Part shown: positions 1-64,000 of the stretch, piece by piece | Position numbering within the stretch: position 1 is the stretch's first letter | How the letters are laid out: each line of letters starts with the position of its first letter | Assembly (NCBI GenBank): GCA_007693855.1 | Contig: RECU01000053.1 | Location: forward strand, 21,559 to 85,558 | Source of the DNA: Gammaproteobacteria bacterium | GTDB taxonomy: Bacteria; Pseudomonadota; Gammaproteobacteria; Steroidobacterales; PWYM01 | Reading direction: 5' to 3' | DNA: 64,000 nt | Translations under genes and position numbers: made by a program | The notes under the pieces: generated by a model | Seen by the model: only the letters and a program-made list of their open reading frames with translations | Told to the model about the DNA's origin: nothing | The model's database searches: none

Positions 1-2573
1 TGGGTGATACCGGTCGCCGACAGCAGATCTTCGTCTTCCTCCGGCGACGCCTCGCCCGGCGCCTGTGCGGCCTGCGTGCCGGTGATCTCCGGCTCACCGA
101 TGTCGAACAGCGCCTCTCTGGCGTCCGTCCCCTCCGCATCCACCAGGGCCTGCTCAGCCTGGTCGGCGTCGCCGAGATCGATGACCGCTTCGCCGAGGCC
201 GGTCACCTCGATATCTTCATCCGAGAGTTCGACGTCAAGGCCTTCGAGGTCGAGCCCCAGATCATCAAGATCGATCTCGGCGGTCGAACCCGCGTCGAGG
301 CCTTGCAGACGCGCGTCGAAGCCCCCCGGACGGGGCTGCTCGAGCGTCGGTGCTTCGACCGTCGCGGCGCTATCCGGCCGCGGTGACTCCACAGTCTCGT
401 CGCCAGCCCACAGCTCCGGCGCAGGTGACTCAGCCGTCTCCGAGAGCTCCGGTGACTCGATGGTCGGGGTCTCCATGGTCGGCGAGTCGGCCGCAGCCTC
501 GTCGTCATCCAGCAGTCCGCGCTCGATGTTCGTGGCGGTACGCGAGCCGATATCCAGCATGAACGCCTCTTCCGCGGCAGCTTCCGCCGCCTCCGGATCG
601 TCCTCGAACTGCATGTCGAGACCCGCACTGGTGGCGCTGCTCAAGGCGTCCTCGGGGTCTTCCTCCACCTCGAAGTCCAGCGAGTAGATCCCCGTGTCCT
701 CGCCGCCTTCAAAATCAAGTTCGAGATCTCCGCTGGCGGTCTCGCCGGCGAACAGAGGCTCATCGGGGCAGATCTGGCGGGCCATGATCAGCGTCTTGTC
801 CCACTCGGCGCCGTCGCCGACCTGCTCCTTGAGTGCACGCGCCGCCTCGATGAAGCCCGCCTGGTTGCCCCAGACGAAATAGATTTCAACCAGCTTGAGA
901 TGCAGATCCGATCGCGCCGGCGCGTCGGCAAGTGCCTGCTGGACGAGATCGGCGGCCTGGTCATACAACCCATAGGCCATGTGAAAGTCCGCCTCGGCGA
1001 GCCGGTCACCGTCGCTGACTTCCTGGGCGTGCACGCCCGTTTCCGCCGCCGTCCCGGCACCCTGGGCAGACGCGCCGGTGGCCAGCGCAGCAGCAGCGCC
1101 CCCCCCAGCAGCCGCCATCCGTTGCGTCCGTTCACCCTCGAGGGTCTCCGGCAAGGGCTCGAAGCTCTCCGCCGGCAAGGACTGATCCTCGGCGAGATCT
1201 TCGGCAGTCGCCGCCTCCCAGGGGTCGGCCTCGGCGGCACGCTCCCGGCGCCGACGCATGAACACAGCCAGGGCGCCCACCAGGGCAGCAGCCCCAAGGC
1301 CAATCCAGAGCAGCGGGGTGGCCAGCCAGCCCATGATCTGCTGGACAAGACCAGGCGCCGCGGCCGGCGCAGGTGCTGGCGCCGGCGGCGCGGGCTGAGC
1401 GGCCGGCGGCGGCGATTCGGCAACCGACGGCGCCGGTTCGGCGTCAGGGGCCGGCGCGTCATCCACGAAAATCCGATCCTCGGCGCCCGGAACCCCAGGC
1501 ACCGGCGCGACCGCAGGAGCGCCGTCTACCGTGCGTTGTTCTGCCAGTTGCTGCTGCAGCGTGGCCAGTTCGGCGTCACGAACCTCGAGGAGCCTGCGGG
1601 TTTCCGCCAGCTCATCGCGCAGGCCCGCGGCCTCGTCACGCAACCGCACCGCCTCGTCACGCAGGGCAGCCGCCTCGGCGCGCGCCTCCTCAGCCGCCTG
1701 CCCTGTGCCGCCTGCCGGCGCCTCACCTGGCGCCACGAGCCGCAGCCGCGGCGCGGGCTCAGAGGCTGCCGGCGCGTCACGCCAGGCACGATTCTGGGAC
1801 GCGACACGGGCCGTCGCCTCGGTGGCGGTCATCCGACGCAGCGCCTCGGACGAAGGAATCGCCAGCCGCGCACCCGCGCGGAGTCGGTTGATATTGCCGT
1901 CGAAGGCCTCCGGGTTGGCCTCGAACAGACCCATCATCATCTGATTGAGGCTGATGTCACCGGTCGGCCGCAGCTGCCGGGCCAGGCCGGATAACGTGTC
2001 GTTGCGCTGTACCAGATACGTGCCATCGTCGGCGAGTGTCGGCGCCGGCAGCCGCGCGGCAGGCGCTTGCGGCTGCGGCGTCGCCGCCGGACGGGCCACA
2101 CGGCCAGTGCGCTCGTCGGGCGCCACGGCGGGCGTGCGGGGGGCGGTGACCGGTGCCTCGCGCGCAGGGGTTTCCATGAACGTCGGCGGATCGAGCAGGA
2201 CCGTGTACTCGCGCAGGACGCGACCTCGCGCCCAGCGCGCCTCAACCAGGAAAGTCAGAAAGGGCTCGCGGGCCGCCTGGGTCGAGGTGACGCGCAATGC
2301 GGGCGTGCCGTCGGCCCGCCGAATCACCGCGAAGCGGAGACTGTCCAGGAAAGGCGGCCGCTCGAGCCCCTGGCGCTGGAACGCTTCGAGTGATGCCAGT
2401 TCCACACGCAGAGACGCCAGGTCTTCATCCGAGGCGCTGGTCAGCGGAATCTCTGCAGCCAGGGGCTGGTTGAGTGCAGAGCGCAACTCGATACTGCCCA
2501 GTCCGAGTGCCCAGGCGAATTGCGGCAGGGCCAGCAGCAACGCCGCACCCCAGAAGGCTAGTCTTCGTGCCAT
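1..2573 (-). CDS. fimV: FimV/HubP family polar landmark protein (3' end runs off the window)
   Basis: Absent from the ORF track because no stop codon lies in the window. Segments translated by hand from the ATG at 2573 (GGAG RBS): MARRLAFWGAALLLALPQFAWALGLGSIELRSALNQPL (FimV N-terminus), LysM (YLVQRNDTLSGLA...ANPEAFDGNINRLRAG), TM helix near 1250-1330, DRLAEADFHMAYGLYDQA TPR-like motif, acidic tail. Lies downstream of asd, as is usual for fimV. Confidence 0.93.
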   Translation of the reverse strand, partial: MARRLAFWGAALLLALPQFAWALGLGSIELRSALNQPLAAEIPLTSASDEDLASLRVELASLEAFQRQGLERPPFLDSLRFAVIRRADGTPALRVTSTQAAREPFLTFLVEARWARGRVLREYTVLLDPPTFMETPAREAPVTAPRTPAVAPDERTGRVARPAATPQPQAPAARLPAPTLADDGTYLVQRNDTLSGLARQLRPTGDISLNQMMMGLFEANPEAFDGNINRLRAGARLAIPSSEALRRMTATEATARVASQNRAWRDAPAASEPAPRLRLVAPGEAPAGGTGQAAEEARAEAAALRDEAVRLRDEAAGLRDELAETRRLLEVRDAELATLQQQLAEQRTVDGAPAVAPVPGVPGAEDRIFVDDAPAPDAEPAPSVAESPPPAAQPAPPAPAPAPAAAPGLVQQIMGWLATPLLWIGLGAAALVGALAVFMRRRRERAAEADPWEAATAEDLAEDQSLPAESFEPLPETLEGERTQRMAAAGGGAAAALATGASAQGAGTAAETGVHAQEVSDGDRLAEADFHMAYGLYDQAADLVQQALADAPARSDLHLKLVEIYFVWGNQAGFIEAARALKEQVGDGAEWDKTLIMARQICPDEPLFAGETASGDLELDFEGGEDTGIYSLDFEVEEDPEDALSSATSAGLDMQFEDDPEAAEAAAEEAFMLDIGSRTATNIERGLLDDDEAAADSPTMETPTIESPELSETAESPAPELWAGDETVESPRPDSAATVEAPTLEQPRPGGFDARLQGLDAGSTAEIDLDDLGLDLEGLDVELSDEDIEVTGLGEAVIDLGDADQAEQALVDAEGTDAREALFDIGEPEITGTQAAQAPGEASPEEDEDLLSATGIT

Positions 2574-2706
2574 TGCTACTCCCGTCCCGCTGCCCCTGGT
2601 GCCAGCCGGGAAACCCGGCGGTCATTGCCGTCGATCACGTCGGGGAACCCGACGTAAGCCGATAAGTTTACTGATCTTATGTCGACAATACCGTGAAGTG
2701 CAGCGT

Positions 2707-3729
2707 TTACAAGTGCTGTTGTACCAGAATTTCTGCGATCTGGACGCTATTGAGCGCCGCGCCTTTGCGGATATTGTCCGACACGACCCACAGGCACAGG
2801 CCGTTCGGACGGCTCAGATCTTCGCGGATCCGCCCGACGAACACCTCGTCGTGGCCGCTCGCGTCGCTGACTGCCGTCGGGTACCCCCCGGTCTCACGGG
2901 TATCGATGACGCGTACCCCCGGCGCCGCCTCGAGCAGCTCACGGGCGCGCGCCGCGCCAAGCGGTTCGCGGGTCTCGAAATGCACCGCCTCGGAGTGTCC
3001 GAAGAACACCGGCACACGCACGGCCGTCGGATTCACCTCGATCCGCTCATCCTCGAGAATCTTGCGGGTTTCCCACACCATCTTCATTTCTTCACGGGTG
3101 TAGCCGTTGTCCATGAAGACGTCGATATGTGGCACGGCGTTGAAGGCCGCCTGCCGGGTCTGCCCCTCAAGGTCCAGAGGTCGCCCGTTCAGCAGCGCAG
3201 CGGTCTGTTTCGCCAGCGTCTCCAGCGCGGTACGCCCGGCGCCGGACACCGACTGATAGGTCGCCACGTCGATCCGGCGGATGCCCACGGCCGCATGGAT
3301 CGGCTTCAGCGCGACCACCATCTGGATGGTCGAGCAGTTGGGATTGGCAATGATGCCCCGCGTGCGGTAGTCGGCGATACGCGCCGGGTTGCACTCCGGC
3401 ACGACCAGCGGGATGTCCGGCTCATTGCGAAAATGCGAGGTGTTGTCGATCACCACGCAACCGGCCGCCGCCGCCCGCGGCGCGTACTCGGCCGAGACCG
3501 AGCCGCCGGCCGAGAACAGGCCGACCTGCGCCTTGGAGAAATCGAATTCGGCGAGATTGCCGACGGTGATGTCACGGCCACGAAAGCACACGGTACTGCC
3601 GGCCGAGCGCTCGCTGGCCAGCGGGTAGAGGGTGCCGACCGGGAACTTGCGCTCCTCGAGGATCGACAGCAGGGTCTCGCCCACCAGTCCGGTGGCGCCA
3701 ACGACGGCAACGTCTACGGTCTTGTCCAT
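2707..3729 (-). CDS. asd: Aspartate-semialdehyde dehydrogenase
   Basis: VGATGLVG Rossmann motif, NPNCST catalytic Cys, TYQSVSGAG, SDNIRKGAALN. Confidence 0.98.
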   Translation of the reverse strand: MDKTVDVAVVGATGLVGETLLSILEERKFPVGTLYPLASERSAGSTVCFRGRDITVGNLAEFDFSKAQVGLFSAGGSVSAEYAPRAAAAGCVVIDNTSHFRNEPDIPLVVPECNPARIADYRTRGIIANPNCSTIQMVVALKPIHAAVGIRRIDVATYQSVSGAGRTALETLAKQTAALLNGRPLDLEGQTRQAAFNAVPHIDVFMDNGYTREEMKMVWETRKILEDERIEVNPTAVRVPVFFGHSEAVHFETREPLGAARARELLEAAPGVRVIDTRETGGYPTAVSDASGHDEVFVGRIREDLSRPNGLCLWVVSDNIRKGAALNSVQIAEILVQQHL

Positions 3730-3770
3730 GAATCTCCCTGTCAGTACTGGGTCTCGCCAGGTACCCGCGC

Positions 3771-4883
3771 TCAGTCGCTGCGGGCGGTGGCGCGGGCGGC
3801 GATGGCCGGAGTATCGGTGTGCACATCGGCGTTCTGGGCGCGATGGCGCAGGTAGTGATCGAGCAGCGTCAGCGCGAGCATCGCCTCGGCGATGGGTGTG
3901 GCCCGCAGGCCGACGCAGGGGTCGTGCCGGCCCGTGGTGCGGATCTCCACGGCTTCGCCGGCGGCGTCGATGGTCTGGCCGGGCAGATGGATGCTGGAGG
4001 TCGGCTTGAGTGCAATGCTGACGACGATGTCCTGCCCGGAGGAAATGCCGCCCAGCGTGCCGCCTGCCGAGTTCTTCGCGAAGCCGGAGGGCGAGAGCTC
4101 ATCGCGATGCTCCGAGCCACGTTGGGCGACGCAACGAAAGCCATCGCCGATCTCCACGCCTTTGACCGCGTTGATGCCCATCATGGCATGGGCGATATCG
4201 GCATCGAGCTTGTCGAATACCGGCTCGCCCAGACCGGCAGGCACGCCGCTGGCGACCACCGTGATGCGCGCACCGATGGAATCGCCGTCCTTGCGCAGGC
4301 GGGTCATGAAGGCATCGAGCTCGTCGACCCGTGCGGGGTCAGCGCAGAAAAACGGGTTGTCATCGGCGCTGGCCGGGTCGACACACTCGAGCATCAGCGG
4401 CCCGAGCTGCGACAGATGGCCCCGGATCTCGACGCCGAGACGCTCGCGCAGGTACTTGCGGGCAATCGCGCCCGCGGCCACCCGCATCACCGTCTCGCGG
4501 GCGGAGGACCGGCCGCCGCCCCGGTAGTCGCGCAGACCGTACTTCTGCAGGTAGGCATAGTCGGCATGCCCGGGCCGGAAGCGGTCCTTGATCTTGTCGT
4601 AGTCGCGGGAGCGCTGGTCGGCGTTCTCCACCAGCAGACCGATGGGCGTGCCGGTGGTCAGCCCCTCGAAGACGCCGGAGAGGATACGCACCTGATCGGG
4701 CTCGCGGCGCTGCGTGACGTGCCGGGACTTGCCGGGCCGGCGGCGCTCGAGATCGTGCTGGATATCGGCCTCCGCCAGCGCCATGCCGGGTGGGCAACCG
4801 TCAACGATCGCGCCGAGTGCCGGGCCATGGCTCTCGCCGAAAGTGGTGACGGTGAACAGCTTGCCGAAAGTATTGCCGGACAT
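3771..4883 (-). CDS. aroC: Chorismate synthase
   Basis: [27 protein letters not shown] signatures. Confidence 0.99.
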
Positions 4884-4891
4884 GGTTTTGA

Positions 4892-5821
4892 TCAGGGCTC
4901 GCGCGGCGGGGAGAGTGAGTCGGCTTCGAGCAGGAACACGCCCGAACCGCCATGTTCGAACTCCAGCCAGGTGAACGGCAACTCGGGCCAGGTGTGGGCA
5001 ACGGCCTCATCGACCTCGCCGACCTCCACCACCAGCACACCGCCCGGGCGCAGGAAACCGCCAGCATCTTGCAGGATCGCGCGGACCGAATCCAGCCCGT
5101 CGTCCCCGGAAACCAGCGCCATGGCCGGTTCATGGGCATACTCCGCGGGCAGCTCCGAGAGCCGCGCCGCCGGCACGTACGGCGGGTTCGACAGGATCAG
5201 GTCGTAGCGTTCGCCAGCCAGTCCGGCGAAGTGATCCGACACCACCAGCCGCACCCGCGCCTCGAGCCCGTGACGACGAACATTCGCCGCAGCCACCGCC
5301 AGGGCGTCGCGAGACAGATCCGCGGCATCGACCTGTGCCTCCGGGAATGCCATCGCCGCGGCGATGGCCAGGCAGCCGGAGCCGGTGCCGAGATCGAGCA
5401 CCCGGCCCACCCGCGCCGGGTCGAGCCACGGCGCACCGCCGACCGCGAGGAACTCGGCCAGCGGCGAACGCGGAATGAGCACGCGCTCATCGACTTCGAA
5501 CTCCAGCCCCGCGAACCAGGCACGGCCCACCAGGTAGGCCGCCGGTCGGCGGCTTGCCAGCCGCGCCGCCACCAGCTCGGCCAGCCGCGCGCGGGCGGGC
5601 GGCTCCAGCGGGCGGGCCGCCTCGGCCATCAGGGTATCGAGTGCCAGCCCGGTGGCACCGGCCAGCAGAATGATCGCCTCGCTGTGGGGGTTGTCGGCGC
5701 CGTGACCGAAATGCAGCCCGGCATCGGCCAGGCGTGCCGCAGCCCAGTCGCAGGCGTCGTCAACGCGCACGGGGACCTCCTCGGCGATGGCCTGGACGTG
5801 GCTGTCACGGGGATCACTCAT
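4892..5821 (-). CDS. prmB: 50S ribosomal protein L3 N5-glutamine methyltransferase
   Basis: [27 protein letters not shown]; directly upstream of aroC. Confidence 0.95.
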
Positions 5822-5904
5822 GGCGATGAATACGGCCTCCGGCCGCAGGCGTGGCGGCTGGCTGCGGATGATACTGCATCGGCGCTATGGCAGAATCCGC
5901 GGCC

Positions 5905-6522
5905 ATGAACATGCCTCGCGCCCATCTGCTGATCGTCGTCGCCGCGCTGCTCGCCGCGGTGATCGGCTTTCTGGTCTTCCGTGACGCCCCACCACCGGCC
6001 CACCAGGCCGTCACCCTGCTGCCCGAACCGCGGCCGCTGCCAGCCTTTGCCCTGGTCGACCAGCACGGTGCGCCAATCGACGAACAGGCACTGACCGGAC
6101 GCTGGCACCTGGTGTTCTTCGGCTTCACCCACTGCCCCGACATCTGCCCGATGACGCTGCAGACCCTGGCTGCCGTGCGCGGCCGCTTCGACGGCGAGGG
6201 GTCACGCCAGCCAGGCGTGGTGTTCGTGTCCATCGACCCCGCACGCGACGGGCCCGAGATGCTCGGCGACTACCTTGCCTACTACGACCCGGACATCATC
6301 GGCATCACGGGCGCTGAGGACGCAGTGGCCGAGTTCGCACGCGCGATGGGGGTGGCGGTCGTGATGGGCGAGGCGGACGCGCAGGGGCATTACAACGTCG
6401 ATCACACCACCGCAGTGTTCCTGCTCGATCCAAAGGGCCGCCTTGCCGGGCTGTTCCGGATACCCCACCGGGTGGACGCCATGGCACAGGATCTCGGCCG
6501 CCTGATCGGCTCACGCGGATGA
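5905..6522 (+). CDS. SCO family copper chaperone
   Basis: N-terminal TM helix, FTHCPDICP (CxxxC) and VDH His ligand; start could be 5887, 5905 or 5911. Confidence 0.95.
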   Translation: MNMPRAHLLIVVAALLAAVIGFLVFRDAPPPAHQAVTLLPEPRPLPAFALVDQHGAPIDEQALTGRWHLVFFGFTHCPDICPMTLQTLAAVRGRFDGEGSRQPGVVFVSIDPARDGPEMLGDYLAYYDPDIIGITGAEDAVAEFARAMGVAVVMGEADAQGHYNVDHTTAVFLLDPKGRLAGLFRIPHRVDAMAQDLGRLIGSRG

Positions 6523-6968
6523 GCGCCGCCCTGCGCGCCGCGCTGACGGCGGTCGCCGCACTGCAGCTCGTGGCCTGTGCACCTGTGCCGGAGGACGGGG
6601 TGGTGATCGAGGAGGCGTGGATTCGCGAGGCCCCGCCTGGCGCGCGGGCACTCGCCGGCTACATGCAACTGCGCAACCAGGGTGGCGACCCGGTCGCCCT
6701 GCTCTTCGCCAACAGCGATACGTTCGACCGTATCGAACTCCACCAGACCCTGCACGATGACGGGCGCATGCGTATGGTGGAGGTGGATCATGTTCCGCTG
6801 CCCCCTGGGCAGACCGTGGCCTTCGCACCGGGCGGTCTGCATCTCATGCTGTTCGCCCCCAGCGAGACGCTGCGTGACGGGGAAGAGGTGATGATCGAAC
6901 TGACCTTCAGCGACGGCACGGCGCGGGATCTGCGCTTCGAGGTGCGCGATGTCCGCGAGCGACGCTGA
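6519..6968 (+). CDS. Copper chaperone PCu(A)C
   Basis: Lipoprotein-like signal peptide, AWIRE, ELH...MRM...GGLHLML motif; ATGA overlap with SCO. Confidence 0.95.
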   Translation: MSAALRAALTAVAALQLVACAPVPEDGVVIEEAWIREAPPGARALAGYMQLRNQGGDPVALLFANSDTFDRIELHQTLHDDGRMRMVEVDHVPLPPGQTVAFAPGGLHLMLFAPSETLRDGEEVMIELTFSDGTARDLRFEVRDVRERR

Positions 6969-7863
6969 CGCGGCGGGTGGACCGTCGGCGCCGGACCGCC
7001 CGACGCTGCGCGAACGCGCTTTCCTGTGGCTGCAATACCTGCTGCCCCGCCGCAGACTCAGTGCCCTGGTCCATCGCCTGGCGCGCAGCCGGAAACCCTG
7101 GCTGAAAGATCTGCTGATCCGCGGTTTCATGCGCCATTTCCGCATTTCGCTGGAGGAGGCCCAGGTGCGCCGGGCCGAGGACTTCGGGAGCTTCAACGAG
7201 TTTTTCACCCGTGCCCTGGTGGCGGGTGCGCGGCGCATGCCGGACGACCCGGAGGCCATCGTGTCGCCCGCCGACGGCCGGCTCTATCACGCCGCGGCCC
7301 TCGACGGCGATCGCATGCTCCAGGCCAAGGGCCACCACTATTCGCTGGAGGCCCTGCTGGCCGGTCATCCCCGCGCGGCGGACCTGGCCGATGGACTGGC
7401 CTTCACGGTCTATCTGGCACCTTACAACTACCACCGTTTTCACATGCCGCTGGACGGGCAGCTCGTCGCAATGAGCCATGTGCCGGGCGACCTGTTCAGC
7501 GTCAATGAGACCACCGCCCGCCTGTTGCCCGGACTGTTCGCGCGCAACGAGCGGGTGGTCTGCCACTTCGACAGCGATTGCGGTCCCGTCGCGGTCGTGC
7601 TCGTCGGGGCGCTGAACGTGGGCAGCATCGAGACGGTCTGGGCGGGTGAAGTGACCGGCTGGGGCGGGCGTGAGGTCCGGCACTATGACTACACCGCGCA
7701 GGGCGGGGTCAAGCTCGCACGCGGCGAAGAACTCGGCCGCTTCAATATGGGCTCGACGGTGATTGTCGTGCTGCCGCGCGGCGGCGTGCAGGTTGCCGAG
7801 GATGTCGTCGCCGGACAGGTCGTACAGGTCGGCCAGGTACTGGCCCGACGTCACCGCGGATGA
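6949..7863 (+). CDS. psd: Phosphatidylserine decarboxylase proenzyme
   Basis: FNEFFTR, SPADG, YHRFHMP, RNERV, FNMGST autocleavage motif. Confidence 0.97.
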   Translation: MSASDADAAGGPSAPDRPTLRERAFLWLQYLLPRRRLSALVHRLARSRKPWLKDLLIRGFMRHFRISLEEAQVRRAEDFGSFNEFFTRALVAGARRMPDDPEAIVSPADGRLYHAAALDGDRMLQAKGHHYSLEALLAGHPRAADLADGLAFTVYLAPYNYHRFHMPLDGQLVAMSHVPGDLFSVNETTARLLPGLFARNERVVCHFDSDCGPVAVVLVGALNVGSIETVWAGEVTGWGGREVRHYDYTAQGGVKLARGEELGRFNMGSTVIVVLPRGGVQVAEDVVAGQVVQVGQVLARRHRG

Positions 7864-8816
7864 CCCCGGTGGGGGTGGCGCCACGGGCGCTGCTGCGCCG
7901 GCGCGCCGCCCTGCTCGCCCGTCTTCGCGACTTCTTCGCCCGCCGCGGCGTGCTCGAAGTCGACACCCCGCTGCTCGCCGCCACCACCACACCGGACCCG
8001 GCGATCGCCAGCCTGGAAGTGGTGAGCCCACTGCAGCGTGGCTGGCGCGGTTACCTGCAGACCTCGCCGGAGTTCGCAATGAAGCGCCTGCTGGCGGCCG
8101 GCAGCGGCGACATCTATCAGCTCGGTCATGTCTTCCGCGACGGCGAGGGCGGGCGGCGCCACCTGCGGGAGTTCACCCTGCTCGAGTGGTACCGTATCGG
8201 TTACGACGAACATCGACTGATGGACGAAGTCGCCGAGCTGCTGGCGGCACTGCTGCCCGCTGCCGGCACCGCCGCAGAGCGGCTGAGCTACCGCGCCGCC
8301 TTCGAGCGCGCCACTGGCATCAATCCGCTGAGCGCCGATGCGGCCGCGCTGTCGCGCGCCCTGGTGGCGGCAGACGTGGCGGTGCCGTCCGGACTGTCCC
8401 GGCGGCAGCTGCTGGATCTCGCCATGGGCACACTGGTGATTCCCGGACTGGGCCATGCCGGGCCATGCTTCGTGCATGATTACCCCGCCGACCAGGCGGC
8501 GCTGGCAGCGATCAATCCTGGCGAGCCGCCGACTGCGGCGCGCTTTGAGGTATTCCTCGCCGGCCTGGAGCTCGGCAACGGCTTCCGCGAGCTCACGGAT
8601 GCCGTGGAACAGCGCCGGCGCTTCGAGCAGGAACGGGCCTGGCGGGCGGCACAGGGGTGGCCAATCCCGCCGCTGGACGAAGCGCTGCTGGCGGCGCTGG
8701 CCGCCGGGCTTCCCGAGTGCGCGGGGGTGGCCATGGGCGTGGACCGACTGTTGATGCTGGCCCTGGACGTTGACGACATCCGGCTGGTGGTACCGGTGGA
8801 GCCTGATGATGCTTGA
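7860..8816 (+). CDS. epmA: EF-P lysine aminoacylase EpmA (GenX/PoxA)
   Basis: LQTSPEFAMKRLLAAG, FRDGE, EFTLLEWY, ELGNGF, GVAMGVDRL; LysRS catalytic domain without an anticodon domain; near efp. Confidence 0.97.
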   Translation: MTPVGVAPRALLRRRAALLARLRDFFARRGVLEVDTPLLAATTTPDPAIASLEVVSPLQRGWRGYLQTSPEFAMKRLLAAGSGDIYQLGHVFRDGEGGRRHLREFTLLEWYRIGYDEHRLMDEVAELLAALLPAAGTAAERLSYRAAFERATGINPLSADAAALSRALVAADVAVPSGLSRRQLLDLAMGTLVIPGLGHAGPCFVHDYPADQAALAAINPGEPPTAARFEVFLAGLELGNGFRELTDAVEQRRRFEQERAWRAAQGWPIPPLDEALLAALAAGLPECAGVAMGVDRLLMLALDVDDIRLVVPVEPDDA

Positions 8817-9312
8817 GACCGACCTTGACACCCAGCGCCTGGCCCGCGGCGACTATGCGCCGCTGCTGTCGCAGCTCGACGGCCTGCTCGCCGGTGAGTC
8901 CGACCTCGGCGCCAATGCCGCGAACCTCGCAGCGCTGGCCTTTCACGCCCTGCCGGACGTCAACTGGTTCGGCTTTTACTGGCTGCGCGGCGACACCCTG
9001 GTGGTCGGCGCCTTCCAGGGCCGGCCGGCCTGCACACGCATCACGCTCGGTCAGGGAGTCTGCGGCGCGGCAGCCGCACGCCGCGAGACGGTGATCGTCG
9101 AGGACGTCCATGCCTTCCCAGGCCACATCGCCTGCGACCCGGCCTCGCACTCGGAGATTGTCGTGCCGCTGGTCGCGGGCACTCGGTTGCTCGGCGTCAT
9201 GGACGTCGACAGCCCGCTACCGGCGCGCTTCGACAGCCGCGACCGCGCCGGCCTGGAGACGATGGCAGCACGCCTGCTGGCGGCCTCGGGAGAGACTCCA
9301 CCGCTGCCCTGA
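8806..9312 (+). CDS. msrC: GAF-domain free methionine-R-sulfoxide reductase (MsrC/YebR family)
   Basis: NWFGFY, FQGRPAC, GVCG, HIACD, SEIVVP, DVDSP; start placed at the ATG at 8806 overlapping the epmA end. Confidence 0.9.
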   Translation: MMLETDLDTQRLARGDYAPLLSQLDGLLAGESDLGANAANLAALAFHALPDVNWFGFYWLRGDTLVVGAFQGRPACTRITLGQGVCGAAAARRETVIVEDVHAFPGHIACDPASHSEIVVPLVAGTRLLGVMDVDSPLPARFDSRDRAGLETMAARLLAASGETPPLP

Positions 9313-9357
9313 GTCCGGCCTGAGACCCTCGTGAGCCGCCGCGGGGGCGGCACCCGC

Positions 9358-9927
9358 TCAGCTTTTCACACGGGAGACGTATTCGCGGCTGCGCGTATCC
9401 ACGCGGATGACCTCGCCCTCCTCGAGGAACAGCGGCACGCGCACCGTCGCCCCGGTCTCGAGCTTGGCCGGCTTCACCCCGCCCTGAGCGGTGTCGCCAC
9501 GCAGGCCGGGATCGGTCTCGACAATGCGCAGTTCGACGAAGTTCGGCGCCGCCACCTGCAGCGGCACACCGTTCCACAGGGTGACCCGACACAGATCACC
9601 ATCTTTCAGGAAATCTGCCGCCTCTTCCACGCAGTTGGCATCGGCACTGAACTGCTCGAAGGTATCCGGGACCATGAAATGCCAGAATTCGCCGTCCGTG
9701 TAGAGATACTGCATGTCGGTCTCATGGACGTCCGCCGACTCTACCGACTCGTTGGACTTGAAGGTCTTGTCGACCACCCGCCCGGTCTTGAGATTGCGGA
9801 TGCGCACACGGTTGAACGCCTGGCCCTTGCCCGGCTTCACGAACTCGTTCTCCACGATCGTACAGGGATCACCGTCGATCAGGATTTTCAAACCGGCGCG
9901 GAATTCGTTGGTACTGTAGCTGGCCAT
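9358..9927 (-). CDS. efp: Elongation factor P (lysine/PGKG type)
   Basis: [28 protein letters not shown]. Confidence 0.99.
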
Positions 9928-9955
9928 GCAGGTGCCCCGTTGAGCTGACTCGCTC

Positions 9956-9965
9956 TATGATAGCA
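9956..9965. promoter_or_regulatory. Overlapping -10 elements for divergent efp and epmB
   Basis: TATGAT on + (9956-9961) and extended TGCTATCAT on - (9965-9957) in the 85-bp divergent gap. Confidence 0.5.
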
Positions 9966-10012
9966 GGCCCACACGCAGACTCCGCAGCCGCCCGCCGATA
10001 CCCGACCCCACC

Positions 10013-11053
10013 ATGGAATACACTGCCAAACCCGAGGCCGCAGCTATACACCCCGGCCAGCCGCTGGACGCGGTGGCGGACTGGCAGCAGGACATGCAGA
10101 CCGCCATCCGCAGCCTCGACACCCTGCTCACGGCCCTGGCGCTCTCGCCCCGCGACGTGGCGGTCAGCCGCGCTGCCGCTGAGCAGTTCCCCGTCCTGGT
10201 GACGCCGGCGATGCTCGCGCGCATGCGCCCGGGCGACCCGCGGGATCCCCTGTTGCTCCAGTTCCTGCCACGGCTGGAGGAAACGTTCTCGCAGCCTCCC
10301 GGCTATGGGGGCGACCCCGTGAGTGACAGTGCGGCACTCCGCGGTGAGGGCCTCCTGCAGAAGTATGCGGGCCGACTGTTGGCCATCAGCACGGGGGCCT
10401 GTGCGGTCCATTGCCGATACTGTTTCCGTCGGCACTTTCCTTACAGCGAACAGCACGCCGGCGCGGGGCGCTGGCAGGGGGCCCTCACGCTGCTGCGCGA
10501 TGACCCATCGCTGCACGAGCTGATCCTGAGCGGTGGCGACCCCCTGATGCTCACTGACCGGCGGCTCGCGGCACTGCTCGAGCCCCTGGCGGGGATCGCC
10601 AGCGTGCGCCGCCTGCGGATTCACACCCGCCTGCCGGTCGTCCTGCCGTCACGCATCGACGCCGGTCTGGCCGCGCTGCTCACCGCCTTCCCCCGCGCAC
10701 TGGTGGTGGTGGTGCATGTCAACCACCCCCGGGAACTCGATACCGCAGCGGCCGCCGCACTCTCCCGGCTGCGTCACGCCGGCGCGCTGCTGCTCAACCA
10801 GGCGGTGCTGCTGCGTGGCATCAATGATGATCTGTCGACCCAGATGACGCTCTGGCAGACACTGGCCGACGCCGGGGTCATGCCCTACTACCTTCACCTG
10901 CTGGACCCGGTCACCGGGGCGGCACACTTCGATGTCCCCGAACACGAGGCGCGCGCGCTGGTCGCTGCGCTGCGCGCACGCCTGCCCGGGTACCTGGTCC
11001 CCCGCCTGGCCCGTGAGATCCCCGGCGAGCCGGCCAAGACCGTACTGGCCTGA
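10013..11053 (+). CDS. epmB: EF-P beta-lysylation protein EpmB (KamA-family radical SAM lysine 2,3-aminomutase)
   Basis: CAVHCRYCFRRHFPY, LSGGDPL, RIHTR, PYYLH; divergent from efp. Confidence 0.97.
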   Translation: MEYTAKPEAAAIHPGQPLDAVADWQQDMQTAIRSLDTLLTALALSPRDVAVSRAAAEQFPVLVTPAMLARMRPGDPRDPLLLQFLPRLEETFSQPPGYGGDPVSDSAALRGEGLLQKYAGRLLAISTGACAVHCRYCFRRHFPYSEQHAGAGRWQGALTLLRDDPSLHELILSGGDPLMLTDRRLAALLEPLAGIASVRRLRIHTRLPVVLPSRIDAGLAALLTAFPRALVVVVHVNHPRELDTAAAAALSRLRHAGALLLNQAVLLRGINDDLSTQMTLWQTLADAGVMPYYLHLLDPVTGAAHFDVPEHEARALVAALRARLPGYLVPRLAREIPGEPAKTVLA

Positions 11054-11168
11054 CGGTCGAAACCGGAACGGGGTCACAAAGCTGTGGACTGCGTCGCGGT
11101 CCACGTCACAATCCGCTGCCAGACTTCAGTCCTGCCCCGAAGGTGCCCTGTCAACGGCACCACAGGCC

Positions 11169-13259
11169 ATGGAGTCGAATGCCTTGAACAGCCAGGTCGG
11201 CGTCCCCGTCATCGTTCTGACCCGCAAACAGGATCACGTCGAGGCCATCAATCGCGGCCTGCGCGACGCCCGCCACCCCGCGCACTGCAGCTGGCTCTCA
11301 GACCCGAGCGAGCTGGCCGACGCGATGGTGCAGATCGCCCCAGAACTGATGGTCTACTTCGCTGATGAATTCCCGGGTGGCGTGGCCGCGATCGCGGCCA
11401 CGCGAGATCACGCAACGCCAGGGCTGCCACTGCTGTGCATCCGCCAGAGTGTCGACGAATCCACCATTGCGCGTGACCTTGATGCCGGGGCCCAGGATAC
11501 CCTGTCGCTGGCCCACACCCGGCGCCTGCAGGCCGTGGCCTCGCGTGAGCTGCGGGCCTACAGACTCGAGCGGGCACTGAACAACACCCAGCGCTCGGCG
11601 AGCCGTTACCGCCAGCAGCTGCAGGCGTTCATGGAAGGTTCGGCAGACGCCATCGCCACCGTACAGGAGGGCATTGTCGTCGAAGTCAATCCCGCCTGGC
11701 TGGAACTCTTCGGCTATGCCGACGAGGAAGCCGTCGTCGGGCAACCGCTCATGGACCTGTTCGAGTCTGGCAGCCATACCGCGCTCAAGGGCGCCCTGGT
11801 CGCCGCCATGCAGGGCAAATGGGAGGATCAGTCATTACGGGCCCAGGCGCTGACTTCGGATGGCTCAGCGCTCACGATTGAACTGCAGTTCGAGGTCGCC
11901 AGCTTCGACGGAGACGCCGCCGTACAGCTGACCGTCCCGCGCGTGCACCGCAGCGATGACGATCCCGACCACCTGGTCGCCGAAATGGTGCAGAAGGATC
12001 CGGTGACCGGACTTTACCACCGGCGACCACTGCTCGACGCCATCGGCACACGCCTTGCCCAGCCGAGCCGCGGCGGTGTGCGCGTCGTGGTCTGGCTGCG
12101 GCCTGACAAACTGCTCGAGCTGCGCGCCGGACTCGGGCCACTGGCCACCGAAACGCTGCTGGACCGCCTGGCGGGTCTGATCGCCACGGCGCTTGGGCCT
12201 GCCGACCTCGCCGGACGCATGACCGGCAACGGCCTCGCCGTGCTGCTGGAACGGGGCACACTGAAAGATTGCCAGGCCTGGACGGAGAACCTGCTGCGGA
12301 GTATTGCCAGTGAGGTCTTCGAGATCGGTGAGCAGTCACTCTCCCTGACCTGCAGTGCGGGGCTGGCCCTGGCTGGCCGACAGACCGCAACCCTCGACAG
12401 CCTGCTCGATGTCGCCGAGCGTTGCTGCCGCGAGGCGCGCGCGCAGGGGAACTGTCTGCGGATCCCGGAGGCGGTGGCCGACGACACACTGGCCATGGAA
12501 CAGGACCAACTGTGGGTGCGGCGGATCAAGGCCGCCTTGCTGGAGAACCGCTTCCGACTGGTGCATCAACCGATCGTCAGCCTCCAGGACAGCCACCAGG
12601 GGCTCTACGATCTGCTGGTGCGCATGGTGGACGAAACCGGCGAGGAGATCCTCCCCGGGGAGTTTCTGCCCGCCGCGCAACGACACAAGCTGATGAAGAA
12701 CATCGACCGCTGGGTCATTGGCGCGGCGATCGCCTTCGCCATGAGCCGCAAGCCCGCGCGGGTCTTCGTCAGGCTGTCGGCCGACAGCGTACTCGACGAC
12801 ACCCTGCCGAAATGGCTGCAAAACCAGTTGCGCGGCGCCGGCGCACCGCCGCAGCGTCTCTGCTTTCAACTCTCCGAAGAGCTCTGTCACCAGTACCTGA
12901 AGCAGGCCAAGCGACTCGCCGAGTCGCTGCGCAAGATCGGCTGTCAGTTTACCGTCGACCACTTTGGCACCGGCCGTGACCCGCTCCAGATCCTGCACCA
13001 TGTGCCCATGCACTACGTGAAGATCGACGGCTCGCTGATGCAGGGGCTGTCGAGCAACGATGTTCTGCAGCAGCAGGTCCGTACCCTGGTCGCCGCCGCA
13101 CGTGATCACAAGGTTCTGACGATCGCCGAACGGGTCGAAGACGCCAACACCATGGCCGTCCTGTTCCAGATCGGTGTCAGCTACATGCAGGGACATTACG
13201 TCCAGGAACCGGAGGTGGTACTCGAGGACAACACCAGCATGCTCCGCACCATTGCCTGA
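11169..13259 (+). CDS. FimX-like REC-PAS-degenerate GGDEF-degenerate EAL protein
   Basis: Pseudo-receiver N-terminus, PAS (VEVNPAWLELFGY), GGDEF fold with GRMTGNG, EAL fold with YDLLVRM, VDHFGTG, KIDGS, AERVE, QGHY; start placed at the ATG at 11169 rather than the ORF-track 10932. Confidence 0.85.
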   Translation: MESNALNSQVGVPVIVLTRKQDHVEAINRGLRDARHPAHCSWLSDPSELADAMVQIAPELMVYFADEFPGGVAAIAATRDHATPGLPLLCIRQSVDESTIARDLDAGAQDTLSLAHTRRLQAVASRELRAYRLERALNNTQRSASRYRQQLQAFMEGSADAIATVQEGIVVEVNPAWLELFGYADEEAVVGQPLMDLFESGSHTALKGALVAAMQGKWEDQSLRAQALTSDGSALTIELQFEVASFDGDAAVQLTVPRVHRSDDDPDHLVAEMVQKDPVTGLYHRRPLLDAIGTRLAQPSRGGVRVVVWLRPDKLLELRAGLGPLATETLLDRLAGLIATALGPADLAGRMTGNGLAVLLERGTLKDCQAWTENLLRSIASEVFEIGEQSLSLTCSAGLALAGRQTATLDSLLDVAERCCREARAQGNCLRIPEAVADDTLAMEQDQLWVRRIKAALLENRFRLVHQPIVSLQDSHQGLYDLLVRMVDETGEEILPGEFLPAAQRHKLMKNIDRWVIGAAIAFAMSRKPARVFVRLSADSVLDDTLPKWLQNQLRGAGAPPQRLCFQLSEELCHQYLKQAKRLAESLRKIGCQFTVDHFGTGRDPLQILHHVPMHYVKIDGSLMQGLSSNDVLQQQVRTLVAAARDHKVLTIAERVEDANTMAVLFQIGVSYMQGHYVQEPEVVLEDNTSMLRTIA

Positions 13260-13290
13260 TCCGGCAGGCCCGCAAGCGACAGGAAGATCG

Positions 13291-13306
13291 TGTGATGCAG
13301 TTCTCA
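13291..13306. promoter_or_regulatory. CRP/Vfr/Clp-like binding site
   Basis: TGTGA-TGCAGT-TCTCA, 9/10 match to TGTGA-N6-TCACA, intergenic, upstream of the FimV-like gene. Confidence 0.6.
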
Positions 13307-13390
13307 GTTCGAACCCCTCGCCAGACTGCCAGGATGGAAACCCTGAACCGTGCACGGGCGATCGGCACCGGCAACGTTAGGCTGTCAGCC

Positions 13391-15196
13391 ATGAGACCCT
13401 CTCGCCCCAGAGCCACCCCGCTGGCCGTCGCCGTCGCGGCCGTGCTTGCGAACAGCAGCGCGCTGGCGCTGTCTCTCGGACCGATCGAAGTCAGCTCCGC
13501 GCTCGGTGAACCGCTCCGCGCAGAGCTTGCGCTTGGCGTCGCACCCGGCGAGCGGATTACGCCTGAGTGTTTCCGCCTGTCGACCGACGCCTCTGCCGGC
13601 GCGCGTGCCGGCATGCCCTACGAGGCCAATCTGCAGGTTCTCGGCAGCGGCCCGGCGCGACGACTGACCATCAGCGGTCGGACCCCGCTGCGCCAGCCCT
13701 TCCTGGACCTCGTGGTCGCGGTGGAGTGCGCGGGCGTTCCCCGACTGCAGCGCGGCTACACCCTGCTGCTCTCCCCGGCTGGCCTGGCAGCGCCGGCGCG
13801 ATCGGCCAGCGCCGCAGCAGCAGCGACGCCAGCAGCAACGCCAGCGCCTTCGACCTCGCCCGCGGGTCAGCGCAGCGGGCCTGTCTCCGCGCCCAGCGCC
13901 CCGCCGGCACGCCCGTCGACCCCGATCCCCGACACGTTGCTGAGCAGCGGCGAGCCTTACCGCGTGCGCCCCGGCGACACGCTGTCGACCATCGCTGCGC
14001 GCGTCAGCGACCGCGAGCTGTCGATCTGGGCGCAAGCTGACGCCATTTTTGCCGCCAACCCCGGGGCATTCATCAATGCCGACCCGAACCGGCTGCGTGC
14101 CGGCAGCGTGCTGGAGATTCCGCTGGCCGCCGGCCGCGCAGAGGCGGCGCGATCGCCGCGTCCTCGCGAGGCCCTCGCCGAAGTGACACCACGCCTGGGT
14201 GAGCGCCCGGAGATCGCGAGAGCCACCCCGGTTGCCGCTGCGCTCGCGGTGACTGCGGGCCCCGGCGTATCCTCGGCCCGGCAGGCTGCCGAGGCCATGG
14301 GACCGCCGAGACCGGAACGCCTGATCGCGACGACCCCTGTGCCTGCCCCTGTGCCTGCGCCGCAGGCCCTCGCCACGGCGGCGACGGCGACCACGGTGGC
14401 CTCGGCGGACGCCTCCGGAGGACTGCGGGGCTGGCTGGCCGGCCTGCTCGTCGGACTGGGCTTCATCAGCCTGGGCGCACTGCTGGGCTGGACGGCGCTA
14501 CGGCGTCGCCCGAGCGAGTCTGACGACGCCGCCGCACATGCCGATCTCGACACGACGATCCAGGCGGGCGGTCGCCCACAGGGTGTTCGCCTGACGCCGC
14601 CGCCTTCGTTCGATCGTGAGCTGCACCAGACAGGGAGCTACACCGTCGAGATGACGCCGCCGGACGTCACCGCAGACGATGGCGCTGCCGCGCGGGCAAC
14701 CGGGCGGATCGATGACACGCCCACCGACGAGGTCGCGGTGCTCGATTCCACGGCGGAGACGAACGGCGACGACGCCTTCGACGCGCTGTTGACACTCACC
14801 TCGGATGACGACATCGGCAGCGCCGCCGCGGCGGCCGCCGCCCTACCGGCGGCGCCGGCGAACCCGCGGGCGGGCGACACCACGATCGAGCACCGCTTCG
14901 AAGGCTTCAGCGCCACCCAGGCCCTCGATATGCAGATGGCCGAGGCCATGGCCATGCTCGAACAGGACTACACCAGTCGCTTCGAAGCTGCAGTCTCGCT
15001 GGATGAGAGCCGCGAACACGACGCCACCGATACCCTGCACGCCCTGCCCGGCGACGTCACCCAGAGCCTCGAAGACCTGCGCCTGCAGGCCGGCGATGAC
15101 ACAGAGACGCCGCATGGCGAAGACGACGAGGGCGCAGACACCCAGGAACGTACGGCACTGATGGAGACGCCTCCGGGCCGTGTCGGCACCGGTTGA
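13391..15196 (+). CDS. Second FimV-like LysM membrane protein
   Basis: Signal peptide then ALSLGPIEVSSALGEPLRAEL (FimV N-domain), LysM YRVRPGDTLSTIA...ANPGAFINADPNRLRAG, one TM helix, acidic Thr-rich tail; no recognisable FimV C-terminal TPR. Confidence 0.82.
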   Translation: MRPSRPRATPLAVAVAAVLANSSALALSLGPIEVSSALGEPLRAELALGVAPGERITPECFRLSTDASAGARAGMPYEANLQVLGSGPARRLTISGRTPLRQPFLDLVVAVECAGVPRLQRGYTLLLSPAGLAAPARSASAAAAATPAATPAPSTSPAGQRSGPVSAPSAPPARPSTPIPDTLLSSGEPYRVRPGDTLSTIAARVSDRELSIWAQADAIFAANPGAFINADPNRLRAGSVLEIPLAAGRAEAARSPRPREALAEVTPRLGERPEIARATPVAAALAVTAGPGVSSARQAAEAMGPPRPERLIATTPVPAPVPAPQALATAATATTVASADASGGLRGWLAGLLVGLGFISLGALLGWTALRRRPSESDDAAAHADLDTTIQAGGRPQGVRLTPPPSFDRELHQTGSYTVEMTPPDVTADDGAAARATGRIDDTPTDEVAVLDSTAETNGDDAFDALLTLTSDDDIGSAAAAAAALPAAPANPRAGDTTIEHRFEGFSATQALDMQMAEAMAMLEQDYTSRFEAAVSLDESREHDATDTLHALPGDVTQSLEDLRLQAGDDTETPHGEDDEGADTQERTALMETPPGRVGTG

Positions 15197-15202
15197 GCGG
15201 CA

Positions 15203-17461
15203 TCAGCCGCCAGCGCTTTCCGCCACCAGCCGCTCGACCCGACGCCAGCCGCGAGGCAGCAGGCTGCCACGGCGTCCGCGATTGCCGGTGTAGTTCTCCA
15301 GATCGCGGAACCGCAGCGTCATCCGGCGCTGGCCGCTATACACCGCCAGCACGTCTTCCGGCGCCACCGACGCCACCGCCACCATGCGCTCCTCGCCTGC
15401 ACGGTGCCTGGCCGCATTGATCGCCTGGATCCGGTTGCCCTTGCCGCGGGCAAGCTGTGGCAGATCGTTGACCGGGAAGACCAGCAACTGGCCGCTCTCG
15501 CTCACGGCGGCGAGCAGCGCCTCGTCGGGCTGCACCACCGGTGAGGGCGTCAGCACCGCCGCGCCGCGCGGGACCGTCAGCACGGCCTTGCCGGCCTTGT
15601 TGCGCGAGTGCAGGTCACCGAGACGGGCGATGAAGCCGAAGCCCGCATCCGTGGCCAGCAGCCACAGGCTGTCGTCTTCGCCCGTCATCACGCCGCGAAA
15701 GGTGGCCCCGTCCGGCGGGTTGAAACGACCCGACAGCGGCTCGCCCTGGCCGCGCGCCGAGGGCAGCGTGTGCGCCGGCAGGCTGTAGGCCCGCCCGGTA
15801 CTGTCCAGGAAGACCGCCGGTTGGTTACTGCGCCCGCGACTGGCAGCCAGAAACTCGTCACCGCTGCGGTAATTCAGCGCCGGCGCATCCACCTCATGCC
15901 CGCGGGCGGCGCGCGCCCAGCCCCGCGCCGAGAGCACCACTGTCACCGGCTCCGCGGCCACCAGCTGGGTCTCGTCAAGGGCCTGCGCGGCGGCGCGCTC
16001 CACCAGACCGGTGCGGCGCGCGTCGCCATGTTTCTCGGCGTCCTCGAGAATCTCGTCGCGGATCAGTCGCCGCAGCCGCGCCCGGCTGCCCAGCGTCTTC
16101 TCCAGCCCGTCGCGCTCGGCCTCGAGTTCGGCCTGTTCGCCGCGGATCTTCATTTCCTCAAGTTTCGCCAGATGCCGCAGCTTGAGCTCCAGAATGGCCT
16201 CGGCCTGGGTCTCGGAGAGCTCGAAGCGGGCCATCAGCACGGGCCTGGGCTCATCCTCGGCGCGGATGATCGCGATGACCTCATCGATATTGAGATAGGC
16301 CACCAGCAGGCCATCGAGGATGTGCAGACGCTCTCGGACCTTGCCCAGGCGATGCTCGAGCCGGCGGACCACGGTGTCGGTGCGAAACTGCAGCCACTCG
16401 GCGAGCAGGCTCTTGAGATCCACGACGCCGGGGCGCCCATCCAGGCGGATGACGTTCATGTTCACCCGCACCGTGCGCTCGAGGTCGGTGGTGGCGAACA
16501 GGTGGTTCATCAGCTGCTCGACGTCGACGCGACTGGAGCGTGGACTGATGACCAGGCGGGTCGGGTTCTCATGATCGGATTCGTCCCGCAGATCCTCGAC
16601 CAGCGGCAGCTTTTTCGCGCGCATCTGGCCGGCGATCTGCTCGAGCACACGGCTGCCCGAGACCTGCCAGGGCAGCTCGGTGACGATGATGTCGCTGCCC
16701 TCGCGCTCGTAGCGCGCGCGCACCCGCAGGGTGCCACCGCCAGTCTGATAAATCTTCAGCAGGTCCTCGCGCGGCGAGATGACTTCACCCCCGGTCGGGA
16801 AATCCGGGCCCTGGATATGCTCGCAGAGCTCGGCGACGGTAGCTTTCGGCGCCTCCAGCAGATGCACCAGCGCGGCGGTCACCTCGCGCAGGTTGTGCGG
16901 CGGGATATCCGTGGACATGCCCACCGCAATCCCGCTGGTGCCGTTCAGCAGCAGATTCGGCAGCCTGGCCGGCAGCCGCACGGGCTCGCTGAGGGTGCCA
17001 TCGAAGTTCGTCGTCCAGTCGACCGTCCCCTGACCGAGCTCGGCGAGCAGCAGCGCGGCATAGGGTGTGAGCTTGGCCTCGGTGTAGCGCATCGCCGCGA
17101 AGCTTTTCGGATCGTCGGCACTGCCCCAGTTGCCCTGGCCGTGGACGATGGGGTAGCGGTAGGCGAAGGGCTGGGCCATGTGCACCATCGCCTCGTAACA
17201 CGCCGCATCGCCATGCGGGTGATACTTGCCGATGACGTCGCCGACCGTACGCGCCGACTTCTTGGGCTTGGCGTTGGCCGAGAGCCCCAGCTCGCGCATG
17301 GCGAAGACGATCCGGCGCTGGACGGGTTTGAGGCCATCGCCGATGAACGGCAGCGCCCTGTCGAGGATGACGTACATCGAATAGTCGAGGTAGGCCTTTT
17401 CCGTGAAGGTTCGGAGCGGCTGGCGCTCCACGCCCTCGAAATTCAGTTCGCGTTCTTCCAC
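15203..17461 (-). CDS. parC: DNA topoisomerase IV subunit A
   Basis: [29 protein letters not shown] catalytic Tyr, SARGQGEP. Confidence 0.98.
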
Positions 17462-17462
17462 G

Positions 17463-19355
17463 TCAGACCTCGATCTCGGCCAGGTTGCCCTTGGCCTGCA
17501 GCCAGTCGCGACGGTCGGCCGCGCGTTTCTTGGCGAGCAGCATGTCGAGCAGCTGTTCGGTGTCGTCGCTCGCGGACACCGTCAGCTGTACCAGCCGACG
17601 CGTATCCGGCGCCATGGTGGTCTCGCGCAGCTGGGACGGACTCATCTCGCCCAGCCCCTTGAAGCGGGTGACGCTGACCTGGCCACGACGTTTCTCGGCG
17701 GCGATGCGATCGAGCAGGATATCGCGCTCGGCGAGGTCCAGCGCATAAAACACCTCCTTGCCCACATCGATGCGAAACAGCGGCGGCATCGCCATGTAGA
17801 CATGGCCGGCCGCGACCAGCGGCCGGTAATGGCGCACGAACAGGGCGCACAGCAGCGTGGCGATGTGCAGCCCGTCTGAATCGGCGTCGGCGAGCACGCA
17901 GACCTTGTGGTAGCGCAGGCGCGAGAGATCAGGTGAAGCGGGATCGACCCCAAGTGCGATGGAGATGTTGTGCACCTCCTGGGAGGCGAGGATGTCGCCG
18001 GACTCCACCTCCCAGGTGTTGAGGATCTTGCCGCGTAGCGGCATGACCGCCTGGGTCTCGCGATCGCGTGCCTGCTTGGCTGAGCCACCGGCCGAATCGC
18101 CCTCCACCAGGAACAGCTCGGACCGCGCGGGGTCCTGCGAGGTGCAGTCGGCGAGCTTGCCGGGCAGCGCCGGACCGCTGACCACACGCTTGCGCACCAC
18201 CTGCCGCGCCGCCTTCAGCCGGCGCTGGGCATTGCCGATGGCCAGCTCCGCGATCTGCTCGCCGGCCTCCGGATGCTGGTTCAGCCACAGGGCGAAGTGA
18301 TCCTTGACCACCCCGGCGACGAAGCCCGCCGCCTCCCGCGACGACAGCCGTTCCTTGGTCTGGCCGGAGAACTGCGGCTCGGCGAGCTTGACGGAGAGCA
18401 CGTAGCTGACCTGTTCCCAGACATCCTCTGGCGCCAGGCGCAGCCCGCGGGGCAGCAGGTTACGGAACTCGCAGAACTCCCGCAGCGCCTCGGTGAGCCC
18501 CGAGCGCAGGCCGTTGACGTGGGTGCCCCCCTGCGCCGTGGGAATCAGGTTCACGTAGCTCTCGGCGACCACGCCGCCCTCGGCCACGCGCCAGGCGACC
18601 GCCCATTCCACCGCCTCGCGAGCAGCCGCCAGCGTGCCGGAGAGGGGTACCTCGGGCACCCGCTCGACCTCACCCATGGCCTCGCGCAGGTACTCCTCGA
18701 GTCCGCCCTCGTAGCACCACTCCTGCGTCTCGCCGCCCTTCTCCACGGTGAAGCGCACACGCAGGCCCGGGCAGAGCACCGCCTTGGCGCGCAGCACGTG
18801 GGTGAGACGGCCGACCGAGAACTGCACCGAATCGAAGTATTTCGGATCGGGCCAGAAGCGCAGCGTGGTGCCGGTATTGGCGCGGCCGACCTTGCCGACC
18901 GGCTCGAGCTCGCCGGCCTTGTGACCGTCACGGAAACTCATGTTGTACTCGACCCCGCCCCGGCGGATCCAGACCTCCAGTGCGCTCGACAGGGCGTTGA
19001 CCACCGAGACGCCGACGCCGTGGAGCCCACCCGAGAACTGGTAGTTCCTGCCGGAGAACTTGCCGCCGGCGTGCAGCCGCGTGAGGATCAGTTCAACGCC
19101 GGGGATGCCCTGCTCCGGATGGATATCCACGGGCATGCCGCGGCCATCGTCAGCCACTTCCAGCGAACCGTCACGATGCAGGATGACGCTGATGCTGCGG
19201 GCGTGACCGGCAAGCGCCTCGTCGACGCTGTTGTCGATCACCTCGTGTGCGAGGTGGTTGGGGCGACTGGTGTCCGTGTACATCCCCGGACGGCGACGCA
19301 CGGGATCAAGGCCGCTCAGGACCTCGATGTCGGAGGCGTTGTAACTGCTGCTCAT
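17463..19355 (-). CDS. parE: DNA topoisomerase IV subunit B
   Basis: [46 protein letters not shown]. Confidence 0.98.
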
Positions 19356-19421
19356 GCGTGCCGGCCCTGCAAGTACGCCGACGGCCGGCCCCGTGGGGCC
19401 GGCCGTCCGGTAAAGACGCCG

Positions 19422-19430
19422 ATTATAGCA
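19422..19430 (-). promoter_or_regulatory. Extended -10 promoter for parEC
   Basis: Exact TGCTATAAT on the - strand, 66 bp upstream of the parE ATG. Confidence 0.65.
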
Positions 19431-19445
19431 ACGCCGACAGACGCT

Positions 19446-22046
19446 TCAGGGGGCGCTCGGGCCTGCGAGCACGGCGTTGAGGAACAGGCGGTTGGCGGCG
19501 CGGTAATAGGCGCGGAAATTCGGGTCCTCGGCGAAGGCAATGATCCGGCCGCGGCCGACGCGCTCCTCGTAGGCATACAGCGCACCCGGCAGCCGAGCCT
19601 GGGACTCCTCCCAGAGGTGTCCGCTCCAGGCGAACGCGTCGCCCGTGGCGTAACGCACGCCCGGACGTCGCGCCGGCGCCGCCGGGCCCTCGGGCGCCAG
19701 CAGCAGGCGATCGGAATTGACCAGCGCGCGGAAGCCATCGGGCACGCCCGCGGTCAGCCAGTGGTGACGATCGAGCTGCGTGGCCACCATGGCCCCGGGA
19801 ACGCCGACACGCTGGGCCCCGGCATGCTCTTCCTCGTCATACCAGGAGCGGATGTCGGCGAGCTCCAGCTGTGCCGGCAGGACGCTGGCGGAACCCAGCG
19901 TCACCAGGGTGCCGCCATCGCGCACCCAGGCGGCCAGCCGCTCGAGCGCCGCTTCCCCGGCAATGCGGGTCAACGCCTCCGCATCGGTCAGCTCGGGGAT
20001 GACCAGGGTGTCGTAGTCGGCCAGCCGCACCGTGCCGAGCGAGCTCGCGCGCAGCACGGTGGGCGCGAGCTCGAACTGCTGGTCCAGGGTGAACCAGGCC
20101 CAGCCAAAGGAGTAGGCATTGACCGGTTCCTCGGCAAGCACCGCCACCCGCGGCTCGCGCAGATAGATCACATCGCCCGAACCGAGCGAGGGGTGGCGTC
20201 CCTCGGCCAGGCCCGTGTCGACCGGATCGATCACCAGCTCGAAGCGCTCGGCCACCGCCCGCACGTCCTCGTGGACGTGCGCCTCGGCCTGGCCGGCGTA
20301 GACGATGCCGGTGCCGGCGGCGTAGTCGCGACCTGCCAGCCGCGTCGCGCGGGTGAGCATCGCCACGCGGTGGCCACCGGCCTTCAGATGCATGAGGGCG
20401 GGCAGACCAGCCGCCTGAGCCCCGTCGATCAGGTAGGCATAGGCGGCGCGACCCGGCGGGCGGGCGCCTGGTACGGCCACCGATTCCACCACCGCCCGAG
20501 TTGCCAGCGTGCGGCCGTCGCTGCTGGCGTAGCCGTCGATGCCGTAAAGCAGCGGCAATGACCAGGCCGTGATGTCGTAGAAGCGCGGATTCTCGCCACG
20601 CTCGACGCGCTCGCGGGCCTCAGCCAGAAACGCCTCGGGCACCGTGATGCCGGCTTCGAGCAGGACCCGGACCAGACGGTTGCGCGGCTGCGCGGCCTCG
20701 ATCACGTAACTGCCGGCCGGGAAGCTGCGGTTCGCGAGACTCGCGCCGTGGCGATCGGTCAGCCCACGCAGACTGGTGCTCTCGGTGAGCGCCTGCACCT
20801 CTACACCCGATCGCAGCAGCAGGTTCACCACCTCCGCCAGCATGCGGGGGTCACCCGCCCCATCGGCAGGCAGCACATAGCGGCGGTTGCCATCGGCGCC
20901 GTCGGCAATGGCAGCACGATGGGCGGCCAGATAATCGCGCAGCAGCGCCTCGCGCTCCATCGCAGCCAGACCGAGGGCGGCCTCGAAGGCCAGGTACTGG
21001 TTACGCGTCGCGTCCGCCAGCGTCCGCACGGTCCCGTCCGGGCGGGTCAGCGCCAGGCCGCGGCTGCTGCCCTGCTCGTAGAGCATCCCCACCGCCCCCT
21101 GGTAGCTCAGCCACGAGGTCGTGTAGGCGGGGTAGAAAAAGTTGAAGCGCTCGCGGGTCATGTAATCGATCCCGGCGGCGTCAAAGCCCCGGGCATGCGC
21201 TTCGGCGAAGCGCTCGAACCACTGACTGGTGAAATCCGGAAAGAACGGACCGATCGGATCGGCCGGTGGATCGAAGTAGAACTCGACATCGGCGCCCATT
21301 TCGTGGGCGTCGATGCCCGCCTGTGGCCGCCAGTCGCGGAACACGGGCAGTCGCGCGCGGATCTCGGGATGCGTATGGGCGAACCAGTCACGGTTCAGGT
21401 CGAAAAAATAGTGACTGGTGCGAAACCCCAGGGCTTCCCAACGGGTGAAGTCGTTCGACCAGTCCTGGTTATCCGCATTGGGCTCGCGGCCCAGACGCAC
21501 ATGGTTGTGAGCGCCGAAGGCGTCACGGCCGTCAGGGTTCAGCACCGGATCGATGATGAGCACCACCTGATCGAGGATCCGCAGCGTGTCCTCATCGTCG
21601 GCACTGGCCAGCCGCTCGAGCATCTTCAGGCCGGCTTCCGAACCGGACAGCTCGAAGCCATGAATCGAGCCCCCATACCAGAACACTACCGGCTGGTCGG
21701 CGAGGATGGTGTCGGCCTCTTCCGCAGACAGCCCCCGAGGATCGCCAAGCCGCTGGGCACGGGCCTGGATCTCGTCGAGGCGGGCATGGTTCTCAGGCGA
21801 CGTGACGATCAGCTGCATCATCGCGCGGCCCTGCACGGACCGGCCGAGCGGCTCGAACTTCACCCTGTCGGAGGCCTCGGCCAGAGCACGCCCATAGGCC
21901 TCCATCTGCCAGGTCTTGGTGACCCGCTCACCCAGCGGGTGTCCGACCACCTCCTCGAAGACCGGCAGTTCTGCCAAGGCCTGGCCGGCGAGCCACAGGC
22001 AGAGCACAGGGACGGCAAGCAGACGACTCGGATTGAGCTGCGACAT
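19446..22046 (-). CDS. Secreted M14-family zinc carboxypeptidase with C-terminal glutamine-amidotransferase-like domain
   Basis: Signal peptide, SIHGFE (HxxE), LNPDGRD, DLNRDW, DAHEMG, YDITAWSLPL, WVRDGGTLV, FAEDPNFR; alternative TTG start at 22055. Confidence 0.85.
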   Translation of the reverse strand: MSQLNPSRLLAVPVLCLWLAGQALAELPVFEEVVGHPLGERVTKTWQMEAYGRALAEASDRVKFEPLGRSVQGRAMMQLIVTSPENHARLDEIQARAQRLGDPRGLSAEEADTILADQPVVFWYGGSIHGFELSGSEAGLKMLERLASADDEDTLRILDQVVLIIDPVLNPDGRDAFGAHNHVRLGREPNADNQDWSNDFTRWEALGFRTSHYFFDLNRDWFAHTHPEIRARLPVFRDWRPQAGIDAHEMGADVEFYFDPPADPIGPFFPDFTSQWFERFAEAHARGFDAAGIDYMTRERFNFFYPAYTTSWLSYQGAVGMLYEQGSSRGLALTRPDGTVRTLADATRNQYLAFEAALGLAAMEREALLRDYLAAHRAAIADGADGNRRYVLPADGAGDPRMLAEVVNLLLRSGVEVQALTESTSLRGLTDRHGASLANRSFPAGSYVIEAAQPRNRLVRVLLEAGITVPEAFLAEARERVERGENPRFYDITAWSLPLLYGIDGYASSDGRTLATRAVVESVAVPGARPPGRAAYAYLIDGAQAAGLPALMHLKAGGHRVAMLTRATRLAGRDYAAGTGIVYAGQAEAHVHEDVRAVAERFELVIDPVDTGLAEGRHPSLGSGDVIYLREPRVAVLAEEPVNAYSFGWAWFTLDQQFELAPTVLRASSLGTVRLADYDTLVIPELTDAEALTRIAGEAALERLAAWVRDGGTLVTLGSASVLPAQLELADIRSWYDEEEHAGAQRVGVPGAMVATQLDRHHWLTAGVPDGFRALVNSDRLLLAPEGPAAPARRPGVRYATGDAFAWSGHLWEESQARLPGALYAYEERVGRGRIIAFAEDPNFRAYYRAANRLFLNAVLAGPSAP

Positions 22047-22051
22047 GCCGA

Positions 22052-22639
22052 TCAACTCGCGAAATCGGCACGCAGCGCCGCGGCGGTGGCTGCATCGACC
22101 GGCTCGACAGCCACGCGGTAGTGGTCGTGATCGATACCCGCGGACAGCGCGGCGCCGTCACGGAAGGCCGTGATCATCTCCGGCGTGAACTCGAAACGCG
22201 CGAAATGCACCGACGAGGTTTTCTCATCGGTGGTGCGGTCGAGATCCTCGTTGCAGATCGGCGTCACGCGCTCGAAGCCCTCGACCTGCAGCCAGACGGC
22301 CTGCTCGATGCCGATCAGCTGGGCAAGGCGCTGGCGGCGCTCCTCGACATCGGGGAACTCCAGCATGAAGGTGGCCTTCAGATTGGTCCCGTCGGGGATC
22401 AGGGGGTTGTAGGCGGCGAGCTCGTCCTCGATGCCTTCCGGCTCGAAGACCCGCTCGATCCGCAGCATTTCCTGGACCTGGTATTGCAAGGTCAGGCGAT
22501 CCTCGAAATACAGCGTGGCATTGGCCCCAAGATGGATCTTGCGGTGCTGCTTGTGCTCGAGCACTCGGGCGCGAAACTCCGGACGGATGCGCGCGTACTC
22601 CTCGAGACTATAGAGATCCTGGTGGGTCAGTGTGTTCAT
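22052..22639 (-). CDS. DUF3501 family protein
   Basis: YSLEEY, YQVQEMLRIE, YNPLIP, KTSSVHF; position after rubrerythrin and the FeS oxidoreductase. Confidence 0.9.
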   Translation of the reverse strand: MNTLTHQDLYSLEEYARIRPEFRARVLEHKQHRKIHLGANATLYFEDRLTLQYQVQEMLRIERVFEPEGIEDELAAYNPLIPDGTNLKATFMLEFPDVEERRQRLAQLIGIEQAVWLQVEGFERVTPICNEDLDRTTDEKTSSVHFARFEFTPEMITAFRDGAALSAGIDHDHYRVAVEPVDAATAAALRADFAS

Positions 22640-22658
22640 TGAGACTCCTCGAGACTCC

Positions 22659-24005
22659 TCAGATGCCGTAGGCGTGCCGCAGCAGGGTCATCGGGTGGCT
22701 GGCCGTGACGCCCTCGGCACCGCTGGCGATCTGCTCGGCCGCCATCGGGCAGTCACTGGCGAAGTGGTCGGCCTTGGCATTGCCGACCCGACGCACCACC
22801 GGCTGGGCGATCTTGCGCGACACCTCGTGAAATTCCTTTTTCACCGCGTACGTGCCGTCGTGACCGGAGCAGCGCTCGATGGCCTCGACCTCGGTGTCCG
22901 GGACAAGTTTCAGCACGTCGCGGGTCTTCAGGCCGATGTTCTGGACCCTGAGGTGACAGGGGACCTGGTAGGCGACCTTGCCGAGACGCTCCGGGAACTC
23001 GGTGTTGAGCTTGCCGGCGCGGTGACGGGTCATCAGGTAATTGAACGGGTCCCACATCGCCGCCGCCACCTTCGCGACCTGCGCGTCGTCGGGGAACATC
23101 AGGGGGAGTTCCTGCTTGAACATCAAGACACACGAGGGCACCGGTGCGACGATGTCCCAGCCTTCGTCGACCAGTCGCGCAAGCTCGGGGACATTGACGT
23201 TCTTGGCCTGTTCCACGGCGTCCAGATCGCCCAGCTCGAGCTTCGGCATGCCGCAACACTTTTCGGTGGCGGCCAGACGGACAGGGATCGAGTTGTGCTG
23301 AAACACGGCGACCAGATCCTCGACCACCTGCGGCAGATTGCGATTGCCGTAGCAGGTCGTGAAGACGACGACGCGGCCACGGGTGGCCTCGTCGGGCTCG
23401 GCCCCGTCGCCGGGGGCGTCGATCAGCTCGGCCAGGCGCTTGCGGGCGGTGTTGCTGTGATACTCGGGCACCGGCGCGTCGGCATGCACGCCGAGCACAC
23501 CCTGCAGCAGCTTGCGCGCCGTGGCGTTGCGGTTGGCGGCGTTGACCGCCTGCACCACCACCGGGATCCCGGCCAGGCTGCCGACGGTTTCCGTGGCGGA
23601 GAGGATCTTGTCCCGGGTGGAGACCTTGCCGTCCTTGAACTTCTTCACCTTGGCCCGGAGCATGAGGTGCGGAAAGTCGACATTGAACGGGTGCGGCGGC
23701 ACATAGGGACATTTCGACATGTAACACATGTCGCAGAGATAGCAGTGATCCACGACCTCCCAGTAGGCCTTCTTCGGCACACTGTCGAGTTCACCCGTGT
23801 CGGATTCATCGACCGCGTCGAACAGGGTCGGGAAGGCGTGGCACAGGTTGAAGCAGCGCCGACAGCCGTGGCAGATGTCAAAAACGCGCTCCAGTTCACC
23901 GAACAGCGCGGGCTCATCGGTGAACTCAGGGGATTTCCAGTCCAGGGGGTGGCGCGTAGGGGCGTCGAGGCTGCCCTCACGCGGTGACTCGGGAGGCGTG
24001 GCCAT
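22659..24005 (-). CDS. Rubrerythrin-associated Fe-S oxidoreductase (HdrD/GlpC-like, CCG domains)
   Basis: REGSLDAPTRHPL N-terminus, CHGCRRCFNLC and CYLCDMCYMSKCP ferredoxin motifs, CCGMPK, RCSGHDG; start placed at the ATG at 24005. Confidence 0.92.
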   Translation of the reverse strand: MATPPESPREGSLDAPTRHPLDWKSPEFTDEPALFGELERVFDICHGCRRCFNLCHAFPTLFDAVDESDTGELDSVPKKAYWEVVDHCYLCDMCYMSKCPYVPPHPFNVDFPHLMLRAKVKKFKDGKVSTRDKILSATETVGSLAGIPVVVQAVNAANRNATARKLLQGVLGVHADAPVPEYHSNTARKRLAELIDAPGDGAEPDEATRGRVVVFTTCYGNRNLPQVVEDLVAVFQHNSIPVRLAATEKCCGMPKLELGDLDAVEQAKNVNVPELARLVDEGWDIVAPVPSCVLMFKQELPLMFPDDAQVAKVAAAMWDPFNYLMTRHRAGKLNTEFPERLGKVAYQVPCHLRVQNIGLKTRDVLKLVPDTEVEAIERCSGHDGTYAVKKEFHEVSRKIAQPVVRRVGNAKADHFASDCPMAAEQIASGAEGVTASHPMTLLRHAYGI

Positions 24006-24093
24006 GGGTGTCGGTCCTGGGTGTCGCTTAACAAGGGAAGCGGGGCAGACCGCGACTCGGCCCGCCCCGCCGCCAGGGCCTGTCGGCCCGGGA

Positions 24094-24513
24094 TCAGGCG
24101 TCGAGCTGATCCAGTGCCTTCTGGAAGCGGTTGGCGTGCGAGCGCTCGGCCTTGGCCAGCGTCTCGAACCAGTCGGCGATTTCGTCGAAGCCTTCGTCGC
24201 GGGCGGTCTTCGCCATTCCCGGGTACATGTCCGTGTACTCGTGGGTCTCGCCAGCGATGGCGGCCTTGAGGTTCTCGGCGGTCGCGCCCATCGGCAGCCC
24301 GGTGGCGGGATCGCCGACCCCTTCGAGGTATTCGAGATGCCCGTGCGCATGGCCGGTCTCGCCTTCGGCAGTCGACCGGAACACGGCGGCGACGTCGTTG
24401 TAGCCCTCAACGTCCGCCTTGGCGGCAAAGTACAGATAACGGCGGTTGGCCTGGGACTCGCCGGAGAAGGCCTCCTTGAGGTTCTGCTCGGTTTTGCTGC
24501 CCTTCAGTTCCAT
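24094..24513 (-). CDS. rbr: Rubrerythrin, short aerobic type without rubredoxin domain
   Basis: [39 protein letters not shown] diiron ligands; AAGGAG RBS 7 nt before the ATG at 24513. Confidence 0.95.
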
Positions 24514-24583
24514 GGTCATGCTCCTTAAAACTACTGCGATGGAGCCCGCAGCAGTGCCTTTGCAACACTGCTCACCGGGCGGT

Positions 24584-24598
24584 TTAGACTCAGTCTAA
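24584..24598. promoter_or_regulatory. 7-1-7 palindromic operator (Fur/PerR/Irr-like)
   Basis: TTAGACT-C-AGTCTAA perfect inverted repeat just downstream of the rbr -10 element. Confidence 0.75.
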
Positions 24599-24606
24599 GC
24601 ACGAGG

Positions 24607-24635
24607 AATCTAGCCCCCGCCTGAAGGCTTGTCAA
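24607..24635 (-). promoter_or_regulatory. sigma70 promoter of the rbr operon
   Basis: TTGACA (24635-24630), 17-nt spacer, TAGATT (24612-24607). Confidence 0.8.
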
Positions 24636-24789
24636 CTTGGCGGACGGGCCCGGCGCGCCGCGATGCCGCGGGCACGCAGGTCACGTTGACCGCCTCGCGG
24701 GCACTGTGTAGTGTCTCGCGGGGGCGAGGCTGGCCGTGGGTTGCCGTGGGTTGCCGCCCGCCCCGATGGATCCCCCCGGAGCGAGTTGC

Positions 24790-25062
24790 ATGTCACGCAA
24801 ACGCGTTGCCCCCGAAGCGCCCCCAGCCGAACCGCCCGCGGAGGCTGTCGATTTCGAGCAGGCGCTGGAGGCCCTGGAAGGCCTGGTGGAGCGTCTCGAA
24901 GGGGGCGAACTGCCGCTTGAACAGGCACTGTCGGCGTTCGAGGAAGGGGTGCGGCTGACCCGCGAATGCCAGCGCGCGCTGCGCGCGGCGGAGCAGAAGG
25001 TCGCGATGCTCACCGGCGAGGGGGAGACTGCCGAACCCGAGCCGTTCCAAGCTGCCGACTGA
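24790..25062 (+). CDS. xseB: Exodeoxyribonuclease VII small subunit
   Basis: [35 protein letters not shown]...AEQKV; xseB-ispA-dxs order. Confidence 0.96.
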
Positions 25063-25063
25063 C

Positions 25064-25987
25064 ATGGCCCGCGACGGGAGCCGCGACCGGGTGGCAGACA
25101 GCGAGGATATCCTCACCGCGACCGCGTCGCTGCGAACACGTGTCGACGCGGCCCTCGACGCCGCGCTGGCACCTGGCGCGCGCCGGCCGCCACGGCTGCT
25201 CGAGGCGATGCGCTACAGCGTGCTGGCGCCCGGCAAACGGCTTCGCCCGGTGCTGTGCTATCTCGCGGGCCAGGCGCTGGGGGTGCCCCTGGCTCAGCTC
25301 GATGCCCCGGCCTGTGCCGTCGAGATGATCCATGCCTACTCGCTGATCCACGACGACCTGCCGTCCATGGATGACGACGATCTGCGCCGTGGTCGCCCAA
25401 CCTGCCATCGTGCCTTCGACGAAGCCACCGCAATCCTCGCCGGGGACGCCCTGCAGGCCAGGGCATTCGAGCTGCTCGCCACCGACCTGACGGGCGTCGC
25501 CCCGGCCGCGCGAGTGGCCCAGCTTCGGCGGCTGGCCGCCGCCAGCGGTATCGACGGCATGGCCGGAGGCCAGGCGCTGGACCTCGATGCCGAGACGCAA
25601 CAGCTGTCGCTGGAAGCGCTGGAAATCGTCCATCGCCACAAGACCGGTGCGCTGATCGAAGCCAGCGTGTTGATGGCGGCGGATCTCGCTGCCCCGGAGG
25701 CGTCTGTCGTCACCGCCCTGGCCCGCTATGCCAGCTGCGTCGGACTGGCCTTCCAGGTGCGCGACGACATTCTCGACGTGGAAGGGGACGAAGCCGCCAC
25801 CGGCAAGCGCAGCGGCGCAGACGCCCGACTGAACAAATCCACCTATCCGGCCCTGCTCGGCCTCGAAGGCGCCAAGCGCCAGGCCGATCAGCTGCTCGAC
25901 GAAGCGCTGAGCGCCCTCGCGCCGCTCGGGGACGCCGGCGCGCAGCTGCAGGCGCTGGCATGCTTCGTCATCGATCGGCGCCACTGA
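25064..25987 (+). CDS. ispA: Farnesyl diphosphate synthase / polyprenyl synthetase
   Basis: GKRLRP, HDDLPSMDDDDLRRG, GGQALD, HKTG, FQVRDDILD, KSTY. Confidence 0.95.
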   Translation: MARDGSRDRVADSEDILTATASLRTRVDAALDAALAPGARRPPRLLEAMRYSVLAPGKRLRPVLCYLAGQALGVPLAQLDAPACAVEMIHAYSLIHDDLPSMDDDDLRRGRPTCHRAFDEATAILAGDALQARAFELLATDLTGVAPAARVAQLRRLAAASGIDGMAGGQALDLDAETQQLSLEALEIVHRHKTGALIEASVLMAADLAAPEASVVTALARYASCVGLAFQVRDDILDVEGDEAATGKRSGADARLNKSTYPALLGLEGAKRQADQLLDEALSALAPLGDAGAQLQALACFVIDRRH

Positions 25988-26106
25988 CATCGGCCGCCCG
26001 GGACTGCGGCAAGCCACATTGGCAGGCGCGTCGCGCTGTCCCATAATGTTGACACATGCATGTTGCCCGGGCGCGACGACGCCCGGCGAGGCGGGGGTAA
26101 AAAGGC

Positions 26107-28008
26107 ATGAGTGAACAGGACCAGTTTCCGCTGCTGTCGACGATCGACAGTCCGGAGGATCTGCGCCGGCTCGATGAGGACGATCTGCATACCGTCGCCG
26201 ATGAGCTCCGGCAGTTTCTGATCCACACCGTCAGCGCCAAGGGGGGGCACTTCGCCGCCGGGCTCGGTACGGTGGAGTTGACCTGCGCCCTGCACTACGT
26301 GCTGGACACGCCGCGGGACAAGCTCGTCTGGGACGTCGGCCACCAGGCCTATCCCCACAAGGTGCTCACCGGCCGGCGCAGACAGCTGCCGACCATCAAG
26401 CGCCACAACGGACTTGCCCCGTTTCCAAAGCTCAAGGAAAGCCCGTACGACACCTTTGGCGTTGGCCACTCGAGCACCTCGATCAGTGCCGCACTGGGCT
26501 ATGCCATTGCCGCTCAACGCCTCGGCCAGGATCAGCACTCCGTCGCGGTGATCGGCGATGGCGCGCTCACTGCGGGCATGGCCTTCGAGGCCCTGAACCA
26601 CGCCGGCAGCCTGAACGTCAACCTGCTCGTGATCCTGAACGACAACGACATGTCGATTTCCGAGAACGTCGGCGCCATGTCGAACTACCTCGCCCGACTG
26701 CTCTCGGGCAAGCTCTACACCAACGTCCGCGAGGGCAGCAAGAAAGTCCTCGAGCTCATGCCCACCGTCTGGGAACTCGCGCGACGCTCGGAAGCGGCGG
26801 CCAAGGGCATCATCCTGCCCGGCACCATCTTCGAGGAAATGGGCCTGAACTACATCGGCCCGGTCGACGGACACGATCTCGGCACCCTGATCCGCACCCT
26901 GCGCAACGTGGTCGACCTGCAGGGGCCGCAGCTGCTGCACGTGGTCACCCGCAAGGGCAAGGGCTACAAGCCGGCCGAGCTCGACCCTATCACCTGGCAT
27001 GGCCCCGGTCCCTTTGATCCCGCCACCGGCGTGATCAACAAGAAAAAACCGAGTTCACCGACCTACTCGCAGATCTTCGGCAAATGGCTCTGCGACATGG
27101 CCGAGCGCGATGAGCGGATCATCGGCATCACCCCCGCGATGCGCGAGGGCTCGGGGATGGTGGAGTTCGAGCGCCGGTTCCCGGAGCGTTATTTCGACGT
27201 CGCGATTGCCGAACAGCATGCGGTAACGCTCGGTGCGGGCCTGGCCTGCGGCGGCATGAAGCCGGTGGTGGCCATCTACTCGAGCTTCCTGCAGCGTGGG
27301 TACGACCAACTGGTCCATGACGTCGCCATCCAGGACCTGCCGGTGGTCTTCGCCATCGATCGGGCCGGCCTGGTGGGCGGCGACGGGGCCACCCACCAGG
27401 GGGCCTATGACATCTCTTTCATGCGCTGTCTGCCGAACCTGGTGATCATGGCACCAGCCGACGAAAACGAGTGTCGCCAGATGCTCTACACCGGCTATAC
27501 GCTCGAGGGCCCCTCAGCAATCCGCTATCCGCGCGGACAGGGGCCGGGGGTGACGATCGAGGAGGAGATGGCGCCGCTGGCGATCGGCCGTGGCGAGGTC
27601 CGACGACGCGGGCACGGGCTGGCGCTGCTGGGATTCGGTGTCATGGTGGCCCCTGCCGAGCAGCTCGGCGCCGAATTTGGCGCCAGCGTCTGCAACATGC
27701 GGTTCGTGAAGCCGCTGGACGAGGCGCTGATCCTGGAGATGGCCCGCACGCACGACGCCCTGGTCACGCTCGAGGACAACGTGATCGCCGGCGGGGCCGG
27801 CAGCGCTGTCAACGAGGTGCTGGCGGCGCATGGGGTACAGGTGCCGGTGCTGAACATCGGCATTCCAGACAGCGTGATCGAGCACGGTTCGCGGGAGGAC
27901 AACCTCCGCGACGCCGGGCTGGACCTGGACAGCCTGCGCCTGCGAATCGCCGACTGGGCCCGGATCGAGGAGCGTCCCGCCCTGCAGCCCGCCTCGCCCG
28001 CAGTGTGA
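26107..28008 (+). CDS. dxs: 1-deoxy-D-xylulose-5-phosphate synthase
   Basis: [43 protein letters not shown]. Confidence 0.99.
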
Positions 28009-28078
28009 ACACCACCGACCCGCATCGGCGGGCCAGTGGTTTATACTGGGGCATCTAGCTTTCAGGCAAGGACGCGAC

Positions 28079-28915
28079 ATGAAGCAGATTCACATGGCAG
28101 AGCGCGCAGCCTCTCAGCCGCCTGATGTCCAGGGTGAGGCTGATCCTCGGCGTATCCCGATCGACCGCGTCGGTGTCCGCGGTCTCAGGCACCCACTGCA
28201 GGTGGAAGACCGCTCGGGACATCGCCAGGCCACCGTCGCCGAGCTGACCATGACGGTCTCGCTGGCCCACGACACCAAGGGCGCGCACATGTCGCGCTTC
28301 GTCGAGATGATCAACGAGCTCGGCGAGCCGCTGTCGGTGCGCAGCTTCCGGCGGCTGCTGGAAGGCATGACCGAGCGTCTCGAGGCACCGAACGGCGAGA
28401 TCGAGATCCGCTTCCCCTACTTCCGCCAGAAGCATGCGCCGGTCTCCGGAGTGGCGAGCCTGATGGATTACCGCGCCGCGTTCATCGGCCGACGCCATGA
28501 CGGGCACACCGATATCTGGCTGCAGGTGGCCGCGCCGGCCACCAGCCTCTGTCCCTGTTCGAAGAAGATCTCCGAGTACGGCGCGCACAACCAGCGCTCC
28601 GAGATCATGATCGAGGCCCGGATCGAGGACATCATCTGGCTGGAGGAATTGATCGAGATTGCGGAGGGCGCGGCCTCGGCGGAGGTCTATGGCGTGCTCA
28701 AGCGGACTGACGAGAAATACGTCACCGAGCAGGCTTACGACAACCCGAAGTTCGTCGAAGACATCCTGCGGGAACTGGCCATCGCGTTGGAGGCTGACGA
28801 GCGCATTCGTGCGTTCCGGATCAGCTGCGAGAACTTCGAGTCGATCCACAACCACTCGGCGTTCGCCGAGCTGGCCCGCGACAAGGACAAGGACAAGGAC
28901 GCAGCCCTCAGGTAG
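28079..28915 (+). CDS. folE2: GTP cyclohydrolase IB (FolE2)
   Basis: IDRVGV, KGAHMSRF, TSLCPCSK, AHNQRS, LKRTDEK, NPKFVED, ESIHNH. Confidence 0.96.
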   Translation: MKQIHMAERAASQPPDVQGEADPRRIPIDRVGVRGLRHPLQVEDRSGHRQATVAELTMTVSLAHDTKGAHMSRFVEMINELGEPLSVRSFRRLLEGMTERLEAPNGEIEIRFPYFRQKHAPVSGVASLMDYRAAFIGRRHDGHTDIWLQVAAPATSLCPCSKKISEYGAHNQRSEIMIEARIEDIIWLEELIEIAEGAASAEVYGVLKRTDEKYVTEQAYDNPKFVEDILRELAIALEADERIRAFRISCENFESIHNHSAFAELARDKDKDKDAALR

Positions 28916-30212
28916 AGCGGCCGTCGCTCTGCAGGCGCTGGATCAGCGAGCGGAGGAACACCTTGTTGAAGCGCAGCTGGCAGGCGGCGGAGGCCTGCTC
29001 CAGCAAGGTCGCGCTCACCCGGATGAGGGTCACCGGCGCGTCACTGGCCTCGATGGTGGCGTTGCGCCGCGCGCCACGCACATAACTCGACTCGCCGAAG
29101 CAGTCGCCACTGGTCAATGTCCCGACGTGGCGGCCGCCGGTCACCACCCTGACGCTGCCCGAGACGAGGATATAGAAGCGTTCGTCCAGCTCGCCCTCGC
29201 GGACGATTTCCTCGCCGGGCGCGTAGTCCTGCCAGGCGCTGGCGCGCAGAATCTCCCAGATCTCCTCGTGTGAGAAGTCGTGAAAAAAGCGCAGACGCCG
29301 CATCAGGTCAAACTGTTCCTGGCGCTCGATGCGCATGCTGCGCTTGCGCAGCTGCTGGTAGATCCGGGTCAGCGCGGCCGCGAAGGCCATGCCGTTGGCA
29401 TGCCGCTTCGCCGGGCTCTTCTGCAAGGCGACCATCACCGCTGCCTCGAGCTCTTCGGGGACTTCCGGGCGCAGCGAGTGCAGCGGCGGCGGCGAGGCAT
29501 AGACGATCTGGTGCAGCAGCTTGGAGAGGTTGTTGCCGCGGAAAGGCCGGAAGCCCGTGAGCAGCTCATAGGCCACTGCGCCGAGCGAGTAGAGATCAGA
29601 GCGCTCGGTCAGGTCTTCCGACTGCACCTGCTCGGGCGACATGTAGCTTGGCGAGCCGGCAATGCCCTCTATCCGCGAGATCTCGGAGTCTTTCACCAGC
29701 GCGATCCCGAAATCGATGATCCGGACGTCGTTGTCGAGCGTCAGCATGATGTTGCTGGGCTTGATATCACGGTGGATCACGCCGCGTGAGTGGGCATAGT
29801 GCAGCGCTCGAGCGCACTTGAAGATAATTTCGATGACATCCTCGACCGGTAGCAGGTTGTCCGGCCGGCAGTAGGCGGAGAGTGTCCGCGCGCCGTGAAC
29901 ATGCTCGGTGACCACGTAGTACTTGCCCTGCTCGTCACCGGCATCGAAGATCGGCAGGATGTTCGGATGCTGCAGCTTGCCCACCATGTGGGCTTCGTTG
30001 AAAAACATCTTCCGTGCGACGCGCGCGCGTGCCGGATCGAGATCCGCCTCGATGTGATAGAGCTTGATGGCCACGTCACGGCCGTAGTACGGATCATGCG
30101 AGAGGAATACCCGGCCGGTACTGCCCTGGCCGACCTCATTGATGATCACGTACTTGCCGATCTTGTCCGGCGTCGAGAGGGTCGCGGCAGTCGCCACTTC
30201 GGGTCTGGCCAT
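28908..30212 (-). CDS. Hanks-type Ser/Thr protein kinase with C-terminal cyclic-nucleotide-binding domain
   Basis: GQGSTG, VAIK, HRDIKPSN, DFG, GSPSYMSPE, SDLYSLG; C-terminal EEIVREGE...GDCFGES...RNATI. Confidence 0.93.
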   Translation of the reverse strand: MARPEVATAATLSTPDKIGKYVIINEVGQGSTGRVFLSHDPYYGRDVAIKLYHIEADLDPARARVARKMFFNEAHMVGKLQHPNILPIFDAGDEQGKYYVVTEHVHGARTLSAYCRPDNLLPVEDVIEIIFKCARALHYAHSRGVIHRDIKPSNIMLTLDNDVRIIDFGIALVKDSEISRIEGIAGSPSYMSPEQVQSEDLTERSDLYSLGAVAYELLTGFRPFRGNNLSKLLHQIVYASPPPLHSLRPEVPEELEAAVMVALQKSPAKRHANGMAFAAALTRIYQQLRKRSMRIERQEQFDLMRRLRFFHDFSHEEIWEILRASAWQDYAPGEEIVREGELDERFYILVSGSVRVVTGGRHVGTLTSGDCFGESSYVRGARRNATIEASDAPVTLIRVSATLLEQASAACQLRFNKVFLRSLIQRLQSDGRST

Positions 30213-30223
30213 GGGGTCGCCGG

Positions 30224-30718
30224 TCAGCTGATCAGGAGGCTCGCGAGGAACAGCGGCACCCACGCGTAGAGTGCTGCCACCAGGTCGTCGAGCATAATCC
30301 CCGTGCCCCCGTGGATTCTGTGATCCATCTCGCGTATCGGCCAGGGCTTCCAGATATCGAACAGCCGGAACAGCAGAAACGCGGCAAGCAGCCAGCCGAC
30401 ACCCTGTGCGGGCAGCAGCAACGCCAGCAGCAGAAACGCCGCGATCTCATCCCAGACAATGGCCGGGTGATCATGGACCCCGAGGCGGCGCGCGCTGACG
30501 CCACACACGAGCACCCCGCCGATACAGGCCACCGCGACCACCACTGAATGGACACTCCAGGGCAGCTGCAACAGCAGCAGATGCAGCGGCACGGCGGCCA
30601 GAGTGCCGAAGGTGCCGGGTGCGCGCGGCACAAGCCCGCTGCCGAAGCCCAGGGCCAGCCAATGCACCGGGTCTGTGGCGAACTCACGGAAACTGATCGG
30701 ACGACAGGTGCTGGCCAT
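30224..30718 (-). CDS. pgpA: Phosphatidylglycerophosphatase A
   Basis: GFGSGL, APGTFGT, HDHPAIVWDE, FRLFDIWKPWP, GIMLDD. Confidence 0.96.
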   Translation of the reverse strand: MASTCRPISFREFATDPVHWLALGFGSGLVPRAPGTFGTLAAVPLHLLLLQLPWSVHSVVVAVACIGGVLVCGVSARRLGVHDHPAIVWDEIAAFLLLALLLPAQGVGWLLAAFLLFRLFDIWKPWPIREMDHRIHGGTGIMLDDLVAALYAWVPLFLASLLIS

Positions 30719-30726
30719 GGTGGGAC

Positions 30727-31680
30727 TCAGAAGTGACGGAAACCGGCGCCTGGGTCGAGGGCCTCGGCGTCCTCGCCCAGCAGACGCACACCCGGTGCCT
30801 CACAGAACCGCCCGATGCGTGTCAGCGGCACAGCGTGAGCCTCAGCCGCGGCTTCGAGCGCCGCCTGGGCCGCGGCGGGACAGGCCAGCAGCAGTTCGTA
30901 ATCATCACCACCGTACAGCGCGTCGCGCCGTGCCTGGCTCGGACCTCGCATCGCCTGCAGCGGCGCCGAGAGCGGCAGGCAGGACAGCTCGATCTCCACA
31001 CCACAGCCACTGGCAGTGGCCAGGTGGCCGAGATCGGCGAGCAGCCCGTCGGAAATGTCGATGGCCGCACTGGCCACACCCAGCGCCGCCTGACCGAGGG
31101 CGATACGCGGTTCCGGTCGCAGGTAGCGGCGCACCAGTCCATCACGCGCCGTCGAGGGCGGTGCATCCCACAGCGCCAGACCGGCAGCCGCCTCGCCTGG
31201 CCAGCCGCTGACCAGCAGGACGTCGCCCGGCCGTGCGCCATCGCGTCCCAGCCAGCGGCCCTGCGGCAGCTGACCGGTCACCTGCACGGTCGCCATCAGC
31301 GCTCCGCGGCTGAGGTTACCGCCGACCAGCGCCATCGCATGACGCTCTGCCAACGCGCGGAACCCCGCCGCGAACTCCGCAACCCAGGGCTCGTCGGCGT
31401 GCGGCAGGGTCAGGGCCAACAGCCCCCACAACGGGGTCGCACCCATCGCTGCCAGGTCGCTGAGATTGACGGCCAGGGCCCGGTGACCCACATCGGCCGC
31501 GGGCGCCGACACGGGGAAGTGGGTGCCGGCGACGAGACTGTCGACGGTCATCGCAAGATCCCGGCCCGGAGGCGGCCGCAGTACCGCGGCATCATCGCCG
31601 ATCCCGAGGACGACACCTGGCCCACGATCGAAACCGCTGAGCCATTTGCGGATCAGCTGGAACTCTTCCGGGGGCACCAT
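30727..31680 (-). CDS. thiL: Thiamine-monophosphate kinase
   Basis: GIGDDAA, NLSDLAAMG, DISDGL, GGDDYEL. Confidence 0.96.
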   Translation of the reverse strand: MVPPEEFQLIRKWLSGFDRGPGVVLGIGDDAAVLRPPPGRDLAMTVDSLVAGTHFPVSAPAADVGHRALAVNLSDLAAMGATPLWGLLALTLPHADEPWVAEFAAGFRALAERHAMALVGGNLSRGALMATVQVTGQLPQGRWLGRDGARPGDVLLVSGWPGEAAAGLALWDAPPSTARDGLVRRYLRPEPRIALGQAALGVASAAIDISDGLLADLGHLATASGCGVEIELSCLPLSAPLQAMRGPSQARRDALYGGDDYELLLACPAAAQAALEAAAEAHAVPLTRIGRFCEAPGVRLLGEDAEALDPGAGFRHF

Positions 31681-32108
31681 CAACGCGCCCGCGCCAGGCG
31701 CGCGCGGTCGAGCAGGGCATTGACGAAGCGGTGACTGTCGGTGGGGCCGAAACGTTTGGAGAGCTCCACCGCCTCGTTGATGGCGACGCGTTCGGGCACG
31801 TCGGGCCGCGCGCTGAGTTCATGCAGCCCGATCCAGAGAATCGCCCGGGCCACGGGGTCGAGCTGCTCCTCCCCCCGGGTGGCGAACCGATCGATCTCGG
31901 CGTTCAGGGCTGCGCAGGCGGCCAGCACGGCCTCCAGCACGCTATCGAAATACAGCTGGTCGACGCGGGCAAAGGGTTCGCGTTCGGCGAACTGGCGCCG
32001 CAGTTCGGCCGCGTCATGCCCGGTCAGCTGATGCTGGTACAGGGCCTGCACCAGGCATTCCCGCGCCCGGCGGCGCGCCTTGAGGCCGGCGGCGCGCTGC
32101 TCATTCAC
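31680..32108 (-). CDS. nusB: Transcription antitermination factor NusB
   Basis: RRRARECLVQALYQ, VAINEAVELSKRFG, FVNALLD. Confidence 0.96.
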   Translation of the reverse strand: MNEQRAAGLKARRRARECLVQALYQHQLTGHDAAELRRQFAEREPFARVDQLYFDSVLEAVLAACAALNAEIDRFATRGEEQLDPVARAILWIGLHELSARPDVPERVAINEAVELSKRFGPTDSHRFVNALLDRARLARAR

Positions 32109-32116
32109 CGGCGTGC

Positions 32117-32593
32117 TCAGGGGGCCAGACGGCGCAGCAGGTTCGCCATTTCCAGGGCCGAGAGCGCAGCCTCCGCCCCCTTGTTACCGGCCTTGGTCCC
32201 CGCACGCTCGATCGCCTGCTCGATGGAATCGACCGTGAGCACACCGAAACCGACCGGCACGCCATGACTGCGCTCCACCTGCCCGGCACCGCGCACACAC
32301 TCACCCGCGACGTATTCGAAGTGCGGCGTGGCCCCACGGATCACCGCCCCGAGGGCGACCAGCGCATCGAAGCGTCCGGACTTCGCCGCGGCCTCCAGGG
32401 CCAGCGGCACCTCCCAGGCCCCGGGGACCCGGACCACCTCGATGCCCCCCCGCGCCACCCCGTGACGCGCCAGCGCGTCCACCGCACCGCGAAGCAGGCT
32501 GTCGACGATGAAGTCGTTGAAGCGCGCGGCGACGATGCCGATACGCAGGCCCTCGCCGGCAAGCGCGCCCTCGATGGTGTTGATGTCATGCAT
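32117..32593 (-). CDS. ribH: 6,7-dimethyl-8-ribityllumazine synthase
   Basis: [28 protein letters not shown]. Confidence 0.98.
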
Positions 32594-32645
32594 GGCCTTG
32601 CTTCCGCGTCGCTGAATCAGCCTGGATTATCGCATGAGCCGCGGC

Positions 32646-33803
32646 TCACTCGGGGTAGACGTAGTCCACGACCTCGAGACCGAAGCCGGAAATGCCGTGC
32701 ATCTGCTTGGGTGCCGAGAGCACCCGCATCTGGCGCACGCCGAGCTTGCGCAGGATCTGCGCACCGGTGCCGTAGGTCCTGAGCACCTCGCCGCGGTCGC
32801 GGCGCGGGTCGTTATCGGCTGATGCTGCCGTGCCGCCCGCCAGCGCATTGACCATGGCCATCAGCTCACGCGGACTCTCTGGCGTCCGCAGGACCACCAG
32901 CACCCCGGCCGGCTCGGCGGCGATCCGGCGCATGGCGTCGCGCAGCGGCCAGCCGAGCTGCGGGCTCTGCACCCCGATCACGTCGCCGAGGGTATCGGAA
33001 ACGTGGACCCGCACCAGCACGGGCTCGGCCGGGTCGGGCGTGCCGTGGACCAGCGCGATGTGCACATTGCGGTTCACGTGGTCTTCGAAGCAGGCCATGC
33101 GGAAGCGCCCGAACTCGGTGTCCACGGGCTGCTCGCTGATCAGTTCGACCGACTCTTCCTTCTCCAGGCGGTAGCGGATCAGGTCGGCGATCGTGCCCAT
33201 GCGCAGCCCGTGACGCCGCGCGAACACTTCGAGTTGCGGACGACGGGCCATGGTGCCGTCGTCGTTGAGGATTTCGACGATCACCGCGGCGGGGGCGCAG
33301 CCGGCGAGCCGGGCGAGATCGCAGCCCGCCTCGGTGTGACCGGCACGCGTCAGCACGCCACCGGGCTGGGCCATCAGCGGAAAGATATGCCCCGGCTGTC
33401 GCAGGTCTTCAGGCCGGGCGTTTTCCGCGACGGCCGCCTGCACGGTGCAGGCACGATCGTGTGCCGAGATACCGGTGGTGATGCCCTCTGCGGCCTCGAT
33501 CGACACGGTGAAATTGGTCGTCTGGTGGACGTCGGTGTCGCGCACCATCAGCGGCAGTCGCAGCTGCCGGCAACGCTCCCGCGTCAACGTGAGGCAGATC
33601 AGGCCGCGCCCGTAGCGCGCCATGAAATTGATGTCCTCGGCGCGCACACTGCTCGCCGCCATCACCAGATCGCCCTCGTTCTCGCGGTTCTCGTCGTCCA
33701 TCATGATCACCATGCGCCCGGCGGCGAGGTCGGCGATGATGTCTTCGATGGAATCCAGCCCGCGACTGGAATCGCGGTTGATGTCAGTCACGTGCCTGGC
33801 CAT
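32646..33803 (-). CDS. ribB: DHBP synthase fused to a degenerate GTP cyclohydrolase II domain (RibBX-type)
   Basis: DDENRENEGD, FTVSIEA, PGHIFP, RAGHTE; C-terminal VRVH domain lacks the Zn-binding cysteines. Confidence 0.93.
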   Translation of the reverse strand: MARHVTDINRDSSRGLDSIEDIIADLAAGRMVIMMDDENRENEGDLVMAASSVRAEDINFMARYGRGLICLTLTRERCRQLRLPLMVRDTDVHQTTNFTVSIEAAEGITTGISAHDRACTVQAAVAENARPEDLRQPGHIFPLMAQPGGVLTRAGHTEAGCDLARLAGCAPAAVIVEILNDDGTMARRPQLEVFARRHGLRMGTIADLIRYRLEKEESVELISEQPVDTEFGRFRMACFEDHVNRNVHIALVHGTPDPAEPVLVRVHVSDTLGDVIGVQSPQLGWPLRDAMRRIAAEPAGVLVVLRTPESPRELMAMVNALAGGTAASADNDPRRDRGEVLRTYGTGAQILRKLGVRQMRVLSAPKQMHGISGFGLEVVDYVYPE

Positions 33804-34443
33804 AGCCCATACTCCTTACGCTGTCGGCGTCCAGCCCTTTGGGACGACCCACGCCGGCCTCCAGCAGCCGCTCCAGATAGCGGGCCAGCAGGTCGACTTC
33901 GAGATTGACCGGGGTGCCTACCCGGTAGCCGGAGAACGTGGTGACATCCCAGGTGTGCGGCACGATGTTCACGCCGAAGTGCGCCCCCTCGACCTCGTTG
34001 ACGGTGAGACTCACGCCATCGATGCAGATCGAGCCCTTGCGGGCGATGTAGCGGGCGAGTTCGGGCGGCACCTCGAACCCCACCCGCCAGGAGCGGGCGT
34101 CACGGGCCAGGGACTGCACGCGGCCGATGCCATCGACGTGACCGCTGACCAGGTGCCCGCCGAGGGGGGCGCCGGCCTTGAGCGCCGTTTCCAGGTTCAC
34201 CCGGTCACCGACGCCCAGGCGGCCCAGGGTGGTCAGCGACAGCGTCTCGCGCGAGACGTCGGCCGCGAAGGCCTCCGGCTGCAGTTCGACTGCGGTCAGG
34301 CAGGCGCCGTTGACGGCGATACTGTCGCCCAGCCTGGCGCCGGAGAGGTCCAGTCCGGGGCAGGCGATACGCAGGCGGAAATCGCCTTCGCGAGGCGTGA
34401 GGGCAGCGAGGGTGCCGAGGGTCTCGATGATGCCGGTGAACAT
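33784..34443 (-). CDS. ribE: Riboflavin synthase
   Basis: MFTGII start, GDSIAVNGACLT, GGHLVSGHVD, VNLEVD. Confidence 0.98.
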   Translation of the reverse strand: MFTGIIETLGTLAALTPREGDFRLRIACPGLDLSGARLGDSIAVNGACLTAVELQPEAFAADVSRETLSLTTLGRLGVGDRVNLETALKAGAPLGGHLVSGHVDGIGRVQSLARDARSWRVGFEVPPELARYIARKGSICIDGVSLTVNEVEGAHFGVNIVPHTWDVTTFSGYRVGTPVNLEVDLLARYLERLLEAGVGRPKGLDADSVRSMGYGQARD

Positions 34444-34469
34444 GCGCGCAATATCCGTATCCAGGGGTG

Positions 34470-35579
34470 TCAGGCCACCGCTGCCGCAGCGGTAAGCGTC
34501 AGTCGCAGGTCGTCGCCGACCCGCCGACAGTCGCGCCAGGCGAGCCGCGGCGCCGCAGCCAGACGCTCCAGCCCAGGCAACGCCAGCATGCCGCGCGCGA
34601 GGTCGCCAAGCAGGCAGGGCGCAAGGTAAATGACCCAGGCATCGACCAGCCCGGCCTCGGCAAGCGCGCCGACCAGCCTCGGCCCGGCCTCGACCAGCAC
34701 CTCGTTGGCCCCGAGTCCGGCAAGGGCCCGGAGCACCTCCGCCAGGGCACAGCCCCCGGGCCCTGCCGACACTCGCACCACGCGGGCACCGGCGGCCTCG
34801 AGTCTGGCCTGTGCGCCAGCGTCCGCGCCCGGGGGGGCGAAGACGACTGCGCGGCCGTCGGCGCCGATGATACGCGCGTCCGGCGGCGTGCGCAGCGTGC
34901 TGTCCACCACCGCCCGCAGCGGCTGCAGGCAGGTCGCGGCCAGATCCGCGCGGCGCACGTCCAGCCGCGGATCATCGGCCAGCAGCGTGCCGCTGCCGGT
35001 GAGGATCGCACCGCTGCAGGCCCGCAGCCACTGGACGTCGGCGCGGGCCGCCGGCCCGGTGATCCACTGGCTTTCGCCGTCGGCCATGGCCGTGCGCCCA
35101 TCCAGACTGGCCGCCAGCTTGACCGTCACCCTCGGCCTGCCCGTGCGCATCCGCTGGATGAACCCGGCATTGAGCTCGGTCGCCTGCGCCGCCAGCACGC
35201 CTCCGCGGACCTCGATCCCCGCCGCGCGCAGGCGCGCGGCGCCGCGCCCGGCGACGGCGGGATTGGGATCGTCGTGGGCGTAGACCACCCGGCCCACGCC
35301 GGCACCCATCAGCGCTTCGGTGCAGGGCGGCGTGCGCCCATGGTGATTGCAGGGTTCCAGTGACACGTAAGCCGTAGCCCCGCGGGCGCGGGCGCCGGCC
35401 GCGGCCAACGCTACCGCCTCGGCGTGCGGTTCCCCCGCCCGCCGGTGCCAGCCCTCGCCCACAACCTGGCCGTCAAGCACCAGCACACAACCCACCCGCG
35501 GATTGGGGTCCGTCCCGGTCATGCCGCGGCGGGCCAGCGCCAGGGCCCGCGCCATCCAGGCCTCATCCACGGCGTTCAC
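34470..35579 (-). CDS. ribD: Riboflavin biosynthesis deaminase/reductase
   Basis: [35 protein letters not shown]. Confidence 0.97.
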
Positions 35580-36085
35580 GAGTCGTTGTCGTCAGGCAGC
35601 AGCGACATCTGGCGACGGGCGGCGCTGGCGCGCGCGAGCTGCTGCAGGCGCTGGATTTCCTCTTCGAACTCGGTCACGTCCTGGAAACTGCGGTACACCG
35701 AGGCGAAACGCACATAGGCGACTTCGTCGAGATCGCGCAGCGCCTCCATCACCAGATCGCCCAGCCGGGCTGCCGGAATTTCGCGTTCGCCCATGGTCTG
35801 CAGACAGTGCACGATCCGCTGAATCGCCGCCTCCATATCCTCGACCGCCACCGGGCGTTTCTCCAGGGCACGGGTCATGCCGGTACGCAGCTTGCCTTCG
35901 TCGAAGGGTTCACGGCGTCCGTCGCGCTTGACGAGTCTAGGCGCGACCAGCTCGGGCGATTCGAAGGTGGTGAAGCGCTCGCTGCAGTTCAGACATTCGC
36001 GCCGGCGCCGCACCTGTCGCCCTTCCGCAGCCAGCCGCGAATCGATGACCTTGGTCTCGTCGTGGCCGCAGAAGGGACAGTGCAT
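35576..36085 (-). CDS. nrdR: Transcriptional repressor NrdR
   Basis: MHCPFC, RRRREC..C, RFTTFE, ATP-cone, [10 protein letters not shown]; start placed at the ATG at 36085. Confidence 0.98.
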
Positions 36086-36107
36086 GCGCGAACTCCGCCA
36101 GCCCTGT

Positions 36108-37370
<1,263 letters not shown>

Positions 37371-37469
37371 GGTGCGCTCCTTGAGGGGGTTCCGCCGGAC
37401 GGGCGTCCCTGCCGCCGGCTCTGGAGGGAATTGTACCAGCCGCACGAGGCTGCGCGGCGGGCGACAGGT

Positions 37470-38459
37470 TCAGTCGGCCGCCTCGCCGTAGGCCGCGAAG
37501 GCGCCGAGCACCGCGGTCCACGCGCGGCCCAGGTTGTCACGGTTGTAGCCCCCTCCGCCCATGGCAACCACGCGGCCCTGGGCATGGCGCTCGGCCAGCA
37601 CGCATAGCCGCTCGGCGGCGTGCGCGTGCGCAGCCTCGGAGAAGCGCAGGTGGGTGATCGGATCGCCGGCGAGGCTGTCTGCGCCGCACTGGAGCAGGAT
37701 GAACTCCGGTCGCGCGGCCTCGAGATAGCTTTCGATCTCCGTCCAGGCGGCAAAGAACTCGGCGTCCCCCGCGCCAGGCGGTAGCGGCAGGTTGAGTTTG
37801 GTGCCCGCCGCCGGGCCGCGGCCGGATTCCACCCGGGCACCGGTCCCGGGATAGAGATAGCGCCCGTCTTCGTGGGTGTCGGCGAACAGCATGTCTGGAT
37901 CGTCCTCGAAACCGTAAAACACCCCATCACCATGATGCGCATCGATATCGATGTAGGCCACCCGCGAGAGCCCATAGCGCTGCCGCAGCACCTCCGCGGC
38001 GATGGCGCAGTCATTGAACACGCAGAATCCGGCGGCCGAACTGCGCGAGGCATGGTGCAGCCCGGCGATGGGTACGAACGCGCGGCCGCCGGTGACCATG
38101 ACCTGCTCCACCGCCCGCAGCGTCGCGCCCACGACCCAGCAGGCCGCCTCGTAAATTCCGGGGACGGCCGGCGTGTCGCCGCCATCGAGGTACCCCGACC
38201 CTTCGCGCGAGCGCCGCTCTACCAGGTCGACATAGGCGGGCGTATGAAACAGCGTCAGCTCCTCACGCGTCGCCTGCCGAGGCGGCAGGTGCGCTACCCG
38301 CTCGAGCAGCCCCGCCGCGCGGGCCGCGCGCATGAAGGCCTCGTGGCGGTCGGGGCCGAACGGGTGGCCATGGCCGAAGCCGTAGGCGGCGATCTCCGGC
38401 CCGGACACGAGCACGGTGGCGCCAGGAGCAATGTCGAGCGTCTCGATCGGCTGGTGCAT
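37470..38459 (-). CDS. Histone deacetylase family protein (AcuC-like)
   Basis: [34 protein letters not shown]; start placed at the ATG at 38459 (the ORF-track N-terminal extension is antisense to ettA). Confidence 0.92.
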
Positions 38460-38579
38460 GGCCAGGGCTGCGGTCGGGAAAACGCCGCGAGTGTACCAGC
38501 TTGCTTGCACGACGCCGTGACAAGCGACGCATCCCGGGCCGATAATGTCGGGTTTACATTGAGTTCGAGCCCAGATCCC

Positions 38580-40247
<1,668 letters not shown>

Positions 40248-40495
40248 GTGCAGGCAGCTGCCGGGGGACCGCACGCACTGCCAGGCGCTGGCCTTGCCAG
40301 CGACTGCTGCAACGCCTTCGCCTCGATGTGCCGCCACACGCGGACAGCACGTAAGCCGGGATGCTGCATCGCAACATCCCGCGCGCTTGCAGCCGCCGGG
40401 AGTCCTGCTCTACACTGGGGATACTTTCATAAACAGACTGACTGGTCCGCAACCGACCTGCGTGGACGGCGGAGACGTCAGGGGGATGGACACCG

Positions 40496-41977
40496 ATGGC
40501 ACAGACAGCCCTGCACACCAGCAACGACACCGAGTTTGCGCCCGAAGCGCCTTTCGGGGACGCCTGGGGCCCCACCCTGATGGGTCCGTTCGCCCCGGTG
40601 GCGGACGAATCTGTCTGGGACAGTCTGGAAGTCCATGGCGAAATCCCTGCTGACCTCAACGGCGTCTACCTCAGAAACGGCCCCAACCCCCGCTTCGCGC
40701 CCCAGGGTCGCTACCACCCCTTCGACGGCGACGGCATGATCCATGCGGCACATTTCGAGAACGGCCGCGTGGTCTACCGCAACCGCTGGGTCCGCACCGA
40801 CGCCTGGCAGGAGGAAGACCGCGCCGGGCAGGCCACGTACTACGGCATTCGCGAGACGCTGAAGGGCCGCACCGACAAGCGGCTCAAGGACGCGGCCAAC
40901 ACGGATGTCATCGGGCATGGCGGCATCGCACTCGCCAGCTGGTACATGTCCGGCGACATTTACATGCTCGACCCCATCACCCTCGAGACCCTGGGCAAGG
41001 CGCCCTACGCCAAGCGCCACGGTGGCGGCTTCTCCGCGCATGCCAAAGTCGACGAGCAGACCGGTGAGCTGATGTTCTTCGATTACTGGAACGAGGCGCC
41101 TTACATGAGCTATGGCGTGGTGGCCGCAGATGGCACGGTGAAAAACCATGTGCCGATCGAGCTGCCAGGTCCGCGCCTGCCCCATGACATGGCGGTGACC
41201 GAGCACTACTCGATCCTGCACGACCTGCCGCTGTTTCATGACGAGGCGGCGATGGCGCTCGGCCGGCACAAGTTGAGGTTCTATCCGGAGATACCTACCC
41301 GCTTCGGAGTCATCCCCCGCCACGGTGCCTCCCATGAGATCCGCTGGTTCGAGTTCTCGCCCTGCTTCCTCTATCACGTGGTCAATGCCTGGGAGGAAGG
41401 TGACGAGGTGGTCATGGTCGCCTGCCGGTATATGCCGGAACGCACCGCCAGCGGCGATATCGACGCCGAACGCACGGCACGCAATATCGCCGAGCTGAAG
41501 ATGCGTGCACGCCTGTGGCGCTGGCGCATGAACATGAAAACCGGCGAGGCCCGCGAGGAGCAGCTCGACGACCGTTACAACATCGAGTTCCCCAGCCACC
41601 GTGGCGAGCAGACGGGCCGCAGGACCCGCTGGGGATATGTCGTGGACCACGATCCCGACATCCTGCACTGGACAGGCGTTCGCAAGTTCGACACCGATAC
41701 TGGAGAGTGCGTGGGTGCGTTCAGCGACGGCGCGGCGCACACTTGGTATTCCGAGCCGTGGTTTGCGCCCGCCGATGGCGGTACGCGCGAGGATGACGGC
41801 TATTTGGTGGCGTTTGCCTGGAACCAGGCCGAGCGCCAGCAGCAGTTGCAGGTGTTCGACGCGCGCGATCTCAGCGCCGGTCCGGTGGCGCGGGTGATGA
41901 TGCCGCGACGGGTGCCGGTCGGCTTCCACGCCTGCTGGATCGCGCAGAAAAACCTCGGCCGCGTGCGCAGCGCCTGA
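40496..41977 (+). CDS. Carotenoid cleavage / lignostilbene dioxygenase family protein
   Basis: GEIPADLNGVYLRNGPNP, FDGDGM, four Fe-ligand His (SAHAK, PHDM, YHVVN, GFHACW), EDDGYL. Confidence 0.95.
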   Translation: MAQTALHTSNDTEFAPEAPFGDAWGPTLMGPFAPVADESVWDSLEVHGEIPADLNGVYLRNGPNPRFAPQGRYHPFDGDGMIHAAHFENGRVVYRNRWVRTDAWQEEDRAGQATYYGIRETLKGRTDKRLKDAANTDVIGHGGIALASWYMSGDIYMLDPITLETLGKAPYAKRHGGGFSAHAKVDEQTGELMFFDYWNEAPYMSYGVVAADGTVKNHVPIELPGPRLPHDMAVTEHYSILHDLPLFHDEAAMALGRHKLRFYPEIPTRFGVIPRHGASHEIRWFEFSPCFLYHVVNAWEEGDEVVMVACRYMPERTASGDIDAERTARNIAELKMRARLWRWRMNMKTGEAREEQLDDRYNIEFPSHRGEQTGRRTRWGYVVDHDPDILHWTGVRKFDTDTGECVGAFSDGAAHTWYSEPWFAPADGGTREDDGYLVAFAWNQAERQQQLQVFDARDLSAGPVARVMMPRRVPVGFHACWIAQKNLGRVRSA

Positions 41978-41987
41978 GGACGGCCGC

Positions 41988-44900
41988 TCAGCCGACCCAG
42001 CGGCGCGCGTTGTACCAGAGCTGCATCCAGGGACCGTCCTCACCCCAGCCGGGCGGATGCCAGGAATGCTGTACCGTGCGGAACACCCGCTCGGGGTGCG
42101 GCATCATGATGGTGACTCGCCCGTCAGCACTCGACAGCCCGCAGATACCCTCGGGAGCCCCGTTCGGGTTCTCCGGATAATGCTCGGTCGGTCGACCATG
42201 ATGGTCGACATAACGCAGCCCCACCAGGCCGGCCGCGAGCGCCTGTTCCGGCGCGTCCGGCGCGGCGAACAGGGCCCTGCCCTCACCATGGGAACTGGCG
42301 ATCAGCAACCGCGAGCCCTGCATGCCGGCCAGCAGCACCGAGGGCGAATCCAGCACCTCAACCAGTGACAGGCGCGCCTCGAACTGCTCGGAACGGTTGC
42401 GCACGAAGCGTGGCCAGTGCGCTGTGCCCGGAATGAGACTGTGCAGCGCCGAGAGCATCTGACAGCCGTTACAGACGCCGAGCGTAAAGGTATCGCTGCG
42501 CTCGAACCACGCGGCGAACAGCTCACGGGCGCGCGCATTGAACAGGATGCTCTTCGCCCAGCCCTCACCGGCACCGAGCACATCGCCGTAGCTGAAGCCA
42601 CCACAGGCGACCAGTCCACGGAAACCGTCGAGATTCCGGCGGCCCGAGAGCAGATCGCTCATGTGGACGTCCACCGCAGTGAACCCCGCGCGGTCGAAGG
42701 CCGCGGCCATCTCCACGTGTGAGTTGACCCCCTGTTCACGCAGGATGGCCACCTCGGGCCGCGCCCTGCCAGTGATCGCCGGCGCCTGCGGGCGGAAGTG
42801 CACGGCCACGTGCAGCCCCGGATCTGTGTCGTCGAGGTCGAGCTCACGGGCCTCGTCGGCGCAGGCCGGGTTGTCGCGCAACCGCTGCAGCCGCCAGCTG
42901 GTGTCTGACCAGCTGGCGCGCAGGCTCAGCCGATCGGCCTCGAGCACACCCTGTGCGCCCTGGCGAATACGAATCTCACGGCCCGGACGCGCCCGCCCGA
43001 GCGGCACAAGCGCCTCCGCCAGGCCTGCCGCGGCGAACAGCTCGCGGGCAGCGTCCAGTGCCTCGCCGCGCAGCTGTAAAACGGCACCAGGCTCCTCCGC
43101 AAACAGCATCGCCAGCGCGTCGGTATCTTCGGGCAGCTCGATTTCCAGGCCGCAGTGCCCGGCAAAGGCCATCTCGACCAGCGTCACCGCCAGCCCGCCG
43201 TCGCTCCGGTCGTGATAGGCGAGGATGGCCTCCTGCTGACGCAGGGTGGCCATGACCCGGAAGAATCCGGCGAGCCGCGCCGGGTCATCGAGATCGGCCG
43301 GCTCGTCACCGAGCGCACCATACACCTGGGCCAGGATCGAGCCGCCCAGACGATTCCGGCCGGCCGACAGGTCGACCAGCACCAGCACGCTATCGTCGTG
43401 GTCGAGACACAGCTGGGGATCGAGGGTACGGCGCGCATCAGTCACCGGTGCGAAGGCCGAGATGATCAGTGACAGCGGCGCCAGGACCGTGTGCTCCTGA
43501 CCGTGCTCGGACCAGCGCATGCGCATCGACATCGAATCCTTGCCGACTGGGATCGCGATACCCAGTGCCGGGCAGAGAGCCTCGCCGAGCGCCTGGACCG
43601 TGTCATACAGCACGGCGTCCTCGCCCGGCGCGCCGGTCGCAGCCATCCAGTTCGCTGACAGGCGGACCTCCGCCAGACTCGCCACATCCGCCGCCGCCAG
43701 ATTGGTGATCGCCTCGGCGACCGCCAGCCGCGCCGAGGCCGGCCCGGACAGCAGCGCCACGGGGGTGCGCTCGCCCATGCTCATGGCCTCACCGGCATAC
43801 CCGTCAAAATCGGCGAGCGTGACTGCCACGTCGGCCACCGGCACCTGCCAGGGCCCGACCAGCTGGTCACGGGCGCTCAAGCCCCCCACGGTGCGGTCGC
43901 CGATATGGATCAGGAAGGACTTGTCGGCCACTGCCGGATGGCTCAACACCCGATGCAGGGCGGCGACCGGCGACAGCCCGGCCGGCAACCAGGAAATGGT
44001 GGGGGTCGGCTCGCGATGCACCTCGCGCAGCATCTTCGGCGCCTTGCCCAGCAACACCTCCATGGGCAGATCGACCGGACGGTTCTCGAACACCGGATCG
44101 CTGACCGCCAGCAGCTGCTCGGCGGTGATGTCGCCGAGCACGGCGTAGGGGCAACGCTCACGTCGGCACAGGGCGTCAAACGCCTCCAGTGACGCCGGCG
44201 CGATGACCAGCACGTAGCGCTCCTGCGCCTCGTTGCACCAGATCTCCATGGGCGACATGCCCGGCTCGTCGCTCGGAATGGCGCGCAGGTCCACCCGCGC
44301 ACCGCGGGCGCTGTGATCGACGGCCTCCGGCACCGCATTGGACAGCCCGCCGGCGCCCACGTCGTGGATCAGCAGCACCGGGTTGTCTGCCCCCAGCGCC
44401 CAGCACCGGTCGATCACCTCCTGGGCGCGACGCTGCATCTCCGGGTTGTCGCGCTGCACCGAGGCGAAATCCAGGGCCTCGTCGCCTTCGCCGGCGTGCT
44501 TGGAGGACGCCGCACCGCCGCCCAGCCCGATCAGCATCGCCGGGCCGCCCAGGACAATCAGCTTGCCGCCGACCGGCACCTCCGCCTTCTCGACATGCCC
44601 GTCGCGGATGTTCCCCAAGCCACCGGCAATCATGATCGGCTTGTGATAGCCACGCACGACCTGGGGGTCAGCGGTCAGCTGTTCAAAACTGCGGAAGTAG
44701 CCGGCGAGATTAGGCCGACCGAACTCGTTGTTGAAGGCCGCCGCGCCAATCGGCCCTTCGAGCATGATGTCGAGCGCCGAAGCGATGTGCCCGGGACGAC
44801 CGAAGTCGAACTCCCAGGGGCGGGTCGCCCCCGGGATGCGCAGATGCGAGACGGAGAACCCACAGAGCCCGGCCTTCGGCCGCGCGCCCCGACCGGTCGC

Positions 44901-45860
44901 GCCTTCGTCGCGGATCTCGCCACCGGCACCGGTGGCCGCGCCCGCGTAGGGCGCAATGGCGGTCGGGTGATTGTGGGTCTCCACCTTCATGAGAATGTGG
45001 ATGGCTTCCTCGTGGCCGGCGTAGCGGCCGGTCGCGGGATCGGCGAAGAAGCGTCGGCCGCGGCTGCCGCTGATCACGGCAGCGTTGTCCTTGTACGCCG
45101 ACAACACGCCGTCGGGCGCATGCCGGTGGGTGTTGCGGATCATGTCGAACAGGCTGTGCGGCTGGATCTCGCCATCGATGACCCAGTCGGCGTTGAAGAT
45201 CTTGTGCCGGCAGTGCTCGGAGTTCGCCTGGGCGAACATCATGAGCTCGACGTCGGTGGGATCACGCGCCAGGCGCGTGAAGTTCTCGACGAGATAGTCG
45301 ATCTCGTCTGCCGAGAGCGCCAGGCCCAGCGCAGCATCGGCCTCCTCGAGCGCCGCCCGCCCGCGAGTCCCGAGCTCGATCCGGGCCAGCGGACGGGGTT
45401 TGTGCTCAGCGAAAATCTGCGCGCGCTCGGGCGCGCGGCAGAGCAGCGACTCGGTCATCCGGTCATGCAGCATGGCCCCGAGCTGTTGCAGGCGCTCCGG
45501 CGAGAGCGCGTGGGTGGCGGCAAGCTCGAAGCGCACGCCACGCTCGATGCGCAGCACCGCGTCCAGCCCGCAAAGCCGCGCGATATCGGTGGCCTTGGAC
45601 GACCAGGGCGAGATCGTGCCCAGCCGCGGCACCACCCACAGGGCCTGACCACAACCACCGTCTCGGGGGGCTTCACCCCCATAGGTCAACAGCTGTGCCA
45701 GCACGTCCTCGTCGGACGGTGCCAGCGTCTGGCGCGTGTTCACGTAATGCTCGAAATCGGCGCGCACCGCCTTGACGGCAGGCTCGAGTTCCCGGACACG
45801 CCGCAGCAACTTCTCGAGACGAAAACCCGACAGGGCCGGCGGACCCGCGATCAACAGCAT
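41988..45860 (-). CDS. purL: Phosphoribosylformylglycinamidine synthase (large type)
   Basis: [42 protein letters not shown]. Confidence 0.99.
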
Positions 45861-45960
45861 GAAACGCTCTCTGGATTGGCGGCAGGCGACGGGCCAGCGT
45901 GGTGACCGTCAGCCCACATGATACCGGATGACAGCACGGCTGACGAAGGCCAGACCGCCT

Positions 45961-46728
45961 TCACGGGACCAGCGTGAGCCAGTCCGTGCCGCCATCCTGG
46001 TCGGCCAGCAGCACCCTGGCCGACGCCGACCCCAGCGCCGTCTCCAGTGCACCGCGCGCCAGTGCCGGCGTGTTGTTCTGCTCGGAGAGATGCACCCCTA
46101 CCAGCCATTGCAGTCGGCTCGGGTCCTGCAGCGCGGCGAGCTCGGCGGCCTGGTCGTTGTTCAGATGCCCGAGCTGCCCCCCGACGCGGCGCTTCAGCGC
46201 CGGTGGATAGGCCCCGGCGTTCAACATGGCAAGATCGTGGTTGCACTCCACCGCAAGGCCGTCACACCCTGCGAGACGCTCGCGCAGGAACGGCGTGATG
46301 TGGCCCGTGTCGGTGAGCACGCCGAGCCGGCAGCCCCCGCCTTCGAACAGAAACTGGCAGGGCTCGCGCGCATCGTGCGGCACCGGCAGCGGGTGGACCG
46401 TCACCGCACCCAGCCGGAATGTCGCATGGGCACTGATGCACTCGATACGCGCACGGTGGTCGCCGGCGCCGATTGCCCAGGCCGTGCCGGAGGTCAGGTA
46501 GACGGGAATGTCGTGGGTGGCCGCCAGGCGCAGCACGCCGCTGGCGTGATCGCCATGCTCATGGGTGACCAGCAGCGCCGAGAGGTCGGCTGGCGTCCGG
46601 CCGAGGCGCGCCAATCGTCGCGTGGTCTCCGCCAGCGAAAACCCGCAGTCGATCATCAGCACGGTGTCGCCGCATTCCACCAGCGCGCCATTGCCGCGGC
46701 TGCCGCTGCCCAGATAAGCCAGACGCAT
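45961..46728 (-). CDS. MBL-fold metallo-hydrolase (YycJ/WalJ-like)
   Basis: LGSGSRGN, THEHGDH, PHDA, LTDTG, ECNHD, GHLNN, HLSEQNN. Confidence 0.92.
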   Translation of the reverse strand: MRLAYLGSGSRGNGALVECGDTVLMIDCGFSLAETTRRLARLGRTPADLSALLVTHEHGDHASGVLRLAATHDIPVYLTSGTAWAIGAGDHRARIECISAHATFRLGAVTVHPLPVPHDAREPCQFLFEGGGCRLGVLTDTGHITPFLRERLAGCDGLAVECNHDLAMLNAGAYPPALKRRVGGQLGHLNNDQAAELAALQDPSRLQWLVGVHLSEQNNTPALARGALETALGSASARVLLADQDGGTDWLTLVP

Positions 46729-46743
46729 GGGTGTCGGCGCCGG

Positions 46744-47103
46744 TCAGCCGCCCGCCCCGGAGCCTCCGCCGCCGGAGCCGCCACCGCCCGGCGGATACAT
46801 CTGCACCGGAAACTGGGCGACATTGCCCCCCTCCGCGCCGGAAATCTTGCTCACACCCTGCTTGTCGACCTCATCGATCCGGATGATGGAGTGCATGGGC
46901 AGATAGCTGCGCTTCACGCCCTCGAATTCGGCCTTGATCCGCTCCTCGGCAGGATCCACCACGACGCTGGAGCGCGCGCCGAACACCAGTTCCTCGATCT
47001 CGACGAAACCGAACATCGCACCCTGCGAAATGCTCCTGGCGTACACCTCGTAGACCTTACCCTGGTTGATGAAAATGACGCGGTACATCTGTCTGTTGGC
47101 CAT
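46744..47103 (-). CDS. DUF1820 family protein
   Basis: YRVIFINQGKVYEVYA, VVDPAEE, EFEGVKRSYLPMHSIIRIDEV. Confidence 0.85.
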   Translation of the reverse strand: MANRQMYRVIFINQGKVYEVYARSISQGAMFGFVEIEELVFGARSSVVVDPAEERIKAEFEGVKRSYLPMHSIIRIDEVDKQGVSKISGAEGGNVAQFPVQMYPPGGGGSGGGGSGAGG

Positions 47104-47275
47104 GCAGGTCCCTTGCCGCTGGTTAGCGTAATCTCAAGCATAACGGCTCGCGTCGGCGTCGGCACGTCTTCGCCCGTTTGCCGGGGTGAGACCGCCATCA
47201 CAGAACAGCATACCGGATGCGCGCCGCGCGCAGCAGGCAGCCTATACTGCCAGCAGGCAGCCTGTTGGAGCAGTC

Positions 47276-48547
47276 ATGGCCCTGACGCTGGAGATCATCA
47301 GTCAACAGCGCGCTGTGCTCGGCGAGCGCGCCCGCTGCGTGTTCGAGTCCGCGGGCGGTAACATCGGTCGCGCACTGGAGTGCGACTGGGTGCTGCCCGA
47401 CACCCAGCGCTATGTCTCGAGTCGCCATGCCGCCATCGATTTTCGCGGCGGCAGCTACTACCTCATCGACCTTTCCACCAACGGCGTCTATGTCAACGAT
47501 GCCGAGCAGCCCATCGGCCGTGGACGGCCGCAGCGACTGTTTTCCGGGGATCGCCTGCGTATGGGCGAATACCTGATGGTGGCGCATATCGACGACGAGG
47601 ATGAACTCGCAGCGGAGCTCGAGGCAGACAGCCTGGACCCGCTCGCGCGCGCGCAACGGGTCGAAGCGCCCGTACCCCCCGATACCACGCTCATCGATGT
47701 GTTCGAGATGACCGGCGCAGTCGACCTCAGCCTTGATACCGGTGAACCTGCCTTCAAACCGGGGACGACCCAGCCGGTGGATGCCGCACGGCGCCGCCGC
47801 GCGAATTTCGCGGTGGTCGAAGGCGGCGCCGGGACCGCAGAGTCTCCGCGTACACGTAGTCCGCAAGGCGCCCAGGCCGGCGCCAGCGCCGAGCGCAAGC
47901 CGCCTCCCCGGAAGCAGGCGCAGGGGAAGAGCGAGGACGCCGCAGATTCGCCGATGGTGCAGGCCCTGCTGCGCGCGGCGGGGGTGGAGACGGACAGTGT
48001 CGCAGGTCTGGATACCGAGACCGTGATGGTCACGCTGGGTCAGTTGCTGCGCGAAACGGTCGTCGGCCTGCGTGAGGTCCTGCAGGATCGCTCGGATCAC
48101 AAGGCGACGCTGGGCTTGGGCAATACGGCCATCCAGCCGCGCGAGAACAATCCGCTCAAACTCACTGGCAGCACCCAGGACGCCCTGGCCAGACTGCTAC
48201 GCGACGGCAGTCCTGAATATCTGCCGCCGGTGACCGCGCTGCGCGAGGCCTTCAGGGATATCAAGGAACATCAGGCCGCCACCTGGCAGGCCACCCACCA
48301 GGCATTTTTCAACTTCATCGAGCATCTCGACCCGGGCATCCTGGAAGAGCGTTTCACCGAGGGCCAGACACGCCGACCACTGCTGCCGGGGGCTGCGCGC
48401 GCGCGGCGTTGGGAGCAGTATGCCGAGCTCTACGAGGCGCTGACGCGGCACGCCGGCGATCACTTTCCGCCTCTCTACGACGACGCCTTCACCGAAGCCT
48501 ACAGGCGCACCCTGGAGGCGATGCAGACTGCTCGCCGGCGTGCCTGA
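47276..48547 (+). CDS. FHA-domain protein of the T6SS TagH/Fha type
   Basis: FHA core IGR...VSSRHA...STNG; C-terminal ENNPLK, HQAA, WEQY...AF..AY typical of TagH; TATACT -10 at 47243. Confidence 0.88.
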   Translation: MALTLEIISQQRAVLGERARCVFESAGGNIGRALECDWVLPDTQRYVSSRHAAIDFRGGSYYLIDLSTNGVYVNDAEQPIGRGRPQRLFSGDRLRMGEYLMVAHIDDEDELAAELEADSLDPLARAQRVEAPVPPDTTLIDVFEMTGAVDLSLDTGEPAFKPGTTQPVDAARRRRANFAVVEGGAGTAESPRTRSPQGAQAGASAERKPPPRKQAQGKSEDAADSPMVQALLRAAGVETDSVAGLDTETVMVTLGQLLRETVVGLREVLQDRSDHKATLGLGNTAIQPRENNPLKLTGSTQDALARLLRDGSPEYLPPVTALREAFRDIKEHQAATWQATHQAFFNFIEHLDPGILEERFTEGQTRRPLLPGAARARRWEQYAELYEALTRHAGDHFPPLYDDAFTEAYRRTLEAMQTARRRA

Positions 48548-48584
48548 GGCAGCGTAGAACCCCGCGACAGCCCACGCGTAAGGT

Positions 48585-49973
48585 TTACGGTTCAGCGGTG
48601 AACGCTTCGGCGAGTTCTGCCAGCGAGTCGAGTGCCGGCAGATTCAGGGTCCGCTCCCGCAACTCGTCGACCGCCTGGTCGGGCATGATCCGCGCCGCAT
48701 TGTCCTCGAACTTGGCGATGATCTCCGCGGCCGACAAGGGACGACCCTCCGCGCCCCGGTTGACCGCTTCCCGATGCGACAACCGCCGGCCGTCACGGGT
48801 CTCGATCACGACCTCCGCCGGAAACACCCGAGGGTACTCCGACGCGGGATCCGCCGCGTGCTCGCAGCGCGCGGCCAGTGCCAGCACCGTCTCGTCGGCC
48901 AGCGCGTCCGGCTCGAGCTCATCGAGGGTCAGCCGACCGCGCACCAGCGCCACCGCCACCGCAAACTGCACGCTGAACTTGGCCTCATAGTCGCCGCGGG
49001 GCTGCCGCTTGGCATCCGCCGGCTCGCAGACCACCGGCATCTGGTCGGGATGAAGCCGCACGGTGATGCGCGCGATGTCGCCAGCCGTCAGGCCGTGCCC
49101 GGCGCGCAGCGCCAGCGCGGCGTCGATCGGGGCATGGTTGAAGTGGCAGACCGGGTAGGGTTTCACCCCGACCCGCAGCATCTCCCACTCCTCGCCCAGC
49201 GACTCCAGGCGCTCGGCCAGCGCATCGCCGCCGTCGTAGCCGAGATAGCTCCGATACAGGCCGTAACGCCCTTCATAGGGCTGGGCCGGGCCGGTAAAAC
49301 CGCCGCGCGCGAGCGCCGTGGCCTGCAGCGCAGCGGCGGCCGCCCCGCCGGGGTGCATGCGCTTGGTCCAGGCCCCATCCTCGAGAAACTGCATGCTGCC
49401 ACTGGCCATGCTGAGGGCAATGCCCTGGGCGTGATTCAGCGCGACGAAGTCCAGGCCCAGCAGGCGGCCGGCGGCGAGGGTTGCGCCGAATGTGCCCACC
49501 ACCCCGGTCGGGTGAAACCCCTGTTTCTGGAACCGACCATCAACGCTGCCGATACGGGCATCCGCCTCCATCGCCACCAGGTAGGCCGCGACCGCCTGCC
49601 CCCCGCTGGCGCCGCACGCCAGGCCGGCGGCGAGCACGGCCGGCAGGGCACTGGCGGAGGCGTGGACGACGCTCGCGCCGTGGGTATCGTCGTAATCCAG
49701 GCCGTGGATCAGCAAGCCGTTCAGCCAGGCCGCATCGCGCATCGGCAGGCGATCCGGCCAGCCGATCACCGGCGAGTCCCCCTGTCCGGCCAGAGCGACC
49801 GTGGCGGCGCGGCCGCGCTCGGCGAAATCATAGCCGGTGGCCGCCAGGGCCACGCCAAGGGCATCAAGGATATGCAGGCAGGCCCGCTCGATTACCGGCG
49901 CCGGCACCCGGCGCAGATCGAGGCCGAGCGCGAACCCGGAGAGGCGATGGGCGCTGGCCAGGCGGGGCATCAA
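48585..49973 (-). CDS. MmgE/PrpD family protein
   Basis: HGLDYDDTH, GFHPTG, KRMHPG, KPYPVC, AKFS, KF near the C-terminus. Confidence 0.93.
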   Translation of the reverse strand: MMPRLASAHRLSGFALGLDLRRVPAPVIERACLHILDALGVALAATGYDFAERGRAATVALAGQGDSPVIGWPDRLPMRDAAWLNGLLIHGLDYDDTHGASVVHASASALPAVLAAGLACGASGGQAVAAYLVAMEADARIGSVDGRFQKQGFHPTGVVGTFGATLAAGRLLGLDFVALNHAQGIALSMASGSMQFLEDGAWTKRMHPGGAAAAALQATALARGGFTGPAQPYEGRYGLYRSYLGYDGGDALAERLESLGEEWEMLRVGVKPYPVCHFNHAPIDAALALRAGHGLTAGDIARITVRLHPDQMPVVCEPADAKRQPRGDYEAKFSVQFAVAVALVRGRLTLDELEPDALADETVLALAARCEHAADPASEYPRVFPAEVVIETRDGRRLSHREAVNRGAEGRPLSAAEIIAKFEDNAARIMPDQAVDELRERTLNLPALDSLAELAEAFTAEP

Positions 49974-50737
49974 TCGCCGACCGCGGGCAGGGTCAGATCC
50001 GGCTGGAAACCCAGCGTGTAGCTGATGCGGTCGGCGGGATGGTCAGACACGGAGACTTCGTAGGGCCGGTCACCCGCGTTGCGGTAGCGACGCACCACCC
50101 GCAGCGAAGGACTGCCCTCTGCCACATCCAGAGCCCGCGCCTGCTCGGCATTCATCTGCGCAGCCCCCAGCTGGACTTCGACGTGACGCGGCCGTTCGCC
50201 GAAGCGCTCCTCGATCAGCCGATAGACCGGCCGCGCGTCCTGGCCGATCATCCCGGCAATCGCACCATAGGCGGGCAACAGGTAAATCTCAGTCCAGCAG
50301 ATCGCCATGCCGTCATCAATACACCGGCGTACGCCGCTCAGGCGCAGGCGCTGCTCGCCCTCCGGGCAGTGCAGCAGTGACGACTGTTCTGTACCCAGGG
50401 TCAACAGTGCCGAGCCGATCAGATGCAGGCGGGTTTCGCCCGGATAGCGCAGGAACTCGTTGATCGAGACCAGGCGGTGCTGGGTACTCGTGGGCGCCTG
50501 GTCCTTGCGCACGACCGTGCCTACGCCAGGGCGTCGACCCACCATGCCGTGCTGCTCGAGCAGGCGCAGGGCCTCGCGCACCGTGTGCCGGCTGACGCCG
50601 AAGCGCCGCGTCAGCTCAAGCTCACCGGGCAGGCGGTCGCCGACGGCGAACTGCCCTGCGCTGATCTCGCCGATGAGCGTATCGGCCACCTCGCGGTACC
50701 GCGGCTCGCGACGCCCCCCAGCGTCATCGTTGGCCAT
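49970..50737 (-). CDS. GntR family (HutC/UTRA) transcriptional regulator
   Basis: GDRLPGE, FGVSRHTVREAL, GVGTVV wHTH plus UTRA-type C-terminus; GGAGG RBS before the ATG at 50737. Confidence 0.92.
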   Translation of the reverse strand: MANDDAGGRREPRYREVADTLIGEISAGQFAVGDRLPGELELTRRFGVSRHTVREALRLLEQHGMVGRRPGVGTVVRKDQAPTSTQHRLVSINEFLRYPGETRLHLIGSALLTLGTEQSSLLHCPEGEQRLRLSGVRRCIDDGMAICWTEIYLLPAYGAIAGMIGQDARPVYRLIEERFGERPRHVEVQLGAAQMNAEQARALDVAEGSPSLRVVRRYRNAGDRPYEVSVSDHPADRISYTLGFQPDLTLPAVGD

Positions 50738-50826
50738 ACCGGCCTCCACGAATCGCCTTGCGGCTGACCCCTGTGTTTAACCGAGGGGCGACGGCAAGTC
50801 CAGCGCCGTTTCTGGCGTCAGGCTGT

Positions 50827-51747
50827 TCAGCGGGCGTCGTCAGTGCTCAGCCAGTCGCGCGTGGCCGGCTCGTGCATGCGCCAGTCGCGCGCGCTGACCG
50901 GCGAATGGCGGCGGAACAGCAATATGCCCAGATCATCAGGTTTACTGGGCAGGAGCGTGCCGTTGTGCAGGCCTGGACCACACATTCGCCTGGCCACCTT
51001 GCCCTGCAGATTACGCATGGCCACGCCAAGCTCGCCACAGCGAATGGTCTCGAGGATTTCCTCGACGAACAGGTTGTCAAACAGGCCATCACTGGCAAGC
51101 AGCAGCGTATCGCGCGCCGCGAAAGGCATCTCCGGACCGACCTCGATGCGCATCTCGGCGCTGCCGATCACGTTCGAGATGACGTGCAGCAGCTCGTGGT
51201 GCATGGCCTCGGTAGCATCGAGCAAGCCCGCCTCCACCGCGAAACCCACCGGAGAGTGCGGCACGGTCTGCAGCTTGAGGCGGCCCCGCTGGCCCACCAG
51301 CAGCACGGTCGAGTCGCCCACGTGGTAAGGGCGGACGTAATCTTCACCCACCTCGGCCACCGCCAGGGTCGTGGCCGCACCGCCACCGAGCGCCAGCACG
51401 GCGGCGTTGGCCCGCTCGATGCCGTCGAGCACGGCGCCACGCATGCGTTGCGGATCCCCGCCGATCGACCCCAGCGCATCACCCATCGCAGCCAGCGCCG
51501 CAAGTGCCGCTTCGCGCCCCCCGGCCTGACCACCAACCCCGTCAGCCACCACCAGTACCCAGCAGCGATCGCCTACACGGAAGACGCCCAGGGCGTCCTC
51601 GCCCGCCGTGTCCTTTTGGGGGCTGCGCCCGACATAGGCGCACAGCTGACCGCTGCGCAGGAGGAAGGCTCCGCCCGCGGGCCGTCCGTCCCCGGATTCA
51701 CTGAACAATCGCGTCTCGTCAAGGTAGGTCTTAACGCTGACGCTCAT
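50827..51747 (-). CDS. PP2C/PPM-family Ser/Thr phosphatase
   Basis: GED, VADGVGG, ATTL, HVGDS, NVIG, LASDGLFDN, PDD. Confidence 0.92.
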   Translation of the reverse strand: MSVSVKTYLDETRLFSESGDGRPAGGAFLLRSGQLCAYVGRSPQKDTAGEDALGVFRVGDRCWVLVVADGVGGQAGGREAALAALAAMGDALGSIGGDPQRMRGAVLDGIERANAAVLALGGGAATTLAVAEVGEDYVRPYHVGDSTVLLVGQRGRLKLQTVPHSPVGFAVEAGLLDATEAMHHELLHVISNVIGSAEMRIEVGPEMPFAARDTLLLASDGLFDNLFVEEILETIRCGELGVAMRNLQGKVARRMCGPGLHNGTLLPSKPDDLGILLFRRHSPVSARDWRMHEPATRDWLSTDDAR

Positions 51748-51801
51748 CGCGGCGGTCCGCACCGGCGCAACCCATCAAGCTGCTGCATCATGGCCTGTTC
51801 C

Positions 51802-52602
51802 CTAGGCACCGCGGCCACGCGTCTTGCCACGCAGCCGCCGGAAAGCGTTTTCCATCTGTACCGCATCCCGAAAACGGGCCTGTGGCCGCAACTCCAGCGC
51901 CCGCCGGAGCCACGCGATCGTCGGCGGACGCAGGCGCTGGCGAAGCCGTGCCTGACCGGCCAGCGGCCACGCATACGGCCATTCGGGCAAGGTGCCGCTG
52001 AACATGCGATAGATCACCAACCCAAGCGAAAAGACGTCGGACTGGAACATCGGTCGGCCCAGGGCCTGTTCCGGCGCGAGATAGCCCACCGTCCCCGAGC
52101 CGGACGCCTTGACCGTGCGCAGCGCGATTTTCGAGAAGCCAAAGTCCGTCAGTCGGATGCGATTGTCCGGAAAAAGAATGAAATTATCCGGCTTCACGTC
52201 ACAGTGAATGATCCGCCGGCTGTGCGCATGTGCCAGCGCCGAGAGCATCTGCGAGGTGTAATCCAGAGCCTTGTCGGTGGAGATGCGCCGCGCGAGGCGA
52301 TCAGCCAGCGACTCCAGCCCCAGTGGCATGGCAATCACGAAATGCTCGTCGATGAAACTCGCGTTCAGAATCGGCAGGACATTGGGATGTTCCATGCGGG
52401 TCGCGAGCCGCGCCTCGCGCCGGAAGTCCGCCAGAAAATAATCATCCATCATGTCCGGATGCGGAATCTTCAGCGCCACCCGACATCCGTGGATGGTGTC
52501 GTAGGCCTGGTAGACGGCGCAGCGCGGACCGTCGGCCAGCCGGCGCTCGATCCGGTACTTGCCCAGCTTCTGCCGGGCCCGCAGCAGCTTGGACCTGACC
52601 AT
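51802..52602 (-). CDS. Stand-alone Hanks-type Ser/Thr kinase (non-RD)
   Basis: VALK, EARL, HCDVKPDN, DFG, GTVGYLAPE, SDVFSLG; GAGGAG RBS before the ATG at 52602. Confidence 0.92.
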   Translation of the reverse strand: MVRSKLLRARQKLGKYRIERRLADGPRCAVYQAYDTIHGCRVALKIPHPDMMDDYFLADFRREARLATRMEHPNVLPILNASFIDEHFVIAMPLGLESLADRLARRISTDKALDYTSQMLSALAHAHSRRIIHCDVKPDNFILFPDNRIRLTDFGFSKIALRTVKASGSGTVGYLAPEQALGRPMFQSDVFSLGLVIYRMFSGTLPEWPYAWPLAGQARLRQRLRPPTIAWLRRALELRPQARFRDAVQMENAFRRLRGKTRGRGA

Positions 52603-52650
52603 CCGGCGGCTCCTCTGGCGCCACGGCATCGGGCGCCACTCTGCCGTCGG

Positions 52651-52668
52651 ATTCTACATGGATATAAT
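52651..52668. promoter_or_regulatory. Back-to-back -10 elements for the kinase-PP2C pair (-) and the Ysc84-like gene (+)
   Basis: TAGAAT on - (52656-52651) and TATAAT on + (52663-52668) in an AT-rich patch. Confidence 0.55.
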
Positions 52669-52755
52669 GGTGGCACTGCGCCTGGCGCTGCAGACCGGTG
52701 CCTGGTTCCGCATGACCCCGCGAACGACGCCGCGTCGGCGTCCTGGAGACCTGCC

Positions 52756-53331
52756 ATGGCCGTGCCCGTGTTACCGCGACAGCCCCTGGGAAACGTCTTT
52801 TTGATCTGCCTGACCCTGGCGCTGAGCGTGCTGGTGGCGCCCCGAGCCGCCCAGGCGGCCACGGCAGCCGAAATCGAGGTCTCCGTAGACGCCGCCCTGG
52901 AGCGTTTCCGCAACGAGGTGAAGGGCGCGGAGAGCTTCCTCAGCTCTGCCAGCGGGCTGCTGGTGTTCCCACGGGTGATCAAGGCGGGTTTCGGCATCGG
53001 CGGGGAATACGGCGAGGGGGCGTTGCGCGTTGGTGGCAGCACCGAAGCCTACTACCGCACCACCGGAGCCTCGATCGGGTTCCAGCTCGGCGCCCAGTCG
53101 CGAACCATCATCATCGCCTTCATGGAAGACGCGGCGCTCGAGACCTTCCGCACCAGCCGCGGCTGGGAGGTCGGTGTCGACGGCTCCGTCGCGTTGATCA
53201 ACCTGGGCGCTGGCGCCGACCTCACCACCACCAACATCCGCGATCCGATCGTCGGCTTCGTTTTCGGCAATCGGGGGCTGATGTACAACCTCACGCTCGA
53301 GGGCACGAAAGTGTCACGGATCGAGCGCTGA
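52756..53331 (+). CDS. Exported Ysc84/SYLF lipid-binding domain protein
   Basis: Signal peptide, LVFP.VIKAGFGIGGEYGEG, SIGFQLGAQ, GWEVGVDGSVA, GLMYNLTLEGTK; ATG at 52756 with GGAG RBS. Confidence 0.88.
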   Translation: MAVPVLPRQPLGNVFLICLTLALSVLVAPRAAQAATAAEIEVSVDAALERFRNEVKGAESFLSSASGLLVFPRVIKAGFGIGGEYGEGALRVGGSTEAYYRTTGASIGFQLGAQSRTIIIAFMEDAALETFRTSRGWEVGVDGSVALINLGAGADLTTTNIRDPIVGFVFGNRGLMYNLTLEGTKVSRIER

Positions 53332-53483
53332 GTCGCGCGAATCCGGCCGCGGTCTCAAGGCGAACTGATGAGTATCCGCGGGAACACTGGCGTTGCCCGC
53401 CGGTCCTAGCTGACGGGTAAGGCAAGGACGCCAGCCGGCGTGCGCGGAATCAAGCCGCCGCCGGCCCTCAACAGGAGCAGACG

Positions 53484-54890
53484 ATGGAGCTGGACCCGGT
53501 CTTTCTGTCGCGAATTCAGTTCGCCTTCGTGGTCTCTTTCCATGCGATCTTTCCGGTGTTCACCATCGGCCTGGCCTCGTACATCGCCTATCTGGAAGCG
53601 CGGTTCTATCGCACGCGCAATCCGGTCTACGAGGAACTTTCGCATTTCTGGATCCGCGTCTTCGCCGTCGTGTTCGGCATGGGCGTGGTCTCCGGTATCG
53701 TCATGTCCTTCCAGTTCGGCACCAACTGGAGCGTGTTCTCCTTCGCCGCAGCGAATTTCCTCGGGCCGATCCTGAGCTATGAAGTGGTCACCGCCTTTTT
53801 CCTGGAAGCGGTGTTTCTCGGTGTGCTGCTGTTCGGCCGGAACAAGGTCCCAGCGGGCACCCACCTGTTCGCCGCGATCATGGTGGCCCTGGGCACCTTT
53901 ATTTCCTCGTTCTGGATCATCTCGGCGAACAGCTGGATGCACACGCCGGCGGGTGTGGAGCTGCAGGACGGCATCTTCCGCATCACCTCCTGGGGCGAAG
54001 CGATCTTCAATCCGTCGTTCTGGCCACGGTTTTTCCACATGGCGCTGGCCTCGTTCCTCACCGCAGGCTTCGTCGTGGTGGGCGTGAGCGCCTGGTACCT
54101 GCGCCAGGGTCGCGTCCGCGAGTCTGCCAGTCGCGCGCTGGCCATGACCATCGTGCTGCTTGCGGTCATCGCGCCGGCACAGCTGGTGGTCGGCGACCTG
54201 CATGGCCTGAACACCTTCGAGCACCAGCCCGAGAAGGTGGCCGCCATGGAAGGCTTGTGGGAGACCACCGAGGGGGCGCCACTGCTGTTGTTCGCGCTGC
54301 CCAGCCAGTCGCAGGAACGGAATTTTCTGGAAGTCGGTATCCCCAAACTGGCGAGCCTGGTGCTGACTCACCAGCTCGACGGTGAGGTGCGCGGCCTCAA
54401 GGACTGGGCACCTGAAGATCGACCACCCGTCGCGCTGGTGTTCTGGAGCTTCCGCATCATGGTGGCGATCGGGCTGCTCATGATCGGCGTGGCCCTCACC
54501 GGCCTGGTGCTGCGCCTGCGCGGTCGCTTGACCGAGTCTCCGCGTTTCCTCAGGGTGTGCACCTGGATGATCCCGATGCCCTTCATTGCGGTGCTCGCCG
54601 GCTGGTTCACCACCGAGGTGGGGCGTCAGCCCTGGGTGGTGCACGGCATGATGCGGGTCGAGGAGGCCATCACGCCGTCGCTCACCGGGCCGATGGCGCT
54701 GTTCTCGCTGGTCGGCTTCATCGTTGTCTACTCGGTGGTGTTCATCGCCGGGGCCTATTACCTGGTGCGCGTGATCCGCTCAGGCCCGGAGGCCTACCGA
54801 CCGCAACGCGAGGAGGAAGGTCGGGCCAAGCGGCCATTGTCGGCCGTCGATACACCACTCGAAGACGCGCCGGCAGGCGCGACGTCCTGA
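53484..54890 (+). CDS. cydA: Cytochrome bd ubiquinol oxidase subunit I (short Q-loop, CIO-like)
   Basis: LSRIQF...H, FQFGTNW, ANSWMHTP, QPEKVAAMEG, EVGRQPW. Confidence 0.97.
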   Translation: MELDPVFLSRIQFAFVVSFHAIFPVFTIGLASYIAYLEARFYRTRNPVYEELSHFWIRVFAVVFGMGVVSGIVMSFQFGTNWSVFSFAAANFLGPILSYEVVTAFFLEAVFLGVLLFGRNKVPAGTHLFAAIMVALGTFISSFWIISANSWMHTPAGVELQDGIFRITSWGEAIFNPSFWPRFFHMALASFLTAGFVVVGVSAWYLRQGRVRESASRALAMTIVLLAVIAPAQLVVGDLHGLNTFEHQPEKVAAMEGLWETTEGAPLLLFALPSQSQERNFLEVGIPKLASLVLTHQLDGEVRGLKDWAPEDRPPVALVFWSFRIMVAIGLLMIGVALTGLVLRLRGRLTESPRFLRVCTWMIPMPFIAVLAGWFTTEVGRQPWVVHGMMRVEEAITPSLTGPMALFSLVGFIVVYSVVFIAGAYYLVRVIRSGPEAYRPQREEEGRAKRPLSAVDTPLEDAPAGATS

Positions 54891-54900
54891 GGGACAGCTG

Positions 54901-55905
54901 ATGGAACTCATCGATCTGACGTTGATCTGGCTGGTGATCATCGGCTTCGGCGTGTTCATGTACGTGCTGATGGATGGCTTCGACCTGGGCGTGGGCATCC
55001 TCTTTCCGTTCGCGCCAGGCGAGCGGGCGCGCAACGCCATGATGAACTCGGTCGCGCCGGTCTGGGACGGCAACGAGACCTGGCTGGTCCTCGGCGGCGC
55101 GGGGCTGCTCGCCGCCTTCCCGCTGGTCTATGCGGTGTTTCTGCCGGCCCTCTACATCGGCGTGTTTCTGCTGCTTGCCGGGCTGATCTTCCGGGGTGTG
55201 GCCTTCGAGTTCCGCTTCAAGGCGCGCACGTCACGCTACCTCTGGGACCGCGCCTTCAATATCGGCTCAACCGTAGCGGCCTTCGCCCAGGGTGCCGTGG
55301 TCGGTGCGTATATCCAGGGTTTCCGGGTGGAGAACTTCCAGTACGTGGGCGGCCCCTTCGACTGGCTGACGCCGTTCACGGTGATGACCGGACTGGGCGT
55401 GGTGGCAGGCTATGCGCTGCTGGGCGCGGCCTGGGTGATCATGAAAACCGAGGGCGAGGTGCAGGACTGGGCCTGGCGCACCCTGCCCTGGCTGCTCGGC
55501 GCGGTGATGGTGGTGTTTGTCGTGGTCTCGGTCTGGACGCCGCTTGCGCAACCCCGGGTACTGGAAAGATGGCTGGATAACGCCCACATCCTCTGGGTGT
55601 TCCCGACCACCACCGTGCTCGTGGCGGGCTACGTCTGGCGGGCGATCAGGCGACGCGATGAAGGCACCCCGTTCGTCGCCTCGATGATCCTGTTCGCGCT
55701 GTTCTATCTCGGACTGCTGATCAGCATGTGGCCTTATGCCGTCCCCCCGGACCACACCTTCTGGGATGCCGCCTCGGCGCCGGAGTCGCAGCTCTTCCTG
55801 CTGATCGGCTTCCTGTTCGTGATTCCCATTGTGCTGGGCTACACCGCCTGGACGTACTGGGTCTTCCGCGGCAAGGTCTCGGAGGAGGCTGGCTACGGCC
55901 ACTGA
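54901..55905 (+). CDS. cydB: Cytochrome bd ubiquinol oxidase subunit II
   Basis: DGFDLGVG, PVWDGNETWL, RGVAFEFR, YWVFRGKV. Confidence 0.97.
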   Translation: MELIDLTLIWLVIIGFGVFMYVLMDGFDLGVGILFPFAPGERARNAMMNSVAPVWDGNETWLVLGGAGLLAAFPLVYAVFLPALYIGVFLLLAGLIFRGVAFEFRFKARTSRYLWDRAFNIGSTVAAFAQGAVVGAYIQGFRVENFQYVGGPFDWLTPFTVMTGLGVVAGYALLGAAWVIMKTEGEVQDWAWRTLPWLLGAVMVVFVVVSVWTPLAQPRVLERWLDNAHILWVFPTTTVLVAGYVWRAIRRRDEGTPFVASMILFALFYLGLLISMWPYAVPPDHTFWDAASAPESQLFLLIGFLFVIPIVLGYTAWTYWVFRGKVSEEAGYGH

Positions 55906-55909
55906 CCAG

Positions 55910-57667
55910 GTGACCGCTGCCGCGCGCCCCGGCCCTGCCGCCCGGCGCGGAGACTCGCCGGAACAGTGGCTGCTGTCGCTGGTTCCGCGGCACGCACTGG
56001 CCGGTGTGATGGCCTGGCGGGCCGCCGAAACGCTGGGTCTGCTGACCCTGCTCATCGGGCTCGCGCTGGCGCTGGCGGCCGGGGTCGGACTCCCGGCTGC
56101 GGCGGCGCCGCAGCTCTCGCTCCTGCTGGCGATCGCGGCGACCGGTGCCGTGCTGCGTGCGCTCGCGCTCCATCGCGGGGAACGCGCGGGCGCAAGGCTG
56201 GCCAGCAGCCTGGTGACCACACTGCGACAGCATCTGCTGGCCCGGTCGGTGCAGCCTCGCTGGCAGTTGCAACAGACCGCGGATACCGCAGCCCTGACGC
56301 TGCGACTCACCCGCGAACTCGAGACCCTCGAGCCCTACTACCGCCGTTACCTGCCAGCCCTGGGCGTGGCCGTACTGCAGCCCCTGCTGATCCTGCTGCT
56401 GGTGCTGCCGCTGGACTGGCTCGCCGGACTGGTGCTGCTCGGGACTGCACCATTGATTCCACTATTCATGGTGCTGATCGGCATGGGCAGTGCGCGGCTG
56501 GCCGAAGAGCAGCACTCGCGGCTGGCAAGAATGGGTGCGATGTTCCTGGACCGCCTGCGGGGGCTACAGACGCTGCGACTGTTCAGGCGCACCGACAGCG
56601 CCGTGCAGGACATCGGGCAGGCCGCCGAGGCCTGGCGAGGCGCCACCATGCGGGTGCTGCGGGTCGCTTTTCTATCCTCGGCGGTGCTGGAGTTTTTTGC
56701 TGCGGTCGCCATCGCCACGGTGGCCATCTACATCGGTCTGGCGCTGCTTGGGTTCTTCACTCTGGGGCCCGCGCCGGAGATGACGCTGGCCGCCGGCCTC
56801 GTGATCCTGGTGCTGGCCCCCGAATACTTCGCACCGCTGAGACGACTCGCCCAGCATTATCATGACCGGGCTGCGGCACTGGCCGCGGTCCCGGCCTTGC
56901 GTGCCATGGATGAGCCGGCCGACATGGCGGCGGCGCCCCTGGCCCGCCACGCCCTGGAGCGCGACCCCGCCGCGGCGACGGCCCGGCGGCCGCGACGCTG
57001 GCCCGCGCCGCCGGCGGTACGCCTGGAGCGCGTCACGCTGCGCTGGCCCCGGGCCATGCAACCAGCCGTCCAGGCGCTTTCTCTGACCATCGCCGCCGGC
57101 GAATGGCTGGCCGTGACCGGGCCATCAGGCTGCGGCAAAAGCACCCTGGCCGCGGCGCTGCTCGGCTGGTTGCCGGTCGAGACGGGCGATCTGCTGATCG
57201 ACGGGCGGCACCCTGCGGCCTACCCGCCGGAGGAACTCGCGGCGAATCTCGGCTGGCTCGGTCAGCAACCGCAGCTGCTGAACGCCACCCTGCGGGCGAA
57301 TCTTGCACCCTCAGGGGAGAGCGATACCGCCGCCCTCGCGGCGTTGGCGCAACGCGTTGGCCTGACGGACGTGGTGGCAGCGCTGCCCGCCGGTCTCGAC
57401 ACCCGGCTCGGTGAAGATGGTGCCGGACTCTCCGGTGGCGAAGCCCAACGGGTGGCCCTGGCACGCGCGCTGCACCGGGCACCCCGCCTGCTGGTCCTCG
57501 ATGAACCGACCGCCAGCCTCGACGCAGCGCACGAACAGGCGCTGCTCGGGCGCCTCAGGGCGCTCGGCGGGACGGCCACGATCGTGATGCTGACCCACAG
57601 CGAGGCAGCAGCGGCCGCGGCGGATCGCAGGGTTACCCTGCCGACGCGCGCAGGGCCGGCGGCATGA
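55910..57667 (+). CDS. cydD: CydDC ABC exporter subunit CydD
   Basis: YYRRYLP, TAPLIPLFM, FLDRLRGL, TMRVLRVAFLSSAVLEFF, LAPEYF, GPSGCGKS, LSGGE; GTG start at 55910. Confidence 0.92.
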   Translation: MTAAARPGPAARRGDSPEQWLLSLVPRHALAGVMAWRAAETLGLLTLLIGLALALAAGVGLPAAAAPQLSLLLAIAATGAVLRALALHRGERAGARLASSLVTTLRQHLLARSVQPRWQLQQTADTAALTLRLTRELETLEPYYRRYLPALGVAVLQPLLILLLVLPLDWLAGLVLLGTAPLIPLFMVLIGMGSARLAEEQHSRLARMGAMFLDRLRGLQTLRLFRRTDSAVQDIGQAAEAWRGATMRVLRVAFLSSAVLEFFAAVAIATVAIYIGLALLGFFTLGPAPEMTLAAGLVILVLAPEYFAPLRRLAQHYHDRAAALAAVPALRAMDEPADMAAAPLARHALERDPAAATARRPRRWPAPPAVRLERVTLRWPRAMQPAVQALSLTIAAGEWLAVTGPSGCGKSTLAAALLGWLPVETGDLLIDGRHPAAYPPEELAANLGWLGQQPQLLNATLRANLAPSGESDTAALAALAQRVGLTDVVAALPAGLDTRLGEDGAGLSGGEAQRVALARALHRAPRLLVLDEPTASLDAAHEQALLGRLRALGGTATIVMLTHSEAAAAAADRRVTLPTRAGPAA

Positions 57668-59373
57668 ACGATCTCCGCCGGCTGTTCGCGCTGACCTGCC
57701 GCCCGCAGCGGGCCTGGTTGCTGGCGACGGTACTGCTGGCGACACTCGCCGCCGGCGCGGCGACCGGGCTGGTCGCGACCGCCGGCTGGCTGCTGACCGC
57801 CAGCGCCATCACGGGTGCAGTCCTGGCCGCTGGCGGCGTCGCCCGGCTGGAAATCTTCGGTCCGGGCGCGTTGATCCGCCTGTTCGCGGTCACCCGCACG
57901 GTGGCCCGCTACGCCGAACGCTTGATCGGCCATGAGAGTATTTTTCGGCTGCTGACCCGATTGCGGCCGAGAGTGTTCGCCGGTCTCGCAGCGCAGTCCT
58001 GGCCGGTGATCGGGCGCCTGCGGCGGGCCCTGGTGCTGAACCGGCTGATTGGCGACGTCGAGGCGCTGGAGGGATTTCCGGCCGGCATGCTCAGCGCCGC
58101 GCTGGCCGTGCTGCTGGCGGGCGGGGCCTTCAGCCTCGTGCTGGCCTGGCTGCTGCCGGCACCCATCGCCTGGGCGGGCCTGGTCCTGACCCTGCTGCTG
58201 GCGGGGCTGCCGGTGCTGGCGGGCTGGCGGGCACAGCCCCGCGAGTATCGCGCGGCCCTGCTGCGCGAGCGCCTGCAGCGCGATCTGCTGGAACGCCTGG
58301 CGGCCAGTCGGGAACTCGTCTTCGCCGACCCAGCCGACCATCGCCGCCACGCCCTGGCCCGGCTGGATGCACGCCTCGCCGCCGCCGCGATCGCCAGGGC
58401 GTCACGCGCGAGTGCCGCCGATGCCACTGGTGTGCTGATCCTGCACCTGTCTCTGTGCGGCCTGCTGGCGGTGTTGGCGGGCTGGCTTGCGGCCGGCGCC
58501 ATCAGCCCTGCCCGCGCGGGGCTCGCGATCCTCGGCCTGCTGGCCCTGGCCGGGATCACCGCCGGACTGGCGGAGAGCTGGCAGGGCTATGCCCGCACCC
58601 GTCTGGGACTGCGGAGACTCGGTATCGAGGCTGTCGCGACGCCCAGCATCGCTGAACACCGGCATGGCGCGCCGGGCGTGGCTGGAGGACGGCCCGTCGA
58701 GTGGCCGGCAGGCGGCGACGCGGTCGCCGCGGCGGGCTGGCGCCTTGATGCCGTCGGCCTCAGCCAGGGCGTCGCGGACCGGCCGGTACTCGATGGACTC
58801 ATGCTCGACATCGCGCCCGGCGAGGTCATCACCATTACCGGACGCTCCGGCAGTGGCAAGAGCAGCCTGCTCGCCCTGCTGGCCGGCCTGCGCCGCCCCG
58901 ACGAGGGACAGGTGCTGCTCGACGGTCGTGCGGCCAGCGACTGGCCAGAGCGGGTGCGGTTTTCGCGGATCGCCGTCTGCGAGCAGCGGACCACGCTGCT
59001 CGCGGGCACACTGGCAGACAACCTGGCATTGGGGATACCGGGCGGCGCAGAACCCGGCGAACTGCAGGCAGCCCTCTCAGCCGTGGGCCTCGATGAACTC
59101 GCCGGCGAGCTCGACACCTGGCTGGGACCGGGCGGACGCGAGCTCTCCGGGGGCGAGGCACGCCGGGTCGCAGTGCTGCGGGCGGCCCTGTGCCCGGCCG
59201 GGGCACTGCTGCTCGACGAGCCTTTTCGCGGCCTCGATGACACCGCCAGTGACGCCTTGAGTCGATGGCTGGCTGCGCGCTGGCGCGGCCGGACGGTGGT
59301 GGTCTTCGATCACGTGGCCCGGGGCAGCTGGCCTGACCGGCGGGTGCTGACCCTGGCGGAGGGTCGCCTGTGA
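57664..59373 (+). CDS. cydC: CydDC ABC exporter subunit CydC
   Basis: IRLFAVTRTVARYAERLIGH, GRSGSGKS, LSGGEARR, LLLDEP; ATGA overlap with cydD. Confidence 0.9.
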   Translation: MNDLRRLFALTCRPQRAWLLATVLLATLAAGAATGLVATAGWLLTASAITGAVLAAGGVARLEIFGPGALIRLFAVTRTVARYAERLIGHESIFRLLTRLRPRVFAGLAAQSWPVIGRLRRALVLNRLIGDVEALEGFPAGMLSAALAVLLAGGAFSLVLAWLLPAPIAWAGLVLTLLLAGLPVLAGWRAQPREYRAALLRERLQRDLLERLAASRELVFADPADHRRHALARLDARLAAAAIARASRASAADATGVLILHLSLCGLLAVLAGWLAAGAISPARAGLAILGLLALAGITAGLAESWQGYARTRLGLRRLGIEAVATPSIAEHRHGAPGVAGGRPVEWPAGGDAVAAAGWRLDAVGLSQGVADRPVLDGLMLDIAPGEVITITGRSGSGKSSLLALLAGLRRPDEGQVLLDGRAASDWPERVRFSRIAVCEQRTTLLAGTLADNLALGIPGGAEPGELQAALSAVGLDELAGELDTWLGPGGRELSGGEARRVAVLRAALCPAGALLLDEPFRGLDDTASDALSRWLAARWRGRTVVVFDHVARGSWPDRRVLTLAEGRL

Positions 59374-59384
59374 GCGGCAAAAAG

Positions 59385-59476
59385 TGGCGGAGAGGGTGGG
59401 ATTCGAACCCACGTGGGGCGTAATGCCCCCAACCGATTTCGAGTCGGTGCCGTTATGACCGCTTCGGTACCTCTCC
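59385..59476 (-). tRNA. tRNA-Ser (anticodon CGA)
   Basis: Reverse complement reads GGAGAGG...ACCGA-CTCGAAA-TCGGT, long variable arm, GTTCGAATC T-loop, CCTCTCC-G-CCA (encoded CCA). Confidence 0.97.
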
Positions 59477-59653
59477 GTCGCAGGGCCCACTCGGGCAAGC
59501 CAATGCCCGAGCAAGCAGAAAAGTATACTGCAATCTGACGGTGCGGTCATGGCCCTTGCGACAGGCGGGGGCGGGTGGCGGAAGCCAGCCAACGCAGGGC
59601 GGTATACTCCCGCCGGGGCCGGTTGCCGGCTCGGCGCGGAGGCGGAACCCAGC

Positions 59654-61051
59654 TTGCGGCACCTGTTGATCATCCTGGCCTGTTCCGGACTGGTGACCTG
59701 TTCCCAGACGCCGTCACTGCTTGCGCAGATCCAGGCGCTGGGCGAGTTGCGGGTGGTCACGCGCAACAGCCTCACAACCTATTACGTGGGCCTTGAGGGG
59801 CCGATGGGTCCCGAGTATGAACTCGCCCGCGGCCTGGCCGATCAGCTCGGCGTGGGACTGTACATCTATACCCCCGACAGTTTCGACACCACTTTGGCCG
59901 AGCTGATCTCTAACCGGGCGCATGTCGCGGCGGCTGGCCTGACAGTCACGCCGGCACGCCGCACACGGGTGGATTTCGGCCCGCCCTACGGCGAGGTATA
60001 CCCACAACTGGTGCAGCGGCTGGGAGCCCCGCAGGTCCGCAGTCTCGAGGCACTGGCCGCGCTGGAAGACGTTCGTCTCCAGGTGCTCGCCGGCTCCAGT
60101 CATGTGGAGCTGCTCGAGCGCCTCGCCAAGCTTCATCCCACGCTGCATTGGGAGGCGGTGCAGACGGTGGACGTCGATGAACTGCTGTCCCGAGTGGCCA
60201 ATGGCGATGCCGATTTCACGCTGGTGGATTCAAGCGAGTTCCAGGTGGCACGCCACCTGTACCCGGAGCTGCGTGCAGTCTTCGATGTTGGCGAGCCTGA
60301 GCCCGTGGCCTGGGCGCTGACCCGGCGACGCAACGATCCAAGCCTCCGCGAAGCGGTGTCCCGCTATTTTGCCGCGCTGGAGGCCGAGGCCGAGCTCGCT
60401 GGTCTGTTTCAGCGCTATCTCGAGCCGGTGGGCGACTACGATTACGTCAGCACCCGGGCCTTCGTGACCCACTTCGATACCCGATTACCGAAATACCGCG
60501 ACTATTTTCATGCGGCCGCGACAGAGACCGGGTTCGACTGGCGGCTGCTGGCGGCCGTCGGTTACCAGGAGTCCCACTGGAATCCCAAGGCAGTCTCCCC
60601 GACCGGTGTCCGCGGGATCATGATGCTGACGCAGCGCACAGCCAACGCCCTGGAGATCGAGGACCGTGTCGACCCCTTCCAGAGCATCATGGGCGGCGCG
60701 CGCTACCTTGCCCAGCAGCACGCCCGCATCCCCGATCGGATCCCGGAGCCGGACCGCACCTGGTTGGCCCTGGCCGCCTACAACATCGGCTGGGGGCACC
60801 TCGAAGACGCGAGAGTCCTCACCGAGATCAACGGCGCCGATCCGGACAGCTGGGCCGACGTGCGTGACCACCTGCCGCTGCTGACCCAGCGGCAGTGGTA
60901 CAGCCGCGTGCGCCGGGGCTTTGCCCGCGGCTGGCAGCCGGTGCACTACGTCGACAACATCCAGCGCTACTACCAGGTCCTGCAGTGGATGACCGCGGGG
61001 GAGCAGATCGCGGAAGAGGAGCTTATCGCCGGCCCTGGAAGAAGCCCCTGA
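59654..61051 (+). CDS. mltF: Membrane-bound lytic murein transglycosylase F
   Basis: SBP domain (GELRVVTRNS) plus SLT domain (YQESHW, SPTGVRGIMMLT, AAYNIG); TTG start at 59654 with GGAGG; start uncertain. Confidence 0.94.
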   Translation: MRHLLIILACSGLVTCSQTPSLLAQIQALGELRVVTRNSLTTYYVGLEGPMGPEYELARGLADQLGVGLYIYTPDSFDTTLAELISNRAHVAAAGLTVTPARRTRVDFGPPYGEVYPQLVQRLGAPQVRSLEALAALEDVRLQVLAGSSHVELLERLAKLHPTLHWEAVQTVDVDELLSRVANGDADFTLVDSSEFQVARHLYPELRAVFDVGEPEPVAWALTRRRNDPSLREAVSRYFAALEAEAELAGLFQRYLEPVGDYDYVSTRAFVTHFDTRLPKYRDYFHAAATETGFDWRLLAAVGYQESHWNPKAVSPTGVRGIMMLTQRTANALEIEDRVDPFQSIMGGARYLAQQHARIPDRIPEPDRTWLALAAYNIGWGHLEDARVLTEINGADPDSWADVRDHLPLLTQRQWYSRVRRGFARGWQPVHYVDNIQRYYQVLQWMTAGEQIAEEELIAGPGRSP

Positions 61052-61478
61052 GCAGCTGCGCGCTCTCCTCGGCCAGCACCCCGCCAGTCACCTCCAGGCG
61101 ATGATTGAGTGTCGGGTGCTGCACCAGGTTCATCAGGCTGCCACAGGCCCCCGTGCGCGGATCAGGCGCAGCGAAAACCACCCGGCTCACGCGCGCGTGC
61201 ACCATGGCCATTGCGCACATGGGACAAGGCTCCAGGGTCACGTAAAACGTCGTCCCGGTCAGCCGGTAGTTTCCCAAGCGCAGGCCGGCTTCGCGCAGCA
61301 CCAGCATCTCGGCATGCGCGGTGGGGTCGTTCAGACCGATCGGCCGGTTCCAGGCGGCCGCGAGACACTCGCCCTCGGGGCTGACCAGCAGGGCACCGAC
61401 AGGCACCTCGCCGTGGCGCTCGGCCTCACGGGCAAGCTCAAGCGCCCGGCTCATCCAGCCGGTGTCGGCTATTCCCAC
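61023..61478 (-). CDS. tadA: tRNA adenosine(34) deaminase
   Basis: [29 protein letters not shown] end. Confidence 0.96.
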
Positions 61479-63115
61479 TCGATGGTCGCCGGCGGCTTGC
61501 CGGAGATGTCGTAGGTGACGCGCGAGATGCCCGCGACCTCGTTGATGATCCGCCGCGAGACGAGATCGAGGAACTCGTAAGGCAGATGCGCCCAGCGCGC
61601 GGTCATGAAGTCGATGGTTTCCACCGCGCGCAGTGCGATGACCCAGTCATAGCGCCGACCGTCGCCCATCACCCCGACCGAGCGTACCGGCAGGAACACG
61701 GCAAACGCCTGGCTGACCTTGTCGTAGAGATCATGCCGGCGCAGTTCCTCGATGAAAATGTGGTCGGCGCGCCGCAGCAGCTCCGCATACGCTTCGTGGA
61801 CTTCACCGAGGATCCGCACGCCCAGCCCCGGACCCGGGAAGGGATGACGGTAGACCATCGCCGGCGGTAGCCCGAGTTCCACACCGAGCCGGCGGACCTC
61901 ATCCTTGAACAGATCCCGCAACGGCTCGATCAGCGAGAGCTTCATGTGCTCCGGCAGCCCGCCGACGTTGTGGTGGGACTTGATCACGTGGGCCTTGCCG
62001 GTCTTGCTGCCCGCCGACTCGATCACGTCAGGGTAGATCGTGCCCTGCGCCAGCCAGCGCACGTCATCGAGTTTCCCGGCTTCCTCGTCAAACACCGCGA
62101 TGAACTCGCGGCCGATGATCTTGCGCTTGGCCTCCGGATCGCTGACACCGGCCAGCGCACCCAGGAAACGCTCGGCGGCGTTGACGCGGATGACATTGAC
62201 GCCGAGGTGTTCCGCGAAGGTCGCCATCACCTGGTCGCCCTCTCCCAGGCGCAGCAGCCCATGGTCGACGAACACACAGACCAGCTGCTCGCCGATCGCC
62301 GCATGCAGCAGCGCCGCCACCACGGAGGAGTCCACGCCGCCGGAGAGCCCGAGCAGCACGCGGTCCTGGCCCACCTGCTCACGCACCCGGGCGATGTGCT
62401 CGGCGGCGATATTGCCGGCATTCCACACCGGCGGACAGCCGCACAGCCCCAGAACGAAGCGCTCGAGAATGGCACGACCCTGCAGGGTATGGGTGACCTC
62501 GGGATGAAACTGCAGCCCATAGAAGCCACGGCGCTCATCGGCCATGGCCGCCAGCGGTGCATTTGGCGTGCTCGCCACGGCACTGAACCCCGGGGGCAGG
62601 CGCTCGACCCGGTCGCCGTGGCTCATCCAGACTTTCAGGCGCGGCTGGCCGCCCGCCTGCTCGGCATCGCCCGGGCCCTCGCCCGGCGCATGCCCAGGGC
62701 CCTCGCCGGTCGCGTCGTTCAACCCGTCGAGCAGCCGGCTGCTGGCGCCCAGCGTGACCTCGGCATAGCCGAATTCGCGGTGCGCGGAGCCCGCCACCTG
62801 GCCACCGAGCTGCGCAGCCATGGTCTGCATGCCATAGCAGATGCCCAGCACCGGCACACCGAGCTCGAAAACCACATCGGCGGCACGCGGGCCGTCGCCG
62901 ACGGTGACCGATTCGGGGCCACCTGAGAGGATGATGCCCGCAGGGGCGAACGTACGGATCTCCCCACCGGACACATCCCAGGGCAGGATTTCACTGTAGA
63001 CGCCAGCCTCGCGTACACGCCGGGCAATCAGCTGCGTGTACTGCGAGCCGAAATCGAGGATCAGGATCTTGTGGGCGTGCAGATCCGGCAGGGTCGCCGC
63101 GGCATCGACGTTCAC
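61469..63115 (-). CDS. guaA: GMP synthase (glutamine-hydrolysing)
   Basis: [44 protein letters not shown]; start placed at GTG 63115. Confidence 0.98.
62664..62711. repeat. Imperfect 24-bp tandem duplication inside guaA
   Basis: gcatcgcccgggccctcgcccggc / gcatgcccagggccctcgccggtc (19/24 identical), encoding GEGPG twice. Confidence 0.7.
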
Positions 63116-63128
63116 GGGGGCCTCCGGC

Positions 63129-64000
<872 letters not shown>

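Follow-up and report, generated by a model that had tools for sequence, protein, structure and literature searches.

Across an order of the Gammaproteobacteria, a clade of TagH genes lies beside DUF1820 and purL, mostly in genomes that lack TssC, and this finding is new. In the genome studied here, no core family of a type VI secretion system (T6SS) was found, and TagH is close to a two-gene unit that encodes a Hanks kinase (which we term STK275) and a PP2C-type phosphatase. The TagH/kinase/phosphatase set without a T6SS is real. As for what it does, we propose, at about even odds (a probability of roughly 0.5), that the three proteins act as a variant of the TagE/TagG/TagH threonine phosphorylation pathway from which secretion is absent.

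The genes that matter for the argument were identified by Pfam profile matches in the window (the whole stretch of 64,000 nucleotides that was analyzed):

1 to 2573, minus strand (Pfam ORF 3-2573): FimV1, the first 857 codons in the window of a 1102-aa FimV (FimV_N 2e-41)
11169 to 13259, plus strand (ORF open from 10932): FimX-like PAS-GGDEF-EAL protein (EAL 1.8e-51, GGDEF 4.1e-15, PAS 9.7e-09)
13292 to 15196, plus strand: FimV2, a shorter FimV-type protein, directly after the FimX-like gene (FimV_N 1.5e-11, LysM 1.3e-4)
28908 to 30263, minus strand: Hanks kinase fused to a cNMP_binding domain (Pkinase 1.2e-45, cNMP_binding 9.8e-15)
41988 to 45860: purL, a marker of the locus together with DUF1820 and MBL
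45961 to 46728: MBL, a marker of the locus together with DUF1820 and purL
46744 to 47103, minus strand: DUF1820 (1.2e-41), head to head with TagH across a 172-base spacer
47276 to 48547, plus strand: TagH/Fha1-family protein, 423 aa (FHA 1.3e-17, T6SS_FHA_C 1.1e-48)
48585 to 49973, minus strand: PrpD/MmgE-family gene, between TagH and the kinase-PP2C pair
49970 to 50749, minus strand: GntR/UTRA regulator, between TagH and the pair
50827 to 51762, minus strand: PP2C-type Ser/Thr phosphatase, which comes second in the pair (PP2C_2 7e-12)
51802 to 52629, minus strand: STK275, soluble Hanks kinase with a kinase domain only, first gene of the pair (Pkinase 4.3e-33)

Pfam recovered every protein type that an initial annotation had named here (two FimV-type proteins, a FimX-like protein, a kinase-cNMP fusion, an FHA protein, a PP2C, and a short Hanks kinase). 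The genes fit its description, except that three minus-strand ORFs reach 30263, 51762, and 52629 rather than 30212, 51747, and 52602. Position 30212 is an internal ATG of the kinase-cNMP gene. Starting from 52602, STK275 would have 266 rather than 275 amino acids, and this is the start that its closest ortholog uses. The FimX-like protein likely starts at 11169.

TagH is a complete member of its family. It matches the TIGR03354 TagH profile with 301.3 bits (the cut-off is 120.25) over positions 1-418 of 420. The protein has an FHA domain (residues 1-110), a linker (about 118-216), and a T6SS_FHA_C domain (about 225-423), which is helical and matches PF20232 over profile positions 1-179 of 180 (1.1e-48). 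The FHA domain (PF00498, 1.3e-17) contains the phosphothreonine-binding residues GR31, SSRH48, and NG69, and its model folds like an FHA domain (Z 15.3, with an rmsd of 2.5 across 102 residues). The linker is predicted to be disordered (pLDDT below 50 in the model for residues 134-207). The gene is under purifying selection: relative to the closest genome (G001), dN/dS is 0.107 at a dS of 0.62, with 0.054 for the FHA domain and 0.09 for the C-terminal domain. There is also a thin sign that TagH and the short kinase are transcribed, as RNA-library contigs cover them and there are 12 raw RNA reads.

No T6SS structural genes are in the window, and none of six core families (TssC, TssF, TssK, Hcp, TssM_N, and DotU/TssL) was matched in the whole genome (3.29 Mb in 114 contigs, marker completeness 100%, contamination 0.7%). 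The earlier description of the set as T6SS-independent therefore holds, and we found no T6SS elsewhere in the genome that the FHA protein and the kinases could serve. (The TagF_N profile, for the known TagH partner and repressor TagF, had no genome matches, and its control also gave none anywhere.) Within the genus, six of seven genomes have TagH and none of the seven has TssC. In a sample of 121 genomes from the order, T6SS_FHA_C is found in 72 and TssC in 16, all of them among the 72, which leaves 56 of the 72 TagH-positive genomes without TssC. Outside the order, in a sample of the class, TssC is present in 18 of 21 TagH-positive genomes. Because TagH is retained where the T6SS is absent, it must have another role.

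The TagH genes at this locus are one vertically inherited clade, found in most families of the order and head to head with DUF1820-(MBL)-purL. In the TagH tree, the 34 sequences from purL loci fall on one side of a single branch (UFBoot 99, SH-aLRT 96). DUF1820 adjoins TagH in 20 of 20 loci for which 20 kb was available. Among 30 short loci, it does so in 18, and the remaining 12 are all from TssC-positive genomes. DUF1820 belongs to the core genome, being present in 111 of 121 genomes, and its adjacency to TagH may therefore be mere synteny. The DUF1820 model (pLDDT 71) has Sm/LSm as its best fold match, which is not significant (E 0.06).

The kinase and PP2C genes form a conserved two-gene unit. 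Orthologs of STK275 are found once per genome in 63 of the 121 genomes, and in all 20 loci that we fetched, the kinase is followed by the PP2C on the same strand. STK275 has the catalytic motifs VALK51, HCDVKPDN142, DFG162, and APE185, which are conserved in 27 orthologs, and its dN/dS relative to G001 is 0.029. Its N-lobe lacks the canonical GxGxxG loop and has the family-conserved L-x-x-G-P-x-A-x-V-Y instead, so it is a putative kinase, with its activity predicted from sequence. Long forms of the family carry a C-terminal double zinc ribbon, which the copy in the window lacks. The PP2C has the metal-binding aspartate motifs GED54, DGVGG74, SDG224, and DD276.

The pair is convergent to TagH and lies about 3 kb past its stop, with its far end about 5 kb from the start of TagH. 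It neighbors TagH in families f1, f2, f11, and f8 (families of the order are labeled f1, f2, and so on) and in two MAG loci in which PP2C directly follows TagH. The PrpD and GntR genes that intervene in the window are not part of a TagH/kinase/PP2C module in its relatives: both are present in G001, only GntR in G059, and only PrpD in G002 and G011, while neither occurs in loci L071, L072, L047, and L098, in which TagH is directly followed by PP2C.

By analogy with the T6SS pathway, the kinase would phosphorylate a threonine on itself, on the TagH linker, or on another target. The TagH FHA domain would then dock on the phosphothreonine, the PP2C would reset the switch, and the conserved C-terminal domain of TagH would pass its state to a partner outside the T6SS. 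We infer the joint action of the three proteins, the acceptor residue, and the output. The candidate acceptor in the linker is Thr146, which lies in an E-x-T-G motif. The extended motif h-x-E-h-T-G-x-h occurs near residue 145 in 12 of 34 locus-type TagH proteins, all of them from kinase-positive genomes, versus 0 of 11 from kinase-negative genomes, a correlation that was noticed post hoc and is phylogenetically clustered. No threonine is shared by all of the locus-type linkers, and a search for a partner of the C-terminal domain found none.

The strongest alternative is that there are two independent modules: TagH at the purL locus works without the neighboring pair, and the pair has unrelated targets of its own. 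TagH would then read phosphothreonine made by another of the genome's kinases or would act only via its C-terminal domain. We consider this possible, with less confidence than the shared pathway. First, TagH and the pair each occur alone in several families: f5, f7, f12, f13, and f24 have the kinase without a locus-type TagH, while f16, f17, f18, part of f15, and f4 (one genome, 79% complete) have TagH without the kinase. In f10, f15, and f20, distances from hundreds of kb to more than 1 Mb separate TagH from the pair. Second, adjacency is limited to one clade of 11 sequences in the TagH tree, which is the window's clade, so it may be a single rearrangement; on the two-module account, this occurred by chance and was then inherited. 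Also, PrpD and GntR separate TagH from the pair in the window's genus, and the pair has no other conserved neighbor in the 20 loci. Third, the genome has 8 Pkinase, 8 FHA, and 3 PP2C_2 matches, so the window's kinase/PP2C/FHA set is not closed, and the pairing of TagH with this kinase and PP2C is not exclusive. The matches include a second FHA-PP2C-kinase triad on another contig (C100). Against independence, adjacency has been kept in four families and two MAG loci while TagH identity falls to about 40%, the E-x-T-G linker motif is confined to kinase-positive genomes, and exactly these three protein types operate in the known T6SS pathway.

The initial annotation had gone further and proposed a phospho-docking layer, made up of the kinases, the PP2C, and TagH, on the acidic tails of FimV and on FimX, with a cyclic-nucleotide input through the kinase-cNMP fusion. 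Its writer, eraser, and reader are plausible, given the fixed order of kinase and PP2C and their adjacency to TagH in the window's clade; FimV and FimX are not supported as their substrates. We think that this model is unlikely. Equally unlikely, in our view, is the narrower idea that the conserved tandem T-[VILMA]-E-x-P repeats in the cytoplasmic FimV tail are phosphothreonine docking sites read by the T6SS-less TagH and controlled by the neighboring kinase and PP2C. If it were true, TagH, known only for helping to assemble a secretion system, would serve the polar pilus hub as a phospho-dependent adaptor throughout an entire gammaproteobacterial order.

The cyclic-nucleotide input is likewise not supported. 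The kinase-cNMP protein has its catalytic motifs (GQGSTG45, VAIK64, HRDIKPSN164, and DFG184), and of 31 relatives, 29 have a full-length ortholog with 63-96% identity. The protein is strongly conserved as a separate ortholog, and nothing ties it to TagH, the pair, or FimV. Nor is the clustering very informative: the window belongs to the conserved core chromosome, and FimV, the FimX-like gene, the kinase-cNMP gene, and TagH keep the same order and similar spacing across many complete genomes. Their co-location is core-genome synteny and not a functional cluster, so it carries little information, as had been cautioned.

The threonine motifs give a mixed picture. All five that had been quoted exist, the tails of FimV are acidic (FimV1 has 171 D+E in 658 residues), and the linker is disordered in the model; the last two points are in favor of docking. 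In the FimX-like protein, however, both motifs lie outside any disordered acidic tail, DDTLAM at the GGDEF-EAL junction and DNTSML within the last 10 residues. We compared motif counts with 5,000 shuffles and give the fraction of shuffles at or above the observed count. The FHA-type motif T-x-x-[ILVMFY] was not enriched in the FimV1 tail (10 versus 8.6 expected, 0.34) or in FimX (11 versus 10.2, 0.44). The excess in the 228-residue acidic tail of FimV2 (9 versus 5.0, 0.04) is no better than that of a control, the periplasmic part of FimV1 (9 versus 4.9, 0.036). The FHA linker had 6 versus 2.7 expected (0.024). In contrast, T-x-E-x-P was enriched in the FimV1 tail (7 versus 0.28, 0 of 5,000 shuffles), which is due to a tandem repeat at residues 715-767 (positions 273-431 of the window, approximately). 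The repeat is real, and in orthologs it lies in the same place with an invariant threonine. Its +3 residue is T, S, A, or Q, whereas characterized FHA domains prefer I, L, V, or D at this position.

The repeat and orphan TagH do co-occur across genomes. At least two strict T-x-E-x-P copies are present in 26 of 37 genomes that have an orphan (locus-type) TagH, against 0 of 24 that do not, for a strict motif and copy threshold that were picked after the data were seen; at least three copies of the motif as first proposed are present in 29 of 37 versus 2 of 24. A within-family contrast in f8 is in the same direction. But 16 of the 24 TagH-negative genomes are one group, the TagH-positive families f17, f20, and f14 have 0-1 copies, and a tree of the FimV N-terminus has only two independent pairs on supported branches (sign test, p = 1). 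Thus, co-occurrence of the repeat and orphan TagH cannot be separated from shared ancestry. FimV is also nearly universal: FimV_N is found in 99 of 121 genomes, some of them from families that lack TagH or the kinase, and in many relatives FimV_N matches a second time, at about 10 kb from FimV1. Our literature searches found no paper that links FimV to Hanks kinases or FHA domains, and these searches, which were not aimed at the motif itself, found no description of a T-[VILMA]-E-x-P tandem repeat. Overall, a link from FimV to TagH is not supported, and docking on FimV is speculative.

It is very improbable that TagH is a functionless relic of a T6SS island that was lost from the purL locus. 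In G096 (family f3), the gap between a locus-type TagH and DUF1820 is filled exactly by a T6SS island of about 47 kb, and losing such an island would yield the arrangement in the window. That island has a second TagH, PP2C, and kinase of its own, though, and fits insertion as well as loss. Also, each of the 34 locus-type genes in the analysis has an intact ORF, dN/dS is 0.05-0.14 across all three parts of the protein, and the phosphothreonine-binding residues and C-domain motifs are kept across families, equally in 34 locus-type and 7 T6SS-linked TagH proteins. Finally, we give almost no weight to a T6SS cluster, served by TagH and the kinases, that the 114-contig assembly missed: no draft can prove an absence, but besides the marker completeness of this genome and the lack of TssC throughout the genus, several complete single-contig genomes of the order (for example, G050, G066, G099, and G109) have a locus-type TagH and no TssC.

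Several of these proteins resemble known systems. FimV1 is like FimV/HubP in having FimV_N, a hydrophobic membrane span, a long acidic tail, and a conserved C-terminal segment. FimV2 has FimV_N, LysM, and a membrane span, with a FimV_core score of 37 bits (below the cut-off of 43.45). The FimX-like protein shares the PAS-GGDEF-EAL arrangement of FimX. In Actinobacteria, FhaA/FhaB, PstP, and PknA/PknB are an FHA protein, a PP2C, and Hanks kinases that are encoded together and act in phosphothreonine signaling unrelated to secretion. These FHA proteins lack T6SS_FHA_C, and PknA and PknB are membrane proteins with sensor domains; the triad on contig C100 is of this general type. PpkA is also a membrane kinase, with a periplasmic sensor. 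STK275, in contrast, is a soluble 275-aa kinase domain, to which the long forms add a zinc ribbon and no membrane or sensor part. As it has no such part and no T6SS cluster was found, STK275 is not of the TagE/PpkA type. The closest match to the set proposed here is the T6SS threonine phosphorylation pathway (TagE/PpkA, TagG/PppA, and TagH/Fha1) of the Pseudomonas aeruginosa H1-T6SS, Serratia, and Agrobacterium. It has the same three protein types, the window's TagH matches its family over the full length and has both domains, and the three genes are neighbors in the window's clade. The differences are that no T6SS, including the TagH partner TssL, was found in the window's genome, and that its TagH is at a housekeeping locus beside purL. 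Passages of a review (PMC13584744) describe tagE, tagG, and tagH as the minimal pathway of this kind. The same review cites TagH of Vibrio cholerae as repressing hlyA, which is a role outside secretion; its cluster has no TagE kinase. V. cholerae has kept its T6SS with tagH inside the cluster, whereas here a whole clade of TagH persists in genomes without one.

We scanned the reading frames of the window with Pfam, picking plausible frames by codon-position G+C, and recovered all of the genes that the initial annotation had named:

3-2573, minus strand: FimV_N protein (FimV1), which continues beyond the window edge (complete protein, 1102 aa)
10932-13259, plus strand: PAS-GGDEF-EAL protein (FimX-like), start likely at 11169
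13292-15196, plus strand: shorter FimV_N and LysM protein (FimV2), immediately 3' of the FimX-like gene
28908-30263, minus strand: Hanks kinase fused to a cNMP-binding domain (Pfam)
47276-48547, plus strand: FHA protein (TagH; Pfam)
50827-51762, minus strand: PP2C phosphatase (Pfam)
51802-52629, minus strand: Hanks kinase of 275 aa (the short kinase; Pfam)

All four signalling proteins retain their catalytic and binding motifs, except for the glycine-rich loop of the short kinase, which is non-canonical. Housekeeping genes make up the remainder of the window: asd, aroC, efp and its modification genes, parC/parE-type topoisomerase genes, dxs, rib genes, glyA, purL, cydABDC, mltF, guaA, and guaB. 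(There is an EF-P lysylation cluster, with an EpmA-like class II synthetase paralog at 7860-8816 on the plus strand, efp at 9358-9927 on the minus strand, and a radical-SAM KamA/EpmB-like gene at 10013-11053 on the plus strand; a GAF-domain gene sits amid these genes, within 7860-11053.) Also, the arrangement of the FimX-like gene followed by FimV2 (10932-15196, plus strand) looks conserved, because many relatives likewise have two FimV_N matches, the second about 10 kb away from FimV1.

T6SS_FHA_C is present in the FHA protein (Pfam, 1.1e-48), which also matches the NCBI TagH model over its full length (301 bits, with a cut-off of 120). In its structure model, the FHA domain (residues 1-110) is confident, the linker (134-207) has a pLDDT below 50, and the C-domain is helical. 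A fold search bore out the FHA fold (Z 15.3), and FHA matches fill the list when the whole model is used. The sole match in a PDB sequence search with TagH was GarA (FHA, E 0.005), and this search gave no solved structure for the C-terminal domain; an atlas look-up with the C-domain returned TagH clusters only. We know of no activity for the C-terminal domain of TagH/Fha1.

The genome that contains the window (114 contigs totalling 3.29 Mb; marker-based completeness 100%, contamination 0.7%) has one match to T6SS_FHA_C, which is the window's own, and no match to TssC, TssF, TssK, Hcp, TssM_N, or DotU/TssL. The initial annotation proposed that the network is independent of type VI secretion (T6SS), and a search for a complete T6SS elsewhere in the genome favours this view because none of the six core families was matched. 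(A TagF_N search gave 0 matches, and its control was likewise silent.)

TagH without a T6SS is common in the order. In a sample of 121 genomes, including the window's, T6SS_FHA_C is present in 72 and TssC in 16, all of which are within the 72, so that TssC is absent from 56 of the 72 TagH-positive genomes. Within the genus, the tallies are 6/7 for TagH and 0/7 for TssC. The pattern is peculiar to this order because, in a class sample of 201 genomes (each at least 90% complete), 18 of the 21 TagH-positive genomes from outside the order also have TssC, and none of the three exceptions has DUF1820 on its TagH contig. Within the order, TagH and DUF1820 are arranged head to head, with purL next, in all 20 of the 20-kb loci that we fetched (with an MBL-fold gene in 11/20) and in 18/30 short loci; the remaining 12 short loci are all from TssC-positive genomes. 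No gene downstream of TagH is conserved across the order (feoB is found there in family f15).

These locus-type TagH proteins form a clade. The 34 sample genomes with TagH at the purL locus come from the long and short loci, two further loci, and the window. In a maximum-likelihood tree of 44 TagH proteins, from which three rows with an unaligned N-terminus had been removed beforehand and in which identical rows were merged, a single branch (UFBoot 99, SH-aLRT 96) separates the 34 purL-locus rows from the other ten, of which seven are T6SS-linked and three come from other phyla. (One of the 34, L037 from genome G003, adjoins tssC on a short contig and was placed in the locus group only after a quick tree had been seen. 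Another row, L025, is from G016, a genome flagged as unpublished that also counts once in the tallies for the order; no conclusion hinges on it.)

Genome G096, a relative of G003, has both a T6SS and the locus. On its contig C11 (18000-77999; L102-L104), a T6SS island of about 47 kb lies exactly between the locus-type TagH and DUF1820-MBL-purL. The island is complete (tssA, B, C, hcp, tssE, F, G, clpV, vgrG, tssJ, K, and M) and also holds a second TagH of its own, a PP2C, two kinases, and a ShlB-type gene. The locus-type TagH, which is split across two frames, sits at the island's edge with a 3.18-kb spacing to tssC, the same as in L037. Insertion of the island between TagH and DUF1820 would account for this arrangement, and an island that was ancestral at this site and later lost would account for it equally well.

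Judging from dN/dS, the tagH gene is maintained under purifying selection. Relative to the closest genome (dS 0.62), dN/dS is 0.107 overall and 0.054, 0.142, and 0.09 for the FHA domain, linker, and C-domain, respectively; for the short kinase it is 0.029. The pThr-binding residues of the FHA domain and the C-domain motifs NNPLKF, HQ.A, YW.lY, and AY are kept in locus-type TagH as in T6SS-linked TagH. The linker is not conserved among locus-type TagH. Of the linker motifs singled out by the initial annotation, "DTTLI" is identical solely in the window's own copy (the closest relative reads "DTTLL") and "TQPV" is conserved within the genus only. The third, "MTGAV", corresponds to h-x-E-h-T-G-x-h near residue 145, which is present in 12 of the 34 locus-type proteins, each from a kinase-positive genome, and in 0/11 from kinase-negative genomes, a correlation that was spotted post hoc and whose occurrences are clustered on the TagH tree. 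Purifying selection keeps this order-wide clade at a housekeeping locus in genomes that have no T6SS, and we take this to show that TagH, including its "T6SS" domain, has a secretion-independent function and a partner.

The short kinase and PP2C form a fixed pair. Orthologs of the kinase (52-100% identity, one per genome) are present in 63/121 genomes of the order, and PP2C lies 3' of the kinase on the same strand in all 20 fetched loci. Excepting shadow frames over the pair, no other family around it is common to more than 5 of these 20 loci. The kinase family retains the catalytic Lys, HCD, Asn, DFG, the SGSGT activation segment, and APE; its N-lobe loop is non-canonical and conserved. In its long form, of about 435 aa, the family carries a double zinc ribbon (PF12773) at the C-terminus. 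(The kinase domain stands alone in the window's genus, in families f15 and f20, and in part of f3, as seen by comparing the window's kinase with L050, L071, L082, L089, L092, and L098.)

The pair adjoins locus-type TagH in f1 (the window's genus), f2, f11, f8 (three genomes), and two loci from MAGs, where TagH is followed directly by PP2C, tail to tail. In the window, PrpD and GntR genes separate TagH from the pair. (These PrpD/MmgE and GntR/UTRA genes, at 48585-50749 on the minus strand, form an insert, between TagH and PP2C, whose content differs from one close relative to the next, and the PrpD start overlaps the GntR stop by 4 bases. Both genes are present in G001, the closest genome, GntR alone in G059, and PrpD alone in G002 and G011.) The TagH and pair loci are far apart in f10, f15, and f20. 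The kinase occurs without locus-type TagH in f5, f7, f12, f13, and f24. The reverse holds in f16, f17, f18, part of f15, and f4 (represented by a single genome that is 79% complete), where TagH occurs without the kinase.

The best-supported reading is that these genes are a counterpart, without T6SS, of the TagE/TagG/TagH pathway. The soluble kinase would write phospho-Thr, the FHA domain of TagH would read it, and PP2C would erase it, while the conserved C-domain of TagH would relay the state to a partner outside T6SS. We also infer an acceptor residue and an output for this TagH switch. We put the probability that the kinase, PP2C, and TagH act together at about one half because their adjacency may reflect one event and each module also occurs alone.

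Also, the writer, eraser, and reader in the window are not a closed set, because the genome has 8 matches to Pkinase, 8 to FHA, and 3 to PP2C_2, and a second triad is among them. Fusions with TM/TPR, with HEAT, and (in two cases) with REC occur among the kinases; of the FHA matches, three are joined to ExeA-like ATPase parts and one to a cyclase. (The second triad, a tight one on contig C100 at 12901-16172, comprises an FHA protein of 235 aa, a PP2C, and a kinase with membrane spans and a TPR-like part. An ExeA/GspA-like P-loop ATPase with a C-terminal FHA domain is found on each of contigs C36, C87, and C75, and a nucleotide cyclase with FHA on C107.)

Another possibility, proposed in the initial annotation, is that the kinases, PP2C, and FHA protein form a phospho-Thr docking layer on the FimV tails and on FimX. 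Besides its membrane span, the complete FimV1 has an acidic tail of 658 residues and the C-terminal segment that is usual for FimV. Against 5000 composition-preserving shuffles, T-x-x-[ILVMFY] was not enriched in the FimV1 tail (10 vs. 8.6 expected, 0.34) or in FimX (11 vs. 10.2, 0.44). The FimV2 tail was marginal (9 vs. 5.0, 0.04), but so was the control, the periplasmic part of FimV1, which is out of reach of cytoplasmic kinases (9 vs. 4.9, 0.036). The predicted enrichment of T-x-E-x-P did appear in the FimV1 tail (7 vs. 0.28 expected, 0/5000 shuffles), because of a tandem repeat of about P-T-[MV]-E-[TS]-P-T-[IL]-E-x-P with an invariant Thr (residues 715-767, window positions about 273-431, minus strand); there is also a single T-V-E-Q-P-R-P near the C-terminus. 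Orthologs from several families (L105-L164) have the repeat at the same position, with up to 13 copies of T-x-E-x-P; it is near-absent in other families, with 0-1 copies in the TagH-positive f17, f20, and f14. At +3 it has T, S, A, or Q; characterised FHA ligands have I, L, V, or D there.

Among FimV1 orthologs from 61 genomes (37 with and 24 without locus-type TagH), at least 3 copies of T-x-E-x-P are found in 29/37 vs. 2/24, so the expected correlation with FHA content is there, but it is confounded by kinship. For the stricter T-[VILMA]-E-x-P, at least 2 copies are found in 26/37 vs. 0/24, with both motif and threshold picked after the data had been seen. In a tree built from the first 400 residues of FimV, which omits the tail, 16 of the 24 TagH-negative genomes are one group and only 2 independent pairs are on well-supported branches, so the association is not independent evidence. 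(The motif was concordant in 0.7 pairs on average and discordant in none; sign test p = 1.) FimV_N is present in 99/121 genomes, including families without TagH or the kinase; many complete genomes have FimV at a distance of 35-45 kb from TagH. Orthologs of the kinase-cNMP fusion (28908-30263, minus strand) are likewise in the same neighbourhood in 29/31 relatives, each full-length and single, at 63-96% identity and from nearly all families of the order. Thus, the window belongs to the conserved core, and the co-location of the genes counts for nothing as evidence, as the initial annotation had itself suspected. Overall, docking on the FimV tails seems quite improbable. The tail repeat with its invariant Thr is a concrete and cheap target for phosphoproteomics. 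(FimV1 also has, at about residues 905-965, on contig C18 upstream of the window start, five copies of about D-D-x-x-T-R-[LFR]-[AI]-x-S-L, vs. 0.06 expected for a pattern chosen post hoc. The closest genome has 3 copies and a few other orthologs have single, chance-level matches, none with 2 or more.)

Finally, we rejected the adjacency of TagH and DUF1820 as a sign of a functional pair: DUF1820 is present in 111/121 genomes, including genomes of 1.2-1.5 Mb without TagH, and as it is a core gene, the adjacency may come from inherited synteny, with no functional tie behind it. (DUF1820, at 46744-47103 on the minus strand, is small and always beside purL, with a mean column identity of about 69%. 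A fold search with its model, pLDDT 71, gave Sm/LSm as the best match at E 0.06 and none at or below 0.001, and an atlas look-up returned DUF1820 clusters only.)

Contigs of one pond metatranscriptome match DUF1820, TagH, PrpD/GntR, and the short kinase over part of their lengths at 97-99% identity, with DNA carry-over possible. With about 6% of each run sampled, near-identical raw RNA reads numbered 4 and 8 in two sediment metatranscriptomes and a third gave 0, which is compatible with transcription of the TagH/kinase stretch and too thin to address expression or operon structure. A scan of 46500-53500 for promoters and terminators gave nothing above chance.

Annotations and discussions of TagH/Fha1 treat it as an accessory of type VI secretion. 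The label "type VI secretion system-associated", which pipelines can be expected to give to this gene, is misleading for surveys of T6SS gene content. A literature search, with subscription journals outside its scope, found nothing on T6SS-less or orphan TagH, TIGR03354, the function of DUF1820, or phosphorylation of FimV. As several TagH-carrying genomes of the order are complete single-contig assemblies, cultured strains may exist and genetics may be feasible. Passages from a 2026 review of T6SS accessory factors (PMC13584744) make no mention of TagH in T6SS-less genomes. They describe TagE/TagG/TagH as the minimal pathway, name TagF, ClpV, and phospho-TssL as partners of TagH, and allow that TagH may have roles beyond its own T6SS, as with hlyA in V. 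cholerae.
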